Below, in pieces: positions 1-64,000 of a stretch of 64,000 nucleotides of DNA. Within the stretch, counting starts at the first letter, position 1, and each line of letters begins with the position of its first letter. The DNA is from an uncultured Gammaproteobacteria bacterium (GTDB lineage: Bacteria > Patescibacteriota > Microgenomatia > UBA1406): contig CAYPVH010000001.1 of assembly GCA_964414145.1 (NCBI GenBank), positions 156,851-220,850 of the forward strand, read 5' to 3'. The position numbers and the translations under genes were made by a program. The notes beneath the pieces were generated by a model, which worked only from the letters and a program-made list of their open reading frames with translations, was not told the DNA's origin and ran no database searches.

Positions 1-1894
1 ATACCTGAAAATAGTTTTTATAAACGCCACCGGGAAAAACGTCGTTAACCGATTCGTTAATATAATCTATAACTAAATTGTTTGTTATGGCTCCACTCTT
101 ATTTATGTTTGTACTTAAACGGACCGATCTTTGCACAAAAAAATTGGCTTTATTAACACCTAAGTTGGCGTCGGCTAACATTAAATAATCCACAAAACAA
201 TTATCATTAAAGTTACACTTGGCCTCAACCATCCTTCCTGTCCAAAACAGGTTATCAAAAAAAGATTCTATTTCTACGTTTTTAAAGTATAAGGTAACTA
301 GCTTTTCGTCAAGGATACTTACCATTCTTTGCCCCAACCCCCAGTAATCAAAATTGCCATCTTCCAATCGCAAAATAAGCGACCGGAAAACCGCTTCAAG
401 AAAATTCTTTTTTCCATGCGAACCCGGGAAAAATTCTTTTTCCGCATAGGTTTGGGCCTTAATAAAAAAGTTGTCGGCAGTTACTGTTTCATCATAATCC
501 CCAACATACAACTCTGGCAAAGCTTCGATTATTTTCTGAACCGCACTTAACGTAACACCAAAAACCCCATCAAAATCGTCCCAACCAACCTCAAGGTCTA
601 CAAACTTCAGGGCGTTTTTAGCGTTTTCTGAAAAGTCAGGTGAAAAATTTGAATCTCTCAAAAACCAATGGGGTTGGTTTAGGTGTTCACGAATAGCACT
701 GGGCGGGTCAAGATGTGTTTTTAACTGACCATCAAGCGTATACACATCATAAACCATTAGTTTTTTTAAGCTGTAATCAACAAACTCAACAACAGCCAAC
801 GAACCAATAAACCCACCCCCTGGCCGTAATTCCATATTGTTCATGAACAACACCAGGTATTTGCGGGGTTTTTTTTCACCCAATATATATGGCAAGTGCT
901 CATTTAGCTTTTCAGCCAAGTCCATATATGGTTCAATCTTGGTTGCTTTCTCCAGTAGCTGATTTTTCTTTTTATTTATAAATGGTGTTTCTGTTTTTCT
1001 CCACATTGTTACCGCGCCGTAGTATGTTTCTTTTGTTTTTTTAAATTGAGCTTTTAATTTTGTTAATCTTAATCTTATTTCTTTCAACTCTGCCGTTGTT
1101 TTTGATTGTTTTATCACTAATTTACTTAAGGCTGAATAGTTTTCAACTAAACCGGCACCGCTGCCGAGTAAGTCAACCGTAATCTTTGTTGAATCATGCA
1201 GGTCAAAAATAACATTATTTATTGGCAGCCAAAATAAGGTATTTTTAGGTACAAGCACCAATTTATCGTTTACCAACTGCCACCTTTCTAACTTATCAAC
1301 TTCTTTTCTGATTAAATTAAACTCACCTCCCCGACTATCCCAAACTGCTTTAATTAACCACCACTCATAAGCAAAGCTTAAAAAATATAAGGCATTTAAG
1401 GCTAATATCATAAAGAATACGGTTTTAGAAAAGAACCAAATAACATCTATCATCTTGGGTTCAAAAATTTTTACCTGTTTGTGTTTTATGTTTTTGGCAA
1501 AGCTAAAAGAGTAGGGAACTGGAGTGCGGTAAAGCACAAACTCAACCAATTCGTTTATTGACCTGTGAATCGGACCAATATTAACCACTTTATAGTTCTT
1601 TAAATGCTTGGTGCTCCAACGACTTTGCTCTTCATATTCCTCTTTGTTGAAAAAAAAGATAAAAACATTAAGTTTGTTTTTTATTAATTCCTTCTTATTA
1701 TAAAAAGGAGTATTTATGTAAACCACCAGGTCAAAATCCTTCTTATAACCTTCTGTTTTTGTTGTTTCAAAAACGGTGTAATTTTTTGCCAGATATTTTT
1801 TTACTACTGCCGTATAGCGGGTTTTTTGGCTGTATACCAACAAACAACTCTTCTTTTCTTCAACAACCTCAACCACATATCTTTGTTTTTTCAT
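1..1894 (-). CDS. DUF4012-like membrane-anchored protein (partial; C-terminus lies beyond window start)
   Basis: Absent from the ORF track because it has no stop in the window. I translated the reverse strand by hand from the ATG at 1894 (plus-strand cat 1892-1894) to position 1 and found no stop. It begins MKKQRYVVEVVEEK, has one TM (VIWFFSKTVFFMILALNALYFLSFAY) and the motif NNMELRPGGGFIGS typical of DUF4012 proteins. Confidence 0.7.
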   Translation of the reverse strand, partial: MKKQRYVVEVVEEKKSCLLVYSQKTRYTAVVKKYLAKNYTVFETTKTEGYKKDFDLVVYINTPFYNKKELIKNKLNVFIFFFNKEEYEEQSRWSTKHLKNYKVVNIGPIHRSINELVEFVLYRTPVPYSFSFAKNIKHKQVKIFEPKMIDVIWFFSKTVFFMILALNALYFLSFAYEWWLIKAVWDSRGGEFNLIRKEVDKLERWQLVNDKLVLVPKNTLFWLPINNVIFDLHDSTKITVDLLGSGAGLVENYSALSKLVIKQSKTTAELKEIRLRLTKLKAQFKKTKETYYGAVTMWRKTETPFINKKKNQLLEKATKIEPYMDLAEKLNEHLPYILGEKKPRKYLVLFMNNMELRPGGGFIGSLAVVEFVDYSLKKLMVYDVYTLDGQLKTHLDPPSAIREHLNQPHWFLRDSNFSPDFSENAKNALKFVDLEVGWDDFDGVFGVTLSAVQKIIEALPELYVGDYDETVTADNFFIKAQTYAEKEFFPGSHGKKNFLEAVFRSLILRLEDGNFDYWGLGQRMVSILDEKLVTLYFKNVEIESFFDNLFWTGRMVEAKCNFNDNCFVDYLMLADANLGVNKANFFVQRSVRLSTNINKSGAITNNLVIDYINESVNDVFPGGVYKNYFQV

Positions 1895-1899
1895 AACCA

Positions 1900-3594
1900 C
1901 TACTGTCTTTCCACGTTAAATAAAGGGCCAACAATTTGAATATTGGCAGGCGCCCTAAGATTAAACCAGTCCTTAAACTCCGACCCACTAAACGAGTCAC
2001 TTCCCGCGTCCCCAGAAACAGTAACGCTAGATGTTTTGCCCGAATTAAGATCTGGAGAAACATTGGCGCTGCTTATGCTACCATAGGGCGTTGTTCCTCT
2101 TGCTCTAAGTTCAGACCTTACCTTATCTGCGCTCCATATTTCACCACCATAAGGATGGGGTTTGTCTGTTTGATACAAATGATCCCCAAGCGATGAGTCT
2201 TTTCTGGCAAGCAAGATAACATTAACTATGTCGGCAAGTTCTTCTGGTCGCAACCAGGCCGTATTGAGATATTCAGACCTTGCGCCCCAGTCACAATAAA
2301 ACCAAGGTGATTCTTTGTCATATGCCCTGTCGTTAAGTTCGGCAAAACTACCCGGGTTCCCTGTGTGACCATCAAATTTTGTTATGTTTAATATATAACC
2401 CCCATGAGTAGAGGCATATTGAGTAAATCCCGGACTACCGCCGTCTAGAAGAACCCAACCAGCCGTGTCGCTTACCGCTTGCTCCCAGTTTCCACCCTTT
2501 GGTTCCGGCTTAAACACCTGACATTGTTCAGAAGTGCATATTGGTTTTGACCCGTTTGCGGTAACACGTAGGGCATATGTTCTAGCCGCTACCGCCTGTG
2601 CCTTTAAAACAGCAGAATTATTGTCTGTCCAACTATCGGGTACTTCATATATTCTTTTTACATACTCCTCAATGCTTCCAGCCCACCCAGTGGTTGTTGT
2701 AATTTGTATATTTTGATCATAACTTTTATTTAGCTCCATCCCCGGATAATACTCCTGCAGAATTTGGTCTTCGTTTTGACCAGATTTGGCCCTTCCCCAT
2801 GCACCATATTGATTCAAACCATTCCGATGGGGCGCGCCATAAGTAAACAAAGCAAAGCTGGGTGAAAACCCAGGATTAACCCCCCTATCATCAGAGCATC
2901 CCCGCGCCGAAGTACCAGCCGACCTTGGAATATTTAAACTCGCCAATCTTTGATTAACTAATTGCTGCTGTTTTGCGCTAAGTTGGGCGATTTTTGTTTC
3001 CAATTCCGACTGATAGTTTTTCGCCTTTGCTACCTCTTCCTGAAAAAAGTCTTTTTGCTTATCTAGCTCTGCTCGGGCAGAGGCCAGTCCCAATTTTTCT
3101 TCCTCTAAACTTTGCTTCTTTTTTTCAAGATCGGTAATAAAAAAAGCAATTTTTAATATTACGTCTCTGTCTTTTTGTAGGCCTTGCCGATGATAAAAAA
3201 AACTTCTCGACGCGTCTTGAATATTCTTGGTTAAAAATAGTGCAAGTAAATTATTTAGGTAACTCCTAGATTGAATGTAGTGTTTTTTTGCCCGCTGGTC
3301 AATTACTTTTTTTTGTTCAATTAATTCCTTCTCACCAGTTTTTATTTCAGCCGCTTTCTTTTCAACCTCCAACCCAATCGCTACCAATTTGCCCTCAATA
3401 AAATTTACTTTTTGCTGAATACTGTTTAGGTTCTGCTCTAAAGGTTCCGAAGCTTTTCTAGACTCTTCAAGTAGGTTTTTTACTGCCTCTATTTCTTTGT
3501 TTATATCATCCAACTCATCCGCCCTAACAAAAAACGTGGGTGTAATCAAAACCAACCCTAAAAAAACCACTAACACTAACCAAAGTTTACGCAT
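1900..3594 (-). CDS. SpoIID/LytB-domain cell-wall protein with N-terminal signal/TM and long coiled coil
   Basis: 564 aa. Has an N-terminal hydrophobic segment and a Glu/Lys/Gln-rich coiled coil. The C-terminal half carries the SpoIID signature LKAQAVAARTYAL plus CTSEQCQVF. Its stop lies 5 nt upstream of the DUF4012 start. Confidence 0.8.
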   Translation of the reverse strand: MRKLWLVLVVFLGLVLITPTFFVRADELDDINKEIEAVKNLLEESRKASEPLEQNLNSIQQKVNFIEGKLVAIGLEVEKKAAEIKTGEKELIEQKKVIDQRAKKHYIQSRSYLNNLLALFLTKNIQDASRSFFYHRQGLQKDRDVILKIAFFITDLEKKKQSLEEEKLGLASARAELDKQKDFFQEEVAKAKNYQSELETKIAQLSAKQQQLVNQRLASLNIPRSAGTSARGCSDDRGVNPGFSPSFALFTYGAPHRNGLNQYGAWGRAKSGQNEDQILQEYYPGMELNKSYDQNIQITTTTGWAGSIEEYVKRIYEVPDSWTDNNSAVLKAQAVAARTYALRVTANGSKPICTSEQCQVFKPEPKGGNWEQAVSDTAGWVLLDGGSPGFTQYASTHGGYILNITKFDGHTGNPGSFAELNDRAYDKESPWFYCDWGARSEYLNTAWLRPEELADIVNVILLARKDSSLGDHLYQTDKPHPYGGEIWSADKVRSELRARGTTPYGSISSANVSPDLNSGKTSSVTVSGDAGSDSFSGSEFKDWFNLRAPANIQIVGPLFNVERQ

Positions 3595-3612
3595 AACACC
3601 ATTATAATAGAT

Positions 3613-4476
3613 TTACCTTTGGGTTTTCTTGGTTAAAACAGAAAAAAGAGGCGTAGCAACAAAAGGGGACGAATAAGTACCGGCCAAAGTTCCAATCAGT
3701 AGAGACACAGCAAACCACTGTATCGAACCCCCGCCTAAAATAATTAGGGCGGTTAGCATTAATACTATTGTTATTGAGTTATTAAGCGAACGCATCATTG
3801 TTAGAGTTAGCGCCGAATTCAGTACTTGGTCCATATTTGTATAATTTCCTTTTTCCTCCTCTTTAACTTTGTCAAAGATTACAATAGTGTCATGAACCGA
3901 AAAAGACATAGTTGTTAAAATCGCTGTAACAAAAAGAAGGTTAAATTCTGCTCCAAAAAAATACCCTAAAACCGACCAGCTTCCCAATAAAATTATAGTG
4001 TCATGAAGTAGGGCACCAATTGCCGACAACCCATAAGACACTTTTTTAAAACTAAACGCCACATATATTAAAATTGTAATTATCGCCAGCAAAGTTGCTG
4101 TACTGATTTTAAAAATATTATCATTACTCACTCCGGCCCCCACCAGCTCGTACCTTTCTTGCCTAACGGGGTAGTTTTTTTCTATTTCTTTAGCCAATAC
4201 CTGTGCCCGTTTCTTGTTTAGACTAACTCCTTTTATAATAAAACCCTTGCTGGTCTGTTGAAAGTCTAATCCATCCCCAACCCCATAGATTGTGTTAATT
4301 TTCTTAAAATCCACCGGCTTTTCAGCAACAAACTCCAACAATCCACCACCAACAAAATCGATTGAGTAAACAAAACCAAACTTCAAAATAAAAAAAATCG
4401 AAAAAATTACAAGAGACGCCGAAAGAAACAAATACTTATTTGTGTGTTTTAAAAAATTTATCATATTATTTTTCAA
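3613..4476 (-). CDS. secF: protein translocase subunit SecF
   Basis: 287 aa with 6 predicted TM segments and SecF-type motifs (SIDFVGG, HDTIVIFDKV). Overlaps the secD stop by 11 nt. Confidence 0.9.
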   Translation of the reverse strand: MKNNMINFLKHTNKYLFLSASLVIFSIFFILKFGFVYSIDFVGGGLLEFVAEKPVDFKKINTIYGVGDGLDFQQTSKGFIIKGVSLNKKRAQVLAKEIEKNYPVRQERYELVGAGVSNDNIFKISTATLLAIITILIYVAFSFKKVSYGLSAIGALLHDTIILLGSWSVLGYFFGAEFNLLFVTAILTTMSFSVHDTIVIFDKVKEEEKGNYTNMDQVLNSALTLTMMRSLNNSITIVLMLTALIILGGGSIQWFAVSLLIGTLAGTYSSPFVATPLFSVLTKKTQR

Positions 4477-5803
4477 TTTTATAAAGTTTCCATAATAGGT
4501 TTTTGGTAATAAAAACGCCAGTAAACAAACTCAGCACCACACCAATCGACAATGTTACGGCAAAGCCACGTATTGAACCAAACATGGGTAAAAAGTCGTA
4601 ATTTAACGGATTAAACAAAATTAAACAAACCAAAAGTGTATTGATGTTGGCGCTTTTAATTGCGCTTAGCGCCTTTAAAAAACCCAACCTTACTGCTTTT
4701 TCTCTATCTTGATCTTTTAATATTTCTTCTTTAATTCTTTCATAAATTAAAATATTAGAGTCCACCGCCATTCCAATTGACAACACCAACCCAGCAATCC
4801 CCGATAAAGTTAAAACAATTCCAAAAAATTTGTAAATAGCCCCACTAAAAAGAGCGTAAAGACCAAGCGAAAAAACCGCGACCAAACCCTCCTTCTTGTA
4901 AACCAACACCATAAACACCGCCACGCACAGTAAACCCACCAGACCGGCTACCATGCTCATCCTTACGTTTTCCGCCCCTAAGGTGGCTTCAACTGTCTCC
5001 TGGCTTATAAGTTTTATCGATGTCGGGAGTGCACCCGCATTAATCGAATCTTTATAGTTTTTAGCTTCTTCGACCGTAAACTCACCACTAATTACCGCCG
5101 TACCATTTTTAATCACCGACTGAACCACCGGACTCGTTAATAATTCGTCGTCAAGATATATTGCCAATGGTTTGTTTAGGTTTTCTTTTGTTAGCTCAGC
5201 GAAAATACCTGTTCCTTCTTTATTAAACACAAGCTCTACAACCGGTTTGCCGTTTTTTTGGTCATATGAAAGGTTGGCTTTCTTAAGATGTTTTCCACTA
5301 AGGTTGGTTTTTTCAAAATAAGCAACCTGGGCCGATTCGGTTCCCTGTTTAATTTCTTTAATTTTTTGTTCTCTAAAGTTTAGCTCGGCGGTTTTCCCAA
5401 TTAAAGCAACCGCCTCGTCGGCATTTTTATTACCGGGAATATCAACCGAGACCTTATAACGACCACCGTCTTTTAGTAAAAAGATTTGTGGTTCTCCAAC
5501 TCCATAAAAATTAACTCTTTTTTCAATTATGTTTTTAGAAGCGTCGGCCGCGTCCTCTTTTTGTGTTTTTGGGATTTTGTTCATCCCAAGTTCAAAAACC
5601 AAATGGCTTCCTCCTTGTAGGTCAAGCCCCAACCTAAATTCTTGATTAATTTTTATCTCTTTATTTAAAACGTTAATCGTGTTGTTTTCTTTCTTTAATA
5701 AAACACCACTCTTTGTTCCCGGAAGGTTTATTTTACCCGCAGGTAATACTAACCATAAAGAAAAAACACTAAGTAATAAAACGAAAATAAACGATTTACT
5801 CAT
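4466..5803 (-). CDS. secD: protein translocase subunit SecD
   Basis: SecD motifs LGLDLQGG, periplasmic domain, and C-terminal TM bundle (AVDSNILIYERIKEE). The ORF track starts at 5866, but Met22 (MSKSFIFVLL, ATG at 5803) sits 1 nt after the stop of the upstream ORF and begins the signal anchor. Confidence 0.9.
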   Translation of the reverse strand: MSKSFIFVLLLSVFSLWLVLPAGKINLPGTKSGVLLKKENNTINVLNKEIKINQEFRLGLDLQGGSHLVFELGMNKIPKTQKEDAADASKNIIEKRVNFYGVGEPQIFLLKDGGRYKVSVDIPGNKNADEAVALIGKTAELNFREQKIKEIKQGTESAQVAYFEKTNLSGKHLKKANLSYDQKNGKPVVELVFNKEGTGIFAELTKENLNKPLAIYLDDELLTSPVVQSVIKNGTAVISGEFTVEEAKNYKDSINAGALPTSIKLISQETVEATLGAENVRMSMVAGLVGLLCVAVFMVLVYKKEGLVAVFSLGLYALFSGAIYKFFGIVLTLSGIAGLVLSIGMAVDSNILIYERIKEEILKDQDREKAVRLGFLKALSAIKSANINTLLVCLILFNPLNYDFLPMFGSIRGFAVTLSIGVVLSLFTGVFITKNLLWKLYKIEK

Positions 5804-5804
5804 T

Positions 5805-6170
5805 CTAGTTTGGGGATTGTTTCTTTGTTTTATACACCTCAAGCTCCAAATATACCTTACCGCCATCCGAACCCACCTTGTTGTTTCCTACCAAAACCAA
5901 CACCTCATTAAAAAACTCATTAATAACCCGTTCGCTTAAGCCGCTGTTTTTTAATTCTCTGCTTTTTTTGTCAATTAACTCTTTAGTTTTAAGCGTCTTC
6001 CAAATTCGTTCCACTACGTCTTTATTGGCCTTATATAAAGACTCCACGTCTCCTTGTTTCTGTTTTAAATACACCGGGTTCATCTCAATATCGTTAATCA
6101 TTTGCTCAATCGGAGGAATTTTAAATATAATCTGCTCAAGTTCTTTCTTTATTTCTTTAAACTTATTCAT
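5805..6170 (-). CDS. hypothetical soluble protein, first gene of the secDF operon
   Basis: Open frame of 121-124 aa (MNKFKEIKKELEQ...) with no recognisable domain. The ATG at 6170 lies 7 nt downstream of a TAAAAT hexamer. An alternative ATG is at 6179. Confidence 0.5.
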   Translation of the reverse strand: MNKFKEIKKELEQIIFKIPPIEQMINDIEMNPVYLKQKQGDVESLYKANKDVVERIWKTLKTKELIDKKSRELKNSGLSERVINEFFNEVLVLVGNNKVGSDGGKVYLELEVYKTKKQSPN

Positions 6171-6177
6171 TAAACAC

Positions 6178-6205
6178 ATTTTAAAACAGATCGTCCGAAA
6201 GTCAA
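6178..6205 (-). promoter_or_regulatory. sigma70-type promoter for the hypothetical-secD-secF-spoIID-DUF4012 operon
   Basis: On the minus strand: TTGACT (plus 6200-6205), 16-nt spacer, TAAAAT (plus 6178-6183), then 7 nt to the ATG at 6170. Confidence 0.45.
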
Positions 6206-6217
6206 CCTAAAAACATC

Positions 6218-6267
6218 TTGACAAATTTTATAAAAACTCATATCCTAGTGTGGAAAACTTATCCATA
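6218..6267. promoter_or_regulatory. dnaA upstream control region: candidate promoter plus two adjacent DnaA boxes
   Basis: TTGACA 6218-6223, 17-nt spacer, TATCCT 6241-6246. TGTGGAAAA at 6249-6257 is the reverse complement of box variant TTTTCCACA. TTATCCATA at 6259-6267 has one mismatch to TTATCCACA. A third TGTGGAAAA lies at 6325-6333 inside the first dnaA codons. Confidence 0.6.
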
Positions 6268-6308
6268 TTTCTTACTTCAATAATTGGATATAGTTATTAT
6301 AACAACAA

Positions 6309-7634
6309 ATGGACACAGACCTATTGTGGAAAAAAACACTAGATGAAATTGAAGTTGAAGTGTCATCAAACACCTTTGTTTCTTTTTTTAAAAAAACCCA
6401 ATTAACGGGTGTAGAAAACAATAGTCTTGTCATTAGTTGCCCAAATGGAGGGGTGGGGTTTGTTTTAAACAGCAAATATAAAAAACTTATTATAAATACT
6501 GCTTCAAAATACCTCAATCTTCCCATAAGTAGTGTTCGTTTTCAAAACGGAAAAACCAACAAAATTAAGCGAGACGCTGGTCCTCTTTTTAGCAATGAAA
6601 CAAGGACTAAAGAAGAATTAATAACGCTGTCTGGTTTATCAAACAGCTCTACGTTTGAAAATTTTGCTGTTTCTGTTTCCAACCAAATGGCCCAAGCAAC
6701 CGCCCTGGCAGTTGCTAATAACCCCGGCAACGTATACAACCCCCTCTTTATTTGGGGTGGGGTCGGGGTTGGTAAAACACACTTATTAAACGCGATTGGT
6801 ACAAAAATAATCAATAACACCTCACTCTCTGTTCTTTACTGTTCAACCGAAGACTTTACCAACGCTCTTGTTTATTCAATTCGTAACAAAAAAACCGACC
6901 TTTTCCGAAAAAAATACCGCAAAACAGACGTTTTGTTGCTTGATGATATTCAGTTTATTTCCGAAAGAGAATTTGTCCAAGAAGAGTTGTTTAACACTTT
7001 TAACAAGCTCCGTGATCAAAATAAACAAATTGTTTTTACCTCAGACAAACCACCTAAGTTTATTAATAAAATTGAAAAAAGACTTGTTTCCCGTTTTTTG
7101 AGTGGCTTAGTAGTTGATATACAAACGCCGGACTTTGAATTAAAAACAGCCATACTACTTATTAAAACCAGAGAAATGGGTCTAGAAATAGACATTGAAA
7201 CCGCCAAAATCATCGCTGCCAATATTGAAGAAATCAGAGAAATAGAGGGTTTTTTAATGAAGTTGTCGGCCTTAAAACAAATTGGAACCGAAATCAGTAA
7301 AGAACTTGTAGAAAGGTTACTTGTTCAAAACCAGGGAAATCGGCAGATAAAATACAGCGCCAAAGAAATTATTCGCGCCGTTAGTAGAGAAACGGGGGTT
7401 AGGTTAAAAGACATTAAAGATGACAATAGAAAACAAAACATTGTTCAGTCACGCCACCTAATAATGTATTTATTAAAAACGCTTACAAACCTTCCCTATG
7501 AGGATATTGCACATCTCCTGGGTAAGAAAGACCACACAACTGTTATGCACGGAGTTCAAAAAATCATTAACGAAATACCAAATAACGAAGACTTAAGGAA
7601 AAAGATCGAGTCAATAAAACTAATTTTCGTTTAG
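6309..7634 (+). CDS. dnaA: chromosomal replication initiator DnaA
   Basis: 441 aa. Has the AAA+ Walker A GGVGVGKTHLL, the box LLLDDIQF, and a C-terminal DNA-binding domain (RHLIMYLLK, DHTTVMHG). Confidence 0.97.
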   Translation: MDTDLLWKKTLDEIEVEVSSNTFVSFFKKTQLTGVENNSLVISCPNGGVGFVLNSKYKKLIINTASKYLNLPISSVRFQNGKTNKIKRDAGPLFSNETRTKEELITLSGLSNSSTFENFAVSVSNQMAQATALAVANNPGNVYNPLFIWGGVGVGKTHLLNAIGTKIINNTSLSVLYCSTEDFTNALVYSIRNKKTDLFRKKYRKTDVLLLDDIQFISEREFVQEELFNTFNKLRDQNKQIVFTSDKPPKFINKIEKRLVSRFLSGLVVDIQTPDFELKTAILLIKTREMGLEIDIETAKIIAANIEEIREIEGFLMKLSALKQIGTEISKELVERLLVQNQGNRQIKYSAKEIIRAVSRETGVRLKDIKDDNRKQNIVQSRHLIMYLLKTLTNLPYEDIAHLLGKKDHTTVMHGVQKIINEIPNNEDLRKKIESIKLIFV

Positions 7635-7641
7635 TTTTTTC

Positions 7642-7736
7642 TTTTCCACCTCTTTTTCCACATTTTAATTTTGTTTTACTGGATTGTTAAAACAGTATGT
7701 TTGTTTATTTTTTATTACACTTTAAACTTATTCACA
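7642..7736. promoter_or_regulatory. dnaA-dnaN intergenic oriC-like region (DnaA boxes plus AT-rich stretch)
   Basis: TTTTCCACC 7642-7650, TTTTCCACA 7654-7662 and TTATTCACA 7728-7736 flank an AT-rich tract at 7690-7727. Confidence 0.55.
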
Positions 7737-7758
7737 CTTGTACTATAATAACTACGTT

Positions 7759-8865
7759 ATGAATATAACTGTAGTACGGGAACGTTTTTTTGAGATTTTG
7801 CAAAAGTCGTCCTATTTTATCTCATCCAAAATTAACGACATAAAAGTGTTAAAAGGCGTTCTAATAGAAGCAAACAAAAACGGTGTTTATGTTAAAACCA
7901 CCAATATTAGCGAATACTTTCAGGGTGAAATTGGTGGAAAAGTCACAGAAGAGGGCAGTGTTTTGGTTGATTTCAAGGTCTTATATGAAGTTATTCGTAA
8001 TGTTAATGAATCAAAAATAGAAATAAACAAAAAAGGAAGTAACTTAGAAGTGATAAGCACTTCGGGAGTAGTTAAGATTCCCCTGTTTACTGAAGAAAAT
8101 TTTCCTACCATGCCAAAGGTTAACGAAGGTATCGAGGTTGATGGTAGGTATTTTGAGTCCGCAAACCTGAAGAAGATAGTCTTTAGTACAGCCACAGACG
8201 ATACAAGGCCAATATTAACTGGTGTGTGTTTTGATTTTTTAAGCAACGAAACAAGACTGGTTGGAACAGATGGTTTTAGAATGTCATTGTTGGTTTTAAA
8301 AAATAACAACAAGCAGGCGTCATTAGAAGAAAGATTGGTTATTCCTTCAAGAAGCCTGTCTTCGCTAGACAGGGTGTTTTCAAACGATTTGCAAAAAGTT
8401 CTGCTTTTAAAAAAGGAAAATAAAATTGTCTTTTCTGGAAAAGGCATAGTCTTAGTGGTAAGGTTGATTGATGGCGAGTACCCTCCCTATGAAAAGGTGA
8501 TTCCCAAAGATGAGGAAACAGAATGTTTATTAAAAACAGAAGACTTAAAGAAAGCACTTAAAACAACCCAGGTCTTTGCACGCGGCGGCTCTAATATGCT
8601 ACTAATAACAGTTTCCAAAAACAGCGTTGAGTTTTTAGCAAAAAGCCAGGGTTTGGGAGAGGCAAATTATGTTGTTAACAACATAGAAAAAAGCGGTAAA
8701 GATAATAAAATAACCCTAAACCACCGCTTTTTAGCGGAGTTTTCAGAAATATCGGAAGGGGGTGTGGTTTTTAAACTTATCAATCCTTTTTCACCGGTTA
8801 TTTTCTCAAATGCCAAAAATAAAAACTATCAACATATTATTATGCCTATCCGAACCCAAAAATAA
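7759..8865 (+). CDS. dnaN: DNA polymerase III beta sliding clamp
   Basis: About 368 aa with the three-domain clamp pattern (TDDTRPILTGV, LVGTDGFRM, GEYPPYEKVIP, IIMPIR). The ORF-track TTG at 7738 lies upstream of the TATAAT at 7744-7749. The ATG at 7759 is preferred. Confidence 0.95.
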   Translation: MNITVVRERFFEILQKSSYFISSKINDIKVLKGVLIEANKNGVYVKTTNISEYFQGEIGGKVTEEGSVLVDFKVLYEVIRNVNESKIEINKKGSNLEVISTSGVVKIPLFTEENFPTMPKVNEGIEVDGRYFESANLKKIVFSTATDDTRPILTGVCFDFLSNETRLVGTDGFRMSLLVLKNNNKQASLEERLVIPSRSLSSLDRVFSNDLQKVLLLKKENKIVFSGKGIVLVVRLIDGEYPPYEKVIPKDEETECLLKTEDLKKALKTTQVFARGGSNMLLITVSKNSVEFLAKSQGLGEANYVVNNIEKSGKDNKITLNHRFLAEFSEISEGGVVFKLINPFSPVIFSNAKNKNYQHIIMPIRTQK

Positions 8866-8908
8866 ATTGTTTTTACTTTTTCTTCTTATTTTTTAATATA
8901 ATAAAAAC

Positions 8909-9361
8909 ATGTTTTTGTATGCAGGCATAGTTGTGTTTATATGGTTAATTATTATTTCTGTTTTGTTGGTGTACCTGTGGCTAAGTTTACGACCAATTTT
9001 TTCAAGTAGAGGAAGAGGGGTAAAACAAACAATCCAAGACAGCATTTTAAAAAACGACACCCTGCTTTCCCAAATTAAAAACTTAACCACAGACCTAATG
9101 TCTCAAAAAGAGAAGTCAAAATCAGGCCTACAAAAAATTGGGCTAGTCAGGTTTAATCCATTTGATAGAATAGGAGGTACGCAAAGTTATTCTTTGGCGG
9201 TTTTAAATTTGAAAGGGTCGGGTGCAGTAATAACGTTTTTGTATACAAGAACCGGGGTTCGTATATATGTAAAAGAAATACAAGACTATAAAAACAAAGA
9301 AAAAGATACAGAACTAACAAAAGAAGAAAAAAAAGCCATACAAGAAGCAAGTTTAATATAA
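8909..9361 (+). CDS. DUF4446-like small membrane protein
   Basis: 150 aa with an N-terminal TM, then LVRFNPFDRIGGTQSYSLAVLN, which resembles the DUF4446 family. Confidence 0.65.
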   Translation: MFLYAGIVVFIWLIIISVLLVYLWLSLRPIFSSRGRGVKQTIQDSILKNDTLLSQIKNLTTDLMSQKEKSKSGLQKIGLVRFNPFDRIGGTQSYSLAVLNLKGSGAVITFLYTRTGVRIYVKEIQDYKNKEKDTELTKEEKKAIQEASLI

Positions 9362-9376
9362 GTCATTAATCAAACA

Positions 9377-10522
9377 ATGAATAAAAAAATAATAAAATTA
9401 ATTTTTGTCTACTTGTTCTTTTTAGTTATTTCCACATTTTATTTTCTTGATAAAAATACTACCGGCGCCATTGGTTTTATTAAAAAAAACTTTTCCTCTA
9501 CAAGTGCGGGGACTGACTCAAGCAATCTTCCTAAAACCGAAACCTGTCCTCTAAACGGAGCCATGTATAGCCAAGCTGATAAAGAGGCCTGGGAAAAAAG
9601 AAGACCACTTGGCATAATGGTTGAAAACTCTGTTGAATCAAGACCTCAGTCGGGTCTGTCGGCCGCTGATATAGTCTTTGAAGCCGTTGCAGAGGGTGGA
9701 ATAACTAGGTTTTTGGCGGTATATTATTGTGAAGAACCCGAAATAGTTGGTCCGGTAAGGAGCGCTCGCGTCTATTTTATAGACTTTATTTCCGGTTTTG
9801 GGAATAAACCACTTTACGCTCATGTGGGTGGTGCTAATACGCCCGGACCAGCAGACGCCTTGGGTCAAATTGAAGAAATGGGTTGGGTCAACTATAACGA
9901 CCTAAATCAATTTTCTCTATCGTTCCCGATTTTTTGGCGAGATAATGAAAGATTGCCGGGGGTTGCTCTTGAGCACACCATGTATACAAACACACAAAGG
10001 TTGTGGCAGAAGGCAGCAGAGCGTAGTTTAACTAATATAGACAAAAAAGGTGATTCTTGGTCAAAAAACTATCGTTTCTGGGGTTTTGAAAAAGATCTGT
10101 CCTTGTCGGAAAGACCAAACAGTCAAACAATTAAATTTGGTTTTTGGGAAGACTATTCAAACTTTACTGTTACTTGGAAATATAACACAAACCAAAATTC
10201 ATACCTACGTTATTACGGTGATTCTGCCCATATTGATAAAAATACGGGAAAACCGCTTCAAGCAAAAAACGTTGTTGTTTTATATATGGACGAGTCGGTA
10301 GCGAACGACGGCTATGACAAGGGCCAGCATCTTTTGTATGAAACAATTGGAAAAGGCAAGGCTGTTGTTTTTAAAAACGGAAAAGCGGTTACGGCCGAGT
10401 GGGTTAAAAAAGACCGTTTTTCTCAGCTCTTCATTGTTGACGAAGACAGTAAGGAAATTAATTTTGTTGAGGGTAAAATTTGGTTTGAGGTTTTACCAAC
10501 AGGCAATAAACTAAGTTACTAA
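9377..10522 (+). CDS. DUF3048-domain (YerB-like) secreted/lipoprotein
   Basis: 381 aa with a signal anchor. The motif PLGIMVENSVESRPQSGLSAADIVFEAVAEGGITRFLAVYY is typical of DUF3048. Confidence 0.75.
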   Translation: MNKKIIKLIFVYLFFLVISTFYFLDKNTTGAIGFIKKNFSSTSAGTDSSNLPKTETCPLNGAMYSQADKEAWEKRRPLGIMVENSVESRPQSGLSAADIVFEAVAEGGITRFLAVYYCEEPEIVGPVRSARVYFIDFISGFGNKPLYAHVGGANTPGPADALGQIEEMGWVNYNDLNQFSLSFPIFWRDNERLPGVALEHTMYTNTQRLWQKAAERSLTNIDKKGDSWSKNYRFWGFEKDLSLSERPNSQTIKFGFWEDYSNFTVTWKYNTNQNSYLRYYGDSAHIDKNTGKPLQAKNVVVLYMDESVANDGYDKGQHLLYETIGKGKAVVFKNGKAVTAEWVKKDRFSQLFIVDEDSKEINFVEGKIWFEVLPTGNKLSY

Positions 10523-10525
10523 GCA

Positions 10526-11098
10526 ATGCTTAAAATAATTTTTGGGAGCAAAACAAAAGCCAAACTCATACTTCTGTTTTTCGAAAATCCACAAGTAAAG
10601 ATTCATATGAGAGGGGCTCAGAGATTGGTTAATGAGCGGATAAACTCAGTTCGGAGCGCCCTTGTTTCTTTAGTTGAAGCAAGGGTTTTGGTCAGAGAAA
10701 AAATAGGGCGAAGAGTATTTTTTAAAGCAAACGACAGGTTTGAGTTGTATGATGAGTTTTTAAGATTGGTAGCAAAAAAAACCGGAATCGGCAAGAAAAT
10801 CATTAATGAAAAACATCGGCTTGGCTCTTTAAAAACTGTAATCTTAAGCAGTAATTATTATCGTTATAACAACCGCTCAAACGAAATAGACCTTTTTATT
10901 ATCGGCAATGTTTCACTGGCAGAAGTGGCAAAGTTCACTAAAGAAGAAGGGGAAAGGCGAGGTGTGGAAATAAATTATAGCGTAATGAGTCGAGATGAAT
11001 TTATTTTTAGAAAAAAAAACAAAGACCCTTTTTTGCTTAAAATATTACAACAAGGTAGGTTGTTTTTAGTAGGTAAAGAAGAAGACTTGTTGGTTTAG
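10526..11098 (+). CDS. putative winged-helix transcriptional regulator
   Basis: 190 aa. The N-terminal region is ArsR/MarR-like wHTH (KAKLILLFFENP...RGAQRLVNERINSVRSALVSLVEARVL). The C-terminal domain is unassigned. Confidence 0.4.
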   Translation: MLKIIFGSKTKAKLILLFFENPQVKIHMRGAQRLVNERINSVRSALVSLVEARVLVREKIGRRVFFKANDRFELYDEFLRLVAKKTGIGKKIINEKHRLGSLKTVILSSNYYRYNNRSNEIDLFIIGNVSLAEVAKFTKEEGERRGVEINYSVMSRDEFIFRKKNKDPFLLKILQQGRLFLVGKEEDLLV

Positions 11099-11100
11099 TA

Positions 11101-11304
11101 TTAATAAAAATAATATCTAACCAACACTTGTGCTGCGAGGATTAATAATGTAAGAAAAAGGGAAAAATAAACCTCATTTATTAACCACTTGGTCATGTTA
11201 TTCTTTTTAAGACCATGGTTGTTTATTGGTGGTAGTTTATTGGTTGGTTTATTGTAAATTTCAAACACGTGTTTTTGTGCTCTGGTTGTTGTTTTTTTAT
11301 TCAT
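11101..11304 (-). CDS. hypothetical small membrane protein
   Basis: 67-aa ORF with a C-terminal TM. No other support. Confidence 0.3.
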   Translation of the reverse strand: MNKKTTTRAQKHVFEIYNKPTNKLPPINNHGLKKNNMTKWLINEVYFSLFLTLLILAAQVLVRYYFY

Positions 11305-11342
11305 TTGCCGTTTGGTCTAAAACTTCTTAAAATATAAGTATA

Positions 11343-11846
11343 ATGCAGAATCAAGCCAAGAACAAGGGTGACTTTTTTGAGTGGAGTTCACCCATTAGGT
11401 ATTTTGAAAAAAAACCAAAACAATATTTCCGTGCTTTAGTGGTATTGGCGGTTGTGCTAACCCTTTTTTTGTATTTTCTTTCAGAACCATTAATGATAGT
11501 TTTAGTTTGGTTAACAACCTTTGTAGCTGCTGTTAAAGCACTAGTGCCACCACCCAGTGTTTCCTACAAACTTAACAAGTTTGGTATTCAGTTTTTAGAA
11601 AAAACAGTGCCTTTCTCGGTTATTTCAAGCTTTGCTTTACAAACTAAAAAACACACCGAAATTCTTTATATTTACCTAAACACCACTACTTTTTCCGAAT
11701 TTACTATTATTTTACCCAATGAAACAACCACAAAGGAAGAAATTATTGAATATCTTAAAGAAAGGGTTCCTTATATTAGCGAACGCCCAGTAAGCACAAC
11801 AGAAAAAATAGGTGTTTTTTTAGGAAGAATTACCGGTCTTGATTAA
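11343..11846 (+). CDS. hypothetical two-TM membrane protein
   Basis: 167 aa with two adjacent TM helices followed by a soluble domain. No motif recognised. Confidence 0.5.
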   Translation: MQNQAKNKGDFFEWSSPIRYFEKKPKQYFRALVVLAVVLTLFLYFLSEPLMIVLVWLTTFVAAVKALVPPPSVSYKLNKFGIQFLEKTVPFSVISSFALQTKKHTEILYIYLNTTTFSEFTIILPNETTTKEEIIEYLKERVPYISERPVSTTEKIGVFLGRITGLD

Positions 11847-12443
11847 TTCTTTTAATTGATTAACAAAAACCTCCGGCAACATTTCTTTTACCCCAAACTT
11901 TCTTGCCCAGGTTAGTAGCCCCTGGTCGGAACTAACAAGAGTAGCGTTTTTTTCACGGGCAAGCAGTATTAATTCTAAATCAATTGTTGAGTCGATAAAA
12001 CCCTCCCGAGTTGCTCTTCTATATTTTTCTCTAAGTTCCTTAACGTATTTTTCTTTATTTTCTCTGGCCTCTTCTTTACTACAACCCGTATCAAGCACTT
12101 TATTTAAAGACTCTTCTGTGGTTCTAAGCCCTCGATAAAGTCTACGACCTATTTCTTCAACTAGCGTCATAAACAAAGTTGCGTTAAAAGAAAGATTGGT
12201 AATTCCAGCCGACGTTAGAGACACATTGTTTCTCAAATCATTAATAACTTGGTTCTTACCATCAAAAAAACCCATCAGTTCATCAAAGGCGGGGGGCGTC
12301 ATTAAAACCTCAATCATACCTTTGTTGGTGAGTTCTTTAACCATTTTTTCTATATTAACCAATACCTCTTCCTTTGTTTTTCCAATACCAAGAGGTCTTT
12401 GAAGATTAATAAACAAATTAGTGTCTAACACGTATTTTGTCAT
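11820..12443 (-). CDS. PIN-domain protein (resembles archaeal RNA-ligase-partner type PIN proteins)
   Basis: Met22 of the ORF (MTKYVLDTNLFIN, ATG at 12443) starts a PIN fold with acidic residues (DTN ... FDE ... SSD). The ORF-track start at 12506 would overlap the upstream gene. Confidence 0.6.
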   Translation of the reverse strand: MTKYVLDTNLFINLQRPLGIGKTKEEVLVNIEKMVKELTNKGMIEVLMTPPAFDELMGFFDGKNQVINDLRNNVSLTSAGITNLSFNATLFMTLVEEIGRRLYRGLRTTEESLNKVLDTGCSKEEARENKEKYVKELREKYRRATREGFIDSTIDLELILLAREKNATLVSSDQGLLTWARKFGVKEMLPEVFVNQLKELIKTGNSS

Positions 12444-12474
12444 CTGTATTAGTATAACACCTTTTATGAGCGGC

Positions 12475-14586
12475 TCAGATTGTTTTTCTTTTGATTTTAA
12501 GAACAATAAGGGCAGCAGAGATTAGAGTTACTAGAAGCACAAATAAAATAATAAATAAGTTTTTATTAGTGTTTTTTGCTGGGGTAATTTGATCTTCTGG
12601 GGGTATAGTGCTATTGGTGATAGGATTTTGCTGGGGAGTGCTGTTTGCCAAGAACACGCTTGAGGGCACCGTTTGTGGTGTTTCAGTTTTAATTTTTTCA
12701 ATCACTTCAGAATTTGGTTTATATGCGGGGGAACTTGAGCGATAAAGGCTGTTATTAGTCTCAGAAAAATAAACAATATTTGTTTTCCTAAACTGTGAAA
12801 CTGTTTGAATCTGTGCTTGGCTTTGCTTTTCTGGTGGAGTTATTTTTAAGGCAAAACCAAATGGGGGCAGAGAATTATTGTTCAGCGCAAAAAAACCATC
12901 TTTATCGGCCCTGGTTTTAAAATATGTTAGGTTTCCCATCGAAGGAATAACAATTTCTACTTTCGCGTTAGGAATGGTTTCAAGCTTTTGGTTAAATATG
13001 AAACCACTCATTTGTGTTGGAATCAAAGAAACACTGTAGGGGTGCTTGTTTTCAACAGCTTCAACTTGTGTTACAGTCGTAATCAGTCGGGCCAAGCGTT
13101 TTAAAACCGTATCTTTCTGTATTGCTATTAAACTCATCTTCTCAACCACTAAATCAACCTTGTCGACGCTATCTGTGATTAGCACTTCAGGAACCAAGAG
13201 GCTAAACGCACCTGTAATATCAGCGCTGGTTTGGGCAACTTCTTCGCCTTTAATAAGCGCCTTTACAATTGCATTAGGGTGCGAAACTCTTCCCGTAATT
13301 GTTTGTATATTTTTGTCTCTTGTGTTTTGTGCATAAACTATTTCAGCAGGAGAGCCGCTATAATTAGTATCGGTGGGATCAATAATAATGTCGCGTCGCT
13401 CTTGTTTACCGGCCTTTTCAATAATTGGCTCATTGCTGTCTGCATACAACAAATCTCTTTTAAAATATTTTTGCTCCGGATCAATTACTGCCAGCCGACT
13501 TAAGGCATTATTCACGTTACTATTGTTTGGAGGAAACAAGAAACCGTCTTTATAGGGGAATAAAAAATAAGTACCCGGTTCAACTGCAAAATTAAACATT
13601 CCAGCGGGGTCGGTGTTAAAGGGATTTACAAAAAAAGGGTTATTGGGAACGGTTGTTTTTACAACTTGCTCATTATTATTAAGGTTTTTTAAAGTAACAG
13701 TGGTGTTTTTTACTGGTTCTAAATAAAGTGAGTCAATAATTTTACCGTATGGATCCCAAAAAATAGTAATACAGTTGGTGTTTGCCGGCTCAAGCCCTTG
13801 AGCGGGAGTAAATGTGGCTAGTTTCAATGCTCTGGTTAGGGCTTCTGTGTTGTTTTCAAGTCCAGACATGTCAAGTATTTGCAAGCCGTAAAAAGCATGG
13901 TCCAGGCCGGCCCGAGTATAACTATCAACAAGGTTAAGTGAAAACTCTCCATCGGGGCCTGCAAATATTTCATCTTTTGCTTTAGAATAAATTTTGAGTT
14001 TAGATTCCCAACCGGTTTCAATGTGACCAGCTTCGGCCTTATTTATAGAAGAAGTTCCTGCTGTCGGCTCCATTACTTCCGTTGGGCAAACAACTACACC
14101 ATTTTTGTCTTCAGCACATTCCCAATACGAACCCTGTTTGGCATAAGCATCCATACAACAAACCGTTTGGTCATTTTGGTCAATGCAGTCTGGGCTTCCT
14201 GCTTCAAACCAGGGGCACCTTTCATTACAAATTCCCTCACCCACCTTTTCTTGAATACAGGGGGTTTTTACTCCTTCACCAATTGGTAAACACTCCGGAT
14301 CACCGTCTGCGGGATTACAGAAAGTACGAGGCAAATTTCTTAAAAGATATATCGGAGTGTCTGGTTGAAAAACTCCCTGGCTGTTGTTTTGTAGGTCTAC
14401 AAAGTGGCCGAATTGGTTCTGTCCGTCTATCTCAGCCTCTGTATAGTTACGGGTAACGTCCAAACAACTTACTACCACGCTCTGACCACCTTCTTGGGCT
14501 TGTGATTTCTGGGGAGTAATAAGAATCAACAAAAACAAACTCAAAAAAACTAACTTCCATAACAATCCTTTTCTGATGGCTTGCAT
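12475..14586 (-). CDS. large secreted, C-terminally membrane-anchored surface protein with Cys-rich N-domain
   Basis: 703 aa with a signal peptide (LWKLVFLSLFLLILITPQKSQA). About 14 Cys lie in the first ~170 residues. There are carboxypeptidase-regulatory-like beta-sandwich motifs (ADKDGFFAL, ITGAFSL) and a C-terminal TM plus KIKRK. Confidence 0.6.
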   Translation of the reverse strand: MQAIRKGLLWKLVFLSLFLLILITPQKSQAQEGGQSVVVSCLDVTRNYTEAEIDGQNQFGHFVDLQNNSQGVFQPDTPIYLLRNLPRTFCNPADGDPECLPIGEGVKTPCIQEKVGEGICNERCPWFEAGSPDCIDQNDQTVCCMDAYAKQGSYWECAEDKNGVVVCPTEVMEPTAGTSSINKAEAGHIETGWESKLKIYSKAKDEIFAGPDGEFSLNLVDSYTRAGLDHAFYGLQILDMSGLENNTEALTRALKLATFTPAQGLEPANTNCITIFWDPYGKIIDSLYLEPVKNTTVTLKNLNNNEQVVKTTVPNNPFFVNPFNTDPAGMFNFAVEPGTYFLFPYKDGFLFPPNNSNVNNALSRLAVIDPEQKYFKRDLLYADSNEPIIEKAGKQERRDIIIDPTDTNYSGSPAEIVYAQNTRDKNIQTITGRVSHPNAIVKALIKGEEVAQTSADITGAFSLLVPEVLITDSVDKVDLVVEKMSLIAIQKDTVLKRLARLITTVTQVEAVENKHPYSVSLIPTQMSGFIFNQKLETIPNAKVEIVIPSMGNLTYFKTRADKDGFFALNNNSLPPFGFALKITPPEKQSQAQIQTVSQFRKTNIVYFSETNNSLYRSSSPAYKPNSEVIEKIKTETPQTVPSSVFLANSTPQQNPITNSTIPPEDQITPAKNTNKNLFIILFVLLVTLISAALIVLKIKRKTI

Positions 14587-14593
14587 TATACTA

Positions 14594-14623
14594 ATCTTAC
14601 AAAAGTATTTACAACTTTGTCAA
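14594..14623 (-). promoter_or_regulatory. promoter of the surface-protein gene
   Basis: On the minus strand: TTGACA (plus 14618-14623), 18-nt spacer ending TG, TAAGAT (plus 14594-14599), then 7 nt to the ATG at 14586. Confidence 0.5.
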
Positions 14624-14693
14624 AACAATCCACACAAAAAATGTAGACTATATGCACTTGTAAACCTTTTATGAATAAGATATTCTGTCTAGT

Positions 14694-15692
14694 ATGGCAA
14701 AAACATCAACAAAAAGTAACCCAAAACAAGACGCGGTAAAACTGGCAATGGAGCAGATTAAAAAGCAATATGGGAAAGGTGCAATTATGAGATTGGGAGA
14801 AAAGCCTATCGAAAAAATAGAAGTTTTGTCAACCGGAATTTTTTCGTTAGACACGGCGCTTGTAACAGGGGGACTGCCTCGTGGGCGGGTGATAGAAATT
14901 TTTGGTCCAGAGTCATCGGGAAAAACCACGATTTGTTTATCGATTATGGCAGAAACTCAAAAGAGCGGTGGCATCGCTGCTTTTATTGATGCCGAACACG
15001 CCCTTGACCCAGAATGGGCAAGAATTCTTGGGGTAGATCTTGATAATTTACTGGTTTCTCAGCCCGATACCGGCGAGCAGGCACTTGAAATTGCAGAAAC
15101 TTTAATCAGAAGTGGCGGAGTAGATTTGGTGGTTATAGATTCGGTTGCGGCACTAGTACCAAAATCTGAAATAGAAGGGGAAATGGGAGATTCGTCAATG
15201 GGTGTACAAGCTAGGCTGATGTCACAGGCATTAAGGAAATTGACCGGTGTTTTATCAAAATCAAAAACAACTGTAATTTTTACCAACCAAATTAGGCAGA
15301 AGATTGGCATTGTTTTTGGTAACCCCGAAACAACACCAGGTGGGCTCGCATTAAAATTCTATGCCTCGGTAAGAATGGACATTCGTCGAATTCAAGTGAT
15401 GAAAAAGGGAGACGTAATTACCGGAACAAAAACCAGAGTAAAAATAATCAAAAACAAAATGGCGCCCCCTTTTAAAGAAGCGGAAATTGTGATTACTTCA
15501 AAAGGAATCGATAAAGAGGGTTCGGTAGTTGACACAGCGGTAAAGTGGGGCATTTTAGCTAAAAGTGGCTCCTTTATTAAATATAAAGACGAAACTTTGG
15601 GTCAGGGTGCCGAATCAACAAAAGAAGCGCTCCAAAAAAATAAGAAACTATTTGAACAAATTAAAGCAGAAACCTTAAAAGCAGTTGTATAA
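14694..15692 (+). CDS. recA: recombinase RecA
   Basis: 332 aa with Walker [19 protein letters not shown], and L2-loop context. Confidence 0.98.
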
Positions 15693-15695
15693 AGA

Positions 15696-16385
15696 GTGAG
15701 TAGTAATTTAACCAATATTATTTTTCCCTCATTTTGTTTTGGTTGTACGCGTCCCGGTTATGGTTTTTGTTACTCCTGTCTTAAAAAATACACTAATCCT
15801 TTTGGTCAGAAGTGTCTTTATTGCGGTTCAAAATCTCTTTTTGGAATTAGTCATAGAAGGTGTAAAAGTCATAAAAATGCCATAGATGCTGTTTTTATCT
15901 TTTACTCGTATAAGGGTTTAATAAACAAAATACTTAAGAGAGTTAAGTACTCTTCTCAACCCCAGTTATTAAATAATTACTTAATGTTTATTCCAATGGA
16001 GCAGTTGTTTCTATTAAAAAAATGGTTGCAATTTTACCGATTAAATATAATTACACATATTCCACTTTTTAAAACAGATCATATTCAGCGAGGTTTTAAT
16101 CAATCAGAAATAATTGCCCGTTTTATTTCTCAAAAATTTGGTCTAAAACATATCTGTTTGCTAAAGAAAATCAAGAAAACAAAAAAACAATCACAAATCG
16201 AAAAAAAATTGCGAAGAAAAAATATTAATGGTGTTTTTACTAATCTGGAAACAGCTGCAGCAGACAGTGTTTTGTTGGTTGACGACGTTATTACAACAGG
16301 GGCAACAGTGACCGAGGCTGCCGCCACACTTCTGGCAGGGGGGGTAAAAAAAGTCTTCGCTCTGTCATTGTTCGGGGCTTTCTAG
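15696..16385 (+). CDS. comF: ComF-family phosphoribosyltransferase-like competence protein
   Basis: 229 aa with a GTG start 3 nt after the recA stop. Has an N-terminal double CxxC zinc ribbon and the C-terminal PRTase motif LLVDDVITTGATV. Confidence 0.8.
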   Translation: MSSNLTNIIFPSFCFGCTRPGYGFCYSCLKKYTNPFGQKCLYCGSKSLFGISHRRCKSHKNAIDAVFIFYSYKGLINKILKRVKYSSQPQLLNNYLMFIPMEQLFLLKKWLQFYRLNIITHIPLFKTDHIQRGFNQSEIIARFISQKFGLKHICLLKKIKKTKKQSQIEKKLRRKNINGVFTNLETAAADSVLLVDDVITTGATVTEAAATLLAGGVKKVFALSLFGAF

Positions 16386-17243
16386 TTAAAAAGGAAGCTC
16401 GATATGTTTTGTTAGTTTTTTTAAATGATTTTTAACCGTAATAAAAGAGCTGGTTATGGCCTTGTTTTTGTCTCCAGAATCTAATTTTGTGGTTTTTTCT
16501 TGATAAAGATGCCCACCCATCTCGTATTCATACAATTCCTTTTTAATGGGTTCGCCAAGCGCCGTATAGGCACCGGAAATTACATATTGAATTAAAAATT
16601 TTAAATAACCTATTTTTTCTGGTCTTCTAAACGAGGGGTAAAGATGGGGCTCTTTTAGTATTTTAAGCAATACCCCCATTTTTCTTGACCGCTGAACCAA
16701 GTCATGATCTTCTGCCAGTTTTAGTTTAATATCAAAACCACCAAGCTTAATAAATAGATTTTTTTCAATAATAATGTTAAAACCGGGGGCGAATGGCTTG
16801 CCGAGTAAGTTAAATGTGTCAATAATAAAATTGGTTAATTCAACCAGGAGTGCTTGAGTAGATGATTTGCTGTTTGTTGACAGGTGGGTTGTGTAGATTA
16901 AACCTTTATTTAAAAGCATTTCTTTGCTGAGCGTTGATAAAAAGTTCTTTGGAATACGAACGTCGGCGTCAAAAAAGACTAAATATTCCCCTTTGCTGTT
17001 TCTTGATCCATAATTCCTTTGTGCAGCAACCCCTTTATTATTCCCCTTAATAATACTTAGGTTAAGTTTTGATTTAAATTTAACAGCCTCCTTTATTGTA
17101 TTGTCGGTTGAGTCGCCATCAACTACTATTGTTTCAAAAAAGGGGTTGTTTTGTTTTGTTAAATCATTTAACAGAAGAGGTAGATATTTCTCTTCATTTA
17201 GAGTTGGAATGATAACCGAAAACATAAATTTATCTTTTTTCAT
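16386..17243 (-). CDS. family 2 glycosyltransferase
   Basis: 285 aa with the typical GT-A fold motifs FSVIIPTLNEEKYL, VVDGDSTD and FFDADV. Confidence 0.85.
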   Translation of the reverse strand: MKKDKFMFSVIIPTLNEEKYLPLLLNDLTKQNNPFFETIVVDGDSTDNTIKEAVKFKSKLNLSIIKGNNKGVAAQRNYGSRNSKGEYLVFFDADVRIPKNFLSTLSKEMLLNKGLIYTTHLSTNSKSSTQALLVELTNFIIDTFNLLGKPFAPGFNIIIEKNLFIKLGGFDIKLKLAEDHDLVQRSRKMGVLLKILKEPHLYPSFRRPEKIGYLKFLIQYVISGAYTALGEPIKKELYEYEMGGHLYQEKTTKLDSGDKNKAITSSFITVKNHLKKLTKHIELPF

Positions 17244-17278
17244 GGTTAATCTCTTCTTATTGTATACTATTTTTTAAG

Positions 17279-17422
17279 ATGAGGAAATATCTGGGTTGGT
17301 TTATACTTTTGTTTGGTCTATTTTTTTTGGGTTATTTTATCAACCAGCTTCTGTTCCAAAAAACTCAAAACCTGTCTCCAATTCCAAGCGATGACGTTAG
17401 GGTAAAAACAATAAACAACTAA
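17279..17422 (+). CDS. possible 47-aa membrane peptide (below ORF-track size cutoff)
   Basis: ATG at 17279 reads to TAA at 17420-17422 and encodes MRKYLGWFILLFGLFFLGYFINQLL..., which has one TM. TATACT lies at 17263-17268. No conservation evidence is available. Confidence 0.25.
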   Translation: MRKYLGWFILLFGLFFLGYFINQLLFQKTQNLSPIPSDDVRVKTINN

Positions 17423-17426
17423 ACTT

Positions 17427-17732
17427 TTAGTTTACTGGAATTTTAAATAAGGTCAGTTCAACCCCCAAGACGGTTTCGAGCAAGAAAAGTATCAAGTAAG
17501 CGCTGCTTAAGATTACCAATCCCAATACAGCCGAAAAAAAAGTTCCCTGAGCCTTTTTTAATTTATTAGCGTCGTCACCAGCTGTTAACCAACGAATTGC
17601 TCCAAGTGCAAACATTGCAAAAAGGATAATAAAAACCAGACCACCAAGCGCAACTATTAAGTTGTTAAAAAGCACTTCCAAACAGCTAAGTTGGGGAACG
17701 CCTTCTACTAAGCAACCACTCCAGTCTTTCAT
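17427..17732 (-). CDS. small two-TM pilin-like protein (VirB2/TrbC-like, T4SS_pilin type), paralog 1
   Basis: 101 aa. Shares the motif IRWLTAGDDANKLKKAQGTFFSAVLGLVIL between two hydrophobic helices. Confidence 0.6.
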   Translation of the reverse strand: MKDWSGCLVEGVPQLSCLEVLFNNLIVALGGLVFIILFAMFALGAIRWLTAGDDANKLKKAQGTFFSAVLGLVILSSAYLILFLLETVLGVELTLFKIPVN

Positions 17733-17777
17733 AATGAGTAGAACAAAAACCTAAGTAAAAATATTTAATTAGCTATG

Positions 17778-18125
17778 CTAAACTTCTCCAAATTTGGGGA
17801 TATAGATTTCTTTTGTGAAACCCATTCCAATTCCAAAAATGTTTTCAACCAATATTATTGCTCCCATTGACACAAATAAGATAATCAATCCGGTAACGGC
17901 AGTGGTAATTCTTTTTCTGGCTTTGTCAACTCTTTCTTTGTCGCCCCCAGATTGTATCCATTCTAAAGCTCCAAAAATTAGGTGGTAAAAAACGAATAAA
18001 CCAGCACCAACAAAAACGAGTCGAATTACCCACCCTAGTATTGATCCAAGCGAAAGGGCGTTGGTATTTAAAAATTCTGGCAAAACAACTGTTGCATTAA
18101 CTTGAGCCAAAAGCAATTTATCCAT
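17778..18125 (-). CDS. small two-TM pilin-like protein, paralog 2
   Basis: 115 aa with the motif LEWIQSGGDKERVDKARKRITTAVTGLIIL. Confidence 0.6.
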   Translation of the reverse strand: MDKLLLAQVNATVVLPEFLNTNALSLGSILGWVIRLVFVGAGLFVFYHLIFGALEWIQSGGDKERVDKARKRITTAVTGLIILFVSMGAIILVENIFGIGMGFTKEIYIPKFGEV

Positions 18126-18178
18126 TTAATTAAATATATAATTTCTAAAGATTACCTTTTTAAAATATACAAACAAAG

Positions 18179-19876
18179 TTACAGGCTGTCAAGTTGATGT
18201 ATTTGATTTTGGTGCAAAAAGAGAACCTGTTCATCGTCTATAATGCCAAAATACTCTGTAGTTTTCAGCTTATTGTTAAAAATAGACTTAACTATAGCAC
18301 CTTTTTCATTAACAACTACTATCCGGCCGCTTTTGGTATCAAGTAGGTAAAGGTACTTGGTTCCTGCCGATTTATATACTTTGGTAAGCCTGTTTTTATT
18401 AAAATCAATTTTTATGTCAAATGCTTCTTTTGCTCCTGAAGTAAATTTCCACAAGTCTTGGGTGGTTAATATATAAACAGAATAATCAATAGCAAAATTG
18501 GTTGCTGTGTCTAGATTAATGCTTTCACCGGTCTGAAAATAGCTTATTGCTGAACTATAACCACCCTCTGTTGGTACATATTTATATATTTCGTCACTTT
18601 CCTGATCAAGCGAATAAATATTGCCATTAAAAACCTTTAAGTCAATAATATTTTTCCAATTCTTACTCTTTGAAATAATCTTCTCCAGTTTTCCGGCGTT
18701 TGATTTATAAATACCGTTGTTCTTGTCATAAACAAATACCTCATTGTCGTAAGAATTAATTATCGACGCGGTATTAAGATTGTTTAGGTTGAAGGTGTCA
18801 TAACTTTTATTGTCTAGGTTTACCAAAAAGGCCTTTTTATTTTTAGTGTCTAAAACTGAAAGAAAATTATCATTGAAAGCAACGGATGTTATTTTCAAGT
18901 TATTAGACAGCAGCGAAAGATCAAAATAAACCTCGCCTTTTTCCGTTTCTGCTGCTCCGGTTAGTTTGTTTAGCTCATCTATATCGTTACTTAATTTTAA
19001 TATTATGCTGTTTTTTTCCGGGTAAGTTTTTTTAAGTTGTTCAATCTCTTTTTTAAGTTGAATAGATTTTTCTGTCAGTTCTTTGGGGTTTTCCAGACCG
19101 TTATTTTTCATTTGATCAATTTCTTTGTTGATTGTTTCAATTTTCTCGGCAAAAATCCGGTTCTGGTGTTTACTGTACTGTTGTTTGGCAATTTGTAATG
19201 TTTTAAATAACAAAAACAATACAAGCAATAAGGCAACTGCTTTTATAACCCACCTTTTATTAACTGTTTTTGTTAATCTTGACTGACCTGTTGTGTAGTT
19301 GGTGTTGCTTGCTGCTTCTTCTTTAAAAAATAACTCTTTTGTGCTTGGCAACTCGGCACTGATTTTTACTACCAAAATTCCCGGGTTCGTTTTTGCCGTA
19401 AGGTTATCTTTTATCGAGTCAATGTCTGTGCTTTTTGCCAGCTCTTCAAAATTAATTTCTGGGCTTTTTTCAAGAGCTTCGTTTGCAAGCAATATTAAAA
19501 TATCATTACCAAAAACCTCTCCCTCAAACAGATTGCCTGGCGCCTCGCGGTAGATAGTTTTTTTTCTCAGTAAAAAAATTTGCCCATGCTTTTTCTGAAC
19601 GAAGAGCCGAGAATTATATCTGTAGGCAGCAACATACGACTTAAGAGCGTACTTTTGTTCAATAGATGTTTTAATAAAAGTGGAGAAAGCTTTTAAACTA
19701 TCTATCTCAACTTGTTCAAGTGCTTCCTTAATTGCTGGATTAATGCTATGCAGTGGTTCAGCGTTTACATTTTCTGCTAGTTCATAGATTAGAAATAAAC
19801 CCTTATCGGCAACAAAGCCCTGTCTGTTGTGGTCTTTATCGTTCTTTAAGTTTACTGTGAATATTTCTTCAAACAT
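18179..19876 (-). CDS. hypothetical bitopic membrane protein (cytoplasmic N-domain, TM, coiled coil, repeat-rich extracytoplasmic C-domain)
   Basis: 565 aa with a single TM (WVIKAVALLLVLFLLF) near residue 210. This is followed by a Lys/Glu/Gln coiled coil and a beta-rich Asn/Tyr-rich region. Confidence 0.55.
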   Translation of the reverse strand: MFEEIFTVNLKNDKDHNRQGFVADKGLFLIYELAENVNAEPLHSINPAIKEALEQVEIDSLKAFSTFIKTSIEQKYALKSYVAAYRYNSRLFVQKKHGQIFLLRKKTIYREAPGNLFEGEVFGNDILILLANEALEKSPEINFEELAKSTDIDSIKDNLTAKTNPGILVVKISAELPSTKELFFKEEAASNTNYTTGQSRLTKTVNKRWVIKAVALLLVLFLLFKTLQIAKQQYSKHQNRIFAEKIETINKEIDQMKNNGLENPKELTEKSIQLKKEIEQLKKTYPEKNSIILKLSNDIDELNKLTGAAETEKGEVYFDLSLLSNNLKITSVAFNDNFLSVLDTKNKKAFLVNLDNKSYDTFNLNNLNTASIINSYDNEVFVYDKNNGIYKSNAGKLEKIISKSKNWKNIIDLKVFNGNIYSLDQESDEIYKYVPTEGGYSSAISYFQTGESINLDTATNFAIDYSVYILTTQDLWKFTSGAKEAFDIKIDFNKNRLTKVYKSAGTKYLYLLDTKSGRIVVVNEKGAIVKSIFNNKLKTTEYFGIIDDEQVLFLHQNQIHQLDSL

Positions 19877-19888
19877 GCTACTAATAAT

Positions 19889-20158
19889 TTATAGCAAAAT
19901 TAGAGAGAAAACCAGTAACGAAAATGAAAGAAAGATTTGCAAATAAGAAAAAACAACAAATAAAGAAGTACTTTTTTTTGATTCTTCAAACAAATCTGCC
20001 ATATAGGCTGACGCAGTTTTGTCCATTTTCTTTAGCTGTTGATGAAAAATAAGCGAGTAAACAACAAAACCAATAGCAATAAGTGAAGCAGCAATCTTAA
20101 AAACTAGAGTTATCCAATTAGTGTTTTGTATAAACTGTATTAGATTAGACAGATCCAT
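19889..20158 (-). CDS. hypothetical two-TM membrane protein
   Basis: 89 aa with two TM helices. Overlaps the upstream gene by 14 nt. Confidence 0.45.
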   Translation of the reverse strand: MDLSNLIQFIQNTNWITLVFKIAASLIAIGFVVYSLIFHQQLKKMDKTASAYMADLFEESKKSTSLFVVFSYLQIFLSFSLLVFSLILL

Positions 20159-20696
20159 TTTTGTTATATCGAACTAAATTATTGATTATATTTACAACGT
20201 TATCTGGGTGAGGGGCTTTAAGAAACTCAATATTTGGAAGGGCGCCTGCCGTTTCAACATATATGTCGGCATAGTTGAAAAGACTGGCAAAAAACCCAAG
20301 GCTTTTTTTATCTATTTCTTCAACATTTTTTAATATCGCTGTTGTGGTGTGGCTATATAGTAAATTAACCGCATCTATATCTATAGCTCTGCGGTTGGTA
20401 ACAATACCTAAATTAAAATACCAAAAAAATAACTTGGTTAATGAAAAAGAAAAAACCAAAATATACCAAGCCATTATAATAAATAGTTGCTGAGTTGAAC
20501 TTAGGGGTAGTTTAGGTATAAAATCGGCAAATATAAGCGGTACAAGGGTTAAAAGCATTACCCACAATACCCAGGTAAAATTAGTAATTGGATGAGCCCT
20601 AATAATCATTACCACCTTTTCCTTTGGGTTTTTGAGCAATGATTCAAGATCGGTACGATAAAATAATGAATTAAAAGTCTTTTTTTCTACCTTCAT
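20145..20696 (-). CDS. membrane protein with bacterial PH (YdbS/YdbT-like) domain
   Basis: 183 aa with two TM helices, then IVTNRRAIDID ... YADIYVETAG ... FLKAPHPDNV, which resembles the bPH_2 family. Confidence 0.55.
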   Translation of the reverse strand: MKVEKKTFNSLFYRTDLESLLKNPKEKVVMIIRAHPITNFTWVLWVMLLTLVPLIFADFIPKLPLSSTQQLFIIMAWYILVFSFSLTKLFFWYFNLGIVTNRRAIDIDAVNLLYSHTTTAILKNVEEIDKKSLGFFASLFNYADIYVETAGALPNIEFLKAPHPDNVVNIINNLVRYNKNGSV

Positions 20697-20704
20697 TATT
20701 TAAA

Positions 20705-20713
20705 ATTATATCA
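20705..20713 (-). promoter_or_regulatory. extended -10 (TGATATAAT) for the 20696-17427 operon
   Basis: The minus strand reads TGATATAAT, followed by 8 nt and then the ATG at 20696. Confidence 0.5.
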
Positions 20714-20720
20714 GATCAAG

Positions 20721-20749
20721 TTGACAGGGTGAGGCGATTATCATAAAAT
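20721..20749 (+). promoter_or_regulatory. near-consensus promoter upstream of rny
   Basis: TTGACA 20721-20726, 17-nt spacer, TAAAAT 20744-20749. This would give a leader of about 128 nt. A second element, TGATATAAT at 20871-20879, lies 4 nt before the rny ATG. Confidence 0.5.
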
Positions 20750-20883
20750 TGCTTTGTTATTAGTAGTTGTGACAAGAATTATGGTGTTAAATTTTTCTTT
20801 ATCTGTTTTACTCCCCAATCATTGTTGTGGGTGGATTACTGTGACACGATAAAACACCTAGTCTTGCCACTGATATAATTTTT

Positions 20884-22287
20884 ATGAAAAATTTAGTCCT
20901 TAAGTTATTTCCCCATTTAGTTAAAGAACAAGACCAAATAATTGAAGCGGCCAAAGAAAAGGCCAGACAAATCACGTTGCAGGGACAGGAGCAGCTCAGA
21001 GACTTATCAGATAAAATCTCAAGCTTGCAAAAAAAGATCGAAAGAGAAGAGGCGGCTGTAAGAGAAGAGAAGCGTGGTGTAGAAAAAGAAAAGTCGTTAC
21101 TTGAGAATGAAAAAAAGAGGCTGGAAGAAAAAAAGCAAGAACTGTTGGCCAAATTTCAAAAATTGGCCGGTCTTACTCCAGAGGAGGCAAGAGAAAACCT
21201 TCTATCTTTTTGGGAACAAAAACTAACCGGTGAAGTTGCCAAACGGGTTAGAGAAGCCGAAGAAGAGGTGAAAACCAAAGTTGAAGAAAAAGCTAAGGAA
21301 ATTTTGGTTGATACCATGAGGTATGGTGCGACCGATTATGTAGTTGAATACGCTCTTTCAACAATAGATCTGCCTAGTGATGAATACAAAGGCAGAATTA
21401 TTGGTAAAGAAGGTAGAAATATTCGAGCCTTTGAGTTGGTAACAGGGGTTGAGGTTGATTTGGATGAGGAAGGTGTTGTAAAAATCTCTTCATTTGATCC
21501 TGTTAAACGTGAAGTTGCCCGCGTTGCTTTGGAAAAGTTAATTAAAGACGGCAGAATTCAACCCTCAAGAATCGAAGAGGTGGTTGCTAAAGTCAAAGAA
21601 GAAATAAATAAAATAATCTATAAAGAAGGCGAAAAACTTTGTTATGAGGTGGGTGTATTTAATTTACCTCGTGAATTGGTTGAATTGTTGGGAAGATTTA
21701 AATATCGCTTTTCGTACGGGCAAAACTTAGTTCAACACACCCTTGAATGTACAAAAATTGGAGTTGCTTTAGCTCATGAACTTGGCGCCGACGTTAATAT
21801 TGTTAGGCTAGCCTGTCTTTTACACGACGTGGGGAAAGTTGTTACCGACAAAGAAGGTTCACATGTGCAGCTTGGAATTGAAGTGCTTAAAAAACACCGC
21901 TTTCCCAAAGAAACTATTGAAGCAATCGAAAGTCATCACGAAGACAAACCCTTTAGTTCAGTTGAAGGCGTTATAGTTTATTTAGCCGACGCTATTTCCG
22001 GTAGCCGCCCAGGAGCAAGACGTGAAGATGTAACCGAGTATATTCGCAGAATGAGGGAAATTGAAGACTTTATTAAAGAAAAAGAAGGAGTAAATGACGT
22101 GGCAGTTCTTCAAGCTGGGCGAGAAATAAGAGTTGTGGTTAATCCTAAAGAAATGACCGATGATCAAACAGTGGTATTTATTGCTAAACTAAGAGAAGAG
22201 CTGGCTAAATATTTCTCCAACATTCCCGGTCAAATGAAAATCACAGCAATTCGAGAATTCAGAACTACCGAAACGACTAGAAAATAA
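20884..22287 (+). CDS. rny: ribonuclease Y
   Basis: 467 aa with a Lys/Glu coiled coil, a KH domain (GRIIGKEGRNIRAFE) and an HD domain (LLHDVGK ... HHED). No N-terminal TM is present in this frame. Confidence 0.93.
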   Translation: MKNLVLKLFPHLVKEQDQIIEAAKEKARQITLQGQEQLRDLSDKISSLQKKIEREEAAVREEKRGVEKEKSLLENEKKRLEEKKQELLAKFQKLAGLTPEEARENLLSFWEQKLTGEVAKRVREAEEEVKTKVEEKAKEILVDTMRYGATDYVVEYALSTIDLPSDEYKGRIIGKEGRNIRAFELVTGVEVDLDEEGVVKISSFDPVKREVARVALEKLIKDGRIQPSRIEEVVAKVKEEINKIIYKEGEKLCYEVGVFNLPRELVELLGRFKYRFSYGQNLVQHTLECTKIGVALAHELGADVNIVRLACLLHDVGKVVTDKEGSHVQLGIEVLKKHRFPKETIEAIESHHEDKPFSSVEGVIVYLADAISGSRPGARREDVTEYIRRMREIEDFIKEKEGVNDVAVLQAGREIRVVVNPKEMTDDQTVVFIAKLREELAKYFSNIPGQMKITAIREFRTTETTRK

Positions 22288-22365
22288 CCATTGGGTATTG
22301 TTACCACAATCCCTTTCTGACATAATCTAGTATAGATTGCTCTAATAAGATATCTAAAATACGGC

Positions 22366-22393
22366 TTGACACAACCGTACGAATATTTATAAT
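22366..22393 (+). promoter_or_regulatory. consensus promoter of hup
   Basis: TTGACA 22366-22371, 16-nt spacer, TATAAT 22388-22393. The leader contains AAGGAGGTG at 22403-22411. Confidence 0.7.
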
Positions 22394-22424
22394 GAAATCA
22401 GAAAGGAGGTGAAATAATTAAACT

Positions 22425-22697
22425 ATGACAAAACAAGATTTAGTAGCACAAGTTGCTAAAAAAACCGATCTTTCCATGAGAGCAGCTAAAGCAGCTGTTG
22501 ACGCAGTTTTCAATACCGTTGCCGACGCTCTTAAGCGGGAAGAAAAAGTGGTAGTTACAGGTTTTGGAACTTTCTTAGTTAGAGAAAGAGCCGCCAGAAA
22601 AGGAAGAAATCCTCAAACTGGTGCCGAGATCGAAATTCCAGAAACTAAAACTCCTGGATTTACCGCCGGAAAAACTCTTAAAAGAATGGTTAAGTAA
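22425..22697 (+). CDS. hup: HU family DNA-binding protein
   Basis: 90 aa with the HU signature ([27 protein letters not shown]). Confidence 0.95.
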
Positions 22698-22717
22698 TCA
22701 TTCTTTTTTTTATAGCG

Positions 22718-22749
22718 TCCCGCCCGCAGATGAAGTAAAACGGGCGGGA
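22718..22749 (+). terminator. GC-rich hairpin after hup
   Basis: TCCCGCCCG 22718-22726 pairs with CGGGCGGGA 22741-22749, with a 14-nt loop. The downstream T-run is weak (TTGCATTTG). Confidence 0.5.
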
Positions 22750-22821
22750 TTGCATTTGCCATAAAATTTGGTATACTGGTAATCTCGTTTTCATAAAGAA
22801 ACGAAAGGAGAAACATGGTTA

Positions 22822-23919
22822 ATGCCAAAGATTCAAACAAAGACTAAAAAAGAACAAACTTCAAAAGAGCCAACTTCAATGGCTCAGCTGCTTGAGTTAA
22901 CAAAAAATCTTCCTAAAATAAAAAGAGGCGATACGGTAAGTGGAACTATTGTTTCTATATCTAAAAAAGAAGCCATGTTTGATATCAATTGGAAAACTAA
23001 CGCTATTCTTATTTCACCCGAAACCAAAGAATTGTCTACTTTTTTGCCTTACCTAAAGGTTGGACAAGCGGTTCCGGTTAGAATTGTAAGTATGGAAGCA
23101 AGAGCCGGTTTTCCTGTTGTTTCGCTCCAGGGTTTTTTTGAAAAGGGTAAGTGGGAAATTTTGGAAGAAAATTACAAAAAAGAAGAATTAATTGAGGTAA
23201 CAGTACAAGGCAGTGGTAAAGGTGGCTTGTTTATTGAAGTTATGGGAATAAGGGGCGTAATTCCAAAAATACAATTAACTCAGGAATATATCAAAAATCA
23301 AAGAAAGCTTTTTGGTAAAAAAGTAGAAATTAAAATTCTAGAAGTAGATAGGGCTAAAAACAGGTTGGTTGTTTCGCAAAAAGCCGCAGCACTTGGTATT
23401 ACTCAGAAAAAAATTGAAGACACGTTTTCCAAAATAAAAGAAGGAGAAACTAAAGAGGCCAGAGTAATTGGTTTTTCCGATTTTGGCATATTTTGTGAGG
23501 TGGATGGTATTGAGGGCTTAATTCATATTTCAGAAATTTCTTGGAAGAAAGTGTCGGATCCGCGTACTTTTGCTAAAGAAGGCGAAGTCTTAAAGGTAAT
23601 GGTCTTACAGAAGAATGAAAAAGACTATAAATTAACCCTCTCGTTAAAAAGACTCCAAGAAGATCCATGGGAAAAAATTGAAGAAAAGTATCCTAAAGAC
23701 CGCGAAATTGAAGGCGAAGTAATTCGTAAAGAACCATACGGCTTCTTTGTTAGGTTAGAGCCTGGTATTGAAGGATTAATTCACAATTCAAAAATTACCC
23801 CTGATTTGGATATTGAAATCGGTGGCAAAATTAAAACCTATATTGAGAGAGTAGACAGTAAAAGGCGTAAAATGAGCTTGGTACCGGTAACAACAGGAAA
23901 ACCGCTTCTTTACAGATAA
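22822..23919 (+). CDS. rpsA: 30S ribosomal protein S1 (short, four S1 domains)
   Basis: 365 aa with repeated S1 OB-fold motifs (GDTVSGTIV, VTVQGSGKGGLFIE, ARVIGFSDFGIFCEV...GLIHISE, IEGEVIRKEPYGFFVRL). GGAG lies at 22807-22810. The promoter is TTGCAT, 16-nt spacer, TATACT. Confidence 0.85.
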   Translation: MPKIQTKTKKEQTSKEPTSMAQLLELTKNLPKIKRGDTVSGTIVSISKKEAMFDINWKTNAILISPETKELSTFLPYLKVGQAVPVRIVSMEARAGFPVVSLQGFFEKGKWEILEENYKKEELIEVTVQGSGKGGLFIEVMGIRGVIPKIQLTQEYIKNQRKLFGKKVEIKILEVDRAKNRLVVSQKAAALGITQKKIEDTFSKIKEGETKEARVIGFSDFGIFCEVDGIEGLIHISEISWKKVSDPRTFAKEGEVLKVMVLQKNEKDYKLTLSLKRLQEDPWEKIEEKYPKDREIEGEVIRKEPYGFFVRLEPGIEGLIHNSKITPDLDIEIGGKIKTYIERVDSKRRKMSLVPVTTGKPLLYR

Positions 23920-23923
23920 TTAT

Positions 23924-24667
23924 TTAATTCCCCCCAAATCTTCTATTTCTATTTCGATACCAATCAATCGCTTTTTGTAATTTTTCCGGACTAAAATCGG
24001 GAAAATGATCGGGTTCAAAATAATGTTCGGCGTAGGCCGACTGCCAAGACATATAACCGCTTAACCTTTGCTCGCCCGAGGTTCTAATAATCAAGTCGGG
24101 GTAGGGGTGGGGTTGATCCCGAGTATCAAGAAAATTTTTAAATTCGTAATAAGGATATTTTTGCTGATACATACCAATTTTCTTAAATATATTAATGCTT
24201 TCTGCTTTTGACTTTAGCATTATCTTTTCTACTGTTCTTAAAATTTCATCATGTCCGCCATAGTCCAAAGCTATATTAAAGACATGATTTGTAAACTGTT
24301 TTGTTTCGATTTCGGCTTCGTTTAATTTATTGACCAGCTTTTTTGGTAACCTATCCTTTCTGCCCAAGTGATAGATTCTTGTTTTCGATTCTTTAGCCTC
24401 TTTTAAATTTTTAGAAATCATTTCAACAAATATATTCATTAAGTAATCAATTTCTAGCTTTGAACGATTCCAATTTTCGGTAGAAAATCCCCAGAGTGTC
24501 AAGGTATGAATTCCAATATCTCTAGCATAGCGCCCAACTTTAAGCGCCGCATCAAATCCTTTTTTATGACCGGCAAAAGTTGGTAAACCTTTATTTTTTG
24601 CCCACCTACGGTTGCCATCGGGAATAATAGCAATATGTTTGGGTAGGTCTGTTAGGTTATTTTGCAT
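23924..24667 (-). CDS. uppS: isoprenyl transferase (undecaprenyl-diphosphate synthase)
   Basis: 247 aa with HIAIIPDGNRRWA, FSTENWNR and IRTSGEQRLS. Confidence 0.95.
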   Translation of the reverse strand: MQNNLTDLPKHIAIIPDGNRRWAKNKGLPTFAGHKKGFDAALKVGRYARDIGIHTLTLWGFSTENWNRSKLEIDYLMNIFVEMISKNLKEAKESKTRIYHLGRKDRLPKKLVNKLNEAEIETKQFTNHVFNIALDYGGHDEILRTVEKIMLKSKAESINIFKKIGMYQQKYPYYEFKNFLDTRDQPHPYPDLIIRTSGEQRLSGYMSWQSAYAEHYFEPDHFPDFSPEKLQKAIDWYRNRNRRFGGN

Positions 24668-24684
24668 TCCACTATTTTATCAAA

Positions 24685-24713
24685 TTGACAACAAAAATAG
24701 TTTCGTCTAGCAT
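24685..24713 (+). promoter_or_regulatory. promoter of the triple pilin-like cluster
   Basis: TTGACA 24685-24690, 17-nt spacer, TAGCAT 24708-24713, then 7 nt to the ATG at 24721. The ORF-track TTG start at 24685 is the -35 element itself. Confidence 0.5.
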
Positions 24714-24720
24714 ATACTTT

Positions 24721-25017
24721 ATGAACTTGATTGCTCAAGGAGTGGATATTGGTAGTGTTTTTGCGCCGGCAGCCAAATTTAGTAAGGTTTCAGATTTGGT
24801 AACCCTCGGTGGGCGATTAGCAGCTTTAGTGGGAGGGTTCCTGGTGATTGCTAGTTTTGCTTACTCGGCCTATTTTTATATGTCAGCTCACGGTGACACA
24901 AAAAATATTGAAAAGGCAAAAACTGCCATGACTTATAGCATAGTGGGTTTAGTAATTGTGGCGGCCAGCTATTGGATAACGCAATTGATTGCCAAGTTTT
25001 TAGGACAAAATTTTTAA
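24721..25017 (+). CDS. small two-TM pilin-like protein, paralog 3
   Basis: 98 aa with the motif YFYMSAHGDTKNIEKAKTAMTYSIVGLVIV. Confidence 0.6.
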   Translation: MNLIAQGVDIGSVFAPAAKFSKVSDLVTLGGRLAALVGGFLVIASFAYSAYFYMSAHGDTKNIEKAKTAMTYSIVGLVIVAASYWITQLIAKFLGQNF

Positions 25018-25044
25018 TTATGAGTTACATTTTCTAAACAAAAA

Positions 25045-25401
25045 ATGAATCCAGATGATCCTTTAGGTATTGATGAAATAGTTCCCCCAATTGGCGGTGC
25101 AGATGTATTGGACGCAAATAGCGGGATTGAAAGCTTTATCAACCGCGGGTTTATGTTGGCCTTTACTTTGTTTGCGCTTTACGCCCTATTAAACTTTGTT
25201 CTGGCTGCCTTTAGTTATTTAAATGCAGGGGGGGAATCAAAAAATGTGGAAAAAGCTCAAAAAATGATTACCCAAACATTTATTGGTTTGGCTTTAATGT
25301 CACTAACTTTTGTAATCGCCGGAATTATCGGGGCGGTATTTTTTGGAGATTGGTTTGCTCTGCTTGACTTAACAAATCAGTTAAATAATATAATGAATTA
25401 A
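25045..25401 (+). CDS. small two-TM pilin-like protein, paralog 4
   Basis: 118 aa with the motif FSYLNAGGESKNVEKAQKMITQTFIGLALM. Confidence 0.6.
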   Translation: MNPDDPLGIDEIVPPIGGADVLDANSGIESFINRGFMLAFTLFALYALLNFVLAAFSYLNAGGESKNVEKAQKMITQTFIGLALMSLTFVIAGIIGAVFFGDWFALLDLTNQLNNIMN

Positions 25402-25402
25402 T

Positions 25403-25756
25403 ATGCGCAATAAAATCTTAGCTTTACTGGGAGAAGGTACAGCGGTTGGGGTTCCCGAAACAAATGCGCTTGGCAAGCTGATCGGAAGTGTTTTACAGTT
25501 GGCAGCTACGCTCGGTACCTTTTTTTTGCTGTTTAATTTATTAATGGGGTCTTTAAACTGGATTAATTCTCAAGGTGATAAAGAAAAAATTGCCAAAGCC
25601 CAGAAACAGATTACCAATGCTTTTATTGGACTAGTATTGCTTATTATAGTTATGGCGCTTTACTTTACTATTATTGTTGATATCTTTGGTATATTTGAGC
25701 GCGACCCGGTAACAAACGAAATTAAATTTGTTTTACCCTCTCTTTTTGGGCCTTAA
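25403..25756 (+). CDS. small two-TM pilin-like protein, paralog 5
   Basis: 117 aa with the motif LNWINSQGDKEKIAKAQKQITNAFIGLVLL. Starts 1 nt after the paralog 4 stop. Confidence 0.6.
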   Translation: MRNKILALLGEGTAVGVPETNALGKLIGSVLQLAATLGTFFLLFNLLMGSLNWINSQGDKEKIAKAQKQITNAFIGLVLLIIVMALYFTIIVDIFGIFERDPVTNEIKFVLPSLFGP

Positions 25757-26772
25757 TCTTTAGCGAGTAATTCCAGTTTTTTATGAATTGCGTCAAGATT
25801 GTTGCTGTTGGTTGCTTTTTTAATATTTTCAACTGTTTTTTGGTTGATTTCGTTAAGTGCCTCAACACTATTAAAGGCGTTGTGAGGGGTAATAATCACG
25901 TTCGGGATATCCATTAAAACGTGATCCAGGAGCAATGTTTTGGCTGATGAGAGTTCAAAATGTTTTGACGATAAAATCTCTCTTTCTTCTTTGATTGACT
26001 GTTCCTCTTCCAACACATCTAAGCCGGCGCCACCTAAAAGTCCTGATTGGAGCGCTTGTACTAAGGCCTCGGTTGAAATTAGCGGTCCTCGAGCGGTATT
26101 GATTAATATTGCCCCTTTTTTAACCAACTTAATATTGGTGCCGTTAATGATGTGTTTTGTCTCGGGGGTTAGGGGTGTGTGTAGGGTTATCACGTCTGAT
26201 TTTTGAAGCAGAGTTGATAGGTCAACGTACTCAACCAGATTATTGTTGGCGTCGACTGAGCGGGTATGAACTATAACTTTCATCCCAAATGCTCGTCCGA
26301 TTTCCGAAACTCTCTTGCCAATGTTACCATAACCAATAATCCCTAAGGTTTTACCGTATAAATCAAAACCGCGTAAATTATTATTGCTGAAATTAGCTTC
26401 GCGTGTTTGATTTGCAGCTTTGATTAGTTTGCGAGAAACCGCTAGGATTAGGGCAAAAGCATGTTCGGCAACAGTGTTGACTCCATATGTGGGAATGCTC
26501 AATACTGGTATCTGTCGTTCTTTACAGATTTGTTGATCAATGTGATCGGTACCGGTTGAACGAGTGGTAATTGCTTTCAGTTTTGGCAGTCTTTGAAGAA
26601 GCTCAGCGTCTATTTTTGAGTTAATAAAAACAGAAATGATTGCTGCCGGTTCTGCCAATTGATAATTTGAAAGCGATAGTTTATCTTTATAAAAAGTAAG
26701 TTGGTGCTCAGCTAAGTTTTTTTTAAAAAATTTTTCTTCCCAATCTTCAATTTCAAAAAATATAATATTCAT
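25753..26772 (-). CDS. D-isomer-specific 2-hydroxyacid dehydrogenase (NAD-binding)
   Basis: GKTLGIIGYGNIGKRV Rossmann motif, and a catalytic R/E/H context (NTARGPLI ... ITPHNA). Met12 (MNIIFFE, ATG at 26772) is preferred because TATACT lies 7 nt upstream. Confidence 0.85.
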   Translation of the reverse strand: MNIIFFEIEDWEEKFFKKNLAEHQLTFYKDKLSLSNYQLAEPAAIISVFINSKIDAELLQRLPKLKAITTRSTGTDHIDQQICKERQIPVLSIPTYGVNTVAEHAFALILAVSRKLIKAANQTREANFSNNNLRGFDLYGKTLGIIGYGNIGKRVSEIGRAFGMKVIVHTRSVDANNNLVEYVDLSTLLQKSDVITLHTPLTPETKHIINGTNIKLVKKGAILINTARGPLISTEALVQALQSGLLGGAGLDVLEEEQSIKEEREILSSKHFELSSAKTLLLDHVLMDIPNVIITPHNAFNSVEALNEINQKTVENIKKATNSNNLDAIHKKLELLAKD

Positions 26773-26841
26773 AGAAAACAGTATAACTAAAAAACCAAAA
26801 GCCATCTATAAAAATTACCTTCATTTATCTACAATAAAAGA

Positions 26842-27927
26842 GTGGAAGAAAATATTTTGGCACACTTGTCGTTTTCATATTTCTCAGGAATCGGACCAAA
26901 CATTTTTAGTAAACTTGTAAAAAGGTTCAAGTCAGCACAAAAGGCTTATGGAGCAACTAGAAATGAGCTAACAGCCGCACTTGGCCAAGCATTGGTTGAT
27001 CGTTTTGTTGACTTTAGAAATGAATTTAGTCCGGTAGAAGCTAAAAAACAACTTAACAAGCAGGGTATTGGATATAAAGCACAAATTGAAGTTGATTACC
27101 CGCCACTCTTAAACAAAATCAGCGATCCGCCTATAGGGCTTTTTTATAAAGGCAACTGGCAAAATATTAACTGGAAGAATGATAAGTTTTTTACAATTGT
27201 TGGTACCAGAAAACCGAGTCACTATGGTAAAAATCAAGCCATAAATACTGCTAAAGCGTTAGCAGGGCTTGGGGTCGTGCTTGTTTCCGGTCTTGCTATT
27301 GGGATTGATGCCTGTGTTCATAACGCTGTACTGTCACTAAAGAACGGGCGGGCAATTGCAGTACTGGGTGGCGGTTTAAATAACGGTTATCCACAAAGCA
27401 ACCGCTTCTTGTATCAAAAAATTATTAACAATGGTTTGGTTGTTTCAGAGTTTCCGCCCCAAAGCTTTGTGGTTAAGGGGATGTTTGTTTCCAGAAATAG
27501 AATTGTGGCGGGATTAAGTAGGGGCACATTGGTAATTGAGGGGACTAAAAAATCAGGAACTTTAATTACGGCCAAATATGCCGCTAACCAGGGTAGGGAA
27601 GTATTTGCTCTTCCGGGTGAAATAGATAACTATCTTTCAGAAGCTCCGCTTTTACTAATTAAGCAAGGCGCCGAAGTTTACACAAAAGTTGAAGATATAG
27701 AAAATTTTTTGGCGGTAAAAAGAACGGTTAATACAACACAGAACAAAACAACTCTTACCAAGTCTCAGCTTTTAATTGTTAAAAAGCTTCAGGTTAACGA
27801 ACTAACTACTAACGAACTGTTAAAAGACCAAGCCAATTCTTTTCAAAACTTAATAGTTGACCTGTCACTTCTTGAGCTTTTGGGTATAATTGAGCAGAGT
27901 AAATTAGGCAAGTGGATTGTTAAATAA
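26842..27927 (+). CDS. dprA: DNA-processing protein DprA
   Basis: 361 aa with a GTG start. Rossmann-like DprA core (IVGTRKPSHYG, VSGLAIGIDA, VSEFPP, FVSRNRIVAGLS, VIEGTKKSGTLITA). Confidence 0.9.
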   Translation: MEENILAHLSFSYFSGIGPNIFSKLVKRFKSAQKAYGATRNELTAALGQALVDRFVDFRNEFSPVEAKKQLNKQGIGYKAQIEVDYPPLLNKISDPPIGLFYKGNWQNINWKNDKFFTIVGTRKPSHYGKNQAINTAKALAGLGVVLVSGLAIGIDACVHNAVLSLKNGRAIAVLGGGLNNGYPQSNRFLYQKIINNGLVVSEFPPQSFVVKGMFVSRNRIVAGLSRGTLVIEGTKKSGTLITAKYAANQGREVFALPGEIDNYLSEAPLLLIKQGAEVYTKVEDIENFLAVKRTVNTTQNKTTLTKSQLLIVKKLQVNELTTNELLKDQANSFQNLIVDLSLLELLGIIEQSKLGKWIVK

Positions 27928-27928
27928 T

Positions 27929-28843
27929 ATGAAAATAACCGTTATTACCGGGCAAACTGCAAGCGGCAAAACTTCGTTGGCAATCAGGCTGGCTAAAGAA
28001 CGGGCCGGCGAATTAATTTCGGCAGATTCCAGACAGGCATATCAGTATCTAGATATAATTACCGGTAAAGATGTAGGTAAAGCTAAATTTCATTTGGTTG
28101 AGAAGACAAAGGATGGTTTTAGTGTTGGTTATTACCAAATTAGCGGTATTAATATTTGGTTATATGATATTTTGTCACCTAATCGATATTTTTCTGCTTT
28201 TGATTGGCAAAAACTAGCGGTAATGACTGTAGCAGAAATAACCAAGAGAAAAAAATACCCAATCGTTGTTGGTGGCAGTTATTTCTATATCAAAGCACTT
28301 ATTTATGGTTTGTCTGAAACCATTGCCCCTGATTGGCAGTTCAGAAAGAAACTTTCTTTCTATTCGCTTAGTGAATTACAAGAATACCTAAAAGAATTGA
28401 ATGCAGAAAGGTTGAATAGTTTAAACCGTTCCGACCTAAATAATAAGCGTCGCTTGATTCGTTGGATTGAAAAAGAGAAGGCATTCATGAAATCAAACAC
28501 TGTCACAGAAAGAAAAACACCCATTACCGATATTAGCAACATCGAGCTTATTGGATTAAGGTATAATAAGCTCTCGGCTCTTAAAGAACAGATAGAGTTA
28601 CGAGTTGAGAAACGTTTAAAGCAGGGCGCGGTAGAGGAGGTACAAATCCTACTTGATATGGGGTACAAGCAGACTAATTTTGGCTTACAAACAATAGGTT
28701 ACCAACAGGTGATAGGTTATTTACAGAATAATTATGATTTTAAAGAAATGAAGCAAAAATGGGTTACGGCAGAAATACAGTATGCTAAAAGACAGATAAC
28801 ATTAATGAAAAAAGATAATAATATTAATTGGCAAGAGATTTAA
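27929..28843 (+). CDS. miaA: tRNA dimethylallyltransferase
   Basis: P-loop ITGQTASGKTSLAI, then SADSRQAYQYLDIITGK. The ATG at 27929 lies 1 nt after the dprA stop codon (27925-27927). Confidence 0.9.
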   Translation: MKITVITGQTASGKTSLAIRLAKERAGELISADSRQAYQYLDIITGKDVGKAKFHLVEKTKDGFSVGYYQISGINIWLYDILSPNRYFSAFDWQKLAVMTVAEITKRKKYPIVVGGSYFYIKALIYGLSETIAPDWQFRKKLSFYSLSELQEYLKELNAERLNSLNRSDLNNKRRLIRWIEKEKAFMKSNTVTERKTPITDISNIELIGLRYNKLSALKEQIELRVEKRLKQGAVEEVQILLDMGYKQTNFGLQTIGYQQVIGYLQNNYDFKEMKQKWVTAEIQYAKRQITLMKKDNNINWQEI

Positions 28844-28888
28844 TAACCGTAAACATATTAGATAAAAGTCCTCTGCAACAATAATTAT

Positions 28889-29470
28889 ATGGAACCAGTA
28901 CTAACAGAAAAAACAGAAGCCAATCTTTGTCGCTTGTTAAGAAAATTCAAAATGATTCCTTTTTTTACTGTGTTAATACTTATTATTCTTGTCTTATACA
29001 TAATTTTAGGACTTTCGCAGCATAATGTTTTTGCTGTTGATAGTTATGTTTTACCCTATCCTGGAATTTTACCCACTCATCGCCTATATTTTGTGAAGTC
29101 CACAAGAGATAAGTTAATAGAAATGTTAACTAGGGATGCGGCTAAAAAAGCCAAATTATACTTACACTTAGCCGATAAGCGCTTAAATATGGTAAAAATG
29201 TTGGCAGAAAGCAAAAACTGGAGCGAAAGCGCTTCAATAGTTGTTGAATCTCAGGAATATTTTGAGAAAATGGGTAGGGCAGCTGAAAATGCTAAAAATC
29301 AGGGCAGTGGTCTGAGTGAAGATTTTACTAACAAGGCTCGGCAGTCGGTATTATTTCATCAGGGTACATTAAAATCGCTTATTGCCAGCTCACCCAAAGA
29401 ATATCGGTCGAAATTTAAAGAAGCCATTTTAATTAATAAAAAAATGCAGAAAAGTTTACTTCTTAAATAA
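28889..29470 (+). CDS. hypothetical membrane-anchored helical protein
   Basis: 193 aa with one TM (IPFFTVLILIILVLYIILG) and a helical extracytoplasmic domain. The start is uncertain (Met1 or Met22). Confidence 0.4.
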   Translation: MEPVLTEKTEANLCRLLRKFKMIPFFTVLILIILVLYIILGLSQHNVFAVDSYVLPYPGILPTHRLYFVKSTRDKLIEMLTRDAAKKAKLYLHLADKRLNMVKMLAESKNWSESASIVVESQEYFEKMGRAAENAKNQGSGLSEDFTNKARQSVLFHQGTLKSLIASSPKEYRSKFKEAILINKKMQKSLLLK

Positions 29471-30637
29471 AATTCCAATTACTGTTCCCAGAAGAAGTTG
29501 ATTTTGAACTTGTGTTAAGTGATAGTGATCTATCGATCCACTAACAAATAAGAAAAAAATTACAGGCAAAGACATTTTTTGTAATACGCTTTTGATTTTT
29601 ATACTTTTTAAAAATATGCCCAACCAAATAATTCCGATAATGCCCGTTTCCATAATGTATAACAGAAAAACATTGTGAACCGGTTGATATTTAGTTTTTA
29701 ACAAAGGATGTAAATAGTGACCAAGCGAAACCCCAAAAGGATTTTTGATTATATATACCAAAGTATCTTGATAAGAAGTAAGGCGTTCAGAAAGGGATGA
29801 CGGATTATTCACGATGATCAGGGCTAAAAAAAACAACCAAGATGCAAATAAAATACTTGCTATTTTACAAACAGCACAGTTCTTACTTGTTTTAATTCCT
29901 TTGTATATAAGGAGTAGGGCCAAAATCAATATATTTGCTTTTGAAAACGACAAAATAACAAGCAGTAAAGCGGCAATAGCGTAAAAGGTTGGGCAACACA
30001 ATACAAATAACCAGTATGTTAATTGAAAAAAACCTGCCAATGCGTTCGGGTGTGAAAAACTGCCATACGCACGAAGCACTTTTTGACCAAAAATTGTGAT
30101 AGTTGAAATTCCCGGAGTTGTTACCGAAAAACGTCTTTCACCCAACAACCACCAGATTCCTTGAACAGAACCTTGGCGACTTATTTGGAGCAGTGATAGC
30201 CCCAGTGTGTATAGTGAGGCAATAAACAGGCCCTTTAAAAAATAACCTGATTCTTTTTTGGAGCTATTTTTGAAAATCAAGAACGCTACAACTATGCGTA
30301 AGTATTGCCAAAGTCGTAAAAAAAACAAACCCTTAAATTCTGCTATAAAAAAAAGAAATAAAAGAGAAAAACCCAAGCCAAAAACCAAGCGCCTGTGTTT
30401 ATTTATCAAACGGTAGTATTTTTTATCAAAGAGAGTAAGTCCTGCCAAGGCAATTAATATAAAGTCGGATAAGTAAAAAACAACAGCCAAGTAATCAATT
30501 CGAACCGATTCTAAATAAGAAAAAGGCATCCAAAAGTGTTTGCCAAGCTGAGAAGGTAATAGTAGCCCAAAAATAAAAAATAATAAATTTAAAAAAACAT
30601 CCTTTAGTCTTTTCAATTTAAAAGTTTGTTGATCCAT
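29456..30637 (-). CDS. O-antigen ligase/polymerase-like polytopic membrane protein
   Basis: 393 aa with more than 10 TM segments. Has a Wzy_C-like motif near HNVFLLYIMETGIIGIIWL. Confidence 0.65.
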   Translation of the reverse strand: MDQQTFKLKRLKDVFLNLLFFIFGLLLPSQLGKHFWMPFSYLESVRIDYLAVVFYLSDFILIALAGLTLFDKKYYRLINKHRRLVFGLGFSLLFLFFIAEFKGLFFLRLWQYLRIVVAFLIFKNSSKKESGYFLKGLFIASLYTLGLSLLQISRQGSVQGIWWLLGERRFSVTTPGISTITIFGQKVLRAYGSFSHPNALAGFFQLTYWLFVLCCPTFYAIAALLLVILSFSKANILILALLLIYKGIKTSKNCAVCKIASILFASWLFFLALIIVNNPSSLSERLTSYQDTLVYIIKNPFGVSLGHYLHPLLKTKYQPVHNVFLLYIMETGIIGIIWLGIFLKSIKIKSVLQKMSLPVIFFLFVSGSIDHYHLTQVQNQLLLGTVIGILFKK

Positions 30638-30646
30638 CTTCTTCTG

Positions 30647-32476
30647 TCAATTAAAGTGGGCATAAATTCGCCGAATACCTTTGCCGACAGATTCTTGTTT
30701 ATAAATCTTTAGCGTTGGTGAAAGTTGTTTTAAACTGGTAACATGCGGCCCGCCGCAAAATTCTTTACTGAAGGCGGTTTCCAAACTGTGACCAACATAA
30801 TAAACCTTAACTATGTCGGGATATTTTTCTTTAAAAAAGTGTAGAGCACCTAATCTTTCTGCCTCTTCTTTTTTCATAACAGCATTGTTTACCGGCAATC
30901 CTTGTTTTATGGTAGTGTTAACCAAATTTTCAATTTTTAATATTTGCTGCTCGGTTAGTTTATCCTCATAACCAAAATCAAATCGAAGTCGCTCATTTGT
31001 AATATTACTTCCAAGTTGTCTAATACTCTTGCCGAGTATTAATCGTAGTGCTTGATGAATTAAATGTGTTGCTGTGTGATATTTAATTACTTCCTCTGAA
31101 TGGTTAGCCAAACCACCCTTAAATTTAGCATCGGCACCTTTTCGGGAAAGCGCTTGGTGACTATTAAAGATAATGGCATAATCCTTAGCAAACTTTAATG
31201 AATTAATCTCAATTTCTTTGTCTCTGGCTTCTTCAATAAACAGCTCGGGTGGGTAGCCAACCGATTGATAAAGATCAAAACTTACTTTTGCTAAGTGTTT
31301 TGTTTCACTTATTTTACTTAATTTTATTTGATCTAAAGCTCGGTTAACTTTTGGCAAAGCCTTAGTGAGTGTTTTCTTAAATTTGTTTTCTTCTAAACTT
31401 ATTGTTTCCTTGATTATATTAGTCTGACTGGTAAGATTAGGATAAAGCCAAATTAATACCTCTATACCTTTGTCAACCACAGTTCCCGAAAGAGTGGGAA
31501 CCAAATTTTTAACAACCGCAAATCTAACCATTCTTCGAATAAAACGGCGCAAAGCATAGCCCTGGTCTTTGTTGGATGGTTGTACTCCGTCCATAATTAG
31601 TAAAATTGAGGCGCGTAGGTGATCGGCAACGATACGCATACTTTCTGTGATTTCTTTATTACTTTTGTACTTTTTTCCGCTTAGTTTTTCTAATTCCTGA
31701 ATAATCGGGTAAAAATTATCTGTTTCAAAAATATCATTCTTTTTCTGTACTACTAGGGCAATTCTTTCCAGGCCGCCACCAAAATCAATATTTTTTTGTT
31801 GTAATTGTGCCCAGCCGGTTTTGGTTTTTTTGTATTGCATAAAAACAGAATTGCCGATTTCCAAAAATTCATCTGGGTATTTGGTTAAACTTTTACCAAT
31901 ACCACTTCCCTCTCCAAGATAATAAAATAACTCACTGTTTGGCCCTCCCAATTCGCCAATAGCTTCGCCTCGTTTCCACCAATTGTCGGCTTTGCCAAAC
32001 GCAAAAATCCGCTCATTTTCTTTAGCTTTTATTCCGTATTTAGCGAAAATATCTTTAATTGTTTTTACTGAAACCGAATCTTTGGGCGAATCCTTGTCGC
32101 CGGCAAAAACAGAGGCAAAAAGCCTGTCGGGTGACAAGCCCAGTTCTTCAATAAAATACTCATAAATCCAAGACAGCTGCTCTTTCTTAAAGTAGTCGCC
32201 CAAGCTCCAGTTACCCAACATATGAAAAGCGGTAGTATGACGGTTATCTCCAATTTCTTCAATATCTTCAAAACGCATTGAGCGCTGTACGTTTACCAAG
32301 CGCTTACCTGAAGGGTGGGGCTCTCCCGATAAGTAAGGCACAAGAGGAAACATACCGCAATTAACAAACAGAAGGGTAGGGTCATTTTCAGGTACTAAAG
32401 AAACACTTGGAATTTCTGTATGCTTTCTGGCTCTAAAAAATTCTATGTATCGTTTGGTTATTTCCTCAGATGTCAT
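30647..32476 (-). CDS. alaS: alanine--tRNA ligase, short form lacking the C-Ala domain
   Basis: 609 aa. N-terminal class II core (FFRARKHTEIPSVSLVPENDPTLLFVNCGM). Editing-site motifs HTATHLIHQALR and CGGPHV, with only about 30 residues after the latter. Confidence 0.93.
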   Translation of the reverse strand: MTSEEITKRYIEFFRARKHTEIPSVSLVPENDPTLLFVNCGMFPLVPYLSGEPHPSGKRLVNVQRSMRFEDIEEIGDNRHTTAFHMLGNWSLGDYFKKEQLSWIYEYFIEELGLSPDRLFASVFAGDKDSPKDSVSVKTIKDIFAKYGIKAKENERIFAFGKADNWWKRGEAIGELGGPNSELFYYLGEGSGIGKSLTKYPDEFLEIGNSVFMQYKKTKTGWAQLQQKNIDFGGGLERIALVVQKKNDIFETDNFYPIIQELEKLSGKKYKSNKEITESMRIVADHLRASILLIMDGVQPSNKDQGYALRRFIRRMVRFAVVKNLVPTLSGTVVDKGIEVLIWLYPNLTSQTNIIKETISLEENKFKKTLTKALPKVNRALDQIKLSKISETKHLAKVSFDLYQSVGYPPELFIEEARDKEIEINSLKFAKDYAIIFNSHQALSRKGADAKFKGGLANHSEEVIKYHTATHLIHQALRLILGKSIRQLGSNITNERLRFDFGYEDKLTEQQILKIENLVNTTIKQGLPVNNAVMKKEEAERLGALHFFKEKYPDIVKVYYVGHSLETAFSKEFCGGPHVTSLKQLSPTLKIYKQESVGKGIRRIYAHFN

Positions 32477-32557
32477 GGTTTTTATTGTATCACGAGAGCA
32501 ACCGGATTGGTTCTATAGTTGTTGAATTATTGGTTTAGTTAGGGTAATATATAGCAA

Positions 32558-33130
32558 ATGAAGGTATTTTTTACAGCTTCGCAACGTGGCAAAAACTTTT
32601 TTGAACGCTTCTATCAAAAAATATACAAAATTGTAGAAAGCCAAGACCTTGAACACTTAGATCATACTTTAGTAAAGGTTGCAGCAAAAAAGTTTTATGA
32701 TAGCCTGGATAAAAATGGTACCAATGCTCAAAAAGAGCTTTATGAAAAAAATATGAAAGCAATTAACAAAGCAGATGTAACCATTTTCGAAAGCTCATTA
32801 CCCAGCCTGTCGGTTGGTTATATGATTAATAAGTCACTAGAAGCTAATAAGCCCACAATTGTGCTCTATCTAGACGAAAACTATCCTCATTTTTTAAAAG
32901 GAGTTAACGAAGATAAATTAATTGTTAAGCGCTATCAAGAAGACAATTTAGAAAAGACTGTTAAAGAAGCAATAAAAATTGCAGCACAAAAAACAGACAA
33001 ACGGTTCAACTTTTTTATTGATTCGGAATTACTCTCGTACCTGGCTAATGCCGCGCGAGCACAAAAAATTACCAAGTCAACTTTTCTTCGAAATTTGATT
33101 GTTGAGCACAAAAACAGATCTAAAAAGTAG
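32558..33130 (+). CDS. fusion of a DNPH1/nucleoside 2-deoxyribosyltransferase-like domain and a C-terminal ribbon-helix-helix domain
   Basis: 190 aa. MKVFFTASQRGK ... ADVTIFESSLPSLSVGYMINK parallels the DNPH1 pattern (YFCGSIRGG ... ADVVVAEVTQPSLGVGYELG), but Met replaces the catalytic Glu. The C-terminus KRFNFFIDSELLSYLANAARAQKITKSTFLRNLIVEH has a CopG/RHH pattern. Confidence 0.55.
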   Translation: MKVFFTASQRGKNFFERFYQKIYKIVESQDLEHLDHTLVKVAAKKFYDSLDKNGTNAQKELYEKNMKAINKADVTIFESSLPSLSVGYMINKSLEANKPTIVLYLDENYPHFLKGVNEDKLIVKRYQEDNLEKTVKEAIKIAAQKTDKRFNFFIDSELLSYLANAARAQKITKSTFLRNLIVEHKNRSKK

Positions 33131-34112
33131 TTTTAATAAGTTTGGTTATTTTTTCTCTGTTTTCTAGGGGTTGTAGAAGTTTTTCCGGAATTGAACTTAG
33201 TCCAAGATAGGTACCGCAAAAACTGCCAACTAGTCCGGCAATGCCATCGGTACAACCGCCCCTAGCTTCAACCAATTCTTCCAAATAGGAATAATGGGCC
33301 AGTTTTTGCTTTTCTTCTTCCGAGTCGTTTCGAAACGAATTAGCACCAGCCAAGACCGCTTCTTCAAAGCTTGTCGCGAATTTTAAAAAGATATAAAGAG
33401 CCAAGGGTATAATTTCATAAGTTAAAGAACTGGTTCCTAAAACTTTTCTTGCTTGGGTCAGATTTTCGATTTTATTGTTAATAACCAATTCTAAATTTCT
33501 AATTAATCTTGTGGCATCCGGGTATTTTTGTTTGGTAGACTCAAGTGCATTTTTGCTTATATTAATAAAGTTAGCTTCATTACTCTTCAAATGAAATAAA
33601 AGGTGGCAAACAAAGTGTGATACTGCCCGGGACGAGCTGGAAAGGTGGGTTATAGTTGTTTGCTTGTCGGCGTCTTCAAGGGCTTCCTCTAAGTTATTAT
33701 AAAGCAGGGCAATAGGTATGGTTCGGTAAACACAGGTTGCCGAATAGCTGTTACTTGGTTTTCTGGTTAATAGAGCCTTTAATGTTGTTTGACCAAACCA
33801 TCGGGAAAAGAAAAAGTCTTTTTTACTTCTTAAAGCCATTTGGTAAAGGCTATTATCCAATAATGTTACCGAAAGATCATTGTTACCAATAATGTTCTCA
33901 AGAGTTGCAATCATTTGCATTGAATTTGATCCGTATTGCCCTATTTTCAAAAAATAGAAATAGGGATGGCGAAAGTTGGTAATGTAACTATTTATACTGC
34001 CAACTGTTAACAATATTTCTTCTTTTTTTAATCCCGAAATCGGTAGCCCTAGGGCGTCGCCCACCAAAAACCCCAGTATTCCACCTAACTTCTTATTATT
34101 GGTTTTTTCCAT
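33120..34112 (-). CDS. ADP-ribosylglycohydrolase family protein
   Basis: 330 aa. N-terminal GGILGFLVGDALGLP and C-terminal GGCTDGIAGLVGSFCGTYLG, versus the usual GGDTDT...G..G motif. Confidence 0.85.
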   Translation of the reverse strand: MEKTNNKKLGGILGFLVGDALGLPISGLKKEEILLTVGSINSYITNFRHPYFYFLKIGQYGSNSMQMIATLENIIGNNDLSVTLLDNSLYQMALRSKKDFFFSRWFGQTTLKALLTRKPSNSYSATCVYRTIPIALLYNNLEEALEDADKQTTITHLSSSSRAVSHFVCHLLFHLKSNEANFINISKNALESTKQKYPDATRLIRNLELVINNKIENLTQARKVLGTSSLTYEIIPLALYIFLKFATSFEEAVLAGANSFRNDSEEEKQKLAHYSYLEELVEARGGCTDGIAGLVGSFCGTYLGLSSIPEKLLQPLENREKITKLIKTTF

Positions 34113-34923
34113 TAAATTTAGCTAAACTTGCGTTTTCAACCATTTCTATATTACTAATTTTATTTGAAAAAGATTTACTTTTAAATAAATCAAAAAGCCA
34201 AGGGTAACTATACAGTAGTTTAAAGTCAGCGGTATGTTTTTTTAACTTAATAACATATGTTAGCAATAGTGCCAAAGTAGCTTGGGCGCCAACATCTACT
34301 ACAACTATCTTTTTATTGTTTGCTGTTTTGCTTAGTGCATTAGTTGTTTTAAGCAAGACCTCTATTTTATTTAAAATGGCATTCAAATCCCTTTGTTTTT
34401 TTAAGTTTTCTTCGTAGATTTTATAAAAGTTATCAAAGCCTTTATTTTTGTTTTCTAGATAACACTGATAAATCAATTCTGAATATCTATTATATGTTTT
34501 TCCGTTAGATTTATTAAAAACAACCTTTCTGGATAGGGGTAGAAACTGGCAATTCTTGGTTTTATTAGTCTCTTTAAATTGTTGATAAAGAAGGTAGGCA
34601 TCGCGGCCGATAAATAAGTACAGATAGTGTGATTGGTTAAGCTGATTAACAAAGCTTGTAACATCTGTCTTAATGTTTAAAAGCTTGTTGGTTTTTGGGC
34701 CAGAAATTAATTCAACTGCTTTTGCCAACTTTGGGCGAAGCTGCTTTAAAAGTAGTTGTCTCTTTTCTTTATGTAAATATTTTAGTCTTACTTTTAATCC
34801 GGAAACTGTTTGATCTATTGTGTCGTTAGCTTGCTTTGGATTTTTTTCATTCAATACACAATTTGTGTAAAAATTATTAATAACAACTGCTGTAAAGCCA
34901 AAATCATGATTGGTATTATTCAT
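34096..34923 (-). CDS. hypothetical protein, translationally coupled to the ADP-ribosylglycohydrolase gene
   Basis: 275 aa with no domain recognised. Overlaps the downstream gene by 17 nt. Confidence 0.5.
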   Translation of the reverse strand: MNNTNHDFGFTAVVINNFYTNCVLNEKNPKQANDTIDQTVSGLKVRLKYLHKEKRQLLLKQLRPKLAKAVELISGPKTNKLLNIKTDVTSFVNQLNQSHYLYLFIGRDAYLLYQQFKETNKTKNCQFLPLSRKVVFNKSNGKTYNRYSELIYQCYLENKNKGFDNFYKIYEENLKKQRDLNAILNKIEVLLKTTNALSKTANNKKIVVVDVGAQATLALLLTYVIKLKKHTADFKLLYSYPWLFDLFKSKSFSNKISNIEMVENASLAKFNGKNQ

Positions 34924-34929
34924 CTTTGC

Positions 34930-34955
34930 TTGTGATAAATTTCACAATTATACCA
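34930..34955 (-). promoter_or_regulatory. extended -10 promoter abutted by an 18-bp palindrome (candidate operator)
   Basis: The minus strand reads TGGTATAAT (plus 34947-34955), immediately followed by TTGTGA-N6-TCACAA (plus 34930-34947). The ATG at 34923 lies 6 nt beyond the palindrome. Confidence 0.4.
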
Positions 34956-35017
34956 CTCTGTAATTCATACTGCCTTATATGATTAATCGGTATTACAATA
35001 TACACATAATCAATGTA

Positions 35018-35047
35018 TTGACAAAATACACAAAATCTACTTATACT
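35018..35047 (+). promoter_or_regulatory. promoter of the TasA-like gene
   Basis: TTGACA 35018-35023, 18-nt spacer, TATACT 35042-35047. This gives a leader of about 32 nt with no obvious SD. A weaker TAATAA at 35074-35079 lies 6 nt before the ATG. Confidence 0.55.
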
Positions 35048-35085
35048 GAAGTTAGGCTTAATAATTATAAATTTAATAAGACCAA

Positions 35086-35715
35086 ATGAACAAACAGAAA
35101 AAACTTCTTTTGAGTGTTTTGATCATTGCGGCAGTAGGTGGTGGTGCTATTGGTGCTACCATTGCTTACTTTACTGCCAATCGTACCGTTTCTAGTAGCA
35201 GATTTACTGCCGGTACATTAGATCTAGACGTTGCCGCAAACGGTAGTGCTCTAGAGCCATTTGTTATCGATAACATCGGTGAGAATGGTGACATTAGTGG
35301 TGAAAAAACCTGGACCGTGAGGAATACAGGAACTCTGCCGGGTCGATTACTGCTTAGGCTAAAAAACTTAGCCAACTATGATAATGGTTGTAACGATCAG
35401 GAAAAGGGAGCGGAACCTTTGTGTGACGCCGATAACGAAGGCGAGATGGGCGCTGTTATTACAGCTAATGTAGCTCTCGACGGCACCGACGTTGTTTCGT
35501 CAACCCTGGCTACCGATCAACAAGGTGTAATTGGTAACAGCTGGAACGCTCTTGCCCCCATTATTTTGCAACCGGGTGAAGAAAGAGAAGTTAAGGTATA
35601 CTGGGCGACAGGTGAGGATGAGTATGGTAATGAAATCCAAAGTGATAGTTTAGAATTTGATATGGATTTCAGGTTGATTCAGCAAATAAACGGACCAACA
35701 CCGGCTAACAACTAA
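35086..35715 (+). CDS. TasA/camelysin-like secreted protein with SipW-cognate-type signal peptide (candidate major fibre subunit)
   Basis: 209 aa. MNKQKKLLLSVLIIAAVGGGAIGATIAYFTANRTVSSSRFTAGTLDLDV matches the AxF(T/N)D...N.F.aGtLdL signal/N-terminal strand pattern of TasA-family proteins. The C-terminal LEFDMDFRLIQ resembles the TasA terminal strand. Confidence 0.75.
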   Translation: MNKQKKLLLSVLIIAAVGGGAIGATIAYFTANRTVSSSRFTAGTLDLDVAANGSALEPFVIDNIGENGDISGEKTWTVRNTGTLPGRLLLRLKNLANYDNGCNDQEKGAEPLCDADNEGEMGAVITANVALDGTDVVSSTLATDQQGVIGNSWNALAPIILQPGEEREVKVYWATGEDEYGNEIQSDSLEFDMDFRLIQQINGPTPANN

Positions 35716-35741
35716 GTGTTAATTACTATTATTTAAGCAGT

Positions 35742-35775
35742 GGGGGCGGGAAAAAATCCGCCCCTCGCTGTTTTA
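35742..35775 (+). terminator. intrinsic-terminator-like hairpin between the subunit gene and the first peptidase gene
   Basis: GGGGCGG 35743-35749 pairs with CCGCCCC 35758-35764, with an 8-nt loop. It is followed by TCGCTGTTTTATT. Confidence 0.5.
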
Positions 35776-35785
35776 TTAGACAAAT

Positions 35786-36283
35786 ATGAAAAAATCAAAA
35801 AATCCAATCAAAATTGTTTTCGACCTGGTTTCGTGGGTGTTTTTACTGTTTATTGTTATTGTGGCAGTAACCACAGTTGCCTCCAATTCAAATATTTTTG
35901 GGGGTTATCGATCATTCTTAGTGCAATCGGGCTCAATGGAGCCAACAATTTTAATTGGCGATATTGTAGTTGCGCAAGAGCAACCAAGCTATTCTCAAAA
36001 CGAAACAATTACTTTTAAAGATGAGTCGGGAAGGGTAGTAACTCATCGTATTATTAAAGTTGTTAACAAAAAACAATTTAAAACTAAAGGAGACGCCAAC
36101 CGGTCAGAAGACGAGGCGCTGGTTAACAAAGAAAACATTATTGGCAAAGTTGTTTTTACCGTTCCAAAGCTAGGGTATTTGGTAGGTTTTAGTAAAACCC
36201 CCTTGGGGTTAATTATTTTAGTTCTTGTGCCGGCTTTAGGGTTAATTATTGATGAACTGGTCAAGATGAAGAATGCTAAGTAG
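35786..36283 (+). CDS. sipW: signal peptidase I, SipW/archaeal-ER type (copy 1)
   Basis: 165 aa with an N-terminal TM, catalytic Ser in SGSMEPTILIGD, His in VVTHRII, TKGDAN, and a C-terminal TM. Confidence 0.85.
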   Translation: MKKSKNPIKIVFDLVSWVFLLFIVIVAVTTVASNSNIFGGYRSFLVQSGSMEPTILIGDIVVAQEQPSYSQNETITFKDESGRVVTHRIIKVVNKKQFKTKGDANRSEDEALVNKENIIGKVVFTVPKLGYLVGFSKTPLGLIILVLVPALGLIIDELVKMKNAK

Positions 36284-36851
36284 TCGAACTTATACTATTT
36301 TAGTTATTATTCTTTTAGTTGGTTACTTTTTAATTCATACTCAAAAAACAGATGCCGACTTGGTAGCCGAACGGGTCGTTACCGACAACCGATTTACGGC
36401 AACAACACTTTCTTTTTCCAGCCGGCATACGGCAAACAATACAACGCTAGAAACATTTTTTAACACCAATGGTTTTTTACCCAATGGCTTTGATGTAAAG
36501 GGGGTAAGAATTAAAAAAGAAGGTAAGTTAAATTTTAAATATAAAGTAAGAGCTGTAAAAACAAGCGGCTCAGATTTGCTTTGTGGCGCTCTTGAATTAA
36601 CCGTTATGCAAGAGTGGCAAAAAAAATATGAAGGACCATTGCTAAATTTTTCCCAAGACTCCATAATTGATTCAGAAGTACCCGAGGATTGGGTTTTCTT
36701 TTTAAGTTTAAATGAGAAGTCACTAGACTTGAAGAATAAGAGTTGCCAGTTTGAGTTGGTTTTTAAAACCTATCGAACCGACCCAGAATCAAGAGCCGGT
36801 TTTTTTGCCGAGCGAAAATTAACTAACAGTATTACAAGTGGCAGTTGGTAA
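36273..36851 (+). CDS. second TasA/TapA-like secreted protein with SipW-type N-terminal region (candidate minor subunit or anchor)
   Basis: 192 aa with a TM, then ADLVAERVVTDNRFTATTLSFS (same N.F.a.tL pattern). C-terminal CQFELVFKTYR. Overlaps sipW copy 1 by 11 nt. Confidence 0.55.
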   Translation: MLSSRTYTILVIILLVGYFLIHTQKTDADLVAERVVTDNRFTATTLSFSSRHTANNTTLETFFNTNGFLPNGFDVKGVRIKKEGKLNFKYKVRAVKTSGSDLLCGALELTVMQEWQKKYEGPLLNFSQDSIIDSEVPEDWVFFLSLNEKSLDLKNKSCQFELVFKTYRTDPESRAGFFAERKLTNSITSGSW

Positions 36852-36854
36852 AAC

Positions 36855-37358
36855 ATGAAAAACAACGCCTTAAAGTTTACTAAAAGTAAAAAATACTATT
36901 TATTATTGGTAGTTTACGTGGTTTTTGTATATGTTGGTATCTCACTTTCTTTAGTACGATTTGTTGGAATTTTACCGATGGCTAATATTTCCGGATCAAT
37001 GAGCCCGGCAGTAAAAACGGGTAGCTTGTCTATTCTTTTAAAAAAGGAATATTACGCCCCGCAAGACATTATTGCCTTCTATTCCAAAAATGAGGCGGGT
37101 GAAGAAGAAATTGTTACTCATCGGGTGCAAAAAATTGCCGGTAATGTTTATATCACCAAAGGTGACGCCAATGAGGCCATAGATGAGCAGAAGGTTGTAC
37201 CCCGTTTGGTAATTGGTAAAGTTTTGTTAGCAGTGCCTTTCTTGGGGTATTTTTATATCTTTGCCAAATCCGTAACAGGCACAATGCTTTTAATAATCTT
37301 CCCGGCGCTATTTTTTGTAGTAGTTGAGGTGATAAGAATAATTAGAATTGGTCGCTAA
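36855..37358 (+). CDS. sipW: signal peptidase I, SipW/archaeal-ER type (copy 2)
   Basis: 167 aa with ISGSMSPAVKTGS, IVTHRVQ, TKGDAN, and N- and C-terminal TM helices. Confidence 0.85.
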   Translation: MKNNALKFTKSKKYYLLLVVYVVFVYVGISLSLVRFVGILPMANISGSMSPAVKTGSLSILLKKEYYAPQDIIAFYSKNEAGEEEIVTHRVQKIAGNVYITKGDANEAIDEQKVVPRLVIGKVLLAVPFLGYFYIFAKSVTGTMLLIIFPALFFVVVEVIRIIRIGR

Positions 37359-37372
37359 TCCGGTTTATATTG

Positions 37373-37897
37373 TTATTTATTTACAGAAGCAATAACTTTG
37401 AGTGCTTTTTTATAAACATTTTTTACACCCTTATTTTCCTCCTTTTCACATATTTGTTTAATTCTATTTAAGAGCTTATTTTTTTGTTCATGGTTGTATT
37501 TGGCAATTTCACCCAAAGCCAAAGCGGCACTCCAACGAACAACAGTGCTTTTGTTCTTTGCGTTTTCTATTAAACCGGGGACTGATGTTTCAACGTCTTT
37601 TGGGTAAAGACTGGCGATATTGGCAATTACTCTGGCTGCTTCCCACTTTACTCGAGGGGCAGTGTCTGAAAGAGAACTAATAATAGTTGGAATTTGTATT
37701 CTGGCAAAACCGGGATTTGTTTGGGTTATATATTCAAGAGCCTCAAGACAAACGCCTCTTTCAACATTATTACCTGTTCTTACTGCAGTTGCAAAGTCAT
37801 TTGCAGAAGGCTTTTTAGCTTCCAGTAATTTGGCAATATATAAATTTAATTCTTTCCCTTTTCTGCCCGAATCTTGAATCTCTTTTAGTAAATCCAC
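37373..37897 (-). CDS. HEAT-repeat protein
   Basis: Repeated helical hairpins (PRVKWEAARVIANIA, STVVRWSAALALGEIA). The ORF has no internal Met. The in-frame GTG at 37897 lies 6 nt downstream of TATAAT (plus 37904-37909). The ORF-track TTG at 37927 is the alternative start. Confidence 0.6.
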   Translation of the reverse strand: MDLLKEIQDSGRKGKELNLYIAKLLEAKKPSANDFATAVRTGNNVERGVCLEALEYITQTNPGFARIQIPTIISSLSDTAPRVKWEAARVIANIASLYPKDVETSVPGLIENAKNKSTVVRWSAALALGEIAKYNHEQKNKLLNRIKQICEKEENKGVKNVYKKALKVIASVNK

Positions 37898-38009
37898 ACG
37901 TATATTATAACAGTCGAAGAAAAACAATTATTAAATCTTAAGCGAATCTTGTCTCGCCGTAGCTTTGTAGAGCTTGGTTTCAGTTTTTCAGTTTGCACAG
38001 AATCTATTT

Positions 38010-38027
38010 GCCCGCCGTATTCGTGAA
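38010..38027. repeat. 18-bp direct repeat GCCCGCCGTATTCGTGAA, copy 1 (abuts the GIY-YIG stop codon)
   Basis: Identical to 38485-38502. Confidence 0.8.
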
Positions 38028-38270
38028 TTAGTATTTGAAAAAATGTTTCTTCATAAACGCCCTACCAGAACCAGACTTTAAATATTTTTCAAATTTAAAA
38101 GCTGTGTATTTATTGGAAAAAGCAAAGTAGGAAATAAGTTCTATTGGCAACAATGACTTTGTTGCTGGAATATAGCCTTTCCTATGTCTTTCAATTCTGT
38201 TCTTTATATTATTAGCATATCCGATATAAGGTCTATTATTTTTACATTTCAAAATGTAAACGTAGTACAT
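38028..38270 (-). CDS. stand-alone GIY-YIG nuclease-domain protein
   Basis: 80 aa. MYYVYILKCKNNRPYIGYANNIKNRIERH ... FEKYLKSGSGRAF carries the GIY...YIG, Arg, Glu and Asn motifs. Confidence 0.9.
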   Translation of the reverse strand: MYYVYILKCKNNRPYIGYANNIKNRIERHRKGYIPATKSLLPIELISYFAFSNKYTAFKFEKYLKSGSGRAFMKKHFFKY

Positions 38271-38276
38271 AATGAA

Positions 38277-38305
38277 AAGTTAAGGAATAAGGCTGTATTT
38301 GTCAA
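38277..38305 (-). promoter_or_regulatory. promoter of the GIY-YIG gene
   Basis: On the minus strand: TTGACA (plus 38300-38305), 17-nt spacer, TAACTT (plus 38277-38282), then 6 nt to the ATG at 38270. Confidence 0.5.
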
Positions 38306-38391
38306 CAGACTACAATTTACATAAATAGCATTTTGGATTATTCTAGTAAACTGTATTCTAAAAGGAAGGATCTCTCCTTCGCGATCTACTA

Positions 38392-38473
38392 AGCGGACTT
38401 TGTCCGCCGTAGCCGAGCTTCAGCGAGACGAATCCCGCTTTCGCTTTCGTTCAGCGGACTTTGTCCGCCGTAG
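38392..38473. repeat. two copies of a 21-bp direct repeat AGCGGACTTTGTCCGCCGTAG, each a GCGGAC/GTCCGC hairpin
   Basis: Copies at 38392-38412 and 38453-38473 are identical. A related CCGCCGTAG/TCGCCGTAG word also occurs near 37960. Confidence 0.8.
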
Positions 38474-38484
38474 ATTGTAAATAC

Positions 38485-38502
38485 GCCCGCCGTATTCGTG
38501 AA
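38485..38502. repeat. 18-bp direct repeat GCCCGCCGTATTCGTGAA, copy 2
   Basis: Identical to 38010-38027. This copy forms an AATACG/CGTATT hairpin. Confidence 0.8.
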
Positions 38503-38576
38503 CAAGCCTTATGGGTTCTACCATGCCCGCAATTGCTATGCAAAGCGTTGCAGGCGGGTTCGAACACGGCTTGTTC
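38500..38576. repeat. 77-nt composite hairpin closed by a perfect 9-bp stem
   Basis: GAACAAGCC 38500-38508 pairs with GGCTTGTTC 38568-38576. Inner stems are CCCGC/GCGGG and TGCAA/TTGCA. Confidence 0.6.
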
Positions 38577-38637
38577 TCTCACTTACTGACGGGCACTGTT
38601 GTTTCTAAGCTCGATTACTCGCTAAGAAACATCAGTG

Positions 38638-38724
38638 CGGAGGAGGTGGGATTCGAACCCACGTTCGCCTTACGACGAAACACGCTTTCCAAGCGTGCGC
38701 ACTAGGCCTCTATGCGACTCCTCC
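38638..38724 (-). tRNA. tRNA-Ser (anticodon GGA)
   Basis: Hand-folded, 87 nt. Acceptor GGAGGAG/CTCCTCC, discriminator G, 3-bp D stem, anticodon stem CACGC/GCGTG with loop TTGGAAA. Long variable arm TTCGTC-GTAA-GGCGAA. T arm GTGGG-TTCGAAT-CCCAC. No encoded CCA. Confidence 0.9.
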
Positions 38725-38802
38725 AATTTAAATAAGCTAACTCAGCGCTTTAATATTATACAAAATAGACTTGCAGGGCACACTGTTATATAATTTGGCA
38801 GA

Positions 38803-39663
38803 ATGACTAATTCTAAAATACAAACATTAGTCCTAGATGTAGATGGTGTTATAAACGGTAGTATAGAAGGAATAAACACACCTTTTCCAAGTAAAGCAGT
38901 AATTTTTGCACTACAAAAACTCTTATCGGCTGGAAAGCTGCTTGTGCTCTGCACATCAAAAGGGGTTTACCCAATAGTTGAAATGGTTAACAAATACAAT
39001 TTGTCAGGCGTGCATATTGCTGACGCTGGCGGTGTAATTTATAACTCAATTAATAGCAGCTATCAAACTAACTGCTTAACAGAAATACAAGCAAACGAGA
39101 TAATAAAAGTTCTTGAAAAATCTAATAACTATTTCGAAGTTTACACACCGACCAATTGGTATGTTCCAGAAAAATTTAATGTAAAGTATATTCATGCACA
39201 TACAGAACTTTTACGGAAAAAACCAGTTAAACAAAAGAGTCTCAGTAGTTTACGCTTTAGGGATGTGAGTAAAATTGTTTGTTTTATAGAAGATTCTCCA
39301 GAAAGTGATAACAGCAAATTATTAATTTCTCAATTTGCAGATTATTCTGTCAAATGGACAGTTAGCCCCGTGCTTAAACCGGCTAATTTGTTAATTATTA
39401 CAAAAAAAGGCGTTTCTAAAAAAGATGCGCTACAAAGTTTGGCTAAACAGCAAAACTTTAGTTTAAACAAGTGCCTGGGTGTAGGCGACCATCATTCAGA
39501 TTGGAAATTTATGAGTATTTGCGGATTTCGGGGCGTTATGGGAAATAGTACAGCCGAACTTGTGCAAATTGCAAAAAAAGAACAACCAGCAACAGTTGCC
39601 TTTGGTAAAGGTGTAGATCAAGATGGCATTTTAGATATATTTAAGAAATTTGATTTAATTTAA
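38803..39663 (+). CDS. HAD-superfamily (Cof/IIB-like) hydrolase
   Basis: 286 aa with motif I LVLDVDGVING, CTSKG, and a late GDHHSD acidic motif. Confidence 0.75.
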   Translation: MTNSKIQTLVLDVDGVINGSIEGINTPFPSKAVIFALQKLLSAGKLLVLCTSKGVYPIVEMVNKYNLSGVHIADAGGVIYNSINSSYQTNCLTEIQANEIIKVLEKSNNYFEVYTPTNWYVPEKFNVKYIHAHTELLRKKPVKQKSLSSLRFRDVSKIVCFIEDSPESDNSKLLISQFADYSVKWTVSPVLKPANLLIITKKGVSKKDALQSLAKQQNFSLNKCLGVGDHHSDWKFMSICGFRGVMGNSTAELVQIAKKEQPATVAFGKGVDQDGILDIFKKFDLI

Positions 39664-39675
39664 TAGAATAGATTA

Positions 39676-39987
39676 ATGAAAAACATAAATATTCGGCGAA
39701 TCAGTTTTAAATCTTATCTAAAATTTTATATTTTATCTTTGGTTTCAATGGGTATAGTTTTTGGGCTTATATTTTTTGGTTTAAGTTTAGTGGGCGTTAA
39801 GGTAACCGCCAGGGTATTCAACTTAAATTTTACCGGTATAATGGCGGGGGTAGTTAACTTAATTCTGGCGCCTGTAATTATGCTTATTTTTGCTCTTTTT
39901 TTTGGTGCTTTAAGTTTTTTGCCCTTTCGGCTTTATTTGGAATACGCAAAAAAAATTAAGTTAAAGGGGGAATTTAGCGAAAACTAA
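39676..39987 (+). CDS. hypothetical membrane protein
   Basis: 103 aa with three hydrophobic helices. Confidence 0.45.
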   Translation: MKNINIRRISFKSYLKFYILSLVSMGIVFGLIFFGLSLVGVKVTARVFNLNFTGIMAGVVNLILAPVIMLIFALFFGALSFLPFRLYLEYAKKIKLKGEFSEN

Positions 39988-40539
39988 ATGAACAACACAA
40001 AGCAACAAATATGGAAAGTTATTAATAGCCGAATTATTCATAAAACAGATTGGCTGGAATTTAAAGAAGACGAATGTTTGCTGCCATCAAACAAAAAAAT
40101 AACCTACACTTATGCTCGTCGTGTAGACGAAGGGCCAATAATTATTGCCACTGAGCAAAATTTTATCTGGCTGGTTTCGCAATACCGGCATCCAATAAAA
40201 AAATGTGTTTGGCAGTTTCCGGCCGAAGGGAAAAAGCCTGGGGAAAGTTGGGAACAAGCCGCTCAGCGGGGATTACAGGAAGAAATAGGTAAACGAGCTA
40301 ATAAGTTGGTTGACTTGGGGCAATATTACCCAGACCCTGGCAGTTTACAACAAAAAACTCATTATTTTTTGGCTACAGAACTTATAAATAGTAAAAAACA
40401 AGGTGACGAAGACGACTTGCAAAAGGGGTTATTTTCACTTAAAGAGATAAACCAAATGATAGATAAAGGTGAGATTGTAGATAACTGGACTTTGTCTGGT
40501 TTATATTTATACAACCGTTTTTATGCAAAAAGCGCTTAA
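39988..40539 (+). CDS. NUDIX hydrolase
   Basis: 183 aa with the Nudix box GKKPGESWEQAAQRGLQEEIG. Confidence 0.85.
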   Translation: MNNTKQQIWKVINSRIIHKTDWLEFKEDECLLPSNKKITYTYARRVDEGPIIIATEQNFIWLVSQYRHPIKKCVWQFPAEGKKPGESWEQAAQRGLQEEIGKRANKLVDLGQYYPDPGSLQQKTHYFLATELINSKKQGDEDDLQKGLFSLKEINQMIDKGEIVDNWTLSGLYLYNRFYAKSA

Positions 40540-41119
40540 TCATTTTAAAAAAGTAGATCCAATCCTTTTTTCTTATGCTAAAAAAATTAAGTTAACAAAA
40601 CAGATTACTAAGGACAAACCCAATAACTATTTTTCCCGTCTTTGCCGAGAAATTATCTGTCAGCAATTGTCTGGTGCTTCAGGTGGGGCAATACACGGAC
40701 GTTTTTTAAAGCTATATCAGGGTAAAATAATTCCAAAAAACGTACTATCAACAGATCATCAAATGTTGAGAAATACGGGCATGTCTAACGCTAAGGCTAA
40801 ATATGTAAAAAATTTAGCTGAAGCATTCGTAACCCAAACTATTAACCCAGAAGAGCTCGATAAATTTGGCAACGAACAAGTAATAGAGCAACTGGTTAAA
40901 GTTAAAGGAATTGGCCGCTGGACAGCCGAGATGTTTCTGATGTTTGTTTTAGCCCGTGAAAATATTTTTTCTTATGGTGACCTTGGGTTACGAAAGGGGT
41001 TTATTAAAGTTTACAATTTAAAAAGTTTTCCAGAACAAAGCCAGGCAGAAAAAATAATAAATAAATGGTCGCCATACAAAACCTATGCCAGTCTTGTTTT
41101 GTGGCAGGCAATGGAATAG
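40523..41119 (+). CDS. HhH-GPD DNA glycosylase (AlkA / 3-methyladenine glycosylase II-like)
   Basis: 198 aa with the helix-hairpin-helix VKGIGRWTAEMFLMF followed by a conserved Asp context (YGDLGLRKG). Confidence 0.8.
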   Translation: MQKALNHFKKVDPILFSYAKKIKLTKQITKDKPNNYFSRLCREIICQQLSGASGGAIHGRFLKLYQGKIIPKNVLSTDHQMLRNTGMSNAKAKYVKNLAEAFVTQTINPEELDKFGNEQVIEQLVKVKGIGRWTAEMFLMFVLARENIFSYGDLGLRKGFIKVYNLKSFPEQSQAEKIINKWSPYKTYASLVLWQAME

Positions 41120-41148
41120 TGACTTAAAATTTAGTAGAATAATACCAT

Positions 41149-41571
41149 ATGAATTGGTTTATACCGGCGGCACTGTCGGCAGTATTTGCCGCTCTCACCG
41201 CCATTTTAGCCAAGATTGGGGTTAAAGAAGTTAATTCCAATTTGGCCACCGCCATTCGCACCGTTGTCATTCTAATTTTTGCCTGGGGGATTGTTTTTTT
41301 TCAGGGTCAACACAAAAACTTAAACGCTATTCCCCGCACATCTTTAATATTTTTAGTGCTGTCGGGTATTGCCACCGGTTTGTCTTGGTTATTTTATTTT
41401 CGGGCACTTCAAATTGGCGACGCTTCTAAAGTTGTGCCTGTAGACAAATTCAGTCTTGTACTAACTATTATATTTGCCGCCCTTTTTTTGGGTGAAAGCC
41501 TAAATTACAAGGTAGTAATTGGTGCTATTTTAATGACTGCCGGAACATTAGTTTTGGCATTTGCCAAATAG
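41149..41571 (+). CDS. small EamA-domain (DMT superfamily) membrane protein
   Basis: 140 aa with 4-5 TM segments and a single EamA half-transporter pattern. Confidence 0.7.
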   Translation: MNWFIPAALSAVFAALTAILAKIGVKEVNSNLATAIRTVVILIFAWGIVFFQGQHKNLNAIPRTSLIFLVLSGIATGLSWLFYFRALQIGDASKVVPVDKFSLVLTIIFAALFLGESLNYKVVIGAILMTAGTLVLAFAK

Positions 41572-41588
41572 ATTGGAGATGAAAATGA

Positions 41589-41963
41589 ATGAAAGGATAT
41601 GTAGTTAATCTAGAACAAAAAACACAAAGTAACAGCAATTTCCGCCAAGTTTTGTTTACTACACCAAACAGCCAATTGGTTTTAATGGCGCTTCAGCCCA
41701 ACGAAGAAATTGGTACCGAAACCCATATGGAACACGACCAGTTTATTCGGGTCGAATCTGGTAGGGGCAAGGTAATTATGGATGGCGAAGAAACCGAAAT
41801 AGCTGACGGCTTTGGTTTTGTTATTCCTGCCGGGGTAGAACACAATGTAGTTAATACTTCCGGCGAAGTAATGAAGTTATACACAATTTACACACCACCG
41901 GAACACGCCGACGGCACTGTTCATCAAACAAAAGCCGAAGCTGAAGCCAATAGCCATCACTAA
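41589..41963 (+). CDS. cupin-domain protein
   Basis: 124 aa with cupin metal motifs (GTETHMEHDQFIRVESG ... PAGVEHNVVN). Confidence 0.8.
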   Translation: MKGYVVNLEQKTQSNSNFRQVLFTTPNSQLVLMALQPNEEIGTETHMEHDQFIRVESGRGKVIMDGEETEIADGFGFVIPAGVEHNVVNTSGEVMKLYTIYTPPEHADGTVHQTKAEAEANSHH

Positions 41964-41973
41964 ATTGTTCTGG

Positions 41974-42987
41974 TTATGTTGTTTTGGTAGCCAACTGGCC
42001 GCAAGCGGCTTGAATGTCGGCACCCATTGTTGTGCGAATTGAGTGGGGAATTCTATGTTTTTCAAGAATGGCGGCAAAAGCAAAAACTCTATTGCGGCTG
42101 GGTGGGGTAAAACTGTTATTAACTGTTTTGTTATAAGGAATCAAATTTACATGAGCCAGGCGGCCTTTTAATAGTTGCACCAGTTCTTCTGCTTGTTGTT
42201 TGTGGTCGTTTAGTTGATTAATAAGAATATATTCGTAGGTGATTCGTTTATTATTTTTGGCAACAAAGCTGTCTAGCACCTCAAATAACTCGACCAGACT
42301 GTTTTCTTTGGCGCTTGGCATCAGTTGTTCGCGCAACTTTTGGTTTGGAGCATGCAAGCTTAAAGCCAATCGTCCTTTATAGTTTTCCTTCAGCAATTTT
42401 TTAAGTGGAACAACCAAGCCGCAGGTTGAAATGGTAATTCTTGTGGGGCTAAGAGCTATTTTTTCCGGGTCGGTAAAAATAGCAATGCTTTCAAGAGTAT
42501 TGGTAAGGTTGGCTAACGGTTCTCCCATACCCATATATACTAAATTAGAAATGCTTTCTCCTTCTTTTTTTAAGATTCTGGCAAAGTATAATGCTTGGCC
42601 TACAATTTCGGCGGCGGAAAGATTGGCTATAAATCCCATTTTTCCCGTTGCACAAAAAGCGCAGTTCATTGGGCAACCGATCATGGTGCTTAAGCAAACC
42701 GTATTACGATTATTTTTGTGCTTCATCAGTACTGCCTCAAATAACTGCTCAGGGCTGTTGGGGCGGCAAAACAGCACTTTTATTGTGTCTTTGTTTTTCG
42801 ATTCTTTAACCCTTACCACTTTTAGAGGCAAAAGCGGTACTTGTTCTTCAGCCTCTTGCCGTAACTTTAGTGGCCAGTTAGTAAGCTCTGAAAAAGTTGT
42901 AATATAGTTTTGGTAATATGCCCGGTAGAACTGTTTTAGGCGAAAGCTGGGCTGATTGTATTTTTTCAAAAATTCTTCAATTGTCAT
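41974..42987 (-). CDS. rlmN: 23S rRNA/tRNA (adenine-C2)-methyltransferase RlmN (radical SAM)
   Basis: CPMNCAFCATG cluster, GMGEPLAN, and C-terminal AACGQL. Met18 (MTIEEF, ATG at 42987) avoids overlap with the upstream stop at 42995. Confidence 0.92.
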   Translation of the reverse strand: MTIEEFLKKYNQPSFRLKQFYRAYYQNYITTFSELTNWPLKLRQEAEEQVPLLPLKVVRVKESKNKDTIKVLFCRPNSPEQLFEAVLMKHKNNRNTVCLSTMIGCPMNCAFCATGKMGFIANLSAAEIVGQALYFARILKKEGESISNLVYMGMGEPLANLTNTLESIAIFTDPEKIALSPTRITISTCGLVVPLKKLLKENYKGRLALSLHAPNQKLREQLMPSAKENSLVELFEVLDSFVAKNNKRITYEYILINQLNDHKQQAEELVQLLKGRLAHVNLIPYNKTVNNSFTPPSRNRVFAFAAILEKHRIPHSIRTTMGADIQAACGQLATKTT

Positions 42988-42994
42988 TGGTGAG

Positions 42995-45190
42995 CTAATT
43001 ATACCCCCTGTAATAATTCCATAGTTTTTGGTAAACATACGAAAACCAATAATTTACAGAAAGCGGTAGATCAATCGAATGCATAAAGTCTAGTTTTTCC
43101 CCGCCAAAACCTTTTTTAAATAGAGTTAGTCCTTGCCATGGGTGGTTGGGCTTGTTTTCCGGGGCAATTCCCCAAAGATTGTAATACTTTATTCCTCGTT
43201 TTTTGGCTTCTTTAATAATTTCCCATTGCAACAGGTAATTAACTGGTACCCTAGACTTAATACTGCCCGAATGGTGGTAAACGGCCTGATTGCCAAAAAA
43301 AACCACTAAACTACCGGCTAAATATTCGTTGTTGTGCTTTCCCAGAAACAACAAAATACTGTTGTTTTTAACAAATTCATTAAACTCTTCATTTATTCCC
43401 GAATGGGGGGTAAACTTATCTCGCTTAGCCGTTTCTTGGTAAAGTTTAAAAAATATGTCTAGTTTTATTGGGTCTGTTGTTTTTTCAATTATCACGCCAT
43501 CCCTCTCAGCTCGACTTATTAGGTTACGAGTGTTTTTTCGAAAATTTGCTTTAATTTCCGCCTCGCTTTTTTCCAAATCAAGCACAAGGCAATTCTCGGC
43601 GTCTTGGTTGTGTAGGGGCGAATTAATAAAGCCTAGTTTTTTAAACCATTTCTGGTGAATATTGTTGCTCAGCAAATGGGGGCTTTGTCTAATCCAAGTT
43701 GCCCCTTCAGCTTGGGCTATAGCTTTAATCTTTTTTAATAAAATTTTGTATGTACTACGAGAAAACTGGGTAAAAACAGGCCCGTGGCGCAAATGCAGAA
43801 AAGTTCCCCTCTTTGCTCGGGTTACAAATACTTGTGTTGCCATAACCAGTTCATTATTATTGAATACACCCAACCGGTAAAGCTTGTTGCCCATGTGTTC
43901 CCAAACCTTCCCAAATTGCCAAGACTGAAAAAATGGGCTATATTTTGCCGTTTTAATGAATTTATTCCATTCCACTTCATCTGTAATTTCCAAAACCACC
44001 AATTCCAGCACCTTATTTTGGTTTAGATGAGGTGAGAGGGTAGTAATATTTGGGCTACCAAGCGTAGGTAGGTTGATTATTCTTTTGGCAACCACTTCTG
44101 CGTTTGGGGCGCTACCGGTTTTATAACCCAACTTTTCTGGGTTAACGCCGTATGGGTCAATAATATTGCTATACCAGGTATCCAGATATACTTGTTTTTG
44201 TCGCGCCGCATTTAATATTTGGTCCCTATTTTCCTGTTGTAGCGGGTATTTAAGCAACGGGCCCTTAAATTTATTACCACTGATTTGGTTATATTTTGCC
44301 ACCATTTCAGTTCGGGTTTTGCCCAGCTTATCCAGTTTTTCTAGCTGATTATATAGCAGCGAACTAAAAAAAGCGTCAAATTTTTGTGGTGGACTGGTTA
44401 ATTTACCCAATTTTTCTTGTTGACTAACAGCTTTGCCCAGTAGTCCAATTTTTTGAAACAAAAAAATTAATACGCGGGTAATTTTAACAGAATAAAGGTG
44501 CTTGGCAATAAACATAAAATGCAGGTAAAAAAGGTTTAAAAGGGTAGTTTTAAGAGCAGGGCGGTTAAGGTTGGCGTAATCTATTCTCAGTTTTTTTTGC
44601 AAATTCTTGTTATTAATAATTAAAGCACCACCCGAAACGGCACTAATTACTTTGTCACGGCCAAAACTAAGAACTGCTGCGTCACCCGTAGTACCCAAAT
44701 ATTTACCTGCTTCTTTTATAGAAAATGAATGGGCAAGGTCTTCAATTAAAAGTAGTTTGTTTTTTTGGCTAAACTCAATTATTTTCTTCAATTGTGTGGG
44801 TTTTAGCCCAAAAGTATACTGAAGCAGAATTGCTTTAGCCTTTTTGTTTTCTTTTTTTAACAAGTTTTGGTAACTCATATTCAATGTATTTTTATCTATA
44901 TCTATAAAAATTGGCCTAATTTGGTTAGTTAAAAAAGGGGCAACTACTGCCGAGCAGGTAAAGGCCTGAAGGTAAACGGCAGTATTTTTGTTTAAAGCCT
45001 TTGCCGCTAAAAAGTTTAGCACCGAGCGGCCGCTGTCGAAAAGCAGAATGGTTGAATTAGGAAAGAAGATGGCTAATCTTTTTTTTACTTTTAATTCATA
45101 ATTTGCTTTTCTATTGAACACATTTTTCCAGAAGTAAAAAATATCATTACTTTCGATCGTTGGCAAAATATTATTAGTGCTTTTTAGCAT
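42995..45190 (-). CDS. two-domain fusion: DegT/DnrJ/EryC1-like PLP-enzyme domain (N) plus FemAB-family peptidyltransferase domain (C)
   Basis: 731 aa. The N-terminal half has LIEDLAHSF ... GDAAVLSFGRDKVISAVSGGALI. The C-terminal half has FFQSWQFGKVWEHMG ... FLHLRHGPV ... YNLWGI, typical of FemX/FemAB. Confidence 0.7.
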   Translation of the reverse strand: MLKSTNNILPTIESNDIFYFWKNVFNRKANYELKVKKRLAIFFPNSTILLFDSGRSVLNFLAAKALNKNTAVYLQAFTCSAVVAPFLTNQIRPIFIDIDKNTLNMSYQNLLKKENKKAKAILLQYTFGLKPTQLKKIIEFSQKNKLLLIEDLAHSFSIKEAGKYLGTTGDAAVLSFGRDKVISAVSGGALIINNKNLQKKLRIDYANLNRPALKTTLLNLFYLHFMFIAKHLYSVKITRVLIFLFQKIGLLGKAVSQQEKLGKLTSPPQKFDAFFSSLLYNQLEKLDKLGKTRTEMVAKYNQISGNKFKGPLLKYPLQQENRDQILNAARQKQVYLDTWYSNIIDPYGVNPEKLGYKTGSAPNAEVVAKRIINLPTLGSPNITTLSPHLNQNKVLELVVLEITDEVEWNKFIKTAKYSPFFQSWQFGKVWEHMGNKLYRLGVFNNNELVMATQVFVTRAKRGTFLHLRHGPVFTQFSRSTYKILLKKIKAIAQAEGATWIRQSPHLLSNNIHQKWFKKLGFINSPLHNQDAENCLVLDLEKSEAEIKANFRKNTRNLISRAERDGVIIEKTTDPIKLDIFFKLYQETAKRDKFTPHSGINEEFNEFVKNNSILLFLGKHNNEYLAGSLVVFFGNQAVYHHSGSIKSRVPVNYLLQWEIIKEAKKRGIKYYNLWGIAPENKPNHPWQGLTLFKKGFGGEKLDFMHSIDLPLSVNYWFSYVYQKLWNYYRGYN

Positions 45191-45237
45191 AGTGTTTGAG
45201 CCTTTATTATATCTGATTTTGCTATTATTAACTTAAG

Positions 45238-46113
45238 ATGAGACTTAAAAACTATTTATCGATTCCGTTGGAACGGCTTAAATTGTTACCAAAAACTAAA
45301 AAACAAGACTATTTAATTCATCGGGCCGTGAACACCGAAGACAAAAACTTTAAGTATTGCTTGGTACCTTTACCTATAAACACATTTGGTCAACAAATTT
45401 TGGGCCCGGTAAAGTTAATTCCAAAGCCGTCTATTGTTCTTGAAACCAAGAATTATAACGTGGCTATTTTTAAAAAAACAGAACTGAGAGAGCGTTTTAT
45501 AGTAATGGAAGCCCTAATAGAAAGGTATCCGGTGGTGGTAAAAATACCAAAAACTATTTTACGAAACAGTTATCATACAACCTATTTTTCCGAGGGGAAT
45601 CGGTATATAGATCCAACCGATTTACAAATAGAGCAAATTGCCCAAGCTATTTTTAGTGACACCGAACAAGTAATAACGCTTACCAAAGAGGCATTCAAAT
45701 ATGTTGTTAGTGAGCTTGATTACGGCAACCCAACAACAGGGCTATATACATATGAGGATGCATTAAATAAGAAAGAAGTAGATTGTGGCGGTTTTTCTAC
45801 TCTTTTAATAACACTTTTGGGCGCAGCTAAAATACCGGCGCGGTTAGCGGTTGGTTTTCTAAAAACAGCAAGCCGGTACAATAATCTTTCTATGCACGTT
45901 TGGGTAGAAATTTTGTTACCCGACGGATCAATTTATCCTATAGATGCAGCTAATTATTGGCGAAGGAGTAGGGGAAAAACAAGCCGTTGGGGTGGTTTGG
46001 GGTATATTAGCTCCGATCACTTGGTTTTTTCATATGGCGAAGCACAAAGCCTGAATATTGAAGGCGTTGAATATCAATTCCCTCTGTTACAAGAACCAAT
46101 CTTTATTCAGTAA
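45238..46113 (+). CDS. transglutaminase-like cysteine protease-fold protein
   Basis: 291 aa with a Cys-His-Asp arrangement (EVDCGGFSTLL ... HVWVEILLPDG ... IDA). Confidence 0.75.
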   Translation: MRLKNYLSIPLERLKLLPKTKKQDYLIHRAVNTEDKNFKYCLVPLPINTFGQQILGPVKLIPKPSIVLETKNYNVAIFKKTELRERFIVMEALIERYPVVVKIPKTILRNSYHTTYFSEGNRYIDPTDLQIEQIAQAIFSDTEQVITLTKEAFKYVVSELDYGNPTTGLYTYEDALNKKEVDCGGFSTLLITLLGAAKIPARLAVGFLKTASRYNNLSMHVWVEILLPDGSIYPIDAANYWRRSRGKTSRWGGLGYISSDHLVFSYGEAQSLNIEGVEYQFPLLQEPIFIQ

Positions 46114-46750
46114 ACTTAGCTAATTCTTGGTAACTTGCTTTAGGGTCAGTTGCGGTCATTATATAGCTACCGACTCCCAAAACATCGGGAACAAACTCTT
46201 GTTTTAAAATAATGGGCAGGGTTTTGCTGTTTACCCCCCCGTCCAGTAAAATTTCCCGTTCAAAACCGGCTTTCCTGGCCTCATTAATTTTTACCAAATT
46301 TTCTTTTAAAAACGTATTTCCTTGGGCACCTGGCTCAATTGTCATTATTTGAATTGCCGGCAGTGAGCTTAATAGGTTTTGATCAATTAGGTCGTCGGGG
46401 CTAAAAACTACTCCAATATGTAAACTACTGGCCAAGGGACGATAAATTTTGTAGTGGGGCAGTACCAGGTTAATGTTAATAAACTGTTCAATCGCTTCCA
46501 GTTCTTCTACAATTTTTTCAAAATGATCAACCATTAAATGAAAATCAAAAATTGTGTTTTCAAGCTTTTCCGCCTGAGTCTTCAATGTTTCATAAATGTA
46601 TTTATTACTAACAGTTTTATTTGATACAAAAAAACCATCAGCAATGTCTATTTGAATTCTGTTTGAAAGCTTTAAGGCAATATTTAATTGCCTGTCAAAA
46701 TCTTCCTTTGTTTTAGCTAAAACTGTTGGTGCAATCTGTATTTTTGGCAT
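46103..46750 (-). CDS. rpe: ribulose-phosphate 3-epimerase family protein
   Basis: 215 aa with IAPTVLAKTKEDF, DIADGFFV, HLMV, and MTIEPGAQGNTF. Confidence 0.75.
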   Translation of the reverse strand: MPKIQIAPTVLAKTKEDFDRQLNIALKLSNRIQIDIADGFFVSNKTVSNKYIYETLKTQAEKLENTIFDFHLMVDHFEKIVEELEAIEQFININLVLPHYKIYRPLASSLHIGVVFSPDDLIDQNLLSSLPAIQIMTIEPGAQGNTFLKENLVKINEARKAGFEREILLDGGVNSKTLPIILKQEFVPDVLGVGSYIMTATDPKASYQELAKFTE

Positions 46751-47183
46751 AGTTGTTTATTTTTGTCAAGCGTTTGGCATACTTTGGGTTGCTGTCAACT
46801 TGGGTGTTTAAAAAAATATCAATTATTTCATATGCTGCCTCTGGTTTTATGTAATCTGCAGCAAGGGCTAATACATTAATGTTGTCGTGTGCTCTTGCCA
46901 TTTTGGTTTGGTCTTTATTAAAGCACAAGCCGCAGCGAATTAAACTAAAGCGGTTGGCAGAAATTGTTACGCCAATGCCCGAACCACATAGAACTATCCC
47001 TCTGCTTTCCGGCTCGTTTTTCATTTTGCAGTACAATTTATGTACAAAATCGGGATAATCGTCTGTTTGTTCTTTAGAATTGTTACTTACGTCTACAATT
47101 TCATATTTTTCGTGATTCAAGTATTTTTTGATTTGTTCTTTTAATTCAAAACCCCGGTGGTCGGCAGCCAAATAAATTTTCAT
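46713..47183 (-). CDS. rpiB: ribose-5-phosphate isomerase B
   Basis: MKIYLAADHRGFELK, VLCGSGIGVTISANR, and ARAHDNINVLAL. The ATG at 47183 lies 6 nt after TATAAT (plus 47190-47195). The ORF-track start at 47219 is rejected. Confidence 0.9.
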   Translation of the reverse strand: MKIYLAADHRGFELKEQIKKYLNHEKYEIVDVSNNSKEQTDDYPDFVHKLYCKMKNEPESRGIVLCGSGIGVTISANRFSLIRCGLCFNKDQTKMARAHDNINVLALAADYIKPEAAYEIIDIFLNTQVDSNPKYAKRLTKINNYAKNTDCTNSFS

Positions 47184-47238
47184 ACAAGCATTATAGCTTA
47201 TTGCATAAATTACCAACAAGAATAGGAATTAGCTTAAT

Positions 47239-47270
47239 TACCAATCCGCCGGCTGGCGGACCAATTGGTA
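47239..47270. repeat. GC-cored hairpin in a divergent intergenic region
   Basis: TACCAATCCGCC-GGCT-GGCGGaccATTGGTA. About 12 bp pair, with a small bulge. Confidence 0.6.
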
Positions 47271-47447
47271 TATAAATCCGAAATTCGAATATCGAAATCC
47301 GAAATAATATCAAATTCACAAATGACAAATAACAAATCAAACTCAAAATTCAAATTATAAAACACGAATATACGAAGCTAGAATCTAAGAATGAATTAGT
47401 TATACATAATGCATAATCCGTAATACGTAATAGATTAATAGAAAACG
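47271..47447. repeat. AT-rich cryptically repetitive spacer
   Basis: Reiterated words: CGAAAT/CCGAAAT x4, CAAAT/ACAAATAACAAA, and a 7-nt periodic NNNTAAT x4 at about 47404-47431. No ORF. Confidence 0.4.
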
Positions 47448-47448
47448 T

Positions 47449-47515
47449 GTCATGTTGCTTACCCGCCGAAACTTAAGCGTAGGTGGGAGCGAACGCAAGT
47501 GAGACGAAACATCTC
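47449..47515. repeat. GTCAT...ATCTC-bounded hairpin module
   Basis: GTCATGTT ... AACATCTC outer stem encloses CCCGCC/GGTGGG and GAGCGAACGC segments. Confidence 0.55.
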
Positions 47516-47607
47516 TTAGAACTCTAGACGGCGGATGACCAAAAGATTTCAGAAATTAAGAGTAAGTAATTTGGATCTGTTGATTGTTTTAGACTATAAT
47601 ACCTTTT

Positions 47608-48144
47608 ATGCTTTCTCAAATTAAAAATGAGTTAAACAAAGTTAAAAACAAAGTTGAATCTAAAATTTATAAGCAGTTTATAGATCGTCTGAACCTTCCC
47701 GGTCCATATACTAAAAGCGAGTATGAACCCAATCATTTATGTGCTTTTTTTGTTCCTTATCACCAAAACTCTAATTCAATACTCTTGGCAGAACACAAAA
47801 AAGCAAAAGACTGGATTCCTCCGGGCGGCCATATAGAACCAGGTGAGCATCCAATAGATACTGTTAAGCGAGAATTTAAAGAAGAGTTGGGGACAAATCT
47901 AACAAATGAAACAATAAATATCTTTAATCTGTCAATCAAACCAATCCCACATCGACTGGGTTATTGTAAAACTCACTTTGATATGTGGTACTTGGTCAAC
48001 ATGAATAGCAAAATAAATTTTATTTGGGATAGGCGCGAGTTTAGTAATGCAGGTTGGTACAGTTTAGAAAAAGGAGCCCAAAAAATAAAATTTAATGATG
48101 ACTATAAAAAAATAGTTTTAGATATTAATAATTTTCTGGTTTAA
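47608..48144 (+). CDS. NUDIX hydrolase
   Basis: 178 aa with the Nudix box GGHIEPGEHPIDTVKREFKEELG. Confidence 0.8.
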   Translation: MLSQIKNELNKVKNKVESKIYKQFIDRLNLPGPYTKSEYEPNHLCAFFVPYHQNSNSILLAEHKKAKDWIPPGGHIEPGEHPIDTVKREFKEELGTNLTNETINIFNLSIKPIPHRLGYCKTHFDMWYLVNMNSKINFIWDRREFSNAGWYSLEKGAQKIKFNDDYKKIVLDINNFLV

Positions 48145-48149
48145 CGAAT

Positions 48150-49070
48150 ATGGAAAAAACCTTACTTGTTCAGTTTGAAACTACAGATAATTTACTATTA
48201 CCCGGATTATTATTTCAACCAAAACAAAAAACAAAAAAAGTGGCACTTGTTTTGCATGGCAATGGCAGCTCTAGCGTTTTTTATTCCTACAATAAAAATA
48301 AGACTTTTGCCAAAGAATTACTTAGCAGAGGTATAAGTTATTTTCCTTTCAATAATCGTGGGGCCCATTATATAAAAAGTTTGGAAAGGGAAGTTAATAA
48401 TGAAGTTGAAAAAGAAAAGTTGGGAACAACTTATGAGCTTATTAAAGATTGTATACACGACATAGATGGCGCCATTAATTACTTAAAAGATCTGGGCTAC
48501 AGTGAATTTTATTTGTTGGGTTATTCAACAGGTGCCAATAAAATTTGCGTTTACAACTATTACAAAAAAACAAACCCTATTAAAAAGTATGTGCTGCTTG
48601 GCGGTGGTGATGACACCGGTCTTTGGTTTCAGCAAATTGGCAATAAGGCTAAATTTTTTACTTATCTAAAACGAGCTGAGTTAATGATCAAGGTTGGAAA
48701 AGGTGAAAAATTAATTCCTAAATATATGTTACCCTACCTGTTTTCGTACCAGTCTTTTTATGATATTTGTAACCCCAATGGTGACTATAATATTTTTCCT
48801 TTTAATGAATATATGAATAATCTGCAATTATCAACCAAACCGCTTTTTAGGGAATATAAAACAATCAATAAACCCACACTGGTAGTATATGGGCAAAATG
48901 ATGAATATTGTTATGGCAAAGTTCCTCGCGTAGTGGATATTTTAAAAAAAGAAGCTCCTAAAAATATTCCATTTAATTTTCATATTCTAAAAAACGCCGA
49001 CCATGGCTTTAATGGGACCGAAGCAGAGCTGGCAAAATTAGTAGCCAATTGGCTAACTAAAGTACTTTAG
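48150..49070 (+). CDS. alpha/beta hydrolase
   Basis: 306 aa with the nucleophile elbow GYSTG, VLHGNGSS, and a late ADHGF. Confidence 0.7.
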   Translation: MEKTLLVQFETTDNLLLPGLLFQPKQKTKKVALVLHGNGSSSVFYSYNKNKTFAKELLSRGISYFPFNNRGAHYIKSLEREVNNEVEKEKLGTTYELIKDCIHDIDGAINYLKDLGYSEFYLLGYSTGANKICVYNYYKKTNPIKKYVLLGGGDDTGLWFQQIGNKAKFFTYLKRAELMIKVGKGEKLIPKYMLPYLFSYQSFYDICNPNGDYNIFPFNEYMNNLQLSTKPLFREYKTINKPTLVVYGQNDEYCYGKVPRVVDILKKEAPKNIPFNFHILKNADHGFNGTEAELAKLVANWLTKVL

Positions 49071-49099
49071 TACTATAGTAAAATAAGTACTTTGAGTTT

Positions 49100-49981
49100 C
49101 TATTTGCCTTTCATAATCACTAAAACTGAAGAAATAAGAATTAGTCCACCACCAATTAAAGTAAACACTGTTGGTACTTCACTAAAGAAAATAAGCGCCA
49201 AAACAACACCAAAAACCAGCTCGGTTAACAAAATCAAACTTCCGGCCGTTGCTTTAAAAAGCTCAAATCCTTTTGTCATGAAAAACCAAGCCAAAAAGTT
49301 GGTAATGCCAAACAGAATTGTTGTTACCCAGGTATTGACAGATAAGGTATGAATGGTAGTTTTGTAAAAACTATTTTCAAAGATTAGTGCCATTGCACCA
49401 AGAATAACAACGCCAACAAAGGTATTTCCAAGCATCATTATACCGGCGGAATAATTTCCCAATTTCCTGCGGATTATAACGTACAACGACTGGCCAAGAG
49501 CGGCTAGTAGTGCAAATATGCCCCCAATCTTCCAAGTTGGTAAGGCGTTTGGTTGAAACAAGAGCAGCAAGGCCGCAAAACTTAAAATAAGAGCTACAAT
49601 ATTAAATTTATTTAACTTTTCCTTAATTAAGAAAAACCCAAGAATTGGTGTAATAATAGCGTATGTGTAGAACAGGAAAAGCGCATTACTTACTAAAGTA
49701 TTCAAAATCCCGTAAGTAAAAAATAAATTGGTTAAAGCGTAACAAAAAACGGTGGCCACAGCAAAAAGCCCCCAATCTTTTTTATCTACTTTGAATTTTG
49801 TTTTTTGGAACCCGGTAAAATAAACAACAGCAGCAATAAAAGCAAAAATGTAGCGTAAAAATACCTGAGACATCGGAGGCATGCCACTACCGCCAAGCAA
49901 ACGTATCATAACAGGCATAGAGCTATATAAAAGCGCTGAAAGCAGTAAAAATATAATACCCTTAATATTTTTAGTTTTCAT
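49100..49981 (-). CDS. DMT-superfamily (EamA) transporter
   Basis: About 293 aa with 10 TM segments and two EamA halves. The ATG is at 49981; the ORF-track TTG is at 49984. Confidence 0.85.
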   Translation of the reverse strand: MKTKNIKGIIFLLLSALLYSSMPVMIRLLGGSGMPPMSQVFLRYIFAFIAAVVYFTGFQKTKFKVDKKDWGLFAVATVFCYALTNLFFTYGILNTLVSNALFLFYTYAIITPILGFFLIKEKLNKFNIVALILSFAALLLLFQPNALPTWKIGGIFALLAALGQSLYVIIRRKLGNYSAGIMMLGNTFVGVVILGAMALIFENSFYKTTIHTLSVNTWVTTILFGITNFLAWFFMTKGFELFKATAGSLILLTELVFGVVLALIFFSEVPTVFTLIGGGLILISSVLVIMKGK

Positions 49982-50007
49982 CAATACATAAATTATACAA
50001 GCAGAGT

Positions 50008-50078
50008 ATTGTGGTGTAAAGATGTTATAGTGTTAAGGTGTTATAGTATTATTGTTTTGTAGTGTTAAGGCATAACGG
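50008..50078. repeat. low-complexity GTGTTA(T/A)AG-type repeat block, inverted relative to the block at 50521-50632
   Basis: AGTGTTAAGG at 50029-50038 and 50061-70. ATAGTATTAT at 50043-50052 is the exact complement of ATAATACTAT at 50547-50556. Confidence 0.55.
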
Positions 50079-50111
50079 CATCAGACTAATGTTCATATAG
50101 CAGAGTAGTAT

Positions 50112-50483
50112 TTATTTTTTTAAGTTTTGTTTGATGTGGTTTATTAATTTGTATATTCCTTTCGAAATATAGTCGACTTTTTCAATAATCATATTCTGTT
50201 CTGAAGTTTGAATATATCCTAAGTTTTTTGAGATTATGATTTGGGTTTTAAGTTCACCGCAAGAGCCTTTAGAAATACTTAAAAAAAATCTGAATTCTTT
50301 ATTATTTCCTCTTTCAAAGCCTTCAGCTATATTTGATGGAATTGAGACTGCAGATTTTCTAATTTGATCTCTAAGCCCAAAGTCTCTATTGTATTTTTCA
50401 TTTTTTGTTAGATTGTAAATTACTGTTACCAAGTCAATTGCTGCTAACCATATCTTAAGTTCTTCAATTTTAGTAATTTTCAT
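50112..50483 (-). CDS. four-helix-bundle protein (23S rRNA intervening-sequence protein / Avd-like family)
   Basis: 123 aa. IRKSAVSIPSNIAEGFERGNNKEFRFFLSISKGSCGELKTQ is the family signature. Confidence 0.9.
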   Translation of the reverse strand: MKITKIEELKIWLAAIDLVTVIYNLTKNEKYNRDFGLRDQIRKSAVSIPSNIAEGFERGNNKEFRFFLSISKGSCGELKTQIIISKNLGYIQTSEQNMIIEKVDYISKGIYKLINHIKQNLKK

Positions 50484-50520
50484 CTGCGTTACTTAATGCT
50501 AATTTGTCTGCACAACAAAA

Positions 50521-50632
50521 TCATTACACTACCTAACTATTACACCATAATACTATCTAACTATTACACCATTACATCATAACGCTATTACACCATAACA
50601 CCATAACACTATTAAACTATAACACTTTCCTT
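50521..50632. repeat. about 4.5 tandem copies of a 24-bp degenerate repeat (CTATTACACCAT...)
   Basis: Units start at 50537, 50561, 50585 and 50609 (exact 24-bp period). The first 12 nt are identical in units 1-3. The array ends 8 nt before the metG -10 hexamer. Confidence 0.75.
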
Positions 50633-50652
50633 TATAAGCTATAATACTCACA

Positions 50653-52368
50653 ATGAAAGACAAAGATTTAACCACTTTATTCAAAAACGCCTCAAAGGTT
50701 GTAGTGGGGGTGGCATGGCCATATGTTAATGGCGATTTGCACCCGGGGCACATAACCGGTAATTTTTTACCGGCCGACATCTTTGCTCGCTTTGCCCGTT
50801 TAGCAGGGAAAGACGTGGCGATGGTTTCTGGTTCCGACTGTTATGGCACACCAATTACTATTGAAGCCGAAAATTTGGGTATTTCTCCAAGTGCAGTTGT
50901 TGAAAAATACCAACCCAGCCACTTAGAGTTATTTAAGCTTTATAACATTAACTTTGATCTTTACACTAAAACTACAACCACAAACCACAAGCAGGTAACT
51001 CAAGAAATGCTAATTAATTTAGCCAGCAAGGGCTATGTGTTTAAACAAAAAACAAACCAATATTATTCTGTTGAAGAAAACAAATTTTTACCCGATCGTT
51101 ATGTTGAAGGAATTTGCCCTTTTTGTGGCTTTGAAAACGCACGGGGGGACCAGTGTGACAGTTGTGGAAAACTCATTGATTCGGGGCAATTAAAAAGCCC
51201 GTATAGCAAACAAACCAAGGGTAAGGTTATACTTAAAGAAACCGAACACTTGTTTTTAGATTGGCCAAAATTACAACCGTTTTTAGAAAAATACTATACC
51301 CAAAATAGCCCCCTGTGGCGCTCTTGGATTAAGAAAGAAGTGGGGGGGTGGCTAAAAACCGGTCTACAACCACGGCCAATTACCCGAGACATTGAATGGG
51401 GTATAGAAATACCAAATCAACAACTTCCACAGAGCTTACAACTAACCAATGTGGATAACAAGCGCATATATGTTTGGTTCGAAGCCGTTATTGGCTACTT
51501 TTCCGCAACTAAAGAATATAGTGAAAATTGGGAAAATTATTGGTTACCAAAAGATAAAAACAGTGTTGCTATGTATAACTTTATGGGTAAAGACAATGTT
51601 GTTTTTCATGCTCTTTTTTGGCCGGGTCAACTGTATGGTGCCTATGGCGATAATATAAAATTACCCAATGTAATTTTGGCCAACCAATTTTTAAATTTGG
51701 AGGGGCAAAAATTTAGTAAAAGCAGGGGCGTAACTATTGATTCGCTTTACTTAGCCAAAACCTATGGTGCCGATATTTCTAGGTTTTACTTAACCTACAT
51801 TATGCCCGAAAACAACGACTCCGACTTTTCTTGGACTGACTTTGTAGACGTAACCAACAATGTGTTAATTGGCAGTCTTGGTAACTATATAAACAGGGTT
51901 TTAATTTTGGCAAAAAAATATGGTTTTTCCACAGATATTGTATTTGATACTGGCGTTGAACAAGCAATACTTAACGCAGTTGTCAGAATTAATACAGATT
52001 TAACAAGCCTTAAGTTTAAGCAGTACGCTTATAATTTAATTGAACTGGCTACATTTGGCAATAAATACATAGATAGCCAAAAACCTTGGAATCAGGAACT
52101 GAGTAATGAAGACCGAAAAACCATACTTAGTAATTGCCTATTGATTGTTATTGCGTTAGCTTTATTATCTCAACCACTATTACCAGAAGCGGCAAAAAAA
52201 ATTAAAGAAATGACTAATATTGAATTAACCATTTGGTCCGGTAACTTACTTCAGGAAATGTCTAGTCAGTTAAAAAATTTAAAAATCGGTGAAGTTAAAC
52301 CTCTTTTTACCAAAATCGATCCGGAAATAGTTGAACTGGAAAGAGGTAAAATATTAAGTGGAAAATGA
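50653..52368 (+). CDS. metG: methionine--tRNA ligase
   Basis: 571 aa with the HIGH-type motif NGDLHPGH, zinc knuckles CPFCG...CDSCG, and the KMSKS-type KFSKS. Confidence 0.95.
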   Translation: MKDKDLTTLFKNASKVVVGVAWPYVNGDLHPGHITGNFLPADIFARFARLAGKDVAMVSGSDCYGTPITIEAENLGISPSAVVEKYQPSHLELFKLYNINFDLYTKTTTTNHKQVTQEMLINLASKGYVFKQKTNQYYSVEENKFLPDRYVEGICPFCGFENARGDQCDSCGKLIDSGQLKSPYSKQTKGKVILKETEHLFLDWPKLQPFLEKYYTQNSPLWRSWIKKEVGGWLKTGLQPRPITRDIEWGIEIPNQQLPQSLQLTNVDNKRIYVWFEAVIGYFSATKEYSENWENYWLPKDKNSVAMYNFMGKDNVVFHALFWPGQLYGAYGDNIKLPNVILANQFLNLEGQKFSKSRGVTIDSLYLAKTYGADISRFYLTYIMPENNDSDFSWTDFVDVTNNVLIGSLGNYINRVLILAKKYGFSTDIVFDTGVEQAILNAVVRINTDLTSLKFKQYAYNLIELATFGNKYIDSQKPWNQELSNEDRKTILSNCLLIVIALALLSQPLLPEAAKKIKEMTNIELTIWSGNLLQEMSSQLKNLKIGEVKPLFTKIDPEIVELERGKILSGK

Positions 52369-52895
52369 AAAATAAAAATGCCTTAATTCTTCAGTCTTGG
52401 TTTAGTACTCCTAAAGGCAATTGGTATCCATGGTTAAAAAAAGAACTGGAAAAGAAGGGTTACCAAGTAAGTTTACCCGATTTACCCACTATTCGTACTA
52501 ATTTACCCAACCTGCAGCAAATGCTAACAGCTACAATCCCATTGATTAATAGCGAAACGGTAGTTATTGGTCACAGTTTGGGCAACTTGGTAGGTTTACG
52601 GTTGGCTGAAAAAAGAGCATATAAAAAATTAATACAGGTTGCCGGCTGGGATTTTGATGATCTGGTCGAAGAACATAAACTGTTTTGGAAGAATAAAATT
52701 AATCATGACGTAATCAGAAATAATGTTAATGAAATTGTTTGTATTAGTTCAGATAACGACCCATATGTAACCGCTTTTCAGGTAGAACAAATGGCAAAGC
52801 GGTTAAATGGAAAATTTATACTAATCAAAAACGGCGGCCATTTTGGCAAAGTGGAGAATTGTAAAAAAATTCCTCAGTTACTGGATTTGGTTTAA
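52365..52895 (+). CDS. YdeN/RBBP9-type serine hydrolase
   Basis: 176 aa with GHSLG, SDNDPYV and GGHF. The ATGA start-stop overlaps metG. Confidence 0.7.
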   Translation: MKNKNALILQSWFSTPKGNWYPWLKKELEKKGYQVSLPDLPTIRTNLPNLQQMLTATIPLINSETVVIGHSLGNLVGLRLAEKRAYKKLIQVAGWDFDDLVEEHKLFWKNKINHDVIRNNVNEIVCISSDNDPYVTAFQVEQMAKRLNGKFILIKNGGHFGKVENCKKIPQLLDLV

Positions 52896-52900
52896 AAAAC

Positions 52901-53560
52901 TTAATATCGTTCCTCTCTAAACTCAATTTTACTGCCTTCAAGTACCAAGTACTGGGCAAGCCCGTGCCGAATAAAACCACTGTTTAAGTATTTGTTTTCG
53001 GGCAAGTATCGCGCTCTATGGGTATGGCCGCACACCAGCACTTCGTTTTCGTTTAAATGTTTAACTACATATTTTTCGGCTCGGTCACTAAACTTTTTAT
53101 AAAGTGAGTGCTGAAAAATAAATTTGCCAAACAGTCTGTAGGCTAAGTATTCAAAAACGCTATGAACTCTGTTGGCAAAAACTAGCAAAGCACGAGTAGG
53201 AAAAAGTTTTTCTAGGCTCTCTACTACCTTGTGACCGTGTTCAATTATGTATATTCTAGGATTGGCATTAATTTTGTAGTTTTCCATTTGTTTTACCGAA
53301 AACAAATTCACTCTCTTGTCTGTCATGCTTTTCCGGTCGTGGTTGCCGTAAATGTAAATTGTGTTTTTTGAAATAAGCAAAGGAAATAGTTTTTGCCAGT
53401 CCGAATTTACAAAGCGATTAAAAGTAGTTGAAAACCCATCCCAAAAATCACCATTTACAATAACTTGGTCGGCATTACTAACAATGCGTTTTAACAGCTC
53501 ATATTTTTTTGGCTCAAATCTGGCGGTTAAATGAGAATCGGAAAAAATTAGCGTTTTCAT
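52901..53560 (-). CDS. metallophosphoesterase
   Basis: 219 aa with FSDSHL, NGDFWD, GNHD, EHGH and GHTH. Confidence 0.8.
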   Translation of the reverse strand: MKTLIFSDSHLTARFEPKKYELLKRIVSNADQVIVNGDFWDGFSTTFNRFVNSDWQKLFPLLISKNTIYIYGNHDRKSMTDKRVNLFSVKQMENYKINANPRIYIIEHGHKVVESLEKLFPTRALLVFANRVHSVFEYLAYRLFGKFIFQHSLYKKFSDRAEKYVVKHLNENEVLVCGHTHRARYLPENKYLNSGFIRHGLAQYLVLEGSKIEFREERY

Positions 53561-53639
53561 AAGTTAAGTAAAAAACATTTTACCTATTTTAGTCAAATGA
53601 ATGTAAGAGAATAAGTAAGGTATGTATTATAATTAACAA

Positions 53640-54827
53640 ATGATTTTAAATAATTCTTCTTTCTTAAACAGAAACATAAAGCTTTTCTACGTATCAAAAT
53701 TTTTACTGGGACTAAGATTCATTGCTCCTGTTTGGGTGCTTTTTTTTAGCCGTTATATTACCTTTGCCCAGATTGGATACCTAGAAGTGATTGGCTTGCT
53801 TTCAACAGCTATTTTAGAACTACCAAGTGGTGTTTTTGCCGATCTTGTTGGCCGAAAATATTCTGTAGCCTTGGGTAATTTAATTGCAGCTGTGGGTTTG
53901 GTTATAATTGGTTTTTCCCAAACTTTTGGGGCTTTTTTACTTGGGTATATTATTAACTCGGTTGGTTGTGCCTTTGTTTCCGGTTCAGATAGCGCCCTAA
54001 TCTATGACACACTTAAACAATTTAATAAAGAAAATATATATTCAAAAATTGCCGGTAAAGGCGAAACCTTATTTCGCTTAGCGGTGGTTGTGGCTATGGT
54101 TGTAGGGCAATTTATGTACAAAATGGCCTTTGGCTTACCTTATATTGCCCTTGGCGTAACAACTTTGTTTTCAGCGCTTCTATATTTCTTTATGTCTGAG
54201 CCAAATATTGATTCAGAAATATTCACCTTTAAAAACTATATTAGGCAGTTTGTACTGGGTGCAAAAGAAGCTTTTAAAAATAGCAAAACCAGACTGGTTT
54301 CTTATTATTTTATTTTCTTTGCTTCTGTAGAAATTATTTTACTTTGGTTCTATTATGCCTCTTATTTAAGCTGGTTAGGGTATGGAGAAAATAATATTGG
54401 TTATATTTATGCCGCAATTGCTTTTACACGAATGCTGGTTTCATATAAATCTCAGGACATAGAAAACAAGATAACTTTGGGTAAACTAACAATGTACTTA
54501 CCCCTTGTTTTGGGGCTGTCTTTGTTAATATCGGGTATTCAGAACATTTATATAGGTAGCGCGATGCTTTTTATTCATTACTCTCTTTTTGCTCTTCGAT
54601 ATACGGTGCTTGAAAAGTTAATTAATTTGCAATTTGTATCTAAGTATCGGGCCAGTGCCATTTCAACACTCAACATGATAGTTAGTTTTACTTATGCCGT
54701 AGTAATTTTTATGGGCGGTTTCTTTATAGATTTGGGTAATGTTGGAATAGTTTTGCCAATTTTAGGTTTGGTTTTAATCATCACCAATCTACCTCTTGGG
54801 TACTTGTTTAGGAAGTCCGAAGAATAA
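53640..54827 (+). CDS. MFS transporter
   Basis: 395 aa with about 12 TM segments and the loop motif FADLVGRK. Confidence 0.8.
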   Translation: MILNNSSFLNRNIKLFYVSKFLLGLRFIAPVWVLFFSRYITFAQIGYLEVIGLLSTAILELPSGVFADLVGRKYSVALGNLIAAVGLVIIGFSQTFGAFLLGYIINSVGCAFVSGSDSALIYDTLKQFNKENIYSKIAGKGETLFRLAVVVAMVVGQFMYKMAFGLPYIALGVTTLFSALLYFFMSEPNIDSEIFTFKNYIRQFVLGAKEAFKNSKTRLVSYYFIFFASVEIILLWFYYASYLSWLGYGENNIGYIYAAIAFTRMLVSYKSQDIENKITLGKLTMYLPLVLGLSLLISGIQNIYIGSAMLFIHYSLFALRYTVLEKLINLQFVSKYRASAISTLNMIVSFTYAVVIFMGGFFIDLGNVGIVLPILGLVLIITNLPLGYLFRKSEE

Positions 54828-54852
54828 AGAAATAGTCATCCTCGAGGGAGCG

Positions 54853-54934
54853 AAGTTTAGAGTTAATAAATAAGAAATCAGTTTCTAGAAAGCAGGAAAA
54901 TGGTAGTAGAAATAAGAAAATAGAAAGTGGATTC
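54853..54934. repeat. about 82-bp direct repeat, copy A (upstream of the glycoside-hydrolase gene)
   Basis: Hand alignment to 56366-56445 gives about 10 mismatches and 2 single-base gaps. Confidence 0.75.
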
Positions 54935-55231
54935 TTAGTTTTGGTTTTTTATTCAAGCTTCTGAATTTATTCAAAATTAATAATTCGAAATTCCAAATTT
55001 AGATATTGTAATTTGATATTGTTTGCTTTCCGATTCTGAGGGTCCGTCTCTCGTATTCCGCAAGCTGGAGTACCAATATGACATATTCACCCGCCGTTAG
55101 AGGCGGGAACAATGTAGCAATGAAACAGTGAAACACCTAAGCATTTTCCTAGCTATTATTTAGTAAATTGATAACTAAGCTTATCCCTATATTCCTATCA
55201 TGTTTGTTATTTGTTTTTTGGAATTTGTTTG

Positions 55232-55248
55232 CCCTCCGATTCGGAGGG
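55232..55248. repeat. perfect 7-bp-stem hairpin CCCTCCG-ATT-CGGAGGG
   Basis: Read directly from the sequence. It lies inside the dubious N-terminal extension of ORF 55168. Confidence 0.7.
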
Positions 55249-55329
55249 TTTGGAGATTGTTTTTTGTTATTTGGAATTTATTTCTGGATCCTAATTTTTG
55301 ATTTAGTTTTTAACTATAATTGTACTTAT

Positions 55330-56199
55330 ATGTTACTTGGCACAACTTTTTCTCATTTATACATAAAAGACTATTTTAAATTGCCCGTTATTAAGTCATT
55401 TAAAGAGCTGTTAACTTTAAATTTAAATGTTGTTCGGCTTTGTTGCTATTTTAGTGAGATTAATTTTATAGAAAATGATTATAACTTTAGCAATATAGAA
55501 AAACTGCTTGAAGAGGCAGAAAAAAAGGAGCAGAAAATATTGTTAACGGTGGGAATGAAAGCGCCCAGGTGGCCTGAATTCCATATTCCACAACACTTGC
55601 GAAACGCGTCTGTGGCAAAAATTGAAGAAGCAACTCTGCAATTTACAGATAAGTGTATTAATAAACTACGTAGTTATAACTGTATAAAGTGGTGGCAAGT
55701 AGAAAACGAACCGCTAGATCAAAGCGGTCCTCGTAACAAAAAAATATCTTTGCAATTTTTAAAAAAAGAAGTGATGTTGGTTAAAAGTTTAGAAAAGGCG
55801 AGACCGGTGGTAGTTAGCTTATGGGGTAATAGTTTAAGTCAACGAAAATTGTTTCCGGTTGTAGAAGACTTGGCAGACATTGTAGGGTTAGATCTATATT
55901 TTAAAATTCCCACAAAAAAGATAGGTTTATATAAGGGGCCAACAGACACAGATAAGGCTATAAAAAAAATGATCCAGAATTCTAAAAAACCTGTTTGGCT
56001 TACAGAATTACAGGCAAACCCCTGGAAGCGCTATTCCGGCGGTACTCATTTATCTATGTTTAAAGAAAATTTTATACGGGCAAAAAAACTGAAACCAAAA
56101 GCAATTTTATTATGGAGTAGCGAATATTGGCTGGCTTTGAAAAACAGGGGAGATAGTACAATTTGGAATGAAGTAAAGACTTTAGGGTCATCCGCTTAG
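55330..56199 (+). CDS. clan GH-A-like TIM-barrel glycoside hydrolase (family not assigned)
   Basis: WWQVENEP is a candidate acid/base motif and VWLTELQ a candidate nucleophile motif. The ATG at 55330 lies 9 nt after TATAAT 55315-55320. The ORF-track start at 55168 runs through repeat and hairpin sequence. The last 4 codons come from a hairpin module. Confidence 0.55.
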   Translation: MLLGTTFSHLYIKDYFKLPVIKSFKELLTLNLNVVRLCCYFSEINFIENDYNFSNIEKLLEEAEKKEQKILLTVGMKAPRWPEFHIPQHLRNASVAKIEEATLQFTDKCINKLRSYNCIKWWQVENEPLDQSGPRNKKISLQFLKKEVMLVKSLEKARPVVVSLWGNSLSQRKLFPVVEDLADIVGLDLYFKIPTKKIGLYKGPTDTDKAIKKMIQNSKKPVWLTELQANPWKRYSGGTHLSMFKENFIRAKKLKPKAILLWSSEYWLALKNRGDSTIWNEVKTLGSSA

Positions 56200-56233
56200 G
56201 GAGTCCGCCTAAGGCGGGCGACCGAAGGATCTC
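56187..56233. repeat. GTCATCC...GGATCTC hairpin module
   Basis: Outer ATCC/GGAT stem with an inner CCGCC-TAA-GGCGG stem. Overlaps the GH stop codon. Confidence 0.6.
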
Positions 56234-56316
56234 AAGTAAAGTTTATAGTTTAAAGTTAAAAGTCAAAAGTTAAAAAATTACAAAACTTGCCTTTCTGCCC
56301 AAGTAACCTGTTCCAT

Positions 56317-56341
56317 GTCATTCTGAACGTAGTGAAGAATC
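56317..56341. repeat. GTCATTCT...AGAATC hairpin module
   Basis: GTCATTCTGAACGTAGTGAAGAATC. Confidence 0.6.
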
Positions 56342-56365
56342 CCATGACAGAAAATTTAGAATTTA

Positions 56366-56445
56366 AAGTTTAGAGTAAAAAATAAGAAATCAGTTTCTAG
56401 AAATTAGAAGATGGTAATAGAAATAAGAAAGTAGAGAATAGATTC
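56366..56445. repeat. about 80-bp direct repeat, copy B (downstream of the glycoside-hydrolase gene)
   Basis: See copy A at 54853-54934. Confidence 0.75.
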
Positions 56446-56464
56446 CTGCTTCCGCAGGAATGAC
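56441..56464. repeat. ATTCCTGC-TTCC-GCAGGAAT hairpin module (inverted orientation, ends in GTCAT complement)
   Basis: GATTCCTGCTTCCGCAGGAATGAC. Confidence 0.65.
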
Positions 56465-56536
56465 CCCACTTCGTCAGCCTGCTTGGCGGACTTCGAGGTG
56501 CAGGCAGGAAAAGAGCAAGAATAACATCTCTTTTTA

Positions 56537-56593
56537 ATTCCCGGCTTGACAGGGAATCTTGGTTTTTGTCATTCCGTGTTCAACACGGAATCT
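56537..56593. repeat. two adjacent ATTCC...GGAAT hairpin modules
   Basis: ATTCCCGGCTTGACAGGGAATC at 56537-56558 and GTCATTCCGTGTTCAACACGGAATCT at 56568-56593. Confidence 0.65.
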
Positions 56594-56600
56594 AGTTTTG

Positions 56601-58046
56601 CTAATTTCTTATCTTATAAATATCCAGCCAAGTGTTTGAACTATTACTATTCACTTTTAAAAGTTTTTTCTTTTTTAAAAAAGAGTATAGCTTAGCCTTA
56701 TTTACATTACCCACTGAAAGGGGCGAAATTGTTTGCCCTTCATACTGAAAATAGGGGAAGGTGATAGCTTGTTTGGTTATTAGCACTGTTTGGTTATTGG
56801 CTAGGGCGTTATTAATCTTTATTATTGTGTTTTTGTTGGCTTTATCATTGTCTAGTATTACAGCATAATTTTTATTAAGAATATTTTCATATTCCAGTTG
56901 CGGTCGTTGATAGTCAGAAATAATTATCAGCTTGGCATCTGCTTTAATTTGCTCATACTCTATTAATTTAGACTGTGTTTTTGGTACTGGTGTTTTTTTA
57001 TATGCAGCTACTGCAGGATAAAAGAAGATTAAAGTTGCCAGCATAACGGCAAAATAAAGTTTACGGGGTTTTATATAGGCAAATAATATGGCAAAAATGT
57101 AGGCGGCAAAATTGTTATACCTACCCATAAAGCCACCATACCAAAACTTTCCGGTTAAATAAAAAGGTAAAAGCAGAAAAGCTAAAATGAATAATTCTTT
57201 GTACTTTTTCTTATAGATAAAATAAACCAAACTGCCAACTACCACTAAAATTAAGTAAGGCGAGTAACCGTAGTAAGCAATATAAAGCGAATTTCTCAGC
57301 ACTCGTATAATATCCACTAAAGACCAGCTCAAAAGTACCTTAGTGCCAAAACCCGAAAACAATTCTGCCACACCTTTAGCCGTTGCCAAGCTAAAGATTT
57401 GGTTAAATAGAATAGTTAGTAAATACGCCACTGTTGCTGCACTAAACACAAGTAATGCAACTACTATTATATTTCTAGCAACTTGTTTTCTAGGGCTTTT
57501 TAAAAGTGTTACAGCCAAAAAAACCGGAGCCCAAATAAGCATGCCTAAAAAATTGAAAAAAGTTAATAAAAGTGCAGTTAGGCTTAGTAATAAAAAGCGC
57601 AAGCGATTTTTTCTTAAGTATAACAGCCAAAACAACAACCCCAAAATTAATAAAAAGTGGTCAAGCGCTTCATGCATAACGTTGGTTTGAACTAACCATG
57701 AGTGAAAAAAAACAACAAGGGGAAAGAGCGAAAATACAGCCACTTCTTTATTAAATAAATTCTTAACAATAAGGTAAAAAGCAATAAAGGTAAGCAAGCC
57801 AAATACAGCCGAAAGGGCGCTTAACATAACGGGGGCACCTTTAGTTAAGACCAGCAAAAATATATAAATTGGGTGTGTGGGTAAATGACTATTTTGAAAA
57901 GCTATTTCCAAATTTATAGATTGTGCCAAATTTACATATTCGGGAGAGTCAAAAAAATGGGGGTAGTTGGCTAAAAATAAAAAACGACTGGCAATAAACA
58001 ATAGTACCGCAACTACCAGTAAGTAGCTAACGTGTTTATTACTCAT
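56601..58046 (-). CDS. polytopic membrane protein, putative GT-C-fold (ArnT/PMT-like) glycosyltransferase
   Basis: 481 aa with more than 10 TM segments, a first-loop acidic motif FFDSPEY, and a soluble C-terminal domain. Confidence 0.5.
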   Translation of the reverse strand: MSNKHVSYLLVVAVLLFIASRFLFLANYPHFFDSPEYVNLAQSINLEIAFQNSHLPTHPIYIFLLVLTKGAPVMLSALSAVFGLLTFIAFYLIVKNLFNKEVAVFSLFPLVVFFHSWLVQTNVMHEALDHFLLILGLLFWLLYLRKNRLRFLLLSLTALLLTFFNFLGMLIWAPVFLAVTLLKSPRKQVARNIIVVALLVFSAATVAYLLTILFNQIFSLATAKGVAELFSGFGTKVLLSWSLVDIIRVLRNSLYIAYYGYSPYLILVVVGSLVYFIYKKKYKELFILAFLLLPFYLTGKFWYGGFMGRYNNFAAYIFAILFAYIKPRKLYFAVMLATLIFFYPAVAAYKKTPVPKTQSKLIEYEQIKADAKLIIISDYQRPQLEYENILNKNYAVILDNDKANKNTIIKINNALANNQTVLITKQAITFPYFQYEGQTISPLSVGNVNKAKLYSFLKKKKLLKVNSNSSNTWLDIYKIRN

Positions 58047-58054
58047 TCACCTGT

Positions 58055-58411
58055 TTAAAACCCCAGTTGTTCTTTAATAATTAACCAAATTTTTTTAAGG
58101 TTAGATGCATTTTGGTACTCAATATATTTTTTCTTTTTAAAAGAGTCTTTGGTGCCAGGAAGTGGTGGATCTATCCATGTTGAAATAATAACCCACTCAT
58201 TTCTGTCGTTTTTGGTGGCAATAACAGTAACGGTTTCGCTTCCAAATCTTTTTTTGTATTCATAAGTTCCTGCTTTATTTCCTTGTTGTTGAAAGTCGGG
58301 GGAATAAAAAGCTTGCCTGGCTTTTTCTTGGCTAAATTCCCTCTCTTTTAGTCTGGCAAGGGCGTGATTAGTCCAAATTACACCGCCATATGTTGAAGAA
58401 TAGTACATCAT
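58055..58411 (-). CDS. small DUF4258-like protein
   Basis: WTNHALARLKEREFS resembles the DUF4258 core. ATGATG lies at 58411/58408, 4 and 7 nt after TATAAT (plus 58416-58421). The ORF-track TTG at 58444 is rejected. Confidence 0.45.
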   Translation of the reverse strand: MMYYSSTYGGVIWTNHALARLKEREFSQEKARQAFYSPDFQQQGNKAGTYEYKKRFGSETVTVIATKNDRNEWVIISTWIDPPLPGTKDSFKKKKYIEYQNASNLKKIWLIIKEQLGF

Positions 58412-58437
58412 ATGTATTATATTACTTAAAAAAATAC

Positions 58438-58467
58438 TTGACAAATTAGCAGACCAGTGTGTATACT
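58438..58467 (+). promoter_or_regulatory. promoter of hsp20
   Basis: TTGACA 58438-58443, 18-nt spacer, TATACT 58462-58467. The leader has GAGAGGAG at 58477-58484. Confidence 0.6.
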
Positions 58468-58498
58468 GCTAAGCAAGAGAGGAGATGAGAATAAGAAT

Positions 58499-58918
58499 AT
58501 GCCAATTGTTAGATTTGACCCTTTCAGGTCGTTCATGCGCCCTACAATGTGGGATGAGGAATGGCCCGAACTCACTATTTCCAAAGGCCTTAATGTTTAT
58601 GAGGAAGACAATAAGGTTATTGTTGAAGCCGCGGTGCCAGGTATCTCCGAAGACAACATAGATATTATCTATGAAGACGGAGTTTTAACAATTTCCGCCA
58701 GAGAAGAAAAAAAAGAAGAAGAAAAAAAGAAAAACCGCGTTGTTCATCGGGAAGAAAGAGTTACTTCATTTAGTTACACCACCTATTTACCAAGGGCCGT
58801 AGAGGCAGGTAAAATAGACGCAACCGTAGACAATGGCGTGCTCAAGGTAACCGCTCCGGTTACAGAGGCAGCCAAAGCCAAGAAAATTCCTGTAAAAGCA
58901 GGATTAAAAAAGAAGTAA
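58499..58918 (+). CDS. Hsp20/alpha-crystallin small heat-shock protein
   Basis: 139 aa with an alpha-crystallin domain (VIVEAAVPGISEDNIDIIYEDGVLTISA ... ATVDNGVLKVTAP). The ATG at 58499 is preferred over the ORF-track GTG at 58457, which lies inside the promoter. Confidence 0.9.
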   Translation: MPIVRFDPFRSFMRPTMWDEEWPELTISKGLNVYEEDNKVIVEAAVPGISEDNIDIIYEDGVLTISAREEKKEEEKKKNRVVHREERVTSFSYTTYLPRAVEAGKIDATVDNGVLKVTAPVTEAAKAKKIPVKAGLKKK

Positions 58919-58946
58919 TTCTACGTTTTTTCTAAGAAGCCATTTA

Positions 58947-58975
58947 CTTGGGCTCTTTGAAAAAAAGAGCCCAAG
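58947..58975 (+). terminator. perfect 12-bp hairpin after hsp20
   Basis: CTTGGGCTCTTT-GAAAA-AAAGAGCCCAAG. There is no clear downstream T-run, so terminator function is uncertain. Confidence 0.4.
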
Positions 58976-59028
58976 AATGGTTCCAGTGTTTTTGAGAAGT
59001 ATTATATTTGTTCTGTTATAATTTTATT

Positions 59029-59223
59029 ATGCAATGCCCGTTGTGTCGAGCAAAGATGGAAGAGGGTTATATAGACAGGAGTATTTGGATTAGCGGCAAA
59101 TATAATCCAGTAATAAAAATTGCCTCAAGTATGGCAATGTGGCCACTTAGAAGAAAGACTGAATACGTTATAGCATGGAAATGCTCAAAATGTAATAAAA
59201 TTGAATTAATGGCTTCTGAGTAA
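59029..59223 (+). CDS. small zinc-ribbon protein
   Basis: 64 aa with CPLC ... CSKC. The ATG at 59029 lies 6 nt after TATAAT 59017-59022. Confidence 0.5.
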   Translation: MQCPLCRAKMEEGYIDRSIWISGKYNPVIKIASSMAMWPLRRKTEYVIAWKCSKCNKIELMASE

Positions 59224-59402
59224 ATTTTTTATTTTATTTGGTTCAGGTATATAAGGATTAATTTATTTGTCGTATTTTAATTTAGGTACCAACTCTGTTG
59301 TTTTTGATGTTCTATCTATTACTATGCTTGGTACTGGCACCTATTTTTTTTCTAAAATAGAGGTATAGAATTTATTAATAATAACTTAGATATAATATTT
59401 TT

Positions 59403-59837
59403 ATGAATTGTCAGTTTTTAGACACAGAAATAGATCTTGTTTTAAAGCAAGAATTTACTTCGGTAAAAAAACATTTTGAATCAATTATTAAAGAAAACAA
59501 GCTGAATAATGCCAATTTGGTATGTTTTGTACCCCACGAAGTTTCTTCCTTAATCCAAATTGGCTGGGAAGACGGTTTGCTGGACGACCTGAAAGATTTT
59601 CTAATAGATGTGGCGCCACAAGGCAAGTACACAAAACATGACGAGCCCGGAACTCCTTTTCGGCATAATTTTTATGAACACATTAGAGCAAAACTGGTTG
59701 GCAGTATTTCTATAACTTTAGTTGTAAAAAGCAAAAAACTTTATTTAGGGAAATACCAAGACATATATTTTTATAGTCCGGTATATAAAAATATTCCCAA
59801 CCAAAAAATATTTTGCAGAATTGTAAAATTTGATTAA
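59403..59837 (+). CDS. YjbQ/UPF0047-family protein (secondary thiamine-phosphate synthase-like)
   Basis: 144 aa. The pattern VPHEVSSLIQIGWED ... HNFYEHIRAKLVGSS ... LYLGKYQDIYF parallels the YjbQ signature. Confidence 0.75.
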   Translation: MNCQFLDTEIDLVLKQEFTSVKKHFESIIKENKLNNANLVCFVPHEVSSLIQIGWEDGLLDDLKDFLIDVAPQGKYTKHDEPGTPFRHNFYEHIRAKLVGSISITLVVKSKKLYLGKYQDIYFYSPVYKNIPNQKIFCRIVKFD

Positions 59838-59843
59838 TCTATT

Positions 59844-60470
59844 ATGAAATTCTATTTATCTTCTTTTAAGCTGGGTAGCCAAGAGGCGGTAGAGAAGTTA
59901 AAAAAACTTATACCGCCAAATAAAAACACCGCCTTTATTCCAAACGCTCTAGACTTTTCAACAGACTTGGTAAGGCGTGCCGAAAGTGAAGCGGCCGACA
60001 TCCAAGACTTAAAAAGCATTGGTTTAAAAGTAACAAGGCTGGATCTTAAAGATTATTTTGGTAAAGAAGAACAACTAAAAAATGAACTAAAAAAGTTTGG
60101 AGTAATATGGGTTAGGGGTGGGAATGTGTTTGTTCTGCGCCAAGCTTTCAAATTAAGTGGCCTAGACAAAATAATAGTTACAATGAATAAAGGGAAAAGC
60201 AATATTTTGTATGGTGGCTATAGCGCTGGCGTTTGTATTTTGGCGCCAAATTTGCGGGGTTTAGAACTGGTAGACAACGCCAATATTTTCCCCTACGGCC
60301 AAATTAACCATACAATTTGGGAAGGTTTAAATATTATTAATTATGCCATTGTGCCGCACTACAGGTCTAATCACCCCGAATCAACATTGGTTGAAAAAGT
60401 GGTTGAAAGATATAAAAAAGAAAATAGGCAGTTTAAAGCTCTACATGACGGCGAGGTTATTCTTGTTTAA
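59844..60470 (+). CDS. peptidase S51 / type-1 glutamine-amidotransferase-like protein
   Basis: 208 aa with VRGGNVFVL, GYSAG (nucleophile) and VPHY. Confidence 0.75.
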   Translation: MKFYLSSFKLGSQEAVEKLKKLIPPNKNTAFIPNALDFSTDLVRRAESEAADIQDLKSIGLKVTRLDLKDYFGKEEQLKNELKKFGVIWVRGGNVFVLRQAFKLSGLDKIIVTMNKGKSNILYGGYSAGVCILAPNLRGLELVDNANIFPYGQINHTIWEGLNIINYAIVPHYRSNHPESTLVEKVVERYKKENRQFKALHDGEVILV

Positions 60471-60472
60471 CC

Positions 60473-61297
60473 ATGGTTACTTCAAATTGTTTGTGCCAAA
60501 GAATCGCGGTAAATTTTAAACAAACAATTATTTATAAAAATGAAACCGTTTTTAAAGCATATGAAGGCACTGTAATTGGGCAGTGCACCAACTGTGGGCT
60601 TTTAAAAACTTTCCCGACAAAAAACAACAAATCATTTAACCCCCAAGTTAGCCGAACCGGTTTTTATAAGTCAGAAGAAAAGCAACTAACAAAATTATTT
60701 TACCCCGTTGTAAACAAGATAAATAAATTTAAAAATAAGGGGGCGGTGCTAGACGTTGGCTGCTCATCTGGTCTTTTACTCTCATTACTACAGAAAAAGG
60801 GGTACTCTGTTTCAGGAATTGAGCCAAATAAAAAAGCCCAACAGCAAGCAAAAAAACGAATCGGGAACAACATATTCTTGGGCACGCTTAGCCAGTTTAG
60901 CAAAGGCAATAGAACTAAATTTGACTACATTATTTATAACCATGTACTTGAACACATTGAAGCAGTTAACGAAGAGTTTAGCTTAATTAAAAAACATTTA
61001 AAAAAAGGTGGAATTTTGGTTATCGGCGTACCAAACACCAATAATATAATTTTTAAAATTCGGCAAAAATACTGGGAATCGTTAATGCCCAACGAACATA
61101 TTTGGCACTTTAGCGACAAGTATTTAATAAACTACTTAAAAAATAATAATTTTCGTGTTCAAGACGTTAGTTATTACAACGACCGTCGTCAAGATTACCC
61201 ATTTTTAAAGCGAATTTATTTTATGTTTCTGGGATTAATAAATAAATTAATGGGTACAGGTGAGGCGGTTTTGATTGTCGCCGGAGTAAATAATTAA
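60473..61297 (+). CDS. class I SAM-dependent methyltransferase with N-terminal Cys pairs
   Basis: 274 aa with motif I VLDVGCSSG and motif II-III context (YIIYNHVLEH). Confidence 0.85.
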   Translation: MVTSNCLCQRIAVNFKQTIIYKNETVFKAYEGTVIGQCTNCGLLKTFPTKNNKSFNPQVSRTGFYKSEEKQLTKLFYPVVNKINKFKNKGAVLDVGCSSGLLLSLLQKKGYSVSGIEPNKKAQQQAKKRIGNNIFLGTLSQFSKGNRTKFDYIIYNHVLEHIEAVNEEFSLIKKHLKKGGILVIGVPNTNNIIFKIRQKYWESLMPNEHIWHFSDKYLINYLKNNNFRVQDVSYYNDRRQDYPFLKRIYFMFLGLINKLMGTGEAVLIVAGVNN

Positions 61298-62070
61298 TAG
61301 CTTTTAACTATTCTTAAAATTTTAAGCTGATTATTGGAAAGGATTAGCCTATTGTTAGACAGCTCATGAATATTACTCTCGTAAAGAGAAAGTAATAATA
61401 GAAAGGCTTTTTTAATATCTTCTTTATTTGTTTTGCAGTATGTTTGTTTAATTTGTTCAACTAAAGGTATATTGGCATGTTTTTCAAAATCAAATTCTCG
61501 GGTTAAGTTATATGAATGAATATAAATTTGAATCAGCATTTGCCTCATCTTATTAACAAAAAACTGGGCATTGATAAGCTCGTTTCTAAAAAGTGATATA
61601 GGTACATAAACAGACAGCTCCAAGAATTTATTACTTAACAAACTTAAGTCAACAGAATTTATTGTTTTCTTTGTTGCCGCCATAATTTCAGCCTTAGTTA
61701 AAGTACCGCACAGTATTTGCATTGAACTTAAAATTGCGTTTTTTGTGTCTTGTAGAGTGTGAAAACGAATACTTACTCTGTCTAGAGTGTCTAGTATAAT
61801 AACCTGCTCATTTTTATGTTCTTCAAACGAAGATAGTACTTGAAAACCGGCCTCCACCAGCGTTTTTTGTATGTGTTTAACTCTTTCCTGTATTACCTTG
61901 CTACTTACATCTTTTACTATTGCATCTAAATCTAGGTCTGAATATTTATCAAAATTACCTCTGGCTACCGAACCAAAAATAATAAAAGCTTGTAAATTAT
62001 TATCGTTACGGAATAGTTCGGTTAATGCTTTTAAAATTTTTTTGTGATTATTGTTTCCTGATATAAACAT
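61294..62070 (-). CDS. nucleotidyltransferase-domain protein (MNT/KNTase-like N-domain plus helical C-domain)
   Basis: IIFGSVARGNFDKYSDLDLDAIV. Met8 (ATG at 62070) lies 6 nt after TATACT (plus 62077-62082). Confidence 0.7.
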   Translation of the reverse strand: MFISGNNNHKKILKALTELFRNDNNLQAFIIFGSVARGNFDKYSDLDLDAIVKDVSSKVIQERVKHIQKTLVEAGFQVLSSFEEHKNEQVIILDTLDRVSIRFHTLQDTKNAILSSMQILCGTLTKAEIMAATKKTINSVDLSLLSNKFLELSVYVPISLFRNELINAQFFVNKMRQMLIQIYIHSYNLTREFDFEKHANIPLVEQIKQTYCKTNKEDIKKAFLLLLSLYESNIHELSNNRLILSNNQLKILRIVKSY

Positions 62071-62137
62071 AAGAAGAGTATAACAGACCATAAGTTGTTT
62101 AGTAGTTAATCATACTTATACCGGTTATAATATTTCT

Positions 62138-63001
62138 ATGTTGTTGCCAATTTCGTTAGCATTAATTACTTTTATTGGCTGGGGAACAGGCGACTTGTTT
62201 ACTATTGTAGCTACAAGAAAGATTGGGGCAACATTAACCACCTTTTGGGTTTTCTTTTTTAGTTTTTTACTTTCGCTTGTTGCCCTTTTTTTTGCTCCCC
62301 ATAACTTTACCTTAATAACCTTGCCGCTTTTAGCTTTTAATATTTTTTTAGGGATTCTTTTTGTGTCGGGCAACGTACTTATTAGTGAGGCGTTTAGAAT
62401 TTCAAGTGCCCCATTGGTTGGTATTATTATTCAGGCCTTTCCGGCAGTGGTTTTGGTTTTGTCTGCCCTAATTTATCAAGATTCTGTTTCAGCCTTGCAG
62501 TGGGCAGTAATAGCCGTTATTTTTATTGGTATCTTCCTTTGTAGTGTTGACCTAAAAAAATTAGCCAAATCAAAAAATATAATAGACAAAGGCACAGCTT
62601 TAGCCTTGGTGGCAATGGTTTTTTTGTCTATATTTTTTACTTTTTCAAGAGTGTTAATTAATCAATACGGTTGGTTTTTACCCAGCTTTATTGCAACTGC
62701 CTGTTTCCCCCTAATTCTTATTTTTATTAAAAAAAGAAAAGAAAAGTTAGTTTTTCCTAAAACAGGCAAAGTTGTTTTTTCTGTATTTATGGTGGGACTG
62801 CTTATTCGTGCCGGCGACTTTGCCCTAAATTATGGCTTATCTTTGCCAAAAGCCAGTAAATTGGTAGCGCCTATTGCTGGGGCATCTCCGGTTCTATTTG
62901 TAATACTGTCTGCCCTAATTTTCAAAGACAGGCTAACCAAACAACAAATTTTAGGGATTATTGTTACGCTAGTTGGGGTATTAATACTTGTTACTGTTTA
63001 A
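62138..63001 (+). CDS. DMT-superfamily (EamA) transporter
   Basis: 287 aa with 10 TM segments. Confidence 0.8.
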   Translation: MLLPISLALITFIGWGTGDLFTIVATRKIGATLTTFWVFFFSFLLSLVALFFAPHNFTLITLPLLAFNIFLGILFVSGNVLISEAFRISSAPLVGIIIQAFPAVVLVLSALIYQDSVSALQWAVIAVIFIGIFLCSVDLKKLAKSKNIIDKGTALALVAMVFLSIFFTFSRVLINQYGWFLPSFIATACFPLILIFIKKRKEKLVFPKTGKVVFSVFMVGLLIRAGDFALNYGLSLPKASKLVAPIAGASPVLFVILSALIFKDRLTKQQILGIIVTLVGVLILVTV

Positions 63002-63042
63002 CAATTAATTGCTTTGTATTTTATTTACGAAAATAAAGTGTT

Positions 63043-63612
63043 TCAGTTAATTATCTCTTCTATATCTGCATTAGCGCTCATTGCTTTAAATAATTCTAAT
63101 CTGGTAAGATAAGCAAGACCAAGATCATTCAAAACTCTTTTTCTGTGGCCGTACAGAATACTTAAAGAAGCACTGCCGCCAGAAGTTAAAAAAAGATTAG
63201 GGGATTTAGTTTGCAGATATGCCAATTTTTGGCCTTTTGCTGCGTTTTCAATATCTACAAATTGGGCTGGGCAAATACAGATTATCTCACCAGCTGAGTG
63301 GTCAAAGCCAAAAACATGTTCAGTTAAGCCTATGAGTTGCCAAAAAGCGCTAGGTTTGGCTGGATTATATGCGACAACATAGCCAACTTCGAGCGAAAAG
63401 CGCGTTAGTAATTCTATCCTGCTCAGGGCAGAGCAAAGCTGCATTTCTTCATATCTTCTGTTAGATAAGCTTAGGCAAGAAGCATCGGCGCCTTGCTGGT
63501 TGCATAATTTAATCGATCTTTGTCGATGATGTTCTATAGATGAAATTATCTGCATTACTTGTGTATCAAGCCACGCTTGTACTTCATTTTGATAAGTTAA
63601 AACTTCACTCAT
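63043..63612 (-). CDS. hypothetical soluble protein
   Basis: 189 aa with no motif recognised. TATAAT lies 8 nt upstream of the ATG. Confidence 0.5.
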   Translation of the reverse strand: MSEVLTYQNEVQAWLDTQVMQIISSIEHHRQRSIKLCNQQGADASCLSLSNRRYEEMQLCSALSRIELLTRFSLEVGYVVAYNPAKPSAFWQLIGLTEHVFGFDHSAGEIICICPAQFVDIENAAKGQKLAYLQTKSPNLFLTSGGSASLSILYGHRKRVLNDLGLAYLTRLELFKAMSANADIEEIIN

Positions 63613-63775
63613 AAAGCCTGATTATACTATAGGTTGTTAGAAAAGTGAAGCTGTGTTTAGCTTAGTGCTTCTTGCAACAGTTCGCTCCTCAATTTTAACA
63701 GATGAAATAATAATGTGACAGATTTGTATTAACATTAACAAAAATAAAAGTATACTTATTTAAGGGTAATACTTT

Positions 63776-64000
63776 ATGAACAAAAAAGTTACCGGAGGTA
63801 TTTTGGTTACACTCGGGTATCTTTTGTCCCCACTTTCTTGGTGGAACGATCTGTTTCTCAATATTCCCATCGCTTATGGCGTGGCTTTTTTGTTTAGCTT
63901 AATTTCTAAAAACCTTTTTGCCCCGGCAATGATCATTGCCTATTGGCTAACCAATATTACAGGGTTTATTTTAATGCATAAAGGGGCTAAAAAATTTATA
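63776..64000 (+). CDS. hypothetical membrane protein (partial; runs off window end)
   Basis: Absent from the ORF track. The ATG at 63776 opens 75 codons with no stop (MNKKVTGGILVTLGYLLSPLSWWNDLFLNIPIAYGVAFLF...), including at least two TM helices. Confidence 0.5.
   Translation, partial: MNKKVTGGILVTLGYLLSPLSWWNDLFLNIPIAYGVAFLFSLISKNLFAPAMIIAYWLTNITGFILMHKGAKKFI

Follow-up and report, generated by a model that had tools for sequence, protein, structure and literature searches.

The window, by which we mean the whole 64-kb stretch of DNA analysed (64,000 nt), comes from an uncultured, ultra-small, low-GC (36%) bacterium of the Patescibacteria/CPR, Microgenomates-like or related to Microgenomates, in which TGA is a standard stop codon. 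Our sample consisted of this window together with about 0.25 Mb from relatives, which is less than a genome. The original prediction was that 29 genes heading transcription units carry a TATAAT-like hexamer ending 6-9 nt before the start codon, with no Shine-Dalgarno (SD) motif in between, and that their mRNAs are leaderless. All 29 hexamer/start pairs were found where predicted, with 6-9 nt between the end of the hexamer and the start codon (the gap, below). Two details were revised: the hexamer originally given as ATTATT, at 45224-45229, is shifted by one base and is better read as TG-n-TATTAT at 45223-45228 (gap 9), and two genes, at 3594 and 41149, do not count as heads by spacing, as their distances from the preceding gene are 18 and 29 nt. 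The pairs are as follows.

7744..7761, +, dnaN: TATAAT, gap 9, ATG 7759
8897..8911, +, DUF4446 gene: TATAAT, gap 6, ATG 8909
14681..14696, +, recA: TATTCT, gap 7, ATG 14694; -35 TTGTAA at 17 nt
24685..24723, +, pilin-like gene: TTGACA-17-TAGCAT, gap 7, ATG 24721
26830..26844, +, dprA: TACAAT, gap 6, GTG 26842
32545..32560, +, 190-aa gene: TAATAT, gap 7, ATG 32558; -35 TTGAAT
38789..38805, +, HAD hydrolase: TATAAT, gap 8, ATG 38803
41135..41151, +, EamA transporter: TAGAAT, gap 8, ATG 41149
45223..45240, +, transglutaminase-like gene: TGcTATTAT, gap 9, ATG 45238
47595..47610, +, NUDIX gene: TATAAT, gap 7, ATG 47608
50640..50655, +, metG: TATAAT, gap 7, ATG 50653
53628..53642, +, MFS transporter: TATAAT, gap 6, ATG 53640
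55315..55332, +, GH-like gene: TATAAT, gap 9, ATG 55330; longest ORF from TTG 55168
59017..59031, +, zinc-ribbon DUF6487 gene: TGtTATAAT, gap 6, ATG 59029
59391..59405, +, UPF0047 gene: TATAAT, gap 6, ATG 59403
62126..62140, +, EamA transporter: TATAAT, gap 6, ATG 62138
3592..3606, -, SpoIID-domain gene: TATAAT, gap 6, ATG 3594; promoter within the 18-nt spacer after secF
6168..6205, -, 121-aa gene: TTGACT-16-TAAAAT, gap 7, ATG 6170
14584..14623, -, 703-aa gene: TTGACA-18-TAAGAT, gap 7, ATG 14586
20694..20710, -, 183-aa gene: TGaTATAAT, gap 8, ATG 20696
24665..24679, -, uppS: TGaTAAAAT, gap 6, ATG 24667
26770..26785, -, 2-hydroxyacid dehydrogenase: TATACT, gap 7, ATG 26772
32474..32489, -, alaS: TGaTACAAT, gap 7, ATG 32476
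37895..37909, -, HEAT-repeat gene: TGtTATAAT, gap 6, GTG 37897
38268..38305, -, 80-aa gene: TTGACA-17-TAACTT, gap 6, ATG 38270
47181..47195, -, rpiB: TATAAT, gap 6, ATG 47183
58406..58444, -, DUF4258-like gene: TTGTCA-17-TATAAT, gap 7, ATG 58408
62068..62082, -, nucleotidyltransferase: TGtTATACT, gap 6, ATG 62070
63610..63626, -, 189-aa gene: TATAAT, gap 8, ATG 63612

Perfect TATAAT accounts for 17 of the 29 hexamers, and 10 of the 29 starts had been reassigned in the original prediction. Where such starts could be assessed independently, they held. In the longest dnaN ORF, position 1 of TIGR00663 falls on residue 8, corresponding to 7759; for rpiB, position 1 of the profile falls at residue 13 of the longest ORF, at 47183. 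The 2-hydroxyacid dehydrogenase profiles begin within its longest ORF, at residues 12-14, consistent with the corrected start, and the start of the zinc-ribbon protein is consistent with profile-HMM coordinates or orthologue N-termini. Orthologues of the GH-like gene in two relative loci (L083 and L087) begin at the residue equivalent to 55330, the former with TATAAT-6-ATG. The corrected nucleotidyltransferase start is also consistent, but its support is approximate.

Several genes absent from the original list show the same arrangement.

25389..25405, +, pilin-like gene, separated by 1 nt from the gene before it: TATAAT, gap 8, ATG 25403; its promoter lies within that preceding gene
39664..39678, +, additional case: TAGAAT, gap 6, ATG 39676
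49979..50020, -, EamA transporter: TTTACA-17-TATAAT, then TTG 49984 (gap 7) or ATG 49981 (gap 10)
11305..11345, +, additional case: TTGCCG-17-TAAAAT, gap 9, ATG 11343
18123..18138, -, a weaker example: TATATT, gap 7, ATG 18125
6295..6311, +, dnaA: TATTAT, gap 8, ATG 6309
53558..53596, -, metallophosphoesterase: TTGACT-18-TTTACT, gap 6, ATG 53560; Pfam position 1 aligns to residue 1

Some heads fall outside the geometry: 17243, 34923, 35086, 45190 (gap 15) and RNase Y, where the gap is 4 and a further promoter lies 135 nt upstream.

The motif TATAAT-N{6,9}-ATG occurred 16 times in the window versus 4.14±2.22 times in 100 dinucleotide shuffles, none of which reached 16, and both TATAAT-N{10,13}-ATG and TATAAT-N{2,5}-ATG were at chance level in the same comparison. 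Each of the 16 starts begins an ORF of between 64 and 571 codons, whereas ORFs of 70 codons or more follow only 19% of all ATGs. We compared the 20 hexamers that contain A and T three times each. TATAAT was followed by a long-ORF ATG at gap 6-9 in 15/81 occurrences, and the other hexamers reached at most 5/125, with 3/81 for the reverse complement, ATTATA. Thus, it is the exact sigma-70 -10 consensus, in a single orientation, that is enriched. We also used naive longest-ORF starts and a matching rule for -10-like hexamers (at least 5/6 matches, A2 and T6 required, gap 6-9), with local dinucleotide shuffles of the 45-nt upstream regions as the control. Under these conditions, 24/75 genes carried a hexamer versus 4.28±1.96 (maximum of 10 in 1000 shuffles), and perfect TATAAT was found 13 times versus 0.53±0.74. 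The hexamers number 9, 6, 7 and 4 at gaps 6, 7, 8 and 9, respectively, and about one per gap elsewhere, so that the most common gap is 6 nt. Because a generic sigma-70 promoter scan of this AT-rich window found no more sites than in shuffles, the weight rests on the position-specific tests only.

SD motifs were scarce, as predicted: a scan for GGAG, GAGG or AGGA at -18 to -4 was positive in 3/71 genes, which is the background level, and the motifs were at background even for internal genes. Among the remaining genes the only enriched G-rich words were AGGAG and GAGGT, present in at most 10% of them. GGAG(G) was restricted to four genes, at 10-15 nt from the ATG.

22366..22427, +, hup, leadered: perfect TTGACA-16-TATAAT, leader of about 25 nt, SD GGAGG 22405-22409, 15 nt to ATG 22425
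22772..22824, +, rpsA, leadered: TGgTATACT, leader of about 38 nt with a 5' hairpin, SD GGAG 22807-22810, 11 nt to ATG 22822
58438..58501, +, hsp20, leadered: TTGACA-18-TATACT, SD GGAG 58481-58484, 14 nt to ATG 58499 (a corrected start)
41575..41591, +, cupin gene, internal: SD GGAG 41575-41578, 10 nt to ATG 41589

The unusually long SD-ATG spacing originally noted is thus real in the window, but it does not hold as a trait of the lineage. Cupin orthologues have AGGAGGTGA at 7-8 nt from the start, and because the orthologous hup and cupin genes of relatives have spacings of 7-8 nt, the long spacing (n=4) is a peculiarity of the source organism rather than a lineage rule. That hup, rpsA and hsp20 retain canonical GGAG(G) suggests that the anti-SD of the 16S rRNA is probably intact; the 16S rRNA gene itself is absent from the window and from all fetched loci of relatives.

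Three properties support the hexamers being DNA promoter elements rather than an RNA-level ribosome-binding motif. Hexamers at gap 6-9 precede 26/47 transcription-unit heads (55%) versus 5/28 internal genes (18%; p=0.0017). An extended -10 TG accompanies 24% of the start-proximal hexamers versus 5% of other -10-like hexamers (p=1.7e-4). Finally, the weak listed hexamers (TAACTT, TATTCT, TAGCAT and TAAGAT) are compensated by -35 elements: three of them have a perfect TTGACA at 17-18 nt, and TATTCT, at recA, has TTGTAA at 17 nt. For most strong -10 boxes no -35 was recognisable (matches of at least 4/6 in 21% versus 13% of other hexamers, not significant). The same hexamer consensus is also found in the hup promoter, a 12/12 match, which has a leader.

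The geometry was kept in orthologues of 44-70% protein identity (12/17 versus 3/35, p=9e-6, a comparison that leaves out hup, wrongly flagged by the loose rule used there). Examples are metG (in L083, L084/85 and L088), alaS (TGaTAAAAT-6-ATG in L086), the NUDIX gene (TAAAAT-6-start in L083 and L084) and the EamA transporter at 41149 (-10 at gap 6 in L083 and L084); recA of L007 has TGtATAAT-8-ATG. In the relatives, chosen by metG similarity, 25/58 genes showed the geometry, with the peak again at gap 6.

Could such hexamers lie near starts by accident in AT-rich intergenic DNA, with starts picked to fit? The composition of the window, the generic promoter scan and the reassignment of a third or so of the starts (10/29) would allow this. 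The shuffles and the composition-matched control hexamers rule it out, flanking gap ranges at chance and the independent confirmation of reassigned starts also speak against it, and we regard accident as extremely improbable. It also seemed conceivable that the hexamer acts in RNA, as an AU-rich, non-SD element bound by the ribosome or S1 in the leader of transcripts initiated further upstream, in a Bacteroidota-like (group B) manner. The near absence of SD sites, the presence of a gene for S1 (rpsA) and the motif at five internal genes fit this idea. Yet the group-B motif makes no distinction between internal and first genes (PMC6028130), whereas the motif studied here favours heads; TG enrichment and -35/-10 compensation are DNA-level features, the exact consensus occurs in one orientation, the commonest gap fits the transcription-start rule, and Bacteroidota control loci showed no -10 peak at 6-9 nt (60/1159 versus 46 expected, or 5% versus 4%). 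An RNA element is, in our view, very unlikely.

The promoters might instead be real but secondary, with longer leadered or polycistronic transcripts dominating and the leaderless species minor or condition-specific. Stronger upstream promoters do occur at three genes: 18125 (TTGACA-17-TATATT at 18192-18164, which would make the leader about 32 nt long), dnaA (TTGACA-17-TATCCT at 6218-6246, with DnaA-box-like sites downstream of it) and RNase Y (20721-20749). Dense gene packing makes read-through plausible, and terminator-like hairpins were no more frequent in the window than in shuffles. On the other hand, six divergent pairs (24667/24721, 26772/26842, 32476/32558, 45190/45238, 62070/62138 and 14586/14694) have only 47-107 nt between their starts, leaving no space for a second promoter, and an SD-less leadered mRNA would still need an explanation of how its translation is initiated. 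Moreover, the exact 6-nt gap kept across orthologues argues for selection on the geometry. We consider a merely secondary role unlikely.

The default mode of gene expression in the source bacterium is therefore likely to be the leaderless mRNA, with a sigma-70-type -10 box setting the start. Every sequence-level prediction examined was borne out, including the failure of shuffled sequence to reproduce the hexamer-to-ATG peak. With TATAAT 6-9 nt upstream and almost no ribosome-binding sites, the mRNAs of these genes probably begin at the start codon. Sigma-70 polymerase normally starts about 7 nt after the -10; if so here, a gap of 6 would put +1 at the A of ATG, and gaps of 8-9 nt imply leaders of 1-3 nt or long discriminators. 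A sigma-70-type RNA polymerase would read the TATAAT-like box, aided by an extended -10 TG or a TTGACA -35, and transcribe from the A of ATG or 1-3 nt earlier. Such an mRNA would have no space for an SD, and its 5'-terminal AUG may be bound directly by a ribosome with initiator tRNA. Leaderless initiation in the bacteria studied so far follows a 70S/IF2-dependent pathway. About 70% of transcription-unit heads and about 40-50% of all window genes fit the geometry, among them the core housekeeping genes dnaN, recA, alaS, metG, uppS, dprA and rpiB. For SD-less operon-internal genes, the presumed route of translation is coupling or re-initiation at gene junctions that overlap or are very short; alternatively, they may have their own internal leaderless promoters, as at 25403, 39676 and 3594. 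A few putatively highly expressed genes (hup, rpsA, hsp20) would rely on strong promoters, 25-38-nt leaders and canonical SD sites.

Leaderless expression itself is already known, and the arrangement is the "group C" architecture of GeneMarkS-2, occurring in a low-GC lineage where SD sites are hardly used; we found no report in the literature of leaderless expression in Patescibacteria/CPR. In computational work, the accepted signature of leaderless transcription in bacteria is a -10 box lying 6-8 nt from gene starts, and it has been validated with dRNA-seq data for M. tuberculosis and D. deserti (PMC6028130, PMC3160421). GeneMarkS-2 predicts a leaderless share of 25-50% in group C, and in D. 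deserti 167/262 mapped genes lack a leader (PMC6028130); a survey from 2011 gave D. radiodurans the highest genome-wide share, at 46% of genes (PMC3160421). The Bacteroidota (group B) share the near absence of SD sites and A-rich regions upstream of starts, but differ in the two respects given above. In Haloferax volcanii, most transcripts are reported to be leaderless and most leadered ones to lack an SD (PMC3986360), a combination also seen in the window; this is an archaeon, however, whose TATA/BRE promoter sits about 26-30 nt upstream and whose initiation factors are archaeal. Almost all group-C genomes of genetic code 11 have been reported as high-GC, and in low-GC Mycoplasma of group C (genetic code 4) 30-60% of transcripts are predicted to be leaderless (bioRxiv 10.1101/2022.07.25.500264). 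The latter resemble the source bacterium in their small, AT-rich, reduced genomes, but belong to another phylum, use another code and still yield an SD-type RBS model for other genes. The Actinobacteria and Deinococcus-Thermus (M. tuberculosis, M. smegmatis, C. glutamicum, S. coelicolor, D. deserti) likewise have a Pribnow-type -10 box (TANNNT/TATAAT) 6-8 nt before the start codon of first genes, which is mostly AUG, and lack an SD there; a similar or higher share of their operons is affected. These genomes are high-GC, their box is a degenerate TANNNT and their remaining genes use SD sites, whereas the window combines 36% GC and a full TATAAT in most listed cases with SD motifs at background, internal genes included.

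All 29 pairs of the original prediction, in which a TATAAT-like hexamer ends 6-9 nt before the start codon of a gene heading a transcription unit, were found as described, with a gap (hexamer end to start codon) of 6-9 nt and a perfect TATAAT in 17. As ten of the starts had been picked with the rule itself, we turned to tests unaffected by that choice. The pattern TATAAT-N{6,9}-ATG was observed 16 times, as against 4.14±2.22 in dinucleotide shuffles, and none of 100 shuffles reached 16; the neighbouring gap ranges between TATAAT and ATG were at chance (N{10,13}, 5 against 4.3; N{2,5}, 3 against 3.9). Each of the 16 ATGs begins an ORF, 64-571 codons long; among all 1366 ATGs of the window, just 19% begin one of 70 codons or more. 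With the 20 possible arrangements of three A and three T as a control for composition, a long-ORF ATG followed TATAAT at a gap of 6-9 nt in 15 of 81 cases, the next-best hexamer in 5 of 125 and the reverse complement in 3 of 81. In a gene-centred test, which required a match at five or more of six positions including A2 and T6 and in which each gene's own 45-nt upstream region was shuffled, 24 of 75 genes with naive longest-ORF starts had a hexamer at this gap (4.28±1.96 in shuffles), and 13 had a perfect box (0.53±0.74). The positional profile of -10-like hexamers was flat, at about one per position, except at gaps of 6-9 nt. Shuffled AT-rich sequence, the null model that the original prediction had set as a test, did not reproduce the distance peak.

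On sequence grounds, the hexamers behave as DNA promoters rather than as an RNA signal. A hexamer matching at five or more positions precedes 26 of 47 first genes of transcription units (55%) but only 5 of 28 internal genes (18%; p=0.0017), and about six more first genes have weaker -10 boxes accompanied by good -35 boxes. This difference argues against a group B non-SD ribosome-binding site (RBS), in which the same AT-rich motif, within a leader, stands before first and internal genes; the Bacteroidota control loci, which lack the peak, also oppose it. An extended -10 TG accompanies 24% of the hexamers as compared with 5% of 917 other -10-like hexamers (p=1.7e-4), and 15 of 33 hexamers, as compared with 17% of the others, have either a TG or a -35 box matching at four or more of six positions (p=2.4e-4); -35 enrichment taken alone was not significant. 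Three of the four weak boxes in the list (TAAGAT, TAGCAT and TAACTT) pair with a perfect TTGACA at 17-18 nt, and the fourth, TATTCT of recA, with TTGTAA at 17 nt. Generic scans for sigma-70 promoters and terminators gave totals no higher than shuffles in this AT-rich window, so that only the top-scoring sites and position-specific tests are informative.

The sigma-70 rule places +1 about 7 nt downstream of the -10 box. As the commonest gap is 6 nt (13 genes, followed by 8 genes at 7 nt, 6 at 8 nt and 4 at 9 nt), +1 would fall on the A of the ATG. Transcription would thus begin at the start codon or within 1-3 nt of it, and the 5'-terminal AUG would then be recognised independently of a Shine-Dalgarno (SD) sequence by the established leaderless pathway, which work in E. 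coli and Thermus (cited in PMC4535381) has found to be 70S/IF2-dependent. The start codons of the 31 genes with this geometry are ATG in 27, GTG in 2 and TTG in 2. We conclude that the observation is confirmed and that its reading as leaderless initiation is well supported in silico. The geometry also accounts for how very short the divergent intergenic regions are, with 47-107 nt between starts.

The near-absence of SD sequences was borne out. GGAG, GAGG or AGGA was found at -18 to -4 in 3 of 71 genes, a frequency equal to that at a control position, and no listed gene has any of these motifs in its gap. Only four genes carry a real SD site:

hup, region 22405-22424: AAGGAGG, 15 nt before the ATG
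rpsA, region 22807-22847: GGAG, 11 nt before the ATG, in a leader with a 5' hairpin (TCGTTT...AAACGA)
hsp20, region 58481-58498: GGAG, 14 nt before the ATG at 58499, the true start
cupin gene, region 41575-41605: GGAG, 10 nt before the ATG

For hup, rpsA and hsp20, the promoters are strong and the leaders are predicted to span 25-38 nt. The hup promoter, TTGACA-16-TATAAT, matches the consensus at 12 of 12 positions and has the same consensus as the leaderless boxes, yet the gene is leadered. The unusually long SD spacing of the original prediction holds for the four cases in the window (10-15 nt) but not for the hup and cupin orthologues in relatives, which have a perfect AGGAGGTGA at 7-8 nt; spacing in other CPR loci is 3-9 nt. 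The long spacing is therefore specific to this organism (n=4). From the perfect AGGAGGTGA in the orthologues, the anti-SD of the lineage is almost certainly canonical. In all four SD leaders, moreover, another start codon follows the GGAG by 0-4 nt, either out of frame with the real start or leading to a stop ahead of it: it reads GTG-AAA-TAA in hup, opens a 10-codon uORF overlapping the rpsA ATG (ATG 22815), lies at ATG 58485 in hsp20 and opens a 9-codon uORF in the cupin leader (ATG 41579). Together with the spacing of 10-15 nt, these extra start codons might represent a re-initiation or regulatory arrangement.

Little was found to replace the SD sequence. When the genes without leaderless geometry were pooled from the window and the nearest relatives (132 in total), AGGAG, GAGGT or GGAG was present in only some 7-10 of them. 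AGGAG and GAGGT were the sole G-rich words enriched near the starts of this pool, weakly and in no more than 10% of genes. A k-mer search upstream of the non-leaderless genes returned no other RBS motif, only residual TA-rich words, and folding of the first 40 nt of the coding region did not discriminate, as structure was weaker in leaderless-type and other genes alike. Internal genes lack an SD and mostly start between -17 and +18 nt relative to the stop codon of the preceding gene, which suggests that they may be served by termination-reinitiation coupling or by extra promoters located within coding sequence (25403, 39676 and 3594). The leaders of genes 34923, 35086, 45190 and 17243 are apparently SD-less and 9-32 nt long. 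The clearest misfit is the RNase Y gene (start 20884; region 20697-20886), in which TGaTATAAT lies 4 nt from the ATG; a second promoter, TTGACA-17-TAAAAT, is found 135 nt upstream of the gene, with a 23-codon ORF (MVLNFSLSVLLPNHCCGWITVTR) between them.

The -10 rule had also been proposed to resolve ambiguous starts. It revised 10 of 75 longest-ORF starts (about 13%), and five to six of the revisions were independently confirmed. Position 1 of TIGR00663 falls at residue 8 of the longest DnaN ORF, which is ATG 7759, and the RpiB profiles start at residue 13, which is ATG 47183. Profiles of the 2-hydroxyacid dehydrogenase (start 26772) begin at residues 12-14 of the longest ORF, and that of the zinc-ribbon protein DUF6487 at residue 10, the start at 59029 being residue 8. 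For the glycoside hydrolase (GH)-like gene, the orthologues in two MetG-defined relatives, L083 and L087, start at the residue equivalent to ATG 55330, that in L083 with TATAAT-6-ATG. Agreement was only approximate for the nucleotidyltransferase, in which profile position 4 falls at residue 16 and the start at 62070 is residue 8. Domain coordinates also matched the unrevised starts of alaS, hup, the EamA gene at 41149 and the metallophosphoesterase gene at 53560. The rule improves annotation, in that it bears on N-termini and signal peptide predictions in CPR MAGs.

The CPR/Patescibacteria are a very large and mostly uncultured group. The top RecA match in genome contigs, 71% identical, is labelled Gammaproteobacteria; matches at 61-70% identity include MAGs of the Patescibacteria group, Woesebacteria, Daviesbacteria and Shapirobacteria, and the best MetG match in metagenome contigs is 64% identical. 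An exact copy of RecA was found on just two contigs, both under 2 kb. The window encodes the CPR-typical families T4SS_pilin, DUF5657, DUF5667 and DUF4012. Closest homologues and gene content point to a Patescibacteria/CPR, Microgenomates-like organism. The window is coding dense, with a GC content of 34-39%, long ORFs under code 11, dnaA-dnaN at the GC-skew switch and a single tRNA gene; Rfam searches, by gathering threshold and by E-value, found no rRNA gene in it, and a search for conserved 16S motifs found no 16S rRNA gene in 90 fetched loci. CPR ribosomes are reduced, lacking uL30 and often bL9, and have a short S1 (PMC9297842). In the window, S1 (22822-23919) is short, with 365 aa and three to four S1 domains. 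Three small T4SS-pilin-like paralogues (PF18895; 17430-17732, 24721-25017 and 25403-25756) are present, two of them with a leaderless-type promoter, one of which lies inside the preceding gene.

In the MetG-defined relatives L083-L088 (55-64% identity), a -10 box lies at a gap of 6-9 nt in 25 of 58 genes, 13 of them at 6 nt, and in 15 of 29 genes of L083 alone. The box is found before metG (TAGAAT-7 in L083, TATAAT-6 in L084 and L085, TAAAAT-6 in L088) within diverged surrounding sequence. Leaderless geometry is kept in 12 of 17 orthologues of the window's leaderless genes, among them alaS, EamA, NUDIX, the GH-like gene, a DUF4258-like gene and rpiB, as compared with 3 of 35 orthologues of other genes (p=9e-6); hup was left out of the count of 17 because a loose rule had mis-flagged it. 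The CPR relatives defined by RecA form a gradient: L003-L005 and L024 are window-like, whereas SD sites are commoner in L007, L008 and L065, at 24-36% of genes. The recA gene is leaderless-type in L007 but has an SD at 4-6 nt in L008, L035 and L065. RecA matches below about 62% identity, mostly Bacteroidota and other phyla, served as controls, and the 70 non-CPR control loci had no geometry peak (5%, against a 4% background).

Several intergenic elements were also seen. Arrays of an 8-nt repeat (CATTACAC/CATAACAC) lie at 50522-50626 (about 11-13 copies), directly upstream of the leaderless-type metG promoter (-10 at 50640), and, inverted, at 50014-50070 (about 6 copies), directly upstream of the leaderless-type promoter of the EamA gene on the minus strand (start 49984/49981), where it overlaps the -35; they might be binding arrays for a regulator or simple-sequence repeats. 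Alone between them, far from rRNA genes, is a gene for a PF05635 "23S rRNA intervening-sequence protein" (50112-50483). The GH-like gene (55330-56199) sits between unusually long non-coding gaps (54828-55329 and 56200-56600) in which strong hairpins occur, such as CCCTCCGATTCGGAGGG at about 55232-55248, and is flanked by a direct repeat of about 85 nt, about 85% identical (54853-54937 and 56365-56449). No Rfam match was found in these repeats or gaps, and the region may be an inserted cassette or contain duplicated intergenic RNA elements. Upstream of dnaA (6218-6309), TTGACA-17-TATCCT is followed by the DnaA-box-like TGTGGAAAA and TTATCCATA and then by an ATG-proximal TATTAT; next to the GC-skew switch, this suggests possible autoregulation or part of oriC. 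The divergent rpiB/NUDIX gap (47196-47594), about 400 nt of non-coding sequence, holds a 7-nt tandem repeat (AAATCCG, 4.6 copies, 47274-47305) together with a TATAAT-7-TTG (47346) whose ORF is just 51 codons long.

We regard it as a real possibility, a shade short of even, that in a Patescibacteria clade comprising the window organism and L083-L088 leaderless initiation is the default, serving about half of the genes and some 70% of transcription units, a share that equals or exceeds the maximum reported for bacteria, and that SD pairing has been almost abandoned elsewhere, with a canonical anti-SD kept for the few genes expressed at very high levels. If so, a low-GC, ribosome-reduced, deep-branching bacterial lineage would resemble haloarchaea in translation start, and SD-oriented gene callers would systematically misplace CPR starts. 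Such a mostly leaderless, SD-free lineage would extend leaderless-dominant expression to a low-GC bacterium with the standard code, and would bear on whether 5'-AUG recognition is an ancestral or a fallback mechanism. A full-text search found no study of leaderless mRNAs or SD usage in Microgenomates, CPR, Patescibacteria or Saccharibacteria, and the literature on CPR transcription and translation initiation is essentially empty; the closest published report finds a lower detection rate of the anti-SD motif solely in a Parcubacteria subgroup (PMC9297842). The mechanism is ordinary; the lineage, the high share of genes, the near-absence of SD and the practical start-codon rule are useful points that apparently have not been reported.

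Among known systems, the nearest is GeneMarkS-2 group C, the signature of which is a Pribnow box located 6-8 nt before gene starts, validated by dRNA-seq, and which is frequent in Actinobacteria and Deinococcus-Thermus (PMC6028130). With the same logic, Zheng et al. found a survey maximum of 46% of genes, in D. radiodurans (PMC3160421). The window shares with group C a -10 box before first genes, no SD in the gap and mostly AUG starts. It differs in that group C genomes using code 11 have been reported as almost all high-GC (bioRxiv 10.1101/2022.07.25.500264), whereas this one is low-GC with the standard code, and in that its remaining genes, when tested, lacked the SD-type RBS that defines group C. 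Leaderless starts combined with SD-free remaining genes recall Haloferax volcanii, in which most transcripts are leaderless and most leadered ones lack an SD (PMC3986360).

Follow-up and report, generated by a model that had tools for sequence, protein, structure and literature searches.

Arrays of VirB2-like pilin genes in Patescibacteria were reportedly described by Wang et al. in Cell in 2023. Such arrays comprise 2-11 genes, are abundant in Microgenomatia and often lie apart from virB4; pilins and VirB4 occur together in 1,948 assemblies and are adjacent in only 1,135 (Quinonero-Coronel et al. 2025, PMC12102498). The arrays have since been reviewed (PMC12857230). What the T4SS and its VirB2-like pilins do in Patescibacteria has been called completely unknown, although both are essential in the sole species tested genetically (PMC11665869, PMC12857230). 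The canonical VirB2/TrbC/TraA pilins (PF04956) are small proteins with two transmembrane (TM) helices and a basic loop between them. Among signalling proteins, PstP and PknD from M. tuberculosis and PppA from P. aeruginosa are bitopic, one TM helix joining a signalling domain in the cytoplasm to a domain outside the cell; the YdbS/YdbT-type bPH_2 proteins (PF03703) have two TM helices followed by a bPH domain.

The locus described here lies in a 64,000-nucleotide stretch of DNA, the window. We propose, with a probability of about 0.6, that it is composed of two adjacent units, a sensor-like gene trio and a T4SS_pilin pair with its own promoter, and not of one five-gene machine.

Gene organization and two pilin arrays

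The relevant features, with the basis of each assignment, are as follows.

20705-20713, minus strand: extended -10 promoter-like element TGATATAAT (sequence reading)
20145-20696, minus strand: 183-aa membrane protein, first gene of the trio (ORF and hydropathy)
19889-20158, minus strand: 89-aa DUF5657 protein (PF18901 profile match)
18179-19876, minus strand: 565-aa bitopic protein (AF2 model and Foldseek)
18164-18192, minus strand: sigma-70-type promoter-like site TTGACA-17-TATATT (11/12 consensus match)
17778-18125, minus strand: P1, 115-aa VirB2-like pilin paralog (PF18895 family, paralogy)
17427-17732, minus strand: P2, 101-aa VirB2-like pilin paralog (PF18895 above cut-off)
24685-24713, plus strand: promoter-like site TTGACA-17-TAGCAT before Q1-Q3 (sequence reading)
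24721(24685)-25017, plus strand: Q1, pilin paralog (PF18895, 29.1 bits)
25045-25401, plus strand: Q2, pilin paralog (PF18895, 17.5 bits, below the cut-off of 26.6)
25403-25756, plus strand: Q3, pilin paralog (PF18895, 26.9 bits)

The five minus-strand ORFs are present at the coordinates claimed in the initial annotation, in the order it gave and with gaps of at most 53 nt; successive genes are spaced by a 14-nt overlap and then by 12-, 53- and 45-nt gaps, and hydropathy predicts 2, 2, 1, 2 and 2 TM segments in their products, in gene order. Its description of the pilins' partner genes as encoding uncharacterised membrane proteins also holds.

P2 matches the T4SS_pilin family PF18895 with 31.0 bits (gathering score 26.6) and P1 reaches 22.2 bits (E 1.5e-4), under that score. 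They are true paralogs with 30% identity over 61 residues (BLASTP, E 3e-9); phmmer connects P1 to the paralog at 25403-25756 (E 1e-16) and to P2 (4e-8), and P1 also shows a weak NCBIfam match to a Mycoplasma ICE pilin-like family (E 0.015). By hydropathy both are two-TM hairpins with a basic loop, in which they resemble the canonical VirB2/TrbC/TraA pilins. The pilin assignment made earlier holds in that both proteins belong to the PF18895 family, but neither matches the canonical TrbC/VirB2 model PF04956 at E<=1. They further differ from the canonical pilins in that no virB3-virB4 follows them and in their host, presumably a monoderm lacking an outer membrane.

Three further tandem PF18895 paralogs, Q1-Q3, had been overlooked. 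P1 and Q2, which score below the family cut-off, are tied to the other paralogs by phmmer (E 1e-16 to 1e-4). The loop motif previously noted in the two small proteins can be read in all five paralogs as G-[DE]-x3-[ILV]-x-K-A-[KRQ], except that D replaces G in P2. Array Q1-Q3 adjoins uppS, and this pilin-uppS adjacency is kept in the distant relatives L010, L089 and L090. The promoter-like site at 24685-24713 indicates that Q1 starts at the ATG at 24721 and not at the listed TTG at 24685; the orthologous arrays in L006, L007 and L009 are likewise preceded by TTGACA-17-TAnnnT.

P1 and P2 thus belong to the known Patescibacteria-type VirB2-like pilin family and are nothing new in themselves. Like the described arrays they are tandem divergent paralogs of the same Pfam family (they share 30% identity; the mean reported for such arrays is 25%), and the arrays are likewise chromosomal, origin-proximal (dnaA lies at 6309-7634 here) and often apart from virB4. 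In contrast to those arrays, P1 and P2 stand directly behind, and co-directional with, a bPH/DUF5657/PP2C-propeller module, with their predicted promoter embedded in its last gene; the cited papers on Patescibacterial VirB2-like arrays say nothing of such a setting.

The earlier statement that the window lacks a secretion ATPase, VirB6 or relaxase was borne out. Pfam scans of 36 ORFs outside the five-gene set, which comprise the listed ORFs of at least 265 aa except the RecA, RNase Y, S1 and EamA genes (identified by sequence or other analyses) plus four shorter ones, detected no T4SS component, and so no VirB4, T4CP, VirB6 or relaxase. No Walker A motif occurs in the truncated ORF at 1-1900, which on visual inspection appears DUF4012-like (MELRPGGGFIGS motif). 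About 80 related contigs likewise showed none of the four components at distances of up to 10 kb from the homologous locus, and the only large Walker-A protein clusters within 10 kb in 86 loci are ComM-like and FeoB-like. P1 and P2 accordingly have no VirB4-centred cluster nearby, counting components within 20 CDS of virB4. In relatives, VirB4 is encoded elsewhere in the Roizmanbacteria genome carrying L010, which has the trio (published Table S1), and VirB4 and TrsD in another Roizmanbacteria genome (published Table S3). Since relatives encode VirB4 elsewhere, a distant T4SS, the finding that the initial annotation had named as speaking against a distinct pilin structure, probably explains the pilins, and by analogy this particular genome would also carry VirB4 outside the window.

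The bPH, DUF5657 and PP2C-propeller trio

The first product of the trio, of 183 aa, has TM helices at residues 42-60 and 71-89 and a C-terminal divergent bPH_2-like domain. Its identification as a bPH-domain protein stands by way of its orthologs, of which 19/28 match PF03703 bPH_2 (best E 5.6e-6) and 9/28 match bPH_3, but not by the window protein itself, which has no Pfam match at E<=10. Its predicted plan resembles that of the YdbS/YdbT-type proteins; unlike them, it is too divergent to score, and DUF5657 and the 565-aa protein always accompany it.

The 89-aa product, correctly described earlier as a two-TM protein, is a hairpin with a basic loop whose gene overlaps the upstream 183-aa gene by 14 nt. 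It belongs to the DUF5657 family (PF18901, 30.8 bits, above the cut-off of 25), as do 32/32 of its orthologs (best E 1.4e-17), none of which matches the PrgI or VirB3 Pfam models. Its kinship with the pilins is not detectable, hhalign against the pilin profile giving a probability of 2.7%.

The 565-aa product is composed of a PP2C/PPM-fold domain (residues ~1-175), one TM helix (209-227), a long helix spanning 207-306 that forms a coiled coil of ~100 residues ending at about 306, and a C-terminal six-bladed beta-propeller (~315-565). The initial annotation had recognized a bitopic protein with a coiled coil, and its repeat-rich outer part corresponds to the predicted propeller (AF2, Foldseek). 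The arrangement points to a cytoplasmic N-terminal domain and an extracellular propeller. In the full-length AF2 model the propeller (residues 315-565) has a pLDDT of about 88, and its top Foldseek matches are NHL, Pizza6 and Drp35 (E 6e-10). Some members of the family show weak Pfam matches to DUF5128 or SGL.

A separate AF2 model of the N-terminal domain (pLDDT 83.7) has the PP2C phosphatases tPphA, PppA and PstP as its top Foldseek matches in the PDB (best match E 5.7e-7, probability 1.0, TM 0.64), and nearly all among the 50 matches listed are PP2C-type phosphatases. One family member is named 'PPM-type phosphatase domain-containing protein' in UniRef, and Pfam PP2C gives a weak match in 1/32 family N-domains (E 0.0056). 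Across the family only G119 and D125 are invariant in this domain. The consensus reads VLE and FTT at the presumed positions of the PPM DG motifs (DGxGG and SDG-type), which were placed without a computed alignment. With only one Asp invariant, the domain is probably a pseudophosphatase, catalytically inactive judging from its residues; the family keeps some PP2C-like acidic positions, so residual phosphatase activity is conceivable.

The membrane-anchored bacterial PP2C proteins PstP and PppA share the PPM fold with the N-terminal domain and are among its top structural matches, and the overall layout of the 565-aa protein resembles that of PstP, PknD and PppA. Its NHL-like propeller also resembles the NHL beta-propeller sensor of PknD. 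It differs from the known PP2C phosphatases in its shorter N-terminal domain (~175 aa versus ~235), and from PP2C/PknD-type receptors in the ~100-residue coiled coil between membrane and propeller; unlike in PP2C/PknD-type systems, no partner kinase or FHA protein was identified. The family is large: at E<=1e-3 it counts 4,912 cluster representatives, of which 676 reach E<=1e-30. It is covered by no Pfam model, and our literature searches turned up no mention of it.

Predicted promoters and gene neighbourhoods in relatives

Among 86 loci, the three genes of the trio stand side by side in each one that has sequence on the upstream side; the bPH-like gene precedes the DUF5657 gene in 53 loci, and independent gene calls in L089 and L090 bear out the arrangement. 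This constant adjacency, together with the 14-nt overlap and 12-nt gap, defines the trio as a module. Its carriers are Roizmanbacteria and other Patescibacteria, probably of the class Microgenomatia. The element TGATATAAT precedes the 183-aa gene, 8 nt ahead of its ATG, and from this element the trio would be expressed as a leaderless or near-leaderless transcript.

A second promoter-like site, at 18164-18192, overlaps the stop codon of the 565-aa gene, with its -35 hexamer within the last codons (Leu-Asp-Ser, CTT GAC AGC). CTTGACA is invariant in 6 aligned loci, and CTTGACA-17-TATAnT is invariant at synonymous sites in 15/15 distinct relatives in which a co-directional pilin gene follows. None of the family's other C-termini, where the pilins are not co-directional, has it. 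The site would thus act as a promoter and probably drives P1 and P2.

Most lineages have the pilin pair convergent or 2-8 kb off, in some with a sigma gene and a mevalonate operon between it and the trio, and the gene next after the 565-aa gene often encodes an ECF sigma factor (4-nt overlap in L089). Nevertheless, 32/37 non-redundant lineages with enough flank carry a pilin pair no more than 8.5 kb downstream of the trio, 5 lineages having no pilin within 6-10 kb downstream, and pilins are the commonest neighbour family after the trio itself (45/83 loci versus at most 27 for any other). Conserved proximity, the sole evidence here, suggests a functional link between trio and pilins, and with 32/37 lineages some coupling of the two is possible.

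Proposed function and alternative explanations

We propose that the first unit (20696-18179) encodes a translationally coupled bPH_2-type, DUF5657 and PP2C-propeller trio that would act as an envelope-spanning sensor, signalling or scaffold complex. On its coiled-coil stalk, ~15 nm outside the membrane, the propeller would bind a ligand or partner from outside, and the PP2C-like domain would pass the signal on to cytoplasmic partners. The second unit (18125-17427) would be the pair of divergent pilins of the Patescibacteria-specific family PF18895, with a strong promoter of its own lying within the end of the 565-aa gene. P1, P2 and Q1-Q3 are most likely subunits for a Patescibacterial T4SS derived from the monoderm (MPF-FATA) type, the genes for its VirB4/TrsD core presumably lying at another place in the genome.

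Another explanation, which we regard as unlikely, is that the trio proteins are diverged or analogous T4SS accessories working with the pilins and a distant VirB4, such as a PrgA/PrgB-like adhesin or stalk, a VirB8/VirB6 replacement or a PppA-like post-translational regulator. That Microgenomatia have few or no detectable VirB6 and VirB8 homologs, and that no adhesin was found in Patescibacteria (PMC12102498), agrees with this, as do the outward-facing stalk-plus-head architecture predicted here, the conserved trio-pilin neighbourhood and the rank of PppA, a PP2C regulator of a T6SS, among the top structural matches. However, 0/3 trio proteins match any T4SS profile, DUF5657 shows neither pilin kinship nor PrgI/VirB3 matches among its orthologs, the trio never adjoins a VirB4-like ATPase, and in many lineages the gene directly following it encodes an ECF sigma factor.

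The initial annotation regarded all five genes as one operon whose products may work in a distinct surface or envelope structure; on this view no VirB4-type ATPase would be needed, and the trio would serve as assembly platform or anchor. Co-directional genes, short gaps, pilins persistently near the trio and the lack of a T4SS ATPase within 10 kb in ~80 related loci favour this, and no terminator-like site was found between the 565-aa gene and the pilins, so read-through co-transcription may occur. A five-gene operon is nonetheless probably wrong, as the pilins have a conserved, apparently dedicated promoter and the trio persists without co-transcribed pilins, most lineages having them convergent or cut off by unrelated operons and 5 lacking them nearby; the structure itself is improbable, for related genomes have VirB4 elsewhere and no VirB2-type filament is known without VirB4 (established T4SS knowledge; PMC12857230).

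That the PF18895 proteins form no filaments here and are small hairpin membrane proteins with another role, labelled pilins through remote similarity, is more doubtful still: PF04956 is unmatched, 2/5 paralogs fall under the PF18895 cut-off, their genes are set among housekeeping genes and the cited papers report no observed pilus, only a 'potential to elaborate conjugative pili' (PMC12857230), but membership is clear for 3 paralogs with the other 2 linked by paralogy, the hairpin with its basic loop fits the VirB2 design, and in other Patescibacteria PF18895 genes lie beside virB4, trsD and prgI and are reported essential together with the T4SS (PMC12102498; PMC12857230).

Returning to the two-unit organization, the pilins are known and ordinary, and the adjoining sensor-like module is uncharacterised and moderately interesting. 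The analysis brings to light the large family of the 565-aa protein, in which a PP2C-like domain and a beta-propeller are joined across the envelope. Its members always occur with bPH_2 and DUF5657 proteins, and their genes stay close to pilin genes and often directly precede one for an ECF sigma factor. A bolder and rather improbable extension is that the VirB2-like pilins have in the trio a partner that went unrecognised throughout the lineage; it could be the missing membrane platform, the host-contact head or the switch of the Patescibacterial pilus where no VirB6, VirB8 or adhesin is detected. If so, the conserved neighbourhood would represent a new functional unit within the apparatus for epibiont attachment or secretion. 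Should the module sense host contact or control the genes of pilus or secretion, it would offer a handle on how ultrasmall epibionts perceive and engage their hosts; otherwise, the trio still represents conserved, uncharacterised envelope biology of this lineage.

Locus layout and genomic setting

The locus consists of five minus-strand ORFs, all located where the initial annotation had placed them and separated by no more than 53 nt: a 14-nt overlap joins the first two, and spacers of 12, 53 and 45 nt come next in order. The hydropathy check of transmembrane (TM) topology gave 2, 2, 1, 2 and 2 segments across the five products.

Genes of the locus (ORF list and hydropathy; window positions)
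20145-20696, minus: 183-aa ORF, 2 TM segments
19889-20158, minus: 89-aa ORF, 2 TM segments
18179-19876, minus: 565-aa ORF, 1 TM segment
17778-18125, minus: 115-aa ORF (P1), 2 TM segments
17427-17732, minus: 101-aa ORF (P2), 2 TM segments

The window is AT-rich (GC about 35%) housekeeping chromosome close to the replication origin, with dnaA at 6309-7634 and dnaN at 7738-8865. One flank of the locus carries recA, a comF-like gene and a GT2 glycosyltransferase gene, and the other RNase Y, HU, S1 and uppS. The competence/recombination genes recA and comF-like (14694-16385) and dprA (26842-27927) bracket the pilin-bearing region; comF near type IV secretion system (T4SS) loci has been noted in another Patescibacteria class, ABY1 (PMC12102498). 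Elsewhere in the window, a 731-aa fusion (42995-45190, minus) joins a DegT/DnrJ aminotransferase domain to FemAB and GNAT-like domains, an unusual cell-wall-related architecture, and ORFs of 703 aa (12475-14586, minus; sole match a sub-threshold CarboxypepD_reg) and 343 aa (55168-56199, plus) are essentially without family assignment. In the exact-sequence look-up the 565-aa and SpoIID-like window proteins had no record, and the EamA protein was confined to contigs no longer than about 3 kb.

The three-gene envelope module

A total of 86 related loci were gathered for comparison, a 12-sequence alignment serving to collect the genome and metagenome relatives. Two close and two distant relatives came from the exact look-up, six loci from GTDB genomes labelled Roizmanbacteria or Patescibacteria group, and 75 from metagenomes; GC-rich candidates (L076-L080 and others) encode unrelated propeller proteins and were left out. 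Wherever upstream sequence exists, the genes for the 183-aa, 89-aa and 565-aa proteins (hereafter the trio) are adjacent and co-directional. The 183-aa protein of the window has no Pfam match of its own; its earlier designation as a bPH-domain protein is nevertheless reasonable, since bPH_2 is found in 19 of 28 orthologs and bPH_3 in 9. A PDB-sequence profile search with the family returned nothing significant. The 89-aa protein is a DUF5657 protein, PF18901 being matched by 32 of 32 orthologs. It was considered as a cryptic pilin and as VirB3/PrgI, and both candidates were rejected: hhalign against the pilin family profile gave a probability of 2.7%, and PrgI/VirB3 Pfam models matched 0 of the 32 orthologs.

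The 565-aa protein matches nothing in Pfam or NCBIfam. A word-indexed homolog search returned the same 4 proteins from the single sequence or from a 52-sequence profile, and it was an exhaustive HMMER profile search that revealed the family, with 4,912 cluster representatives passing E<=1e-3, of which 676 reach E<=1e-30. Most of the top 150 matches are full-length (about 520-750 aa), and no Pfam domain was detected among the members of this set that were tested. The protein had been described as bitopic, with a coiled coil and a repeat-rich outer domain, and the AF2 model (three-sequence alignment) bears this out: it shows one TM helix, a long helical stretch (207-306) and, modelled with confidence, a six-bladed beta-propeller at the C-terminus, for which Foldseek ranks NHL, Pizza6 and Drp35 propellers highest (E about 6e-10). 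When re-predicted with 32 family sequences (pLDDT 83.7), the N-terminal domain matched almost exclusively PP2C/PPM phosphatases (best E 5.7e-7, probability 1.0, TM 0.64), including tPphA, the T6SS regulator PppA, the membrane-anchored PstP, Stp1, RsbX and SpoIIE; independently, UniRef names one Roizmanbacteria member "PPM-type phosphatase domain-containing protein". At the sequence level the PP2C signal is faint: only 1 of 32 N-terminal domains matched Pfam PP2C (E 0.0056), G119 and D125 are the only invariant positions, and the positions tentatively equated with the PPM DG metal-binding motifs read VLE and FTT in the family consensus. This faintness suggests either a pseudophosphatase or a highly atypical enzyme. 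A PDB-sequence profile search with the domain found nothing significant. Judged by the charges flanking the TM helix and by the absence of a signal peptide, the PP2C-like domain would be cytoplasmic and the propeller extracellular.

In many lineages the 565-aa gene is directly followed by genes for an ECF-type sigma-70 factor, an approximately 80-aa single-TM protein and an approximately 200-aa polytopic protein, homologs of which were not found in the window. In L089 the sigma gene and the 565-aa gene overlap by 4 nt.

Sigma, ~80-aa and ~200-aa genes after the 565-aa gene in related loci
L089: 12124-13521
L090: 11892-13280
L010: 2033-3443
L003: 2106-2675

On the other side, directly upstream of the bPH-like gene and on the same strand, clades outside that of the window encode a protein of about 184 aa with an N-terminal TM helix (cluster 5, 25 loci: L021, L024, L026, L028 and about 20 more). 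This protein, a possible fourth component of the module, is absent from the window. The same Patescibacteria synteny (RNase Y, trio, pilin pair, GT2) is found on the 6-kb contig L008 (CAZEVA010000062.1), which bears the label 'uncultured Gammaproteobacteria bacterium' and is probably mis-binned.

Pilin paralogs and the secretion core

The 115-aa and 101-aa proteins are paralogs (30% identity, E 3e-9) that had been read as VirB2/TrbC-like pilins. The pilin assignment stands through PF18895 (T4SS_pilin, gathering score 26.6), which the 101-aa protein passes with 31.0 bits and the 115-aa protein matches at 22.2 bits (E 1.5e-4), but neither protein matched canonical TrbC/VirB2 in the Pfam scan. 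Against NCBIfam the small proteins gave a single weak match, to a Mycoplasma ICE pilin-like family. Searching every window ORF with phmmer brought up three further tandem PF18895 paralogs, absent from the initial annotation, so that the window carries five pilin genes in two arrays.

The second pilin array
24685-25017, plus: Q1, PF18895 29.1 bits (ATG 24721 likely start)
25045-25401, plus: Q2, PF18895 17.5 bits
25403-25756, plus: Q3, PF18895 26.9 bits

PF18895 is the family that defines the VirB2-like pilins of Patescibacteria (Quinonero-Coronel et al. 2025, PMC12102498). In that study pilins occur in 1,948 VirB4-carrying assemblies and adjoin virB4 in only 1,135; 441 arrays hold 2-11 divergent paralogs each (mean identity 25%), especially in Microgenomatia and Saccharimonadia, and T4SS genes often lie near dnaA and dnaN. 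Such arrays are treated as known, and the function of the system as unknown, in a review from 2025 and a perspective from 2024 (PMC12857230, PMC11665869). Divergent pilin paralogs without a neighbouring ATPase are thus not new, and the pilins of the window are of an ordinary, known type.

As the initial annotation had noted, the window holds no T4SS ATPase, VirB6 or relaxase: Pfam scans of 36 ORFs beyond the five-gene set, which took in all listed ORFs of at least 265 aa except the RecA, RNase Y, S1 and EamA genes (identified by sequence or other analyses), matched only housekeeping and envelope enzymes. The ORF at 1-1900 (minus, running off the window start) was considered as VirB4 and rejected, as by eye it resembles DUF4012 proteins and it has no Walker A motif; a large protein with the motif MELRPGGGFIGS, probably DUF4012-like, is encoded there and at 13051-15360 of related locus L011. 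None of the 86 related loci encodes a VirB4-like protein. VirB4 is listed as present in the source genome of L010, Roizmanbacteria RIFCSPLOWO2_01_FULL_41_22 (PMC12102498 Table S1), and another Roizmanbacteria genome carries VirB4 and TrsD as genes 1011-1012 (PMC12102498 Table S3). The pilin pair most probably serves a T4SS whose VirB4/TrsD core sits elsewhere in the genome.

Predicted promoters and the relation of the pilins to the trio

A sigma-70 promoter-like TTGACA-17-TATATT (11/12 consensus match) lies at 18192-18164, its -35 hexamer coinciding with the Leu-Asp-Ser codons at the extreme end of the 565-aa gene. Wherever a co-directional pilin comes next (15 distinct sequences), CTTGACA is kept without exception while neighbouring codons vary freely, and the 565-aa protein ends ...LD[SKN][LF]; in every other clade it ends ...KIYKIE and TTGACA is absent from that stretch. 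This synonymous-site invariance tied to a downstream pilin gives good support to a functional promoter embedded in the gene end. The trio has its own TGATATAAT extended -10 element 8 nt before the ATG of its first gene. The second array is preceded by a conserved TTGACA-17-TAnnnT at 24685-24713, whose -35 box coincides with the listed TTG start of Q1 (24685); ATG 24721 is therefore probably the true start, giving 98 aa in keeping with orthologs of 96-98 aa, and the transcript is probably leaderless. The terminator scan found no terminator-like site in 17200-21000, so read-through from the trio into the pilins may occur.

Pilins are the next commonest neighbour of the trio (45 of 83 loci, against at most 27 for any other family). 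When the loci are collapsed into 57 groups at 85% identity, 37 groups have sufficient downstream sequence, and 32 of these carry the pair no more than 8.5 kb downstream of the 565-aa gene. Immediate co-directional adjacency is confined to the window's own clade, which shows long-range collinearity from dnaN through a Wzy-like gene. Most of the remaining clades have a convergent pair, the 565-aa gene being followed by the reversed pilins, then Fic and DNA ligase; in further lineages the pair stands beside uppS, beyond the ECF sigma gene, the 80-aa and 200-aa membrane protein genes and an entire mevalonate operon. The second array of the window adjoins uppS, an adjacency kept in the distant relatives L010, L089 and L090. 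By best-hit typing, the uppS-linked pair would be ancestral and the counterpart of the window's three-gene array, and the pair that follows the 565-aa gene would form a second type, found also 7-8 kb downstream in L047 and L056.

The initial annotation proposed that the five genes build a single ATPase-independent structure. The conserved promoter ahead of the pilins, their variable orientation and distance among relatives, and the presence of VirB4 elsewhere in relatives' genomes weaken this proposal. Proximity of pilins and trio nonetheless persists across divergence so deep that the 565-aa proteins are only 24-30% identical, which leaves room for a functional link. The best-supported picture, drawn from sequence comparison and structure prediction, is of two units: a tightly coupled three-gene envelope module kept together across the family, and a VirB2-like pilin pair with a separate predicted promoter. 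The module would act as a transmembrane sensor or scaffold, with a stalked outward propeller and an inward PP2C-like domain, a layout comparable to those of PstP and of PknD, a kinase with an NHL propeller; that many clades have an ECF sigma gene next to it counts towards this reading. The literature searched makes no mention of DUF5657, nor of Patescibacteria, PP2C and propeller combined. While the pilins are ordinary, the trio represents an undescribed family that merits follow-up.
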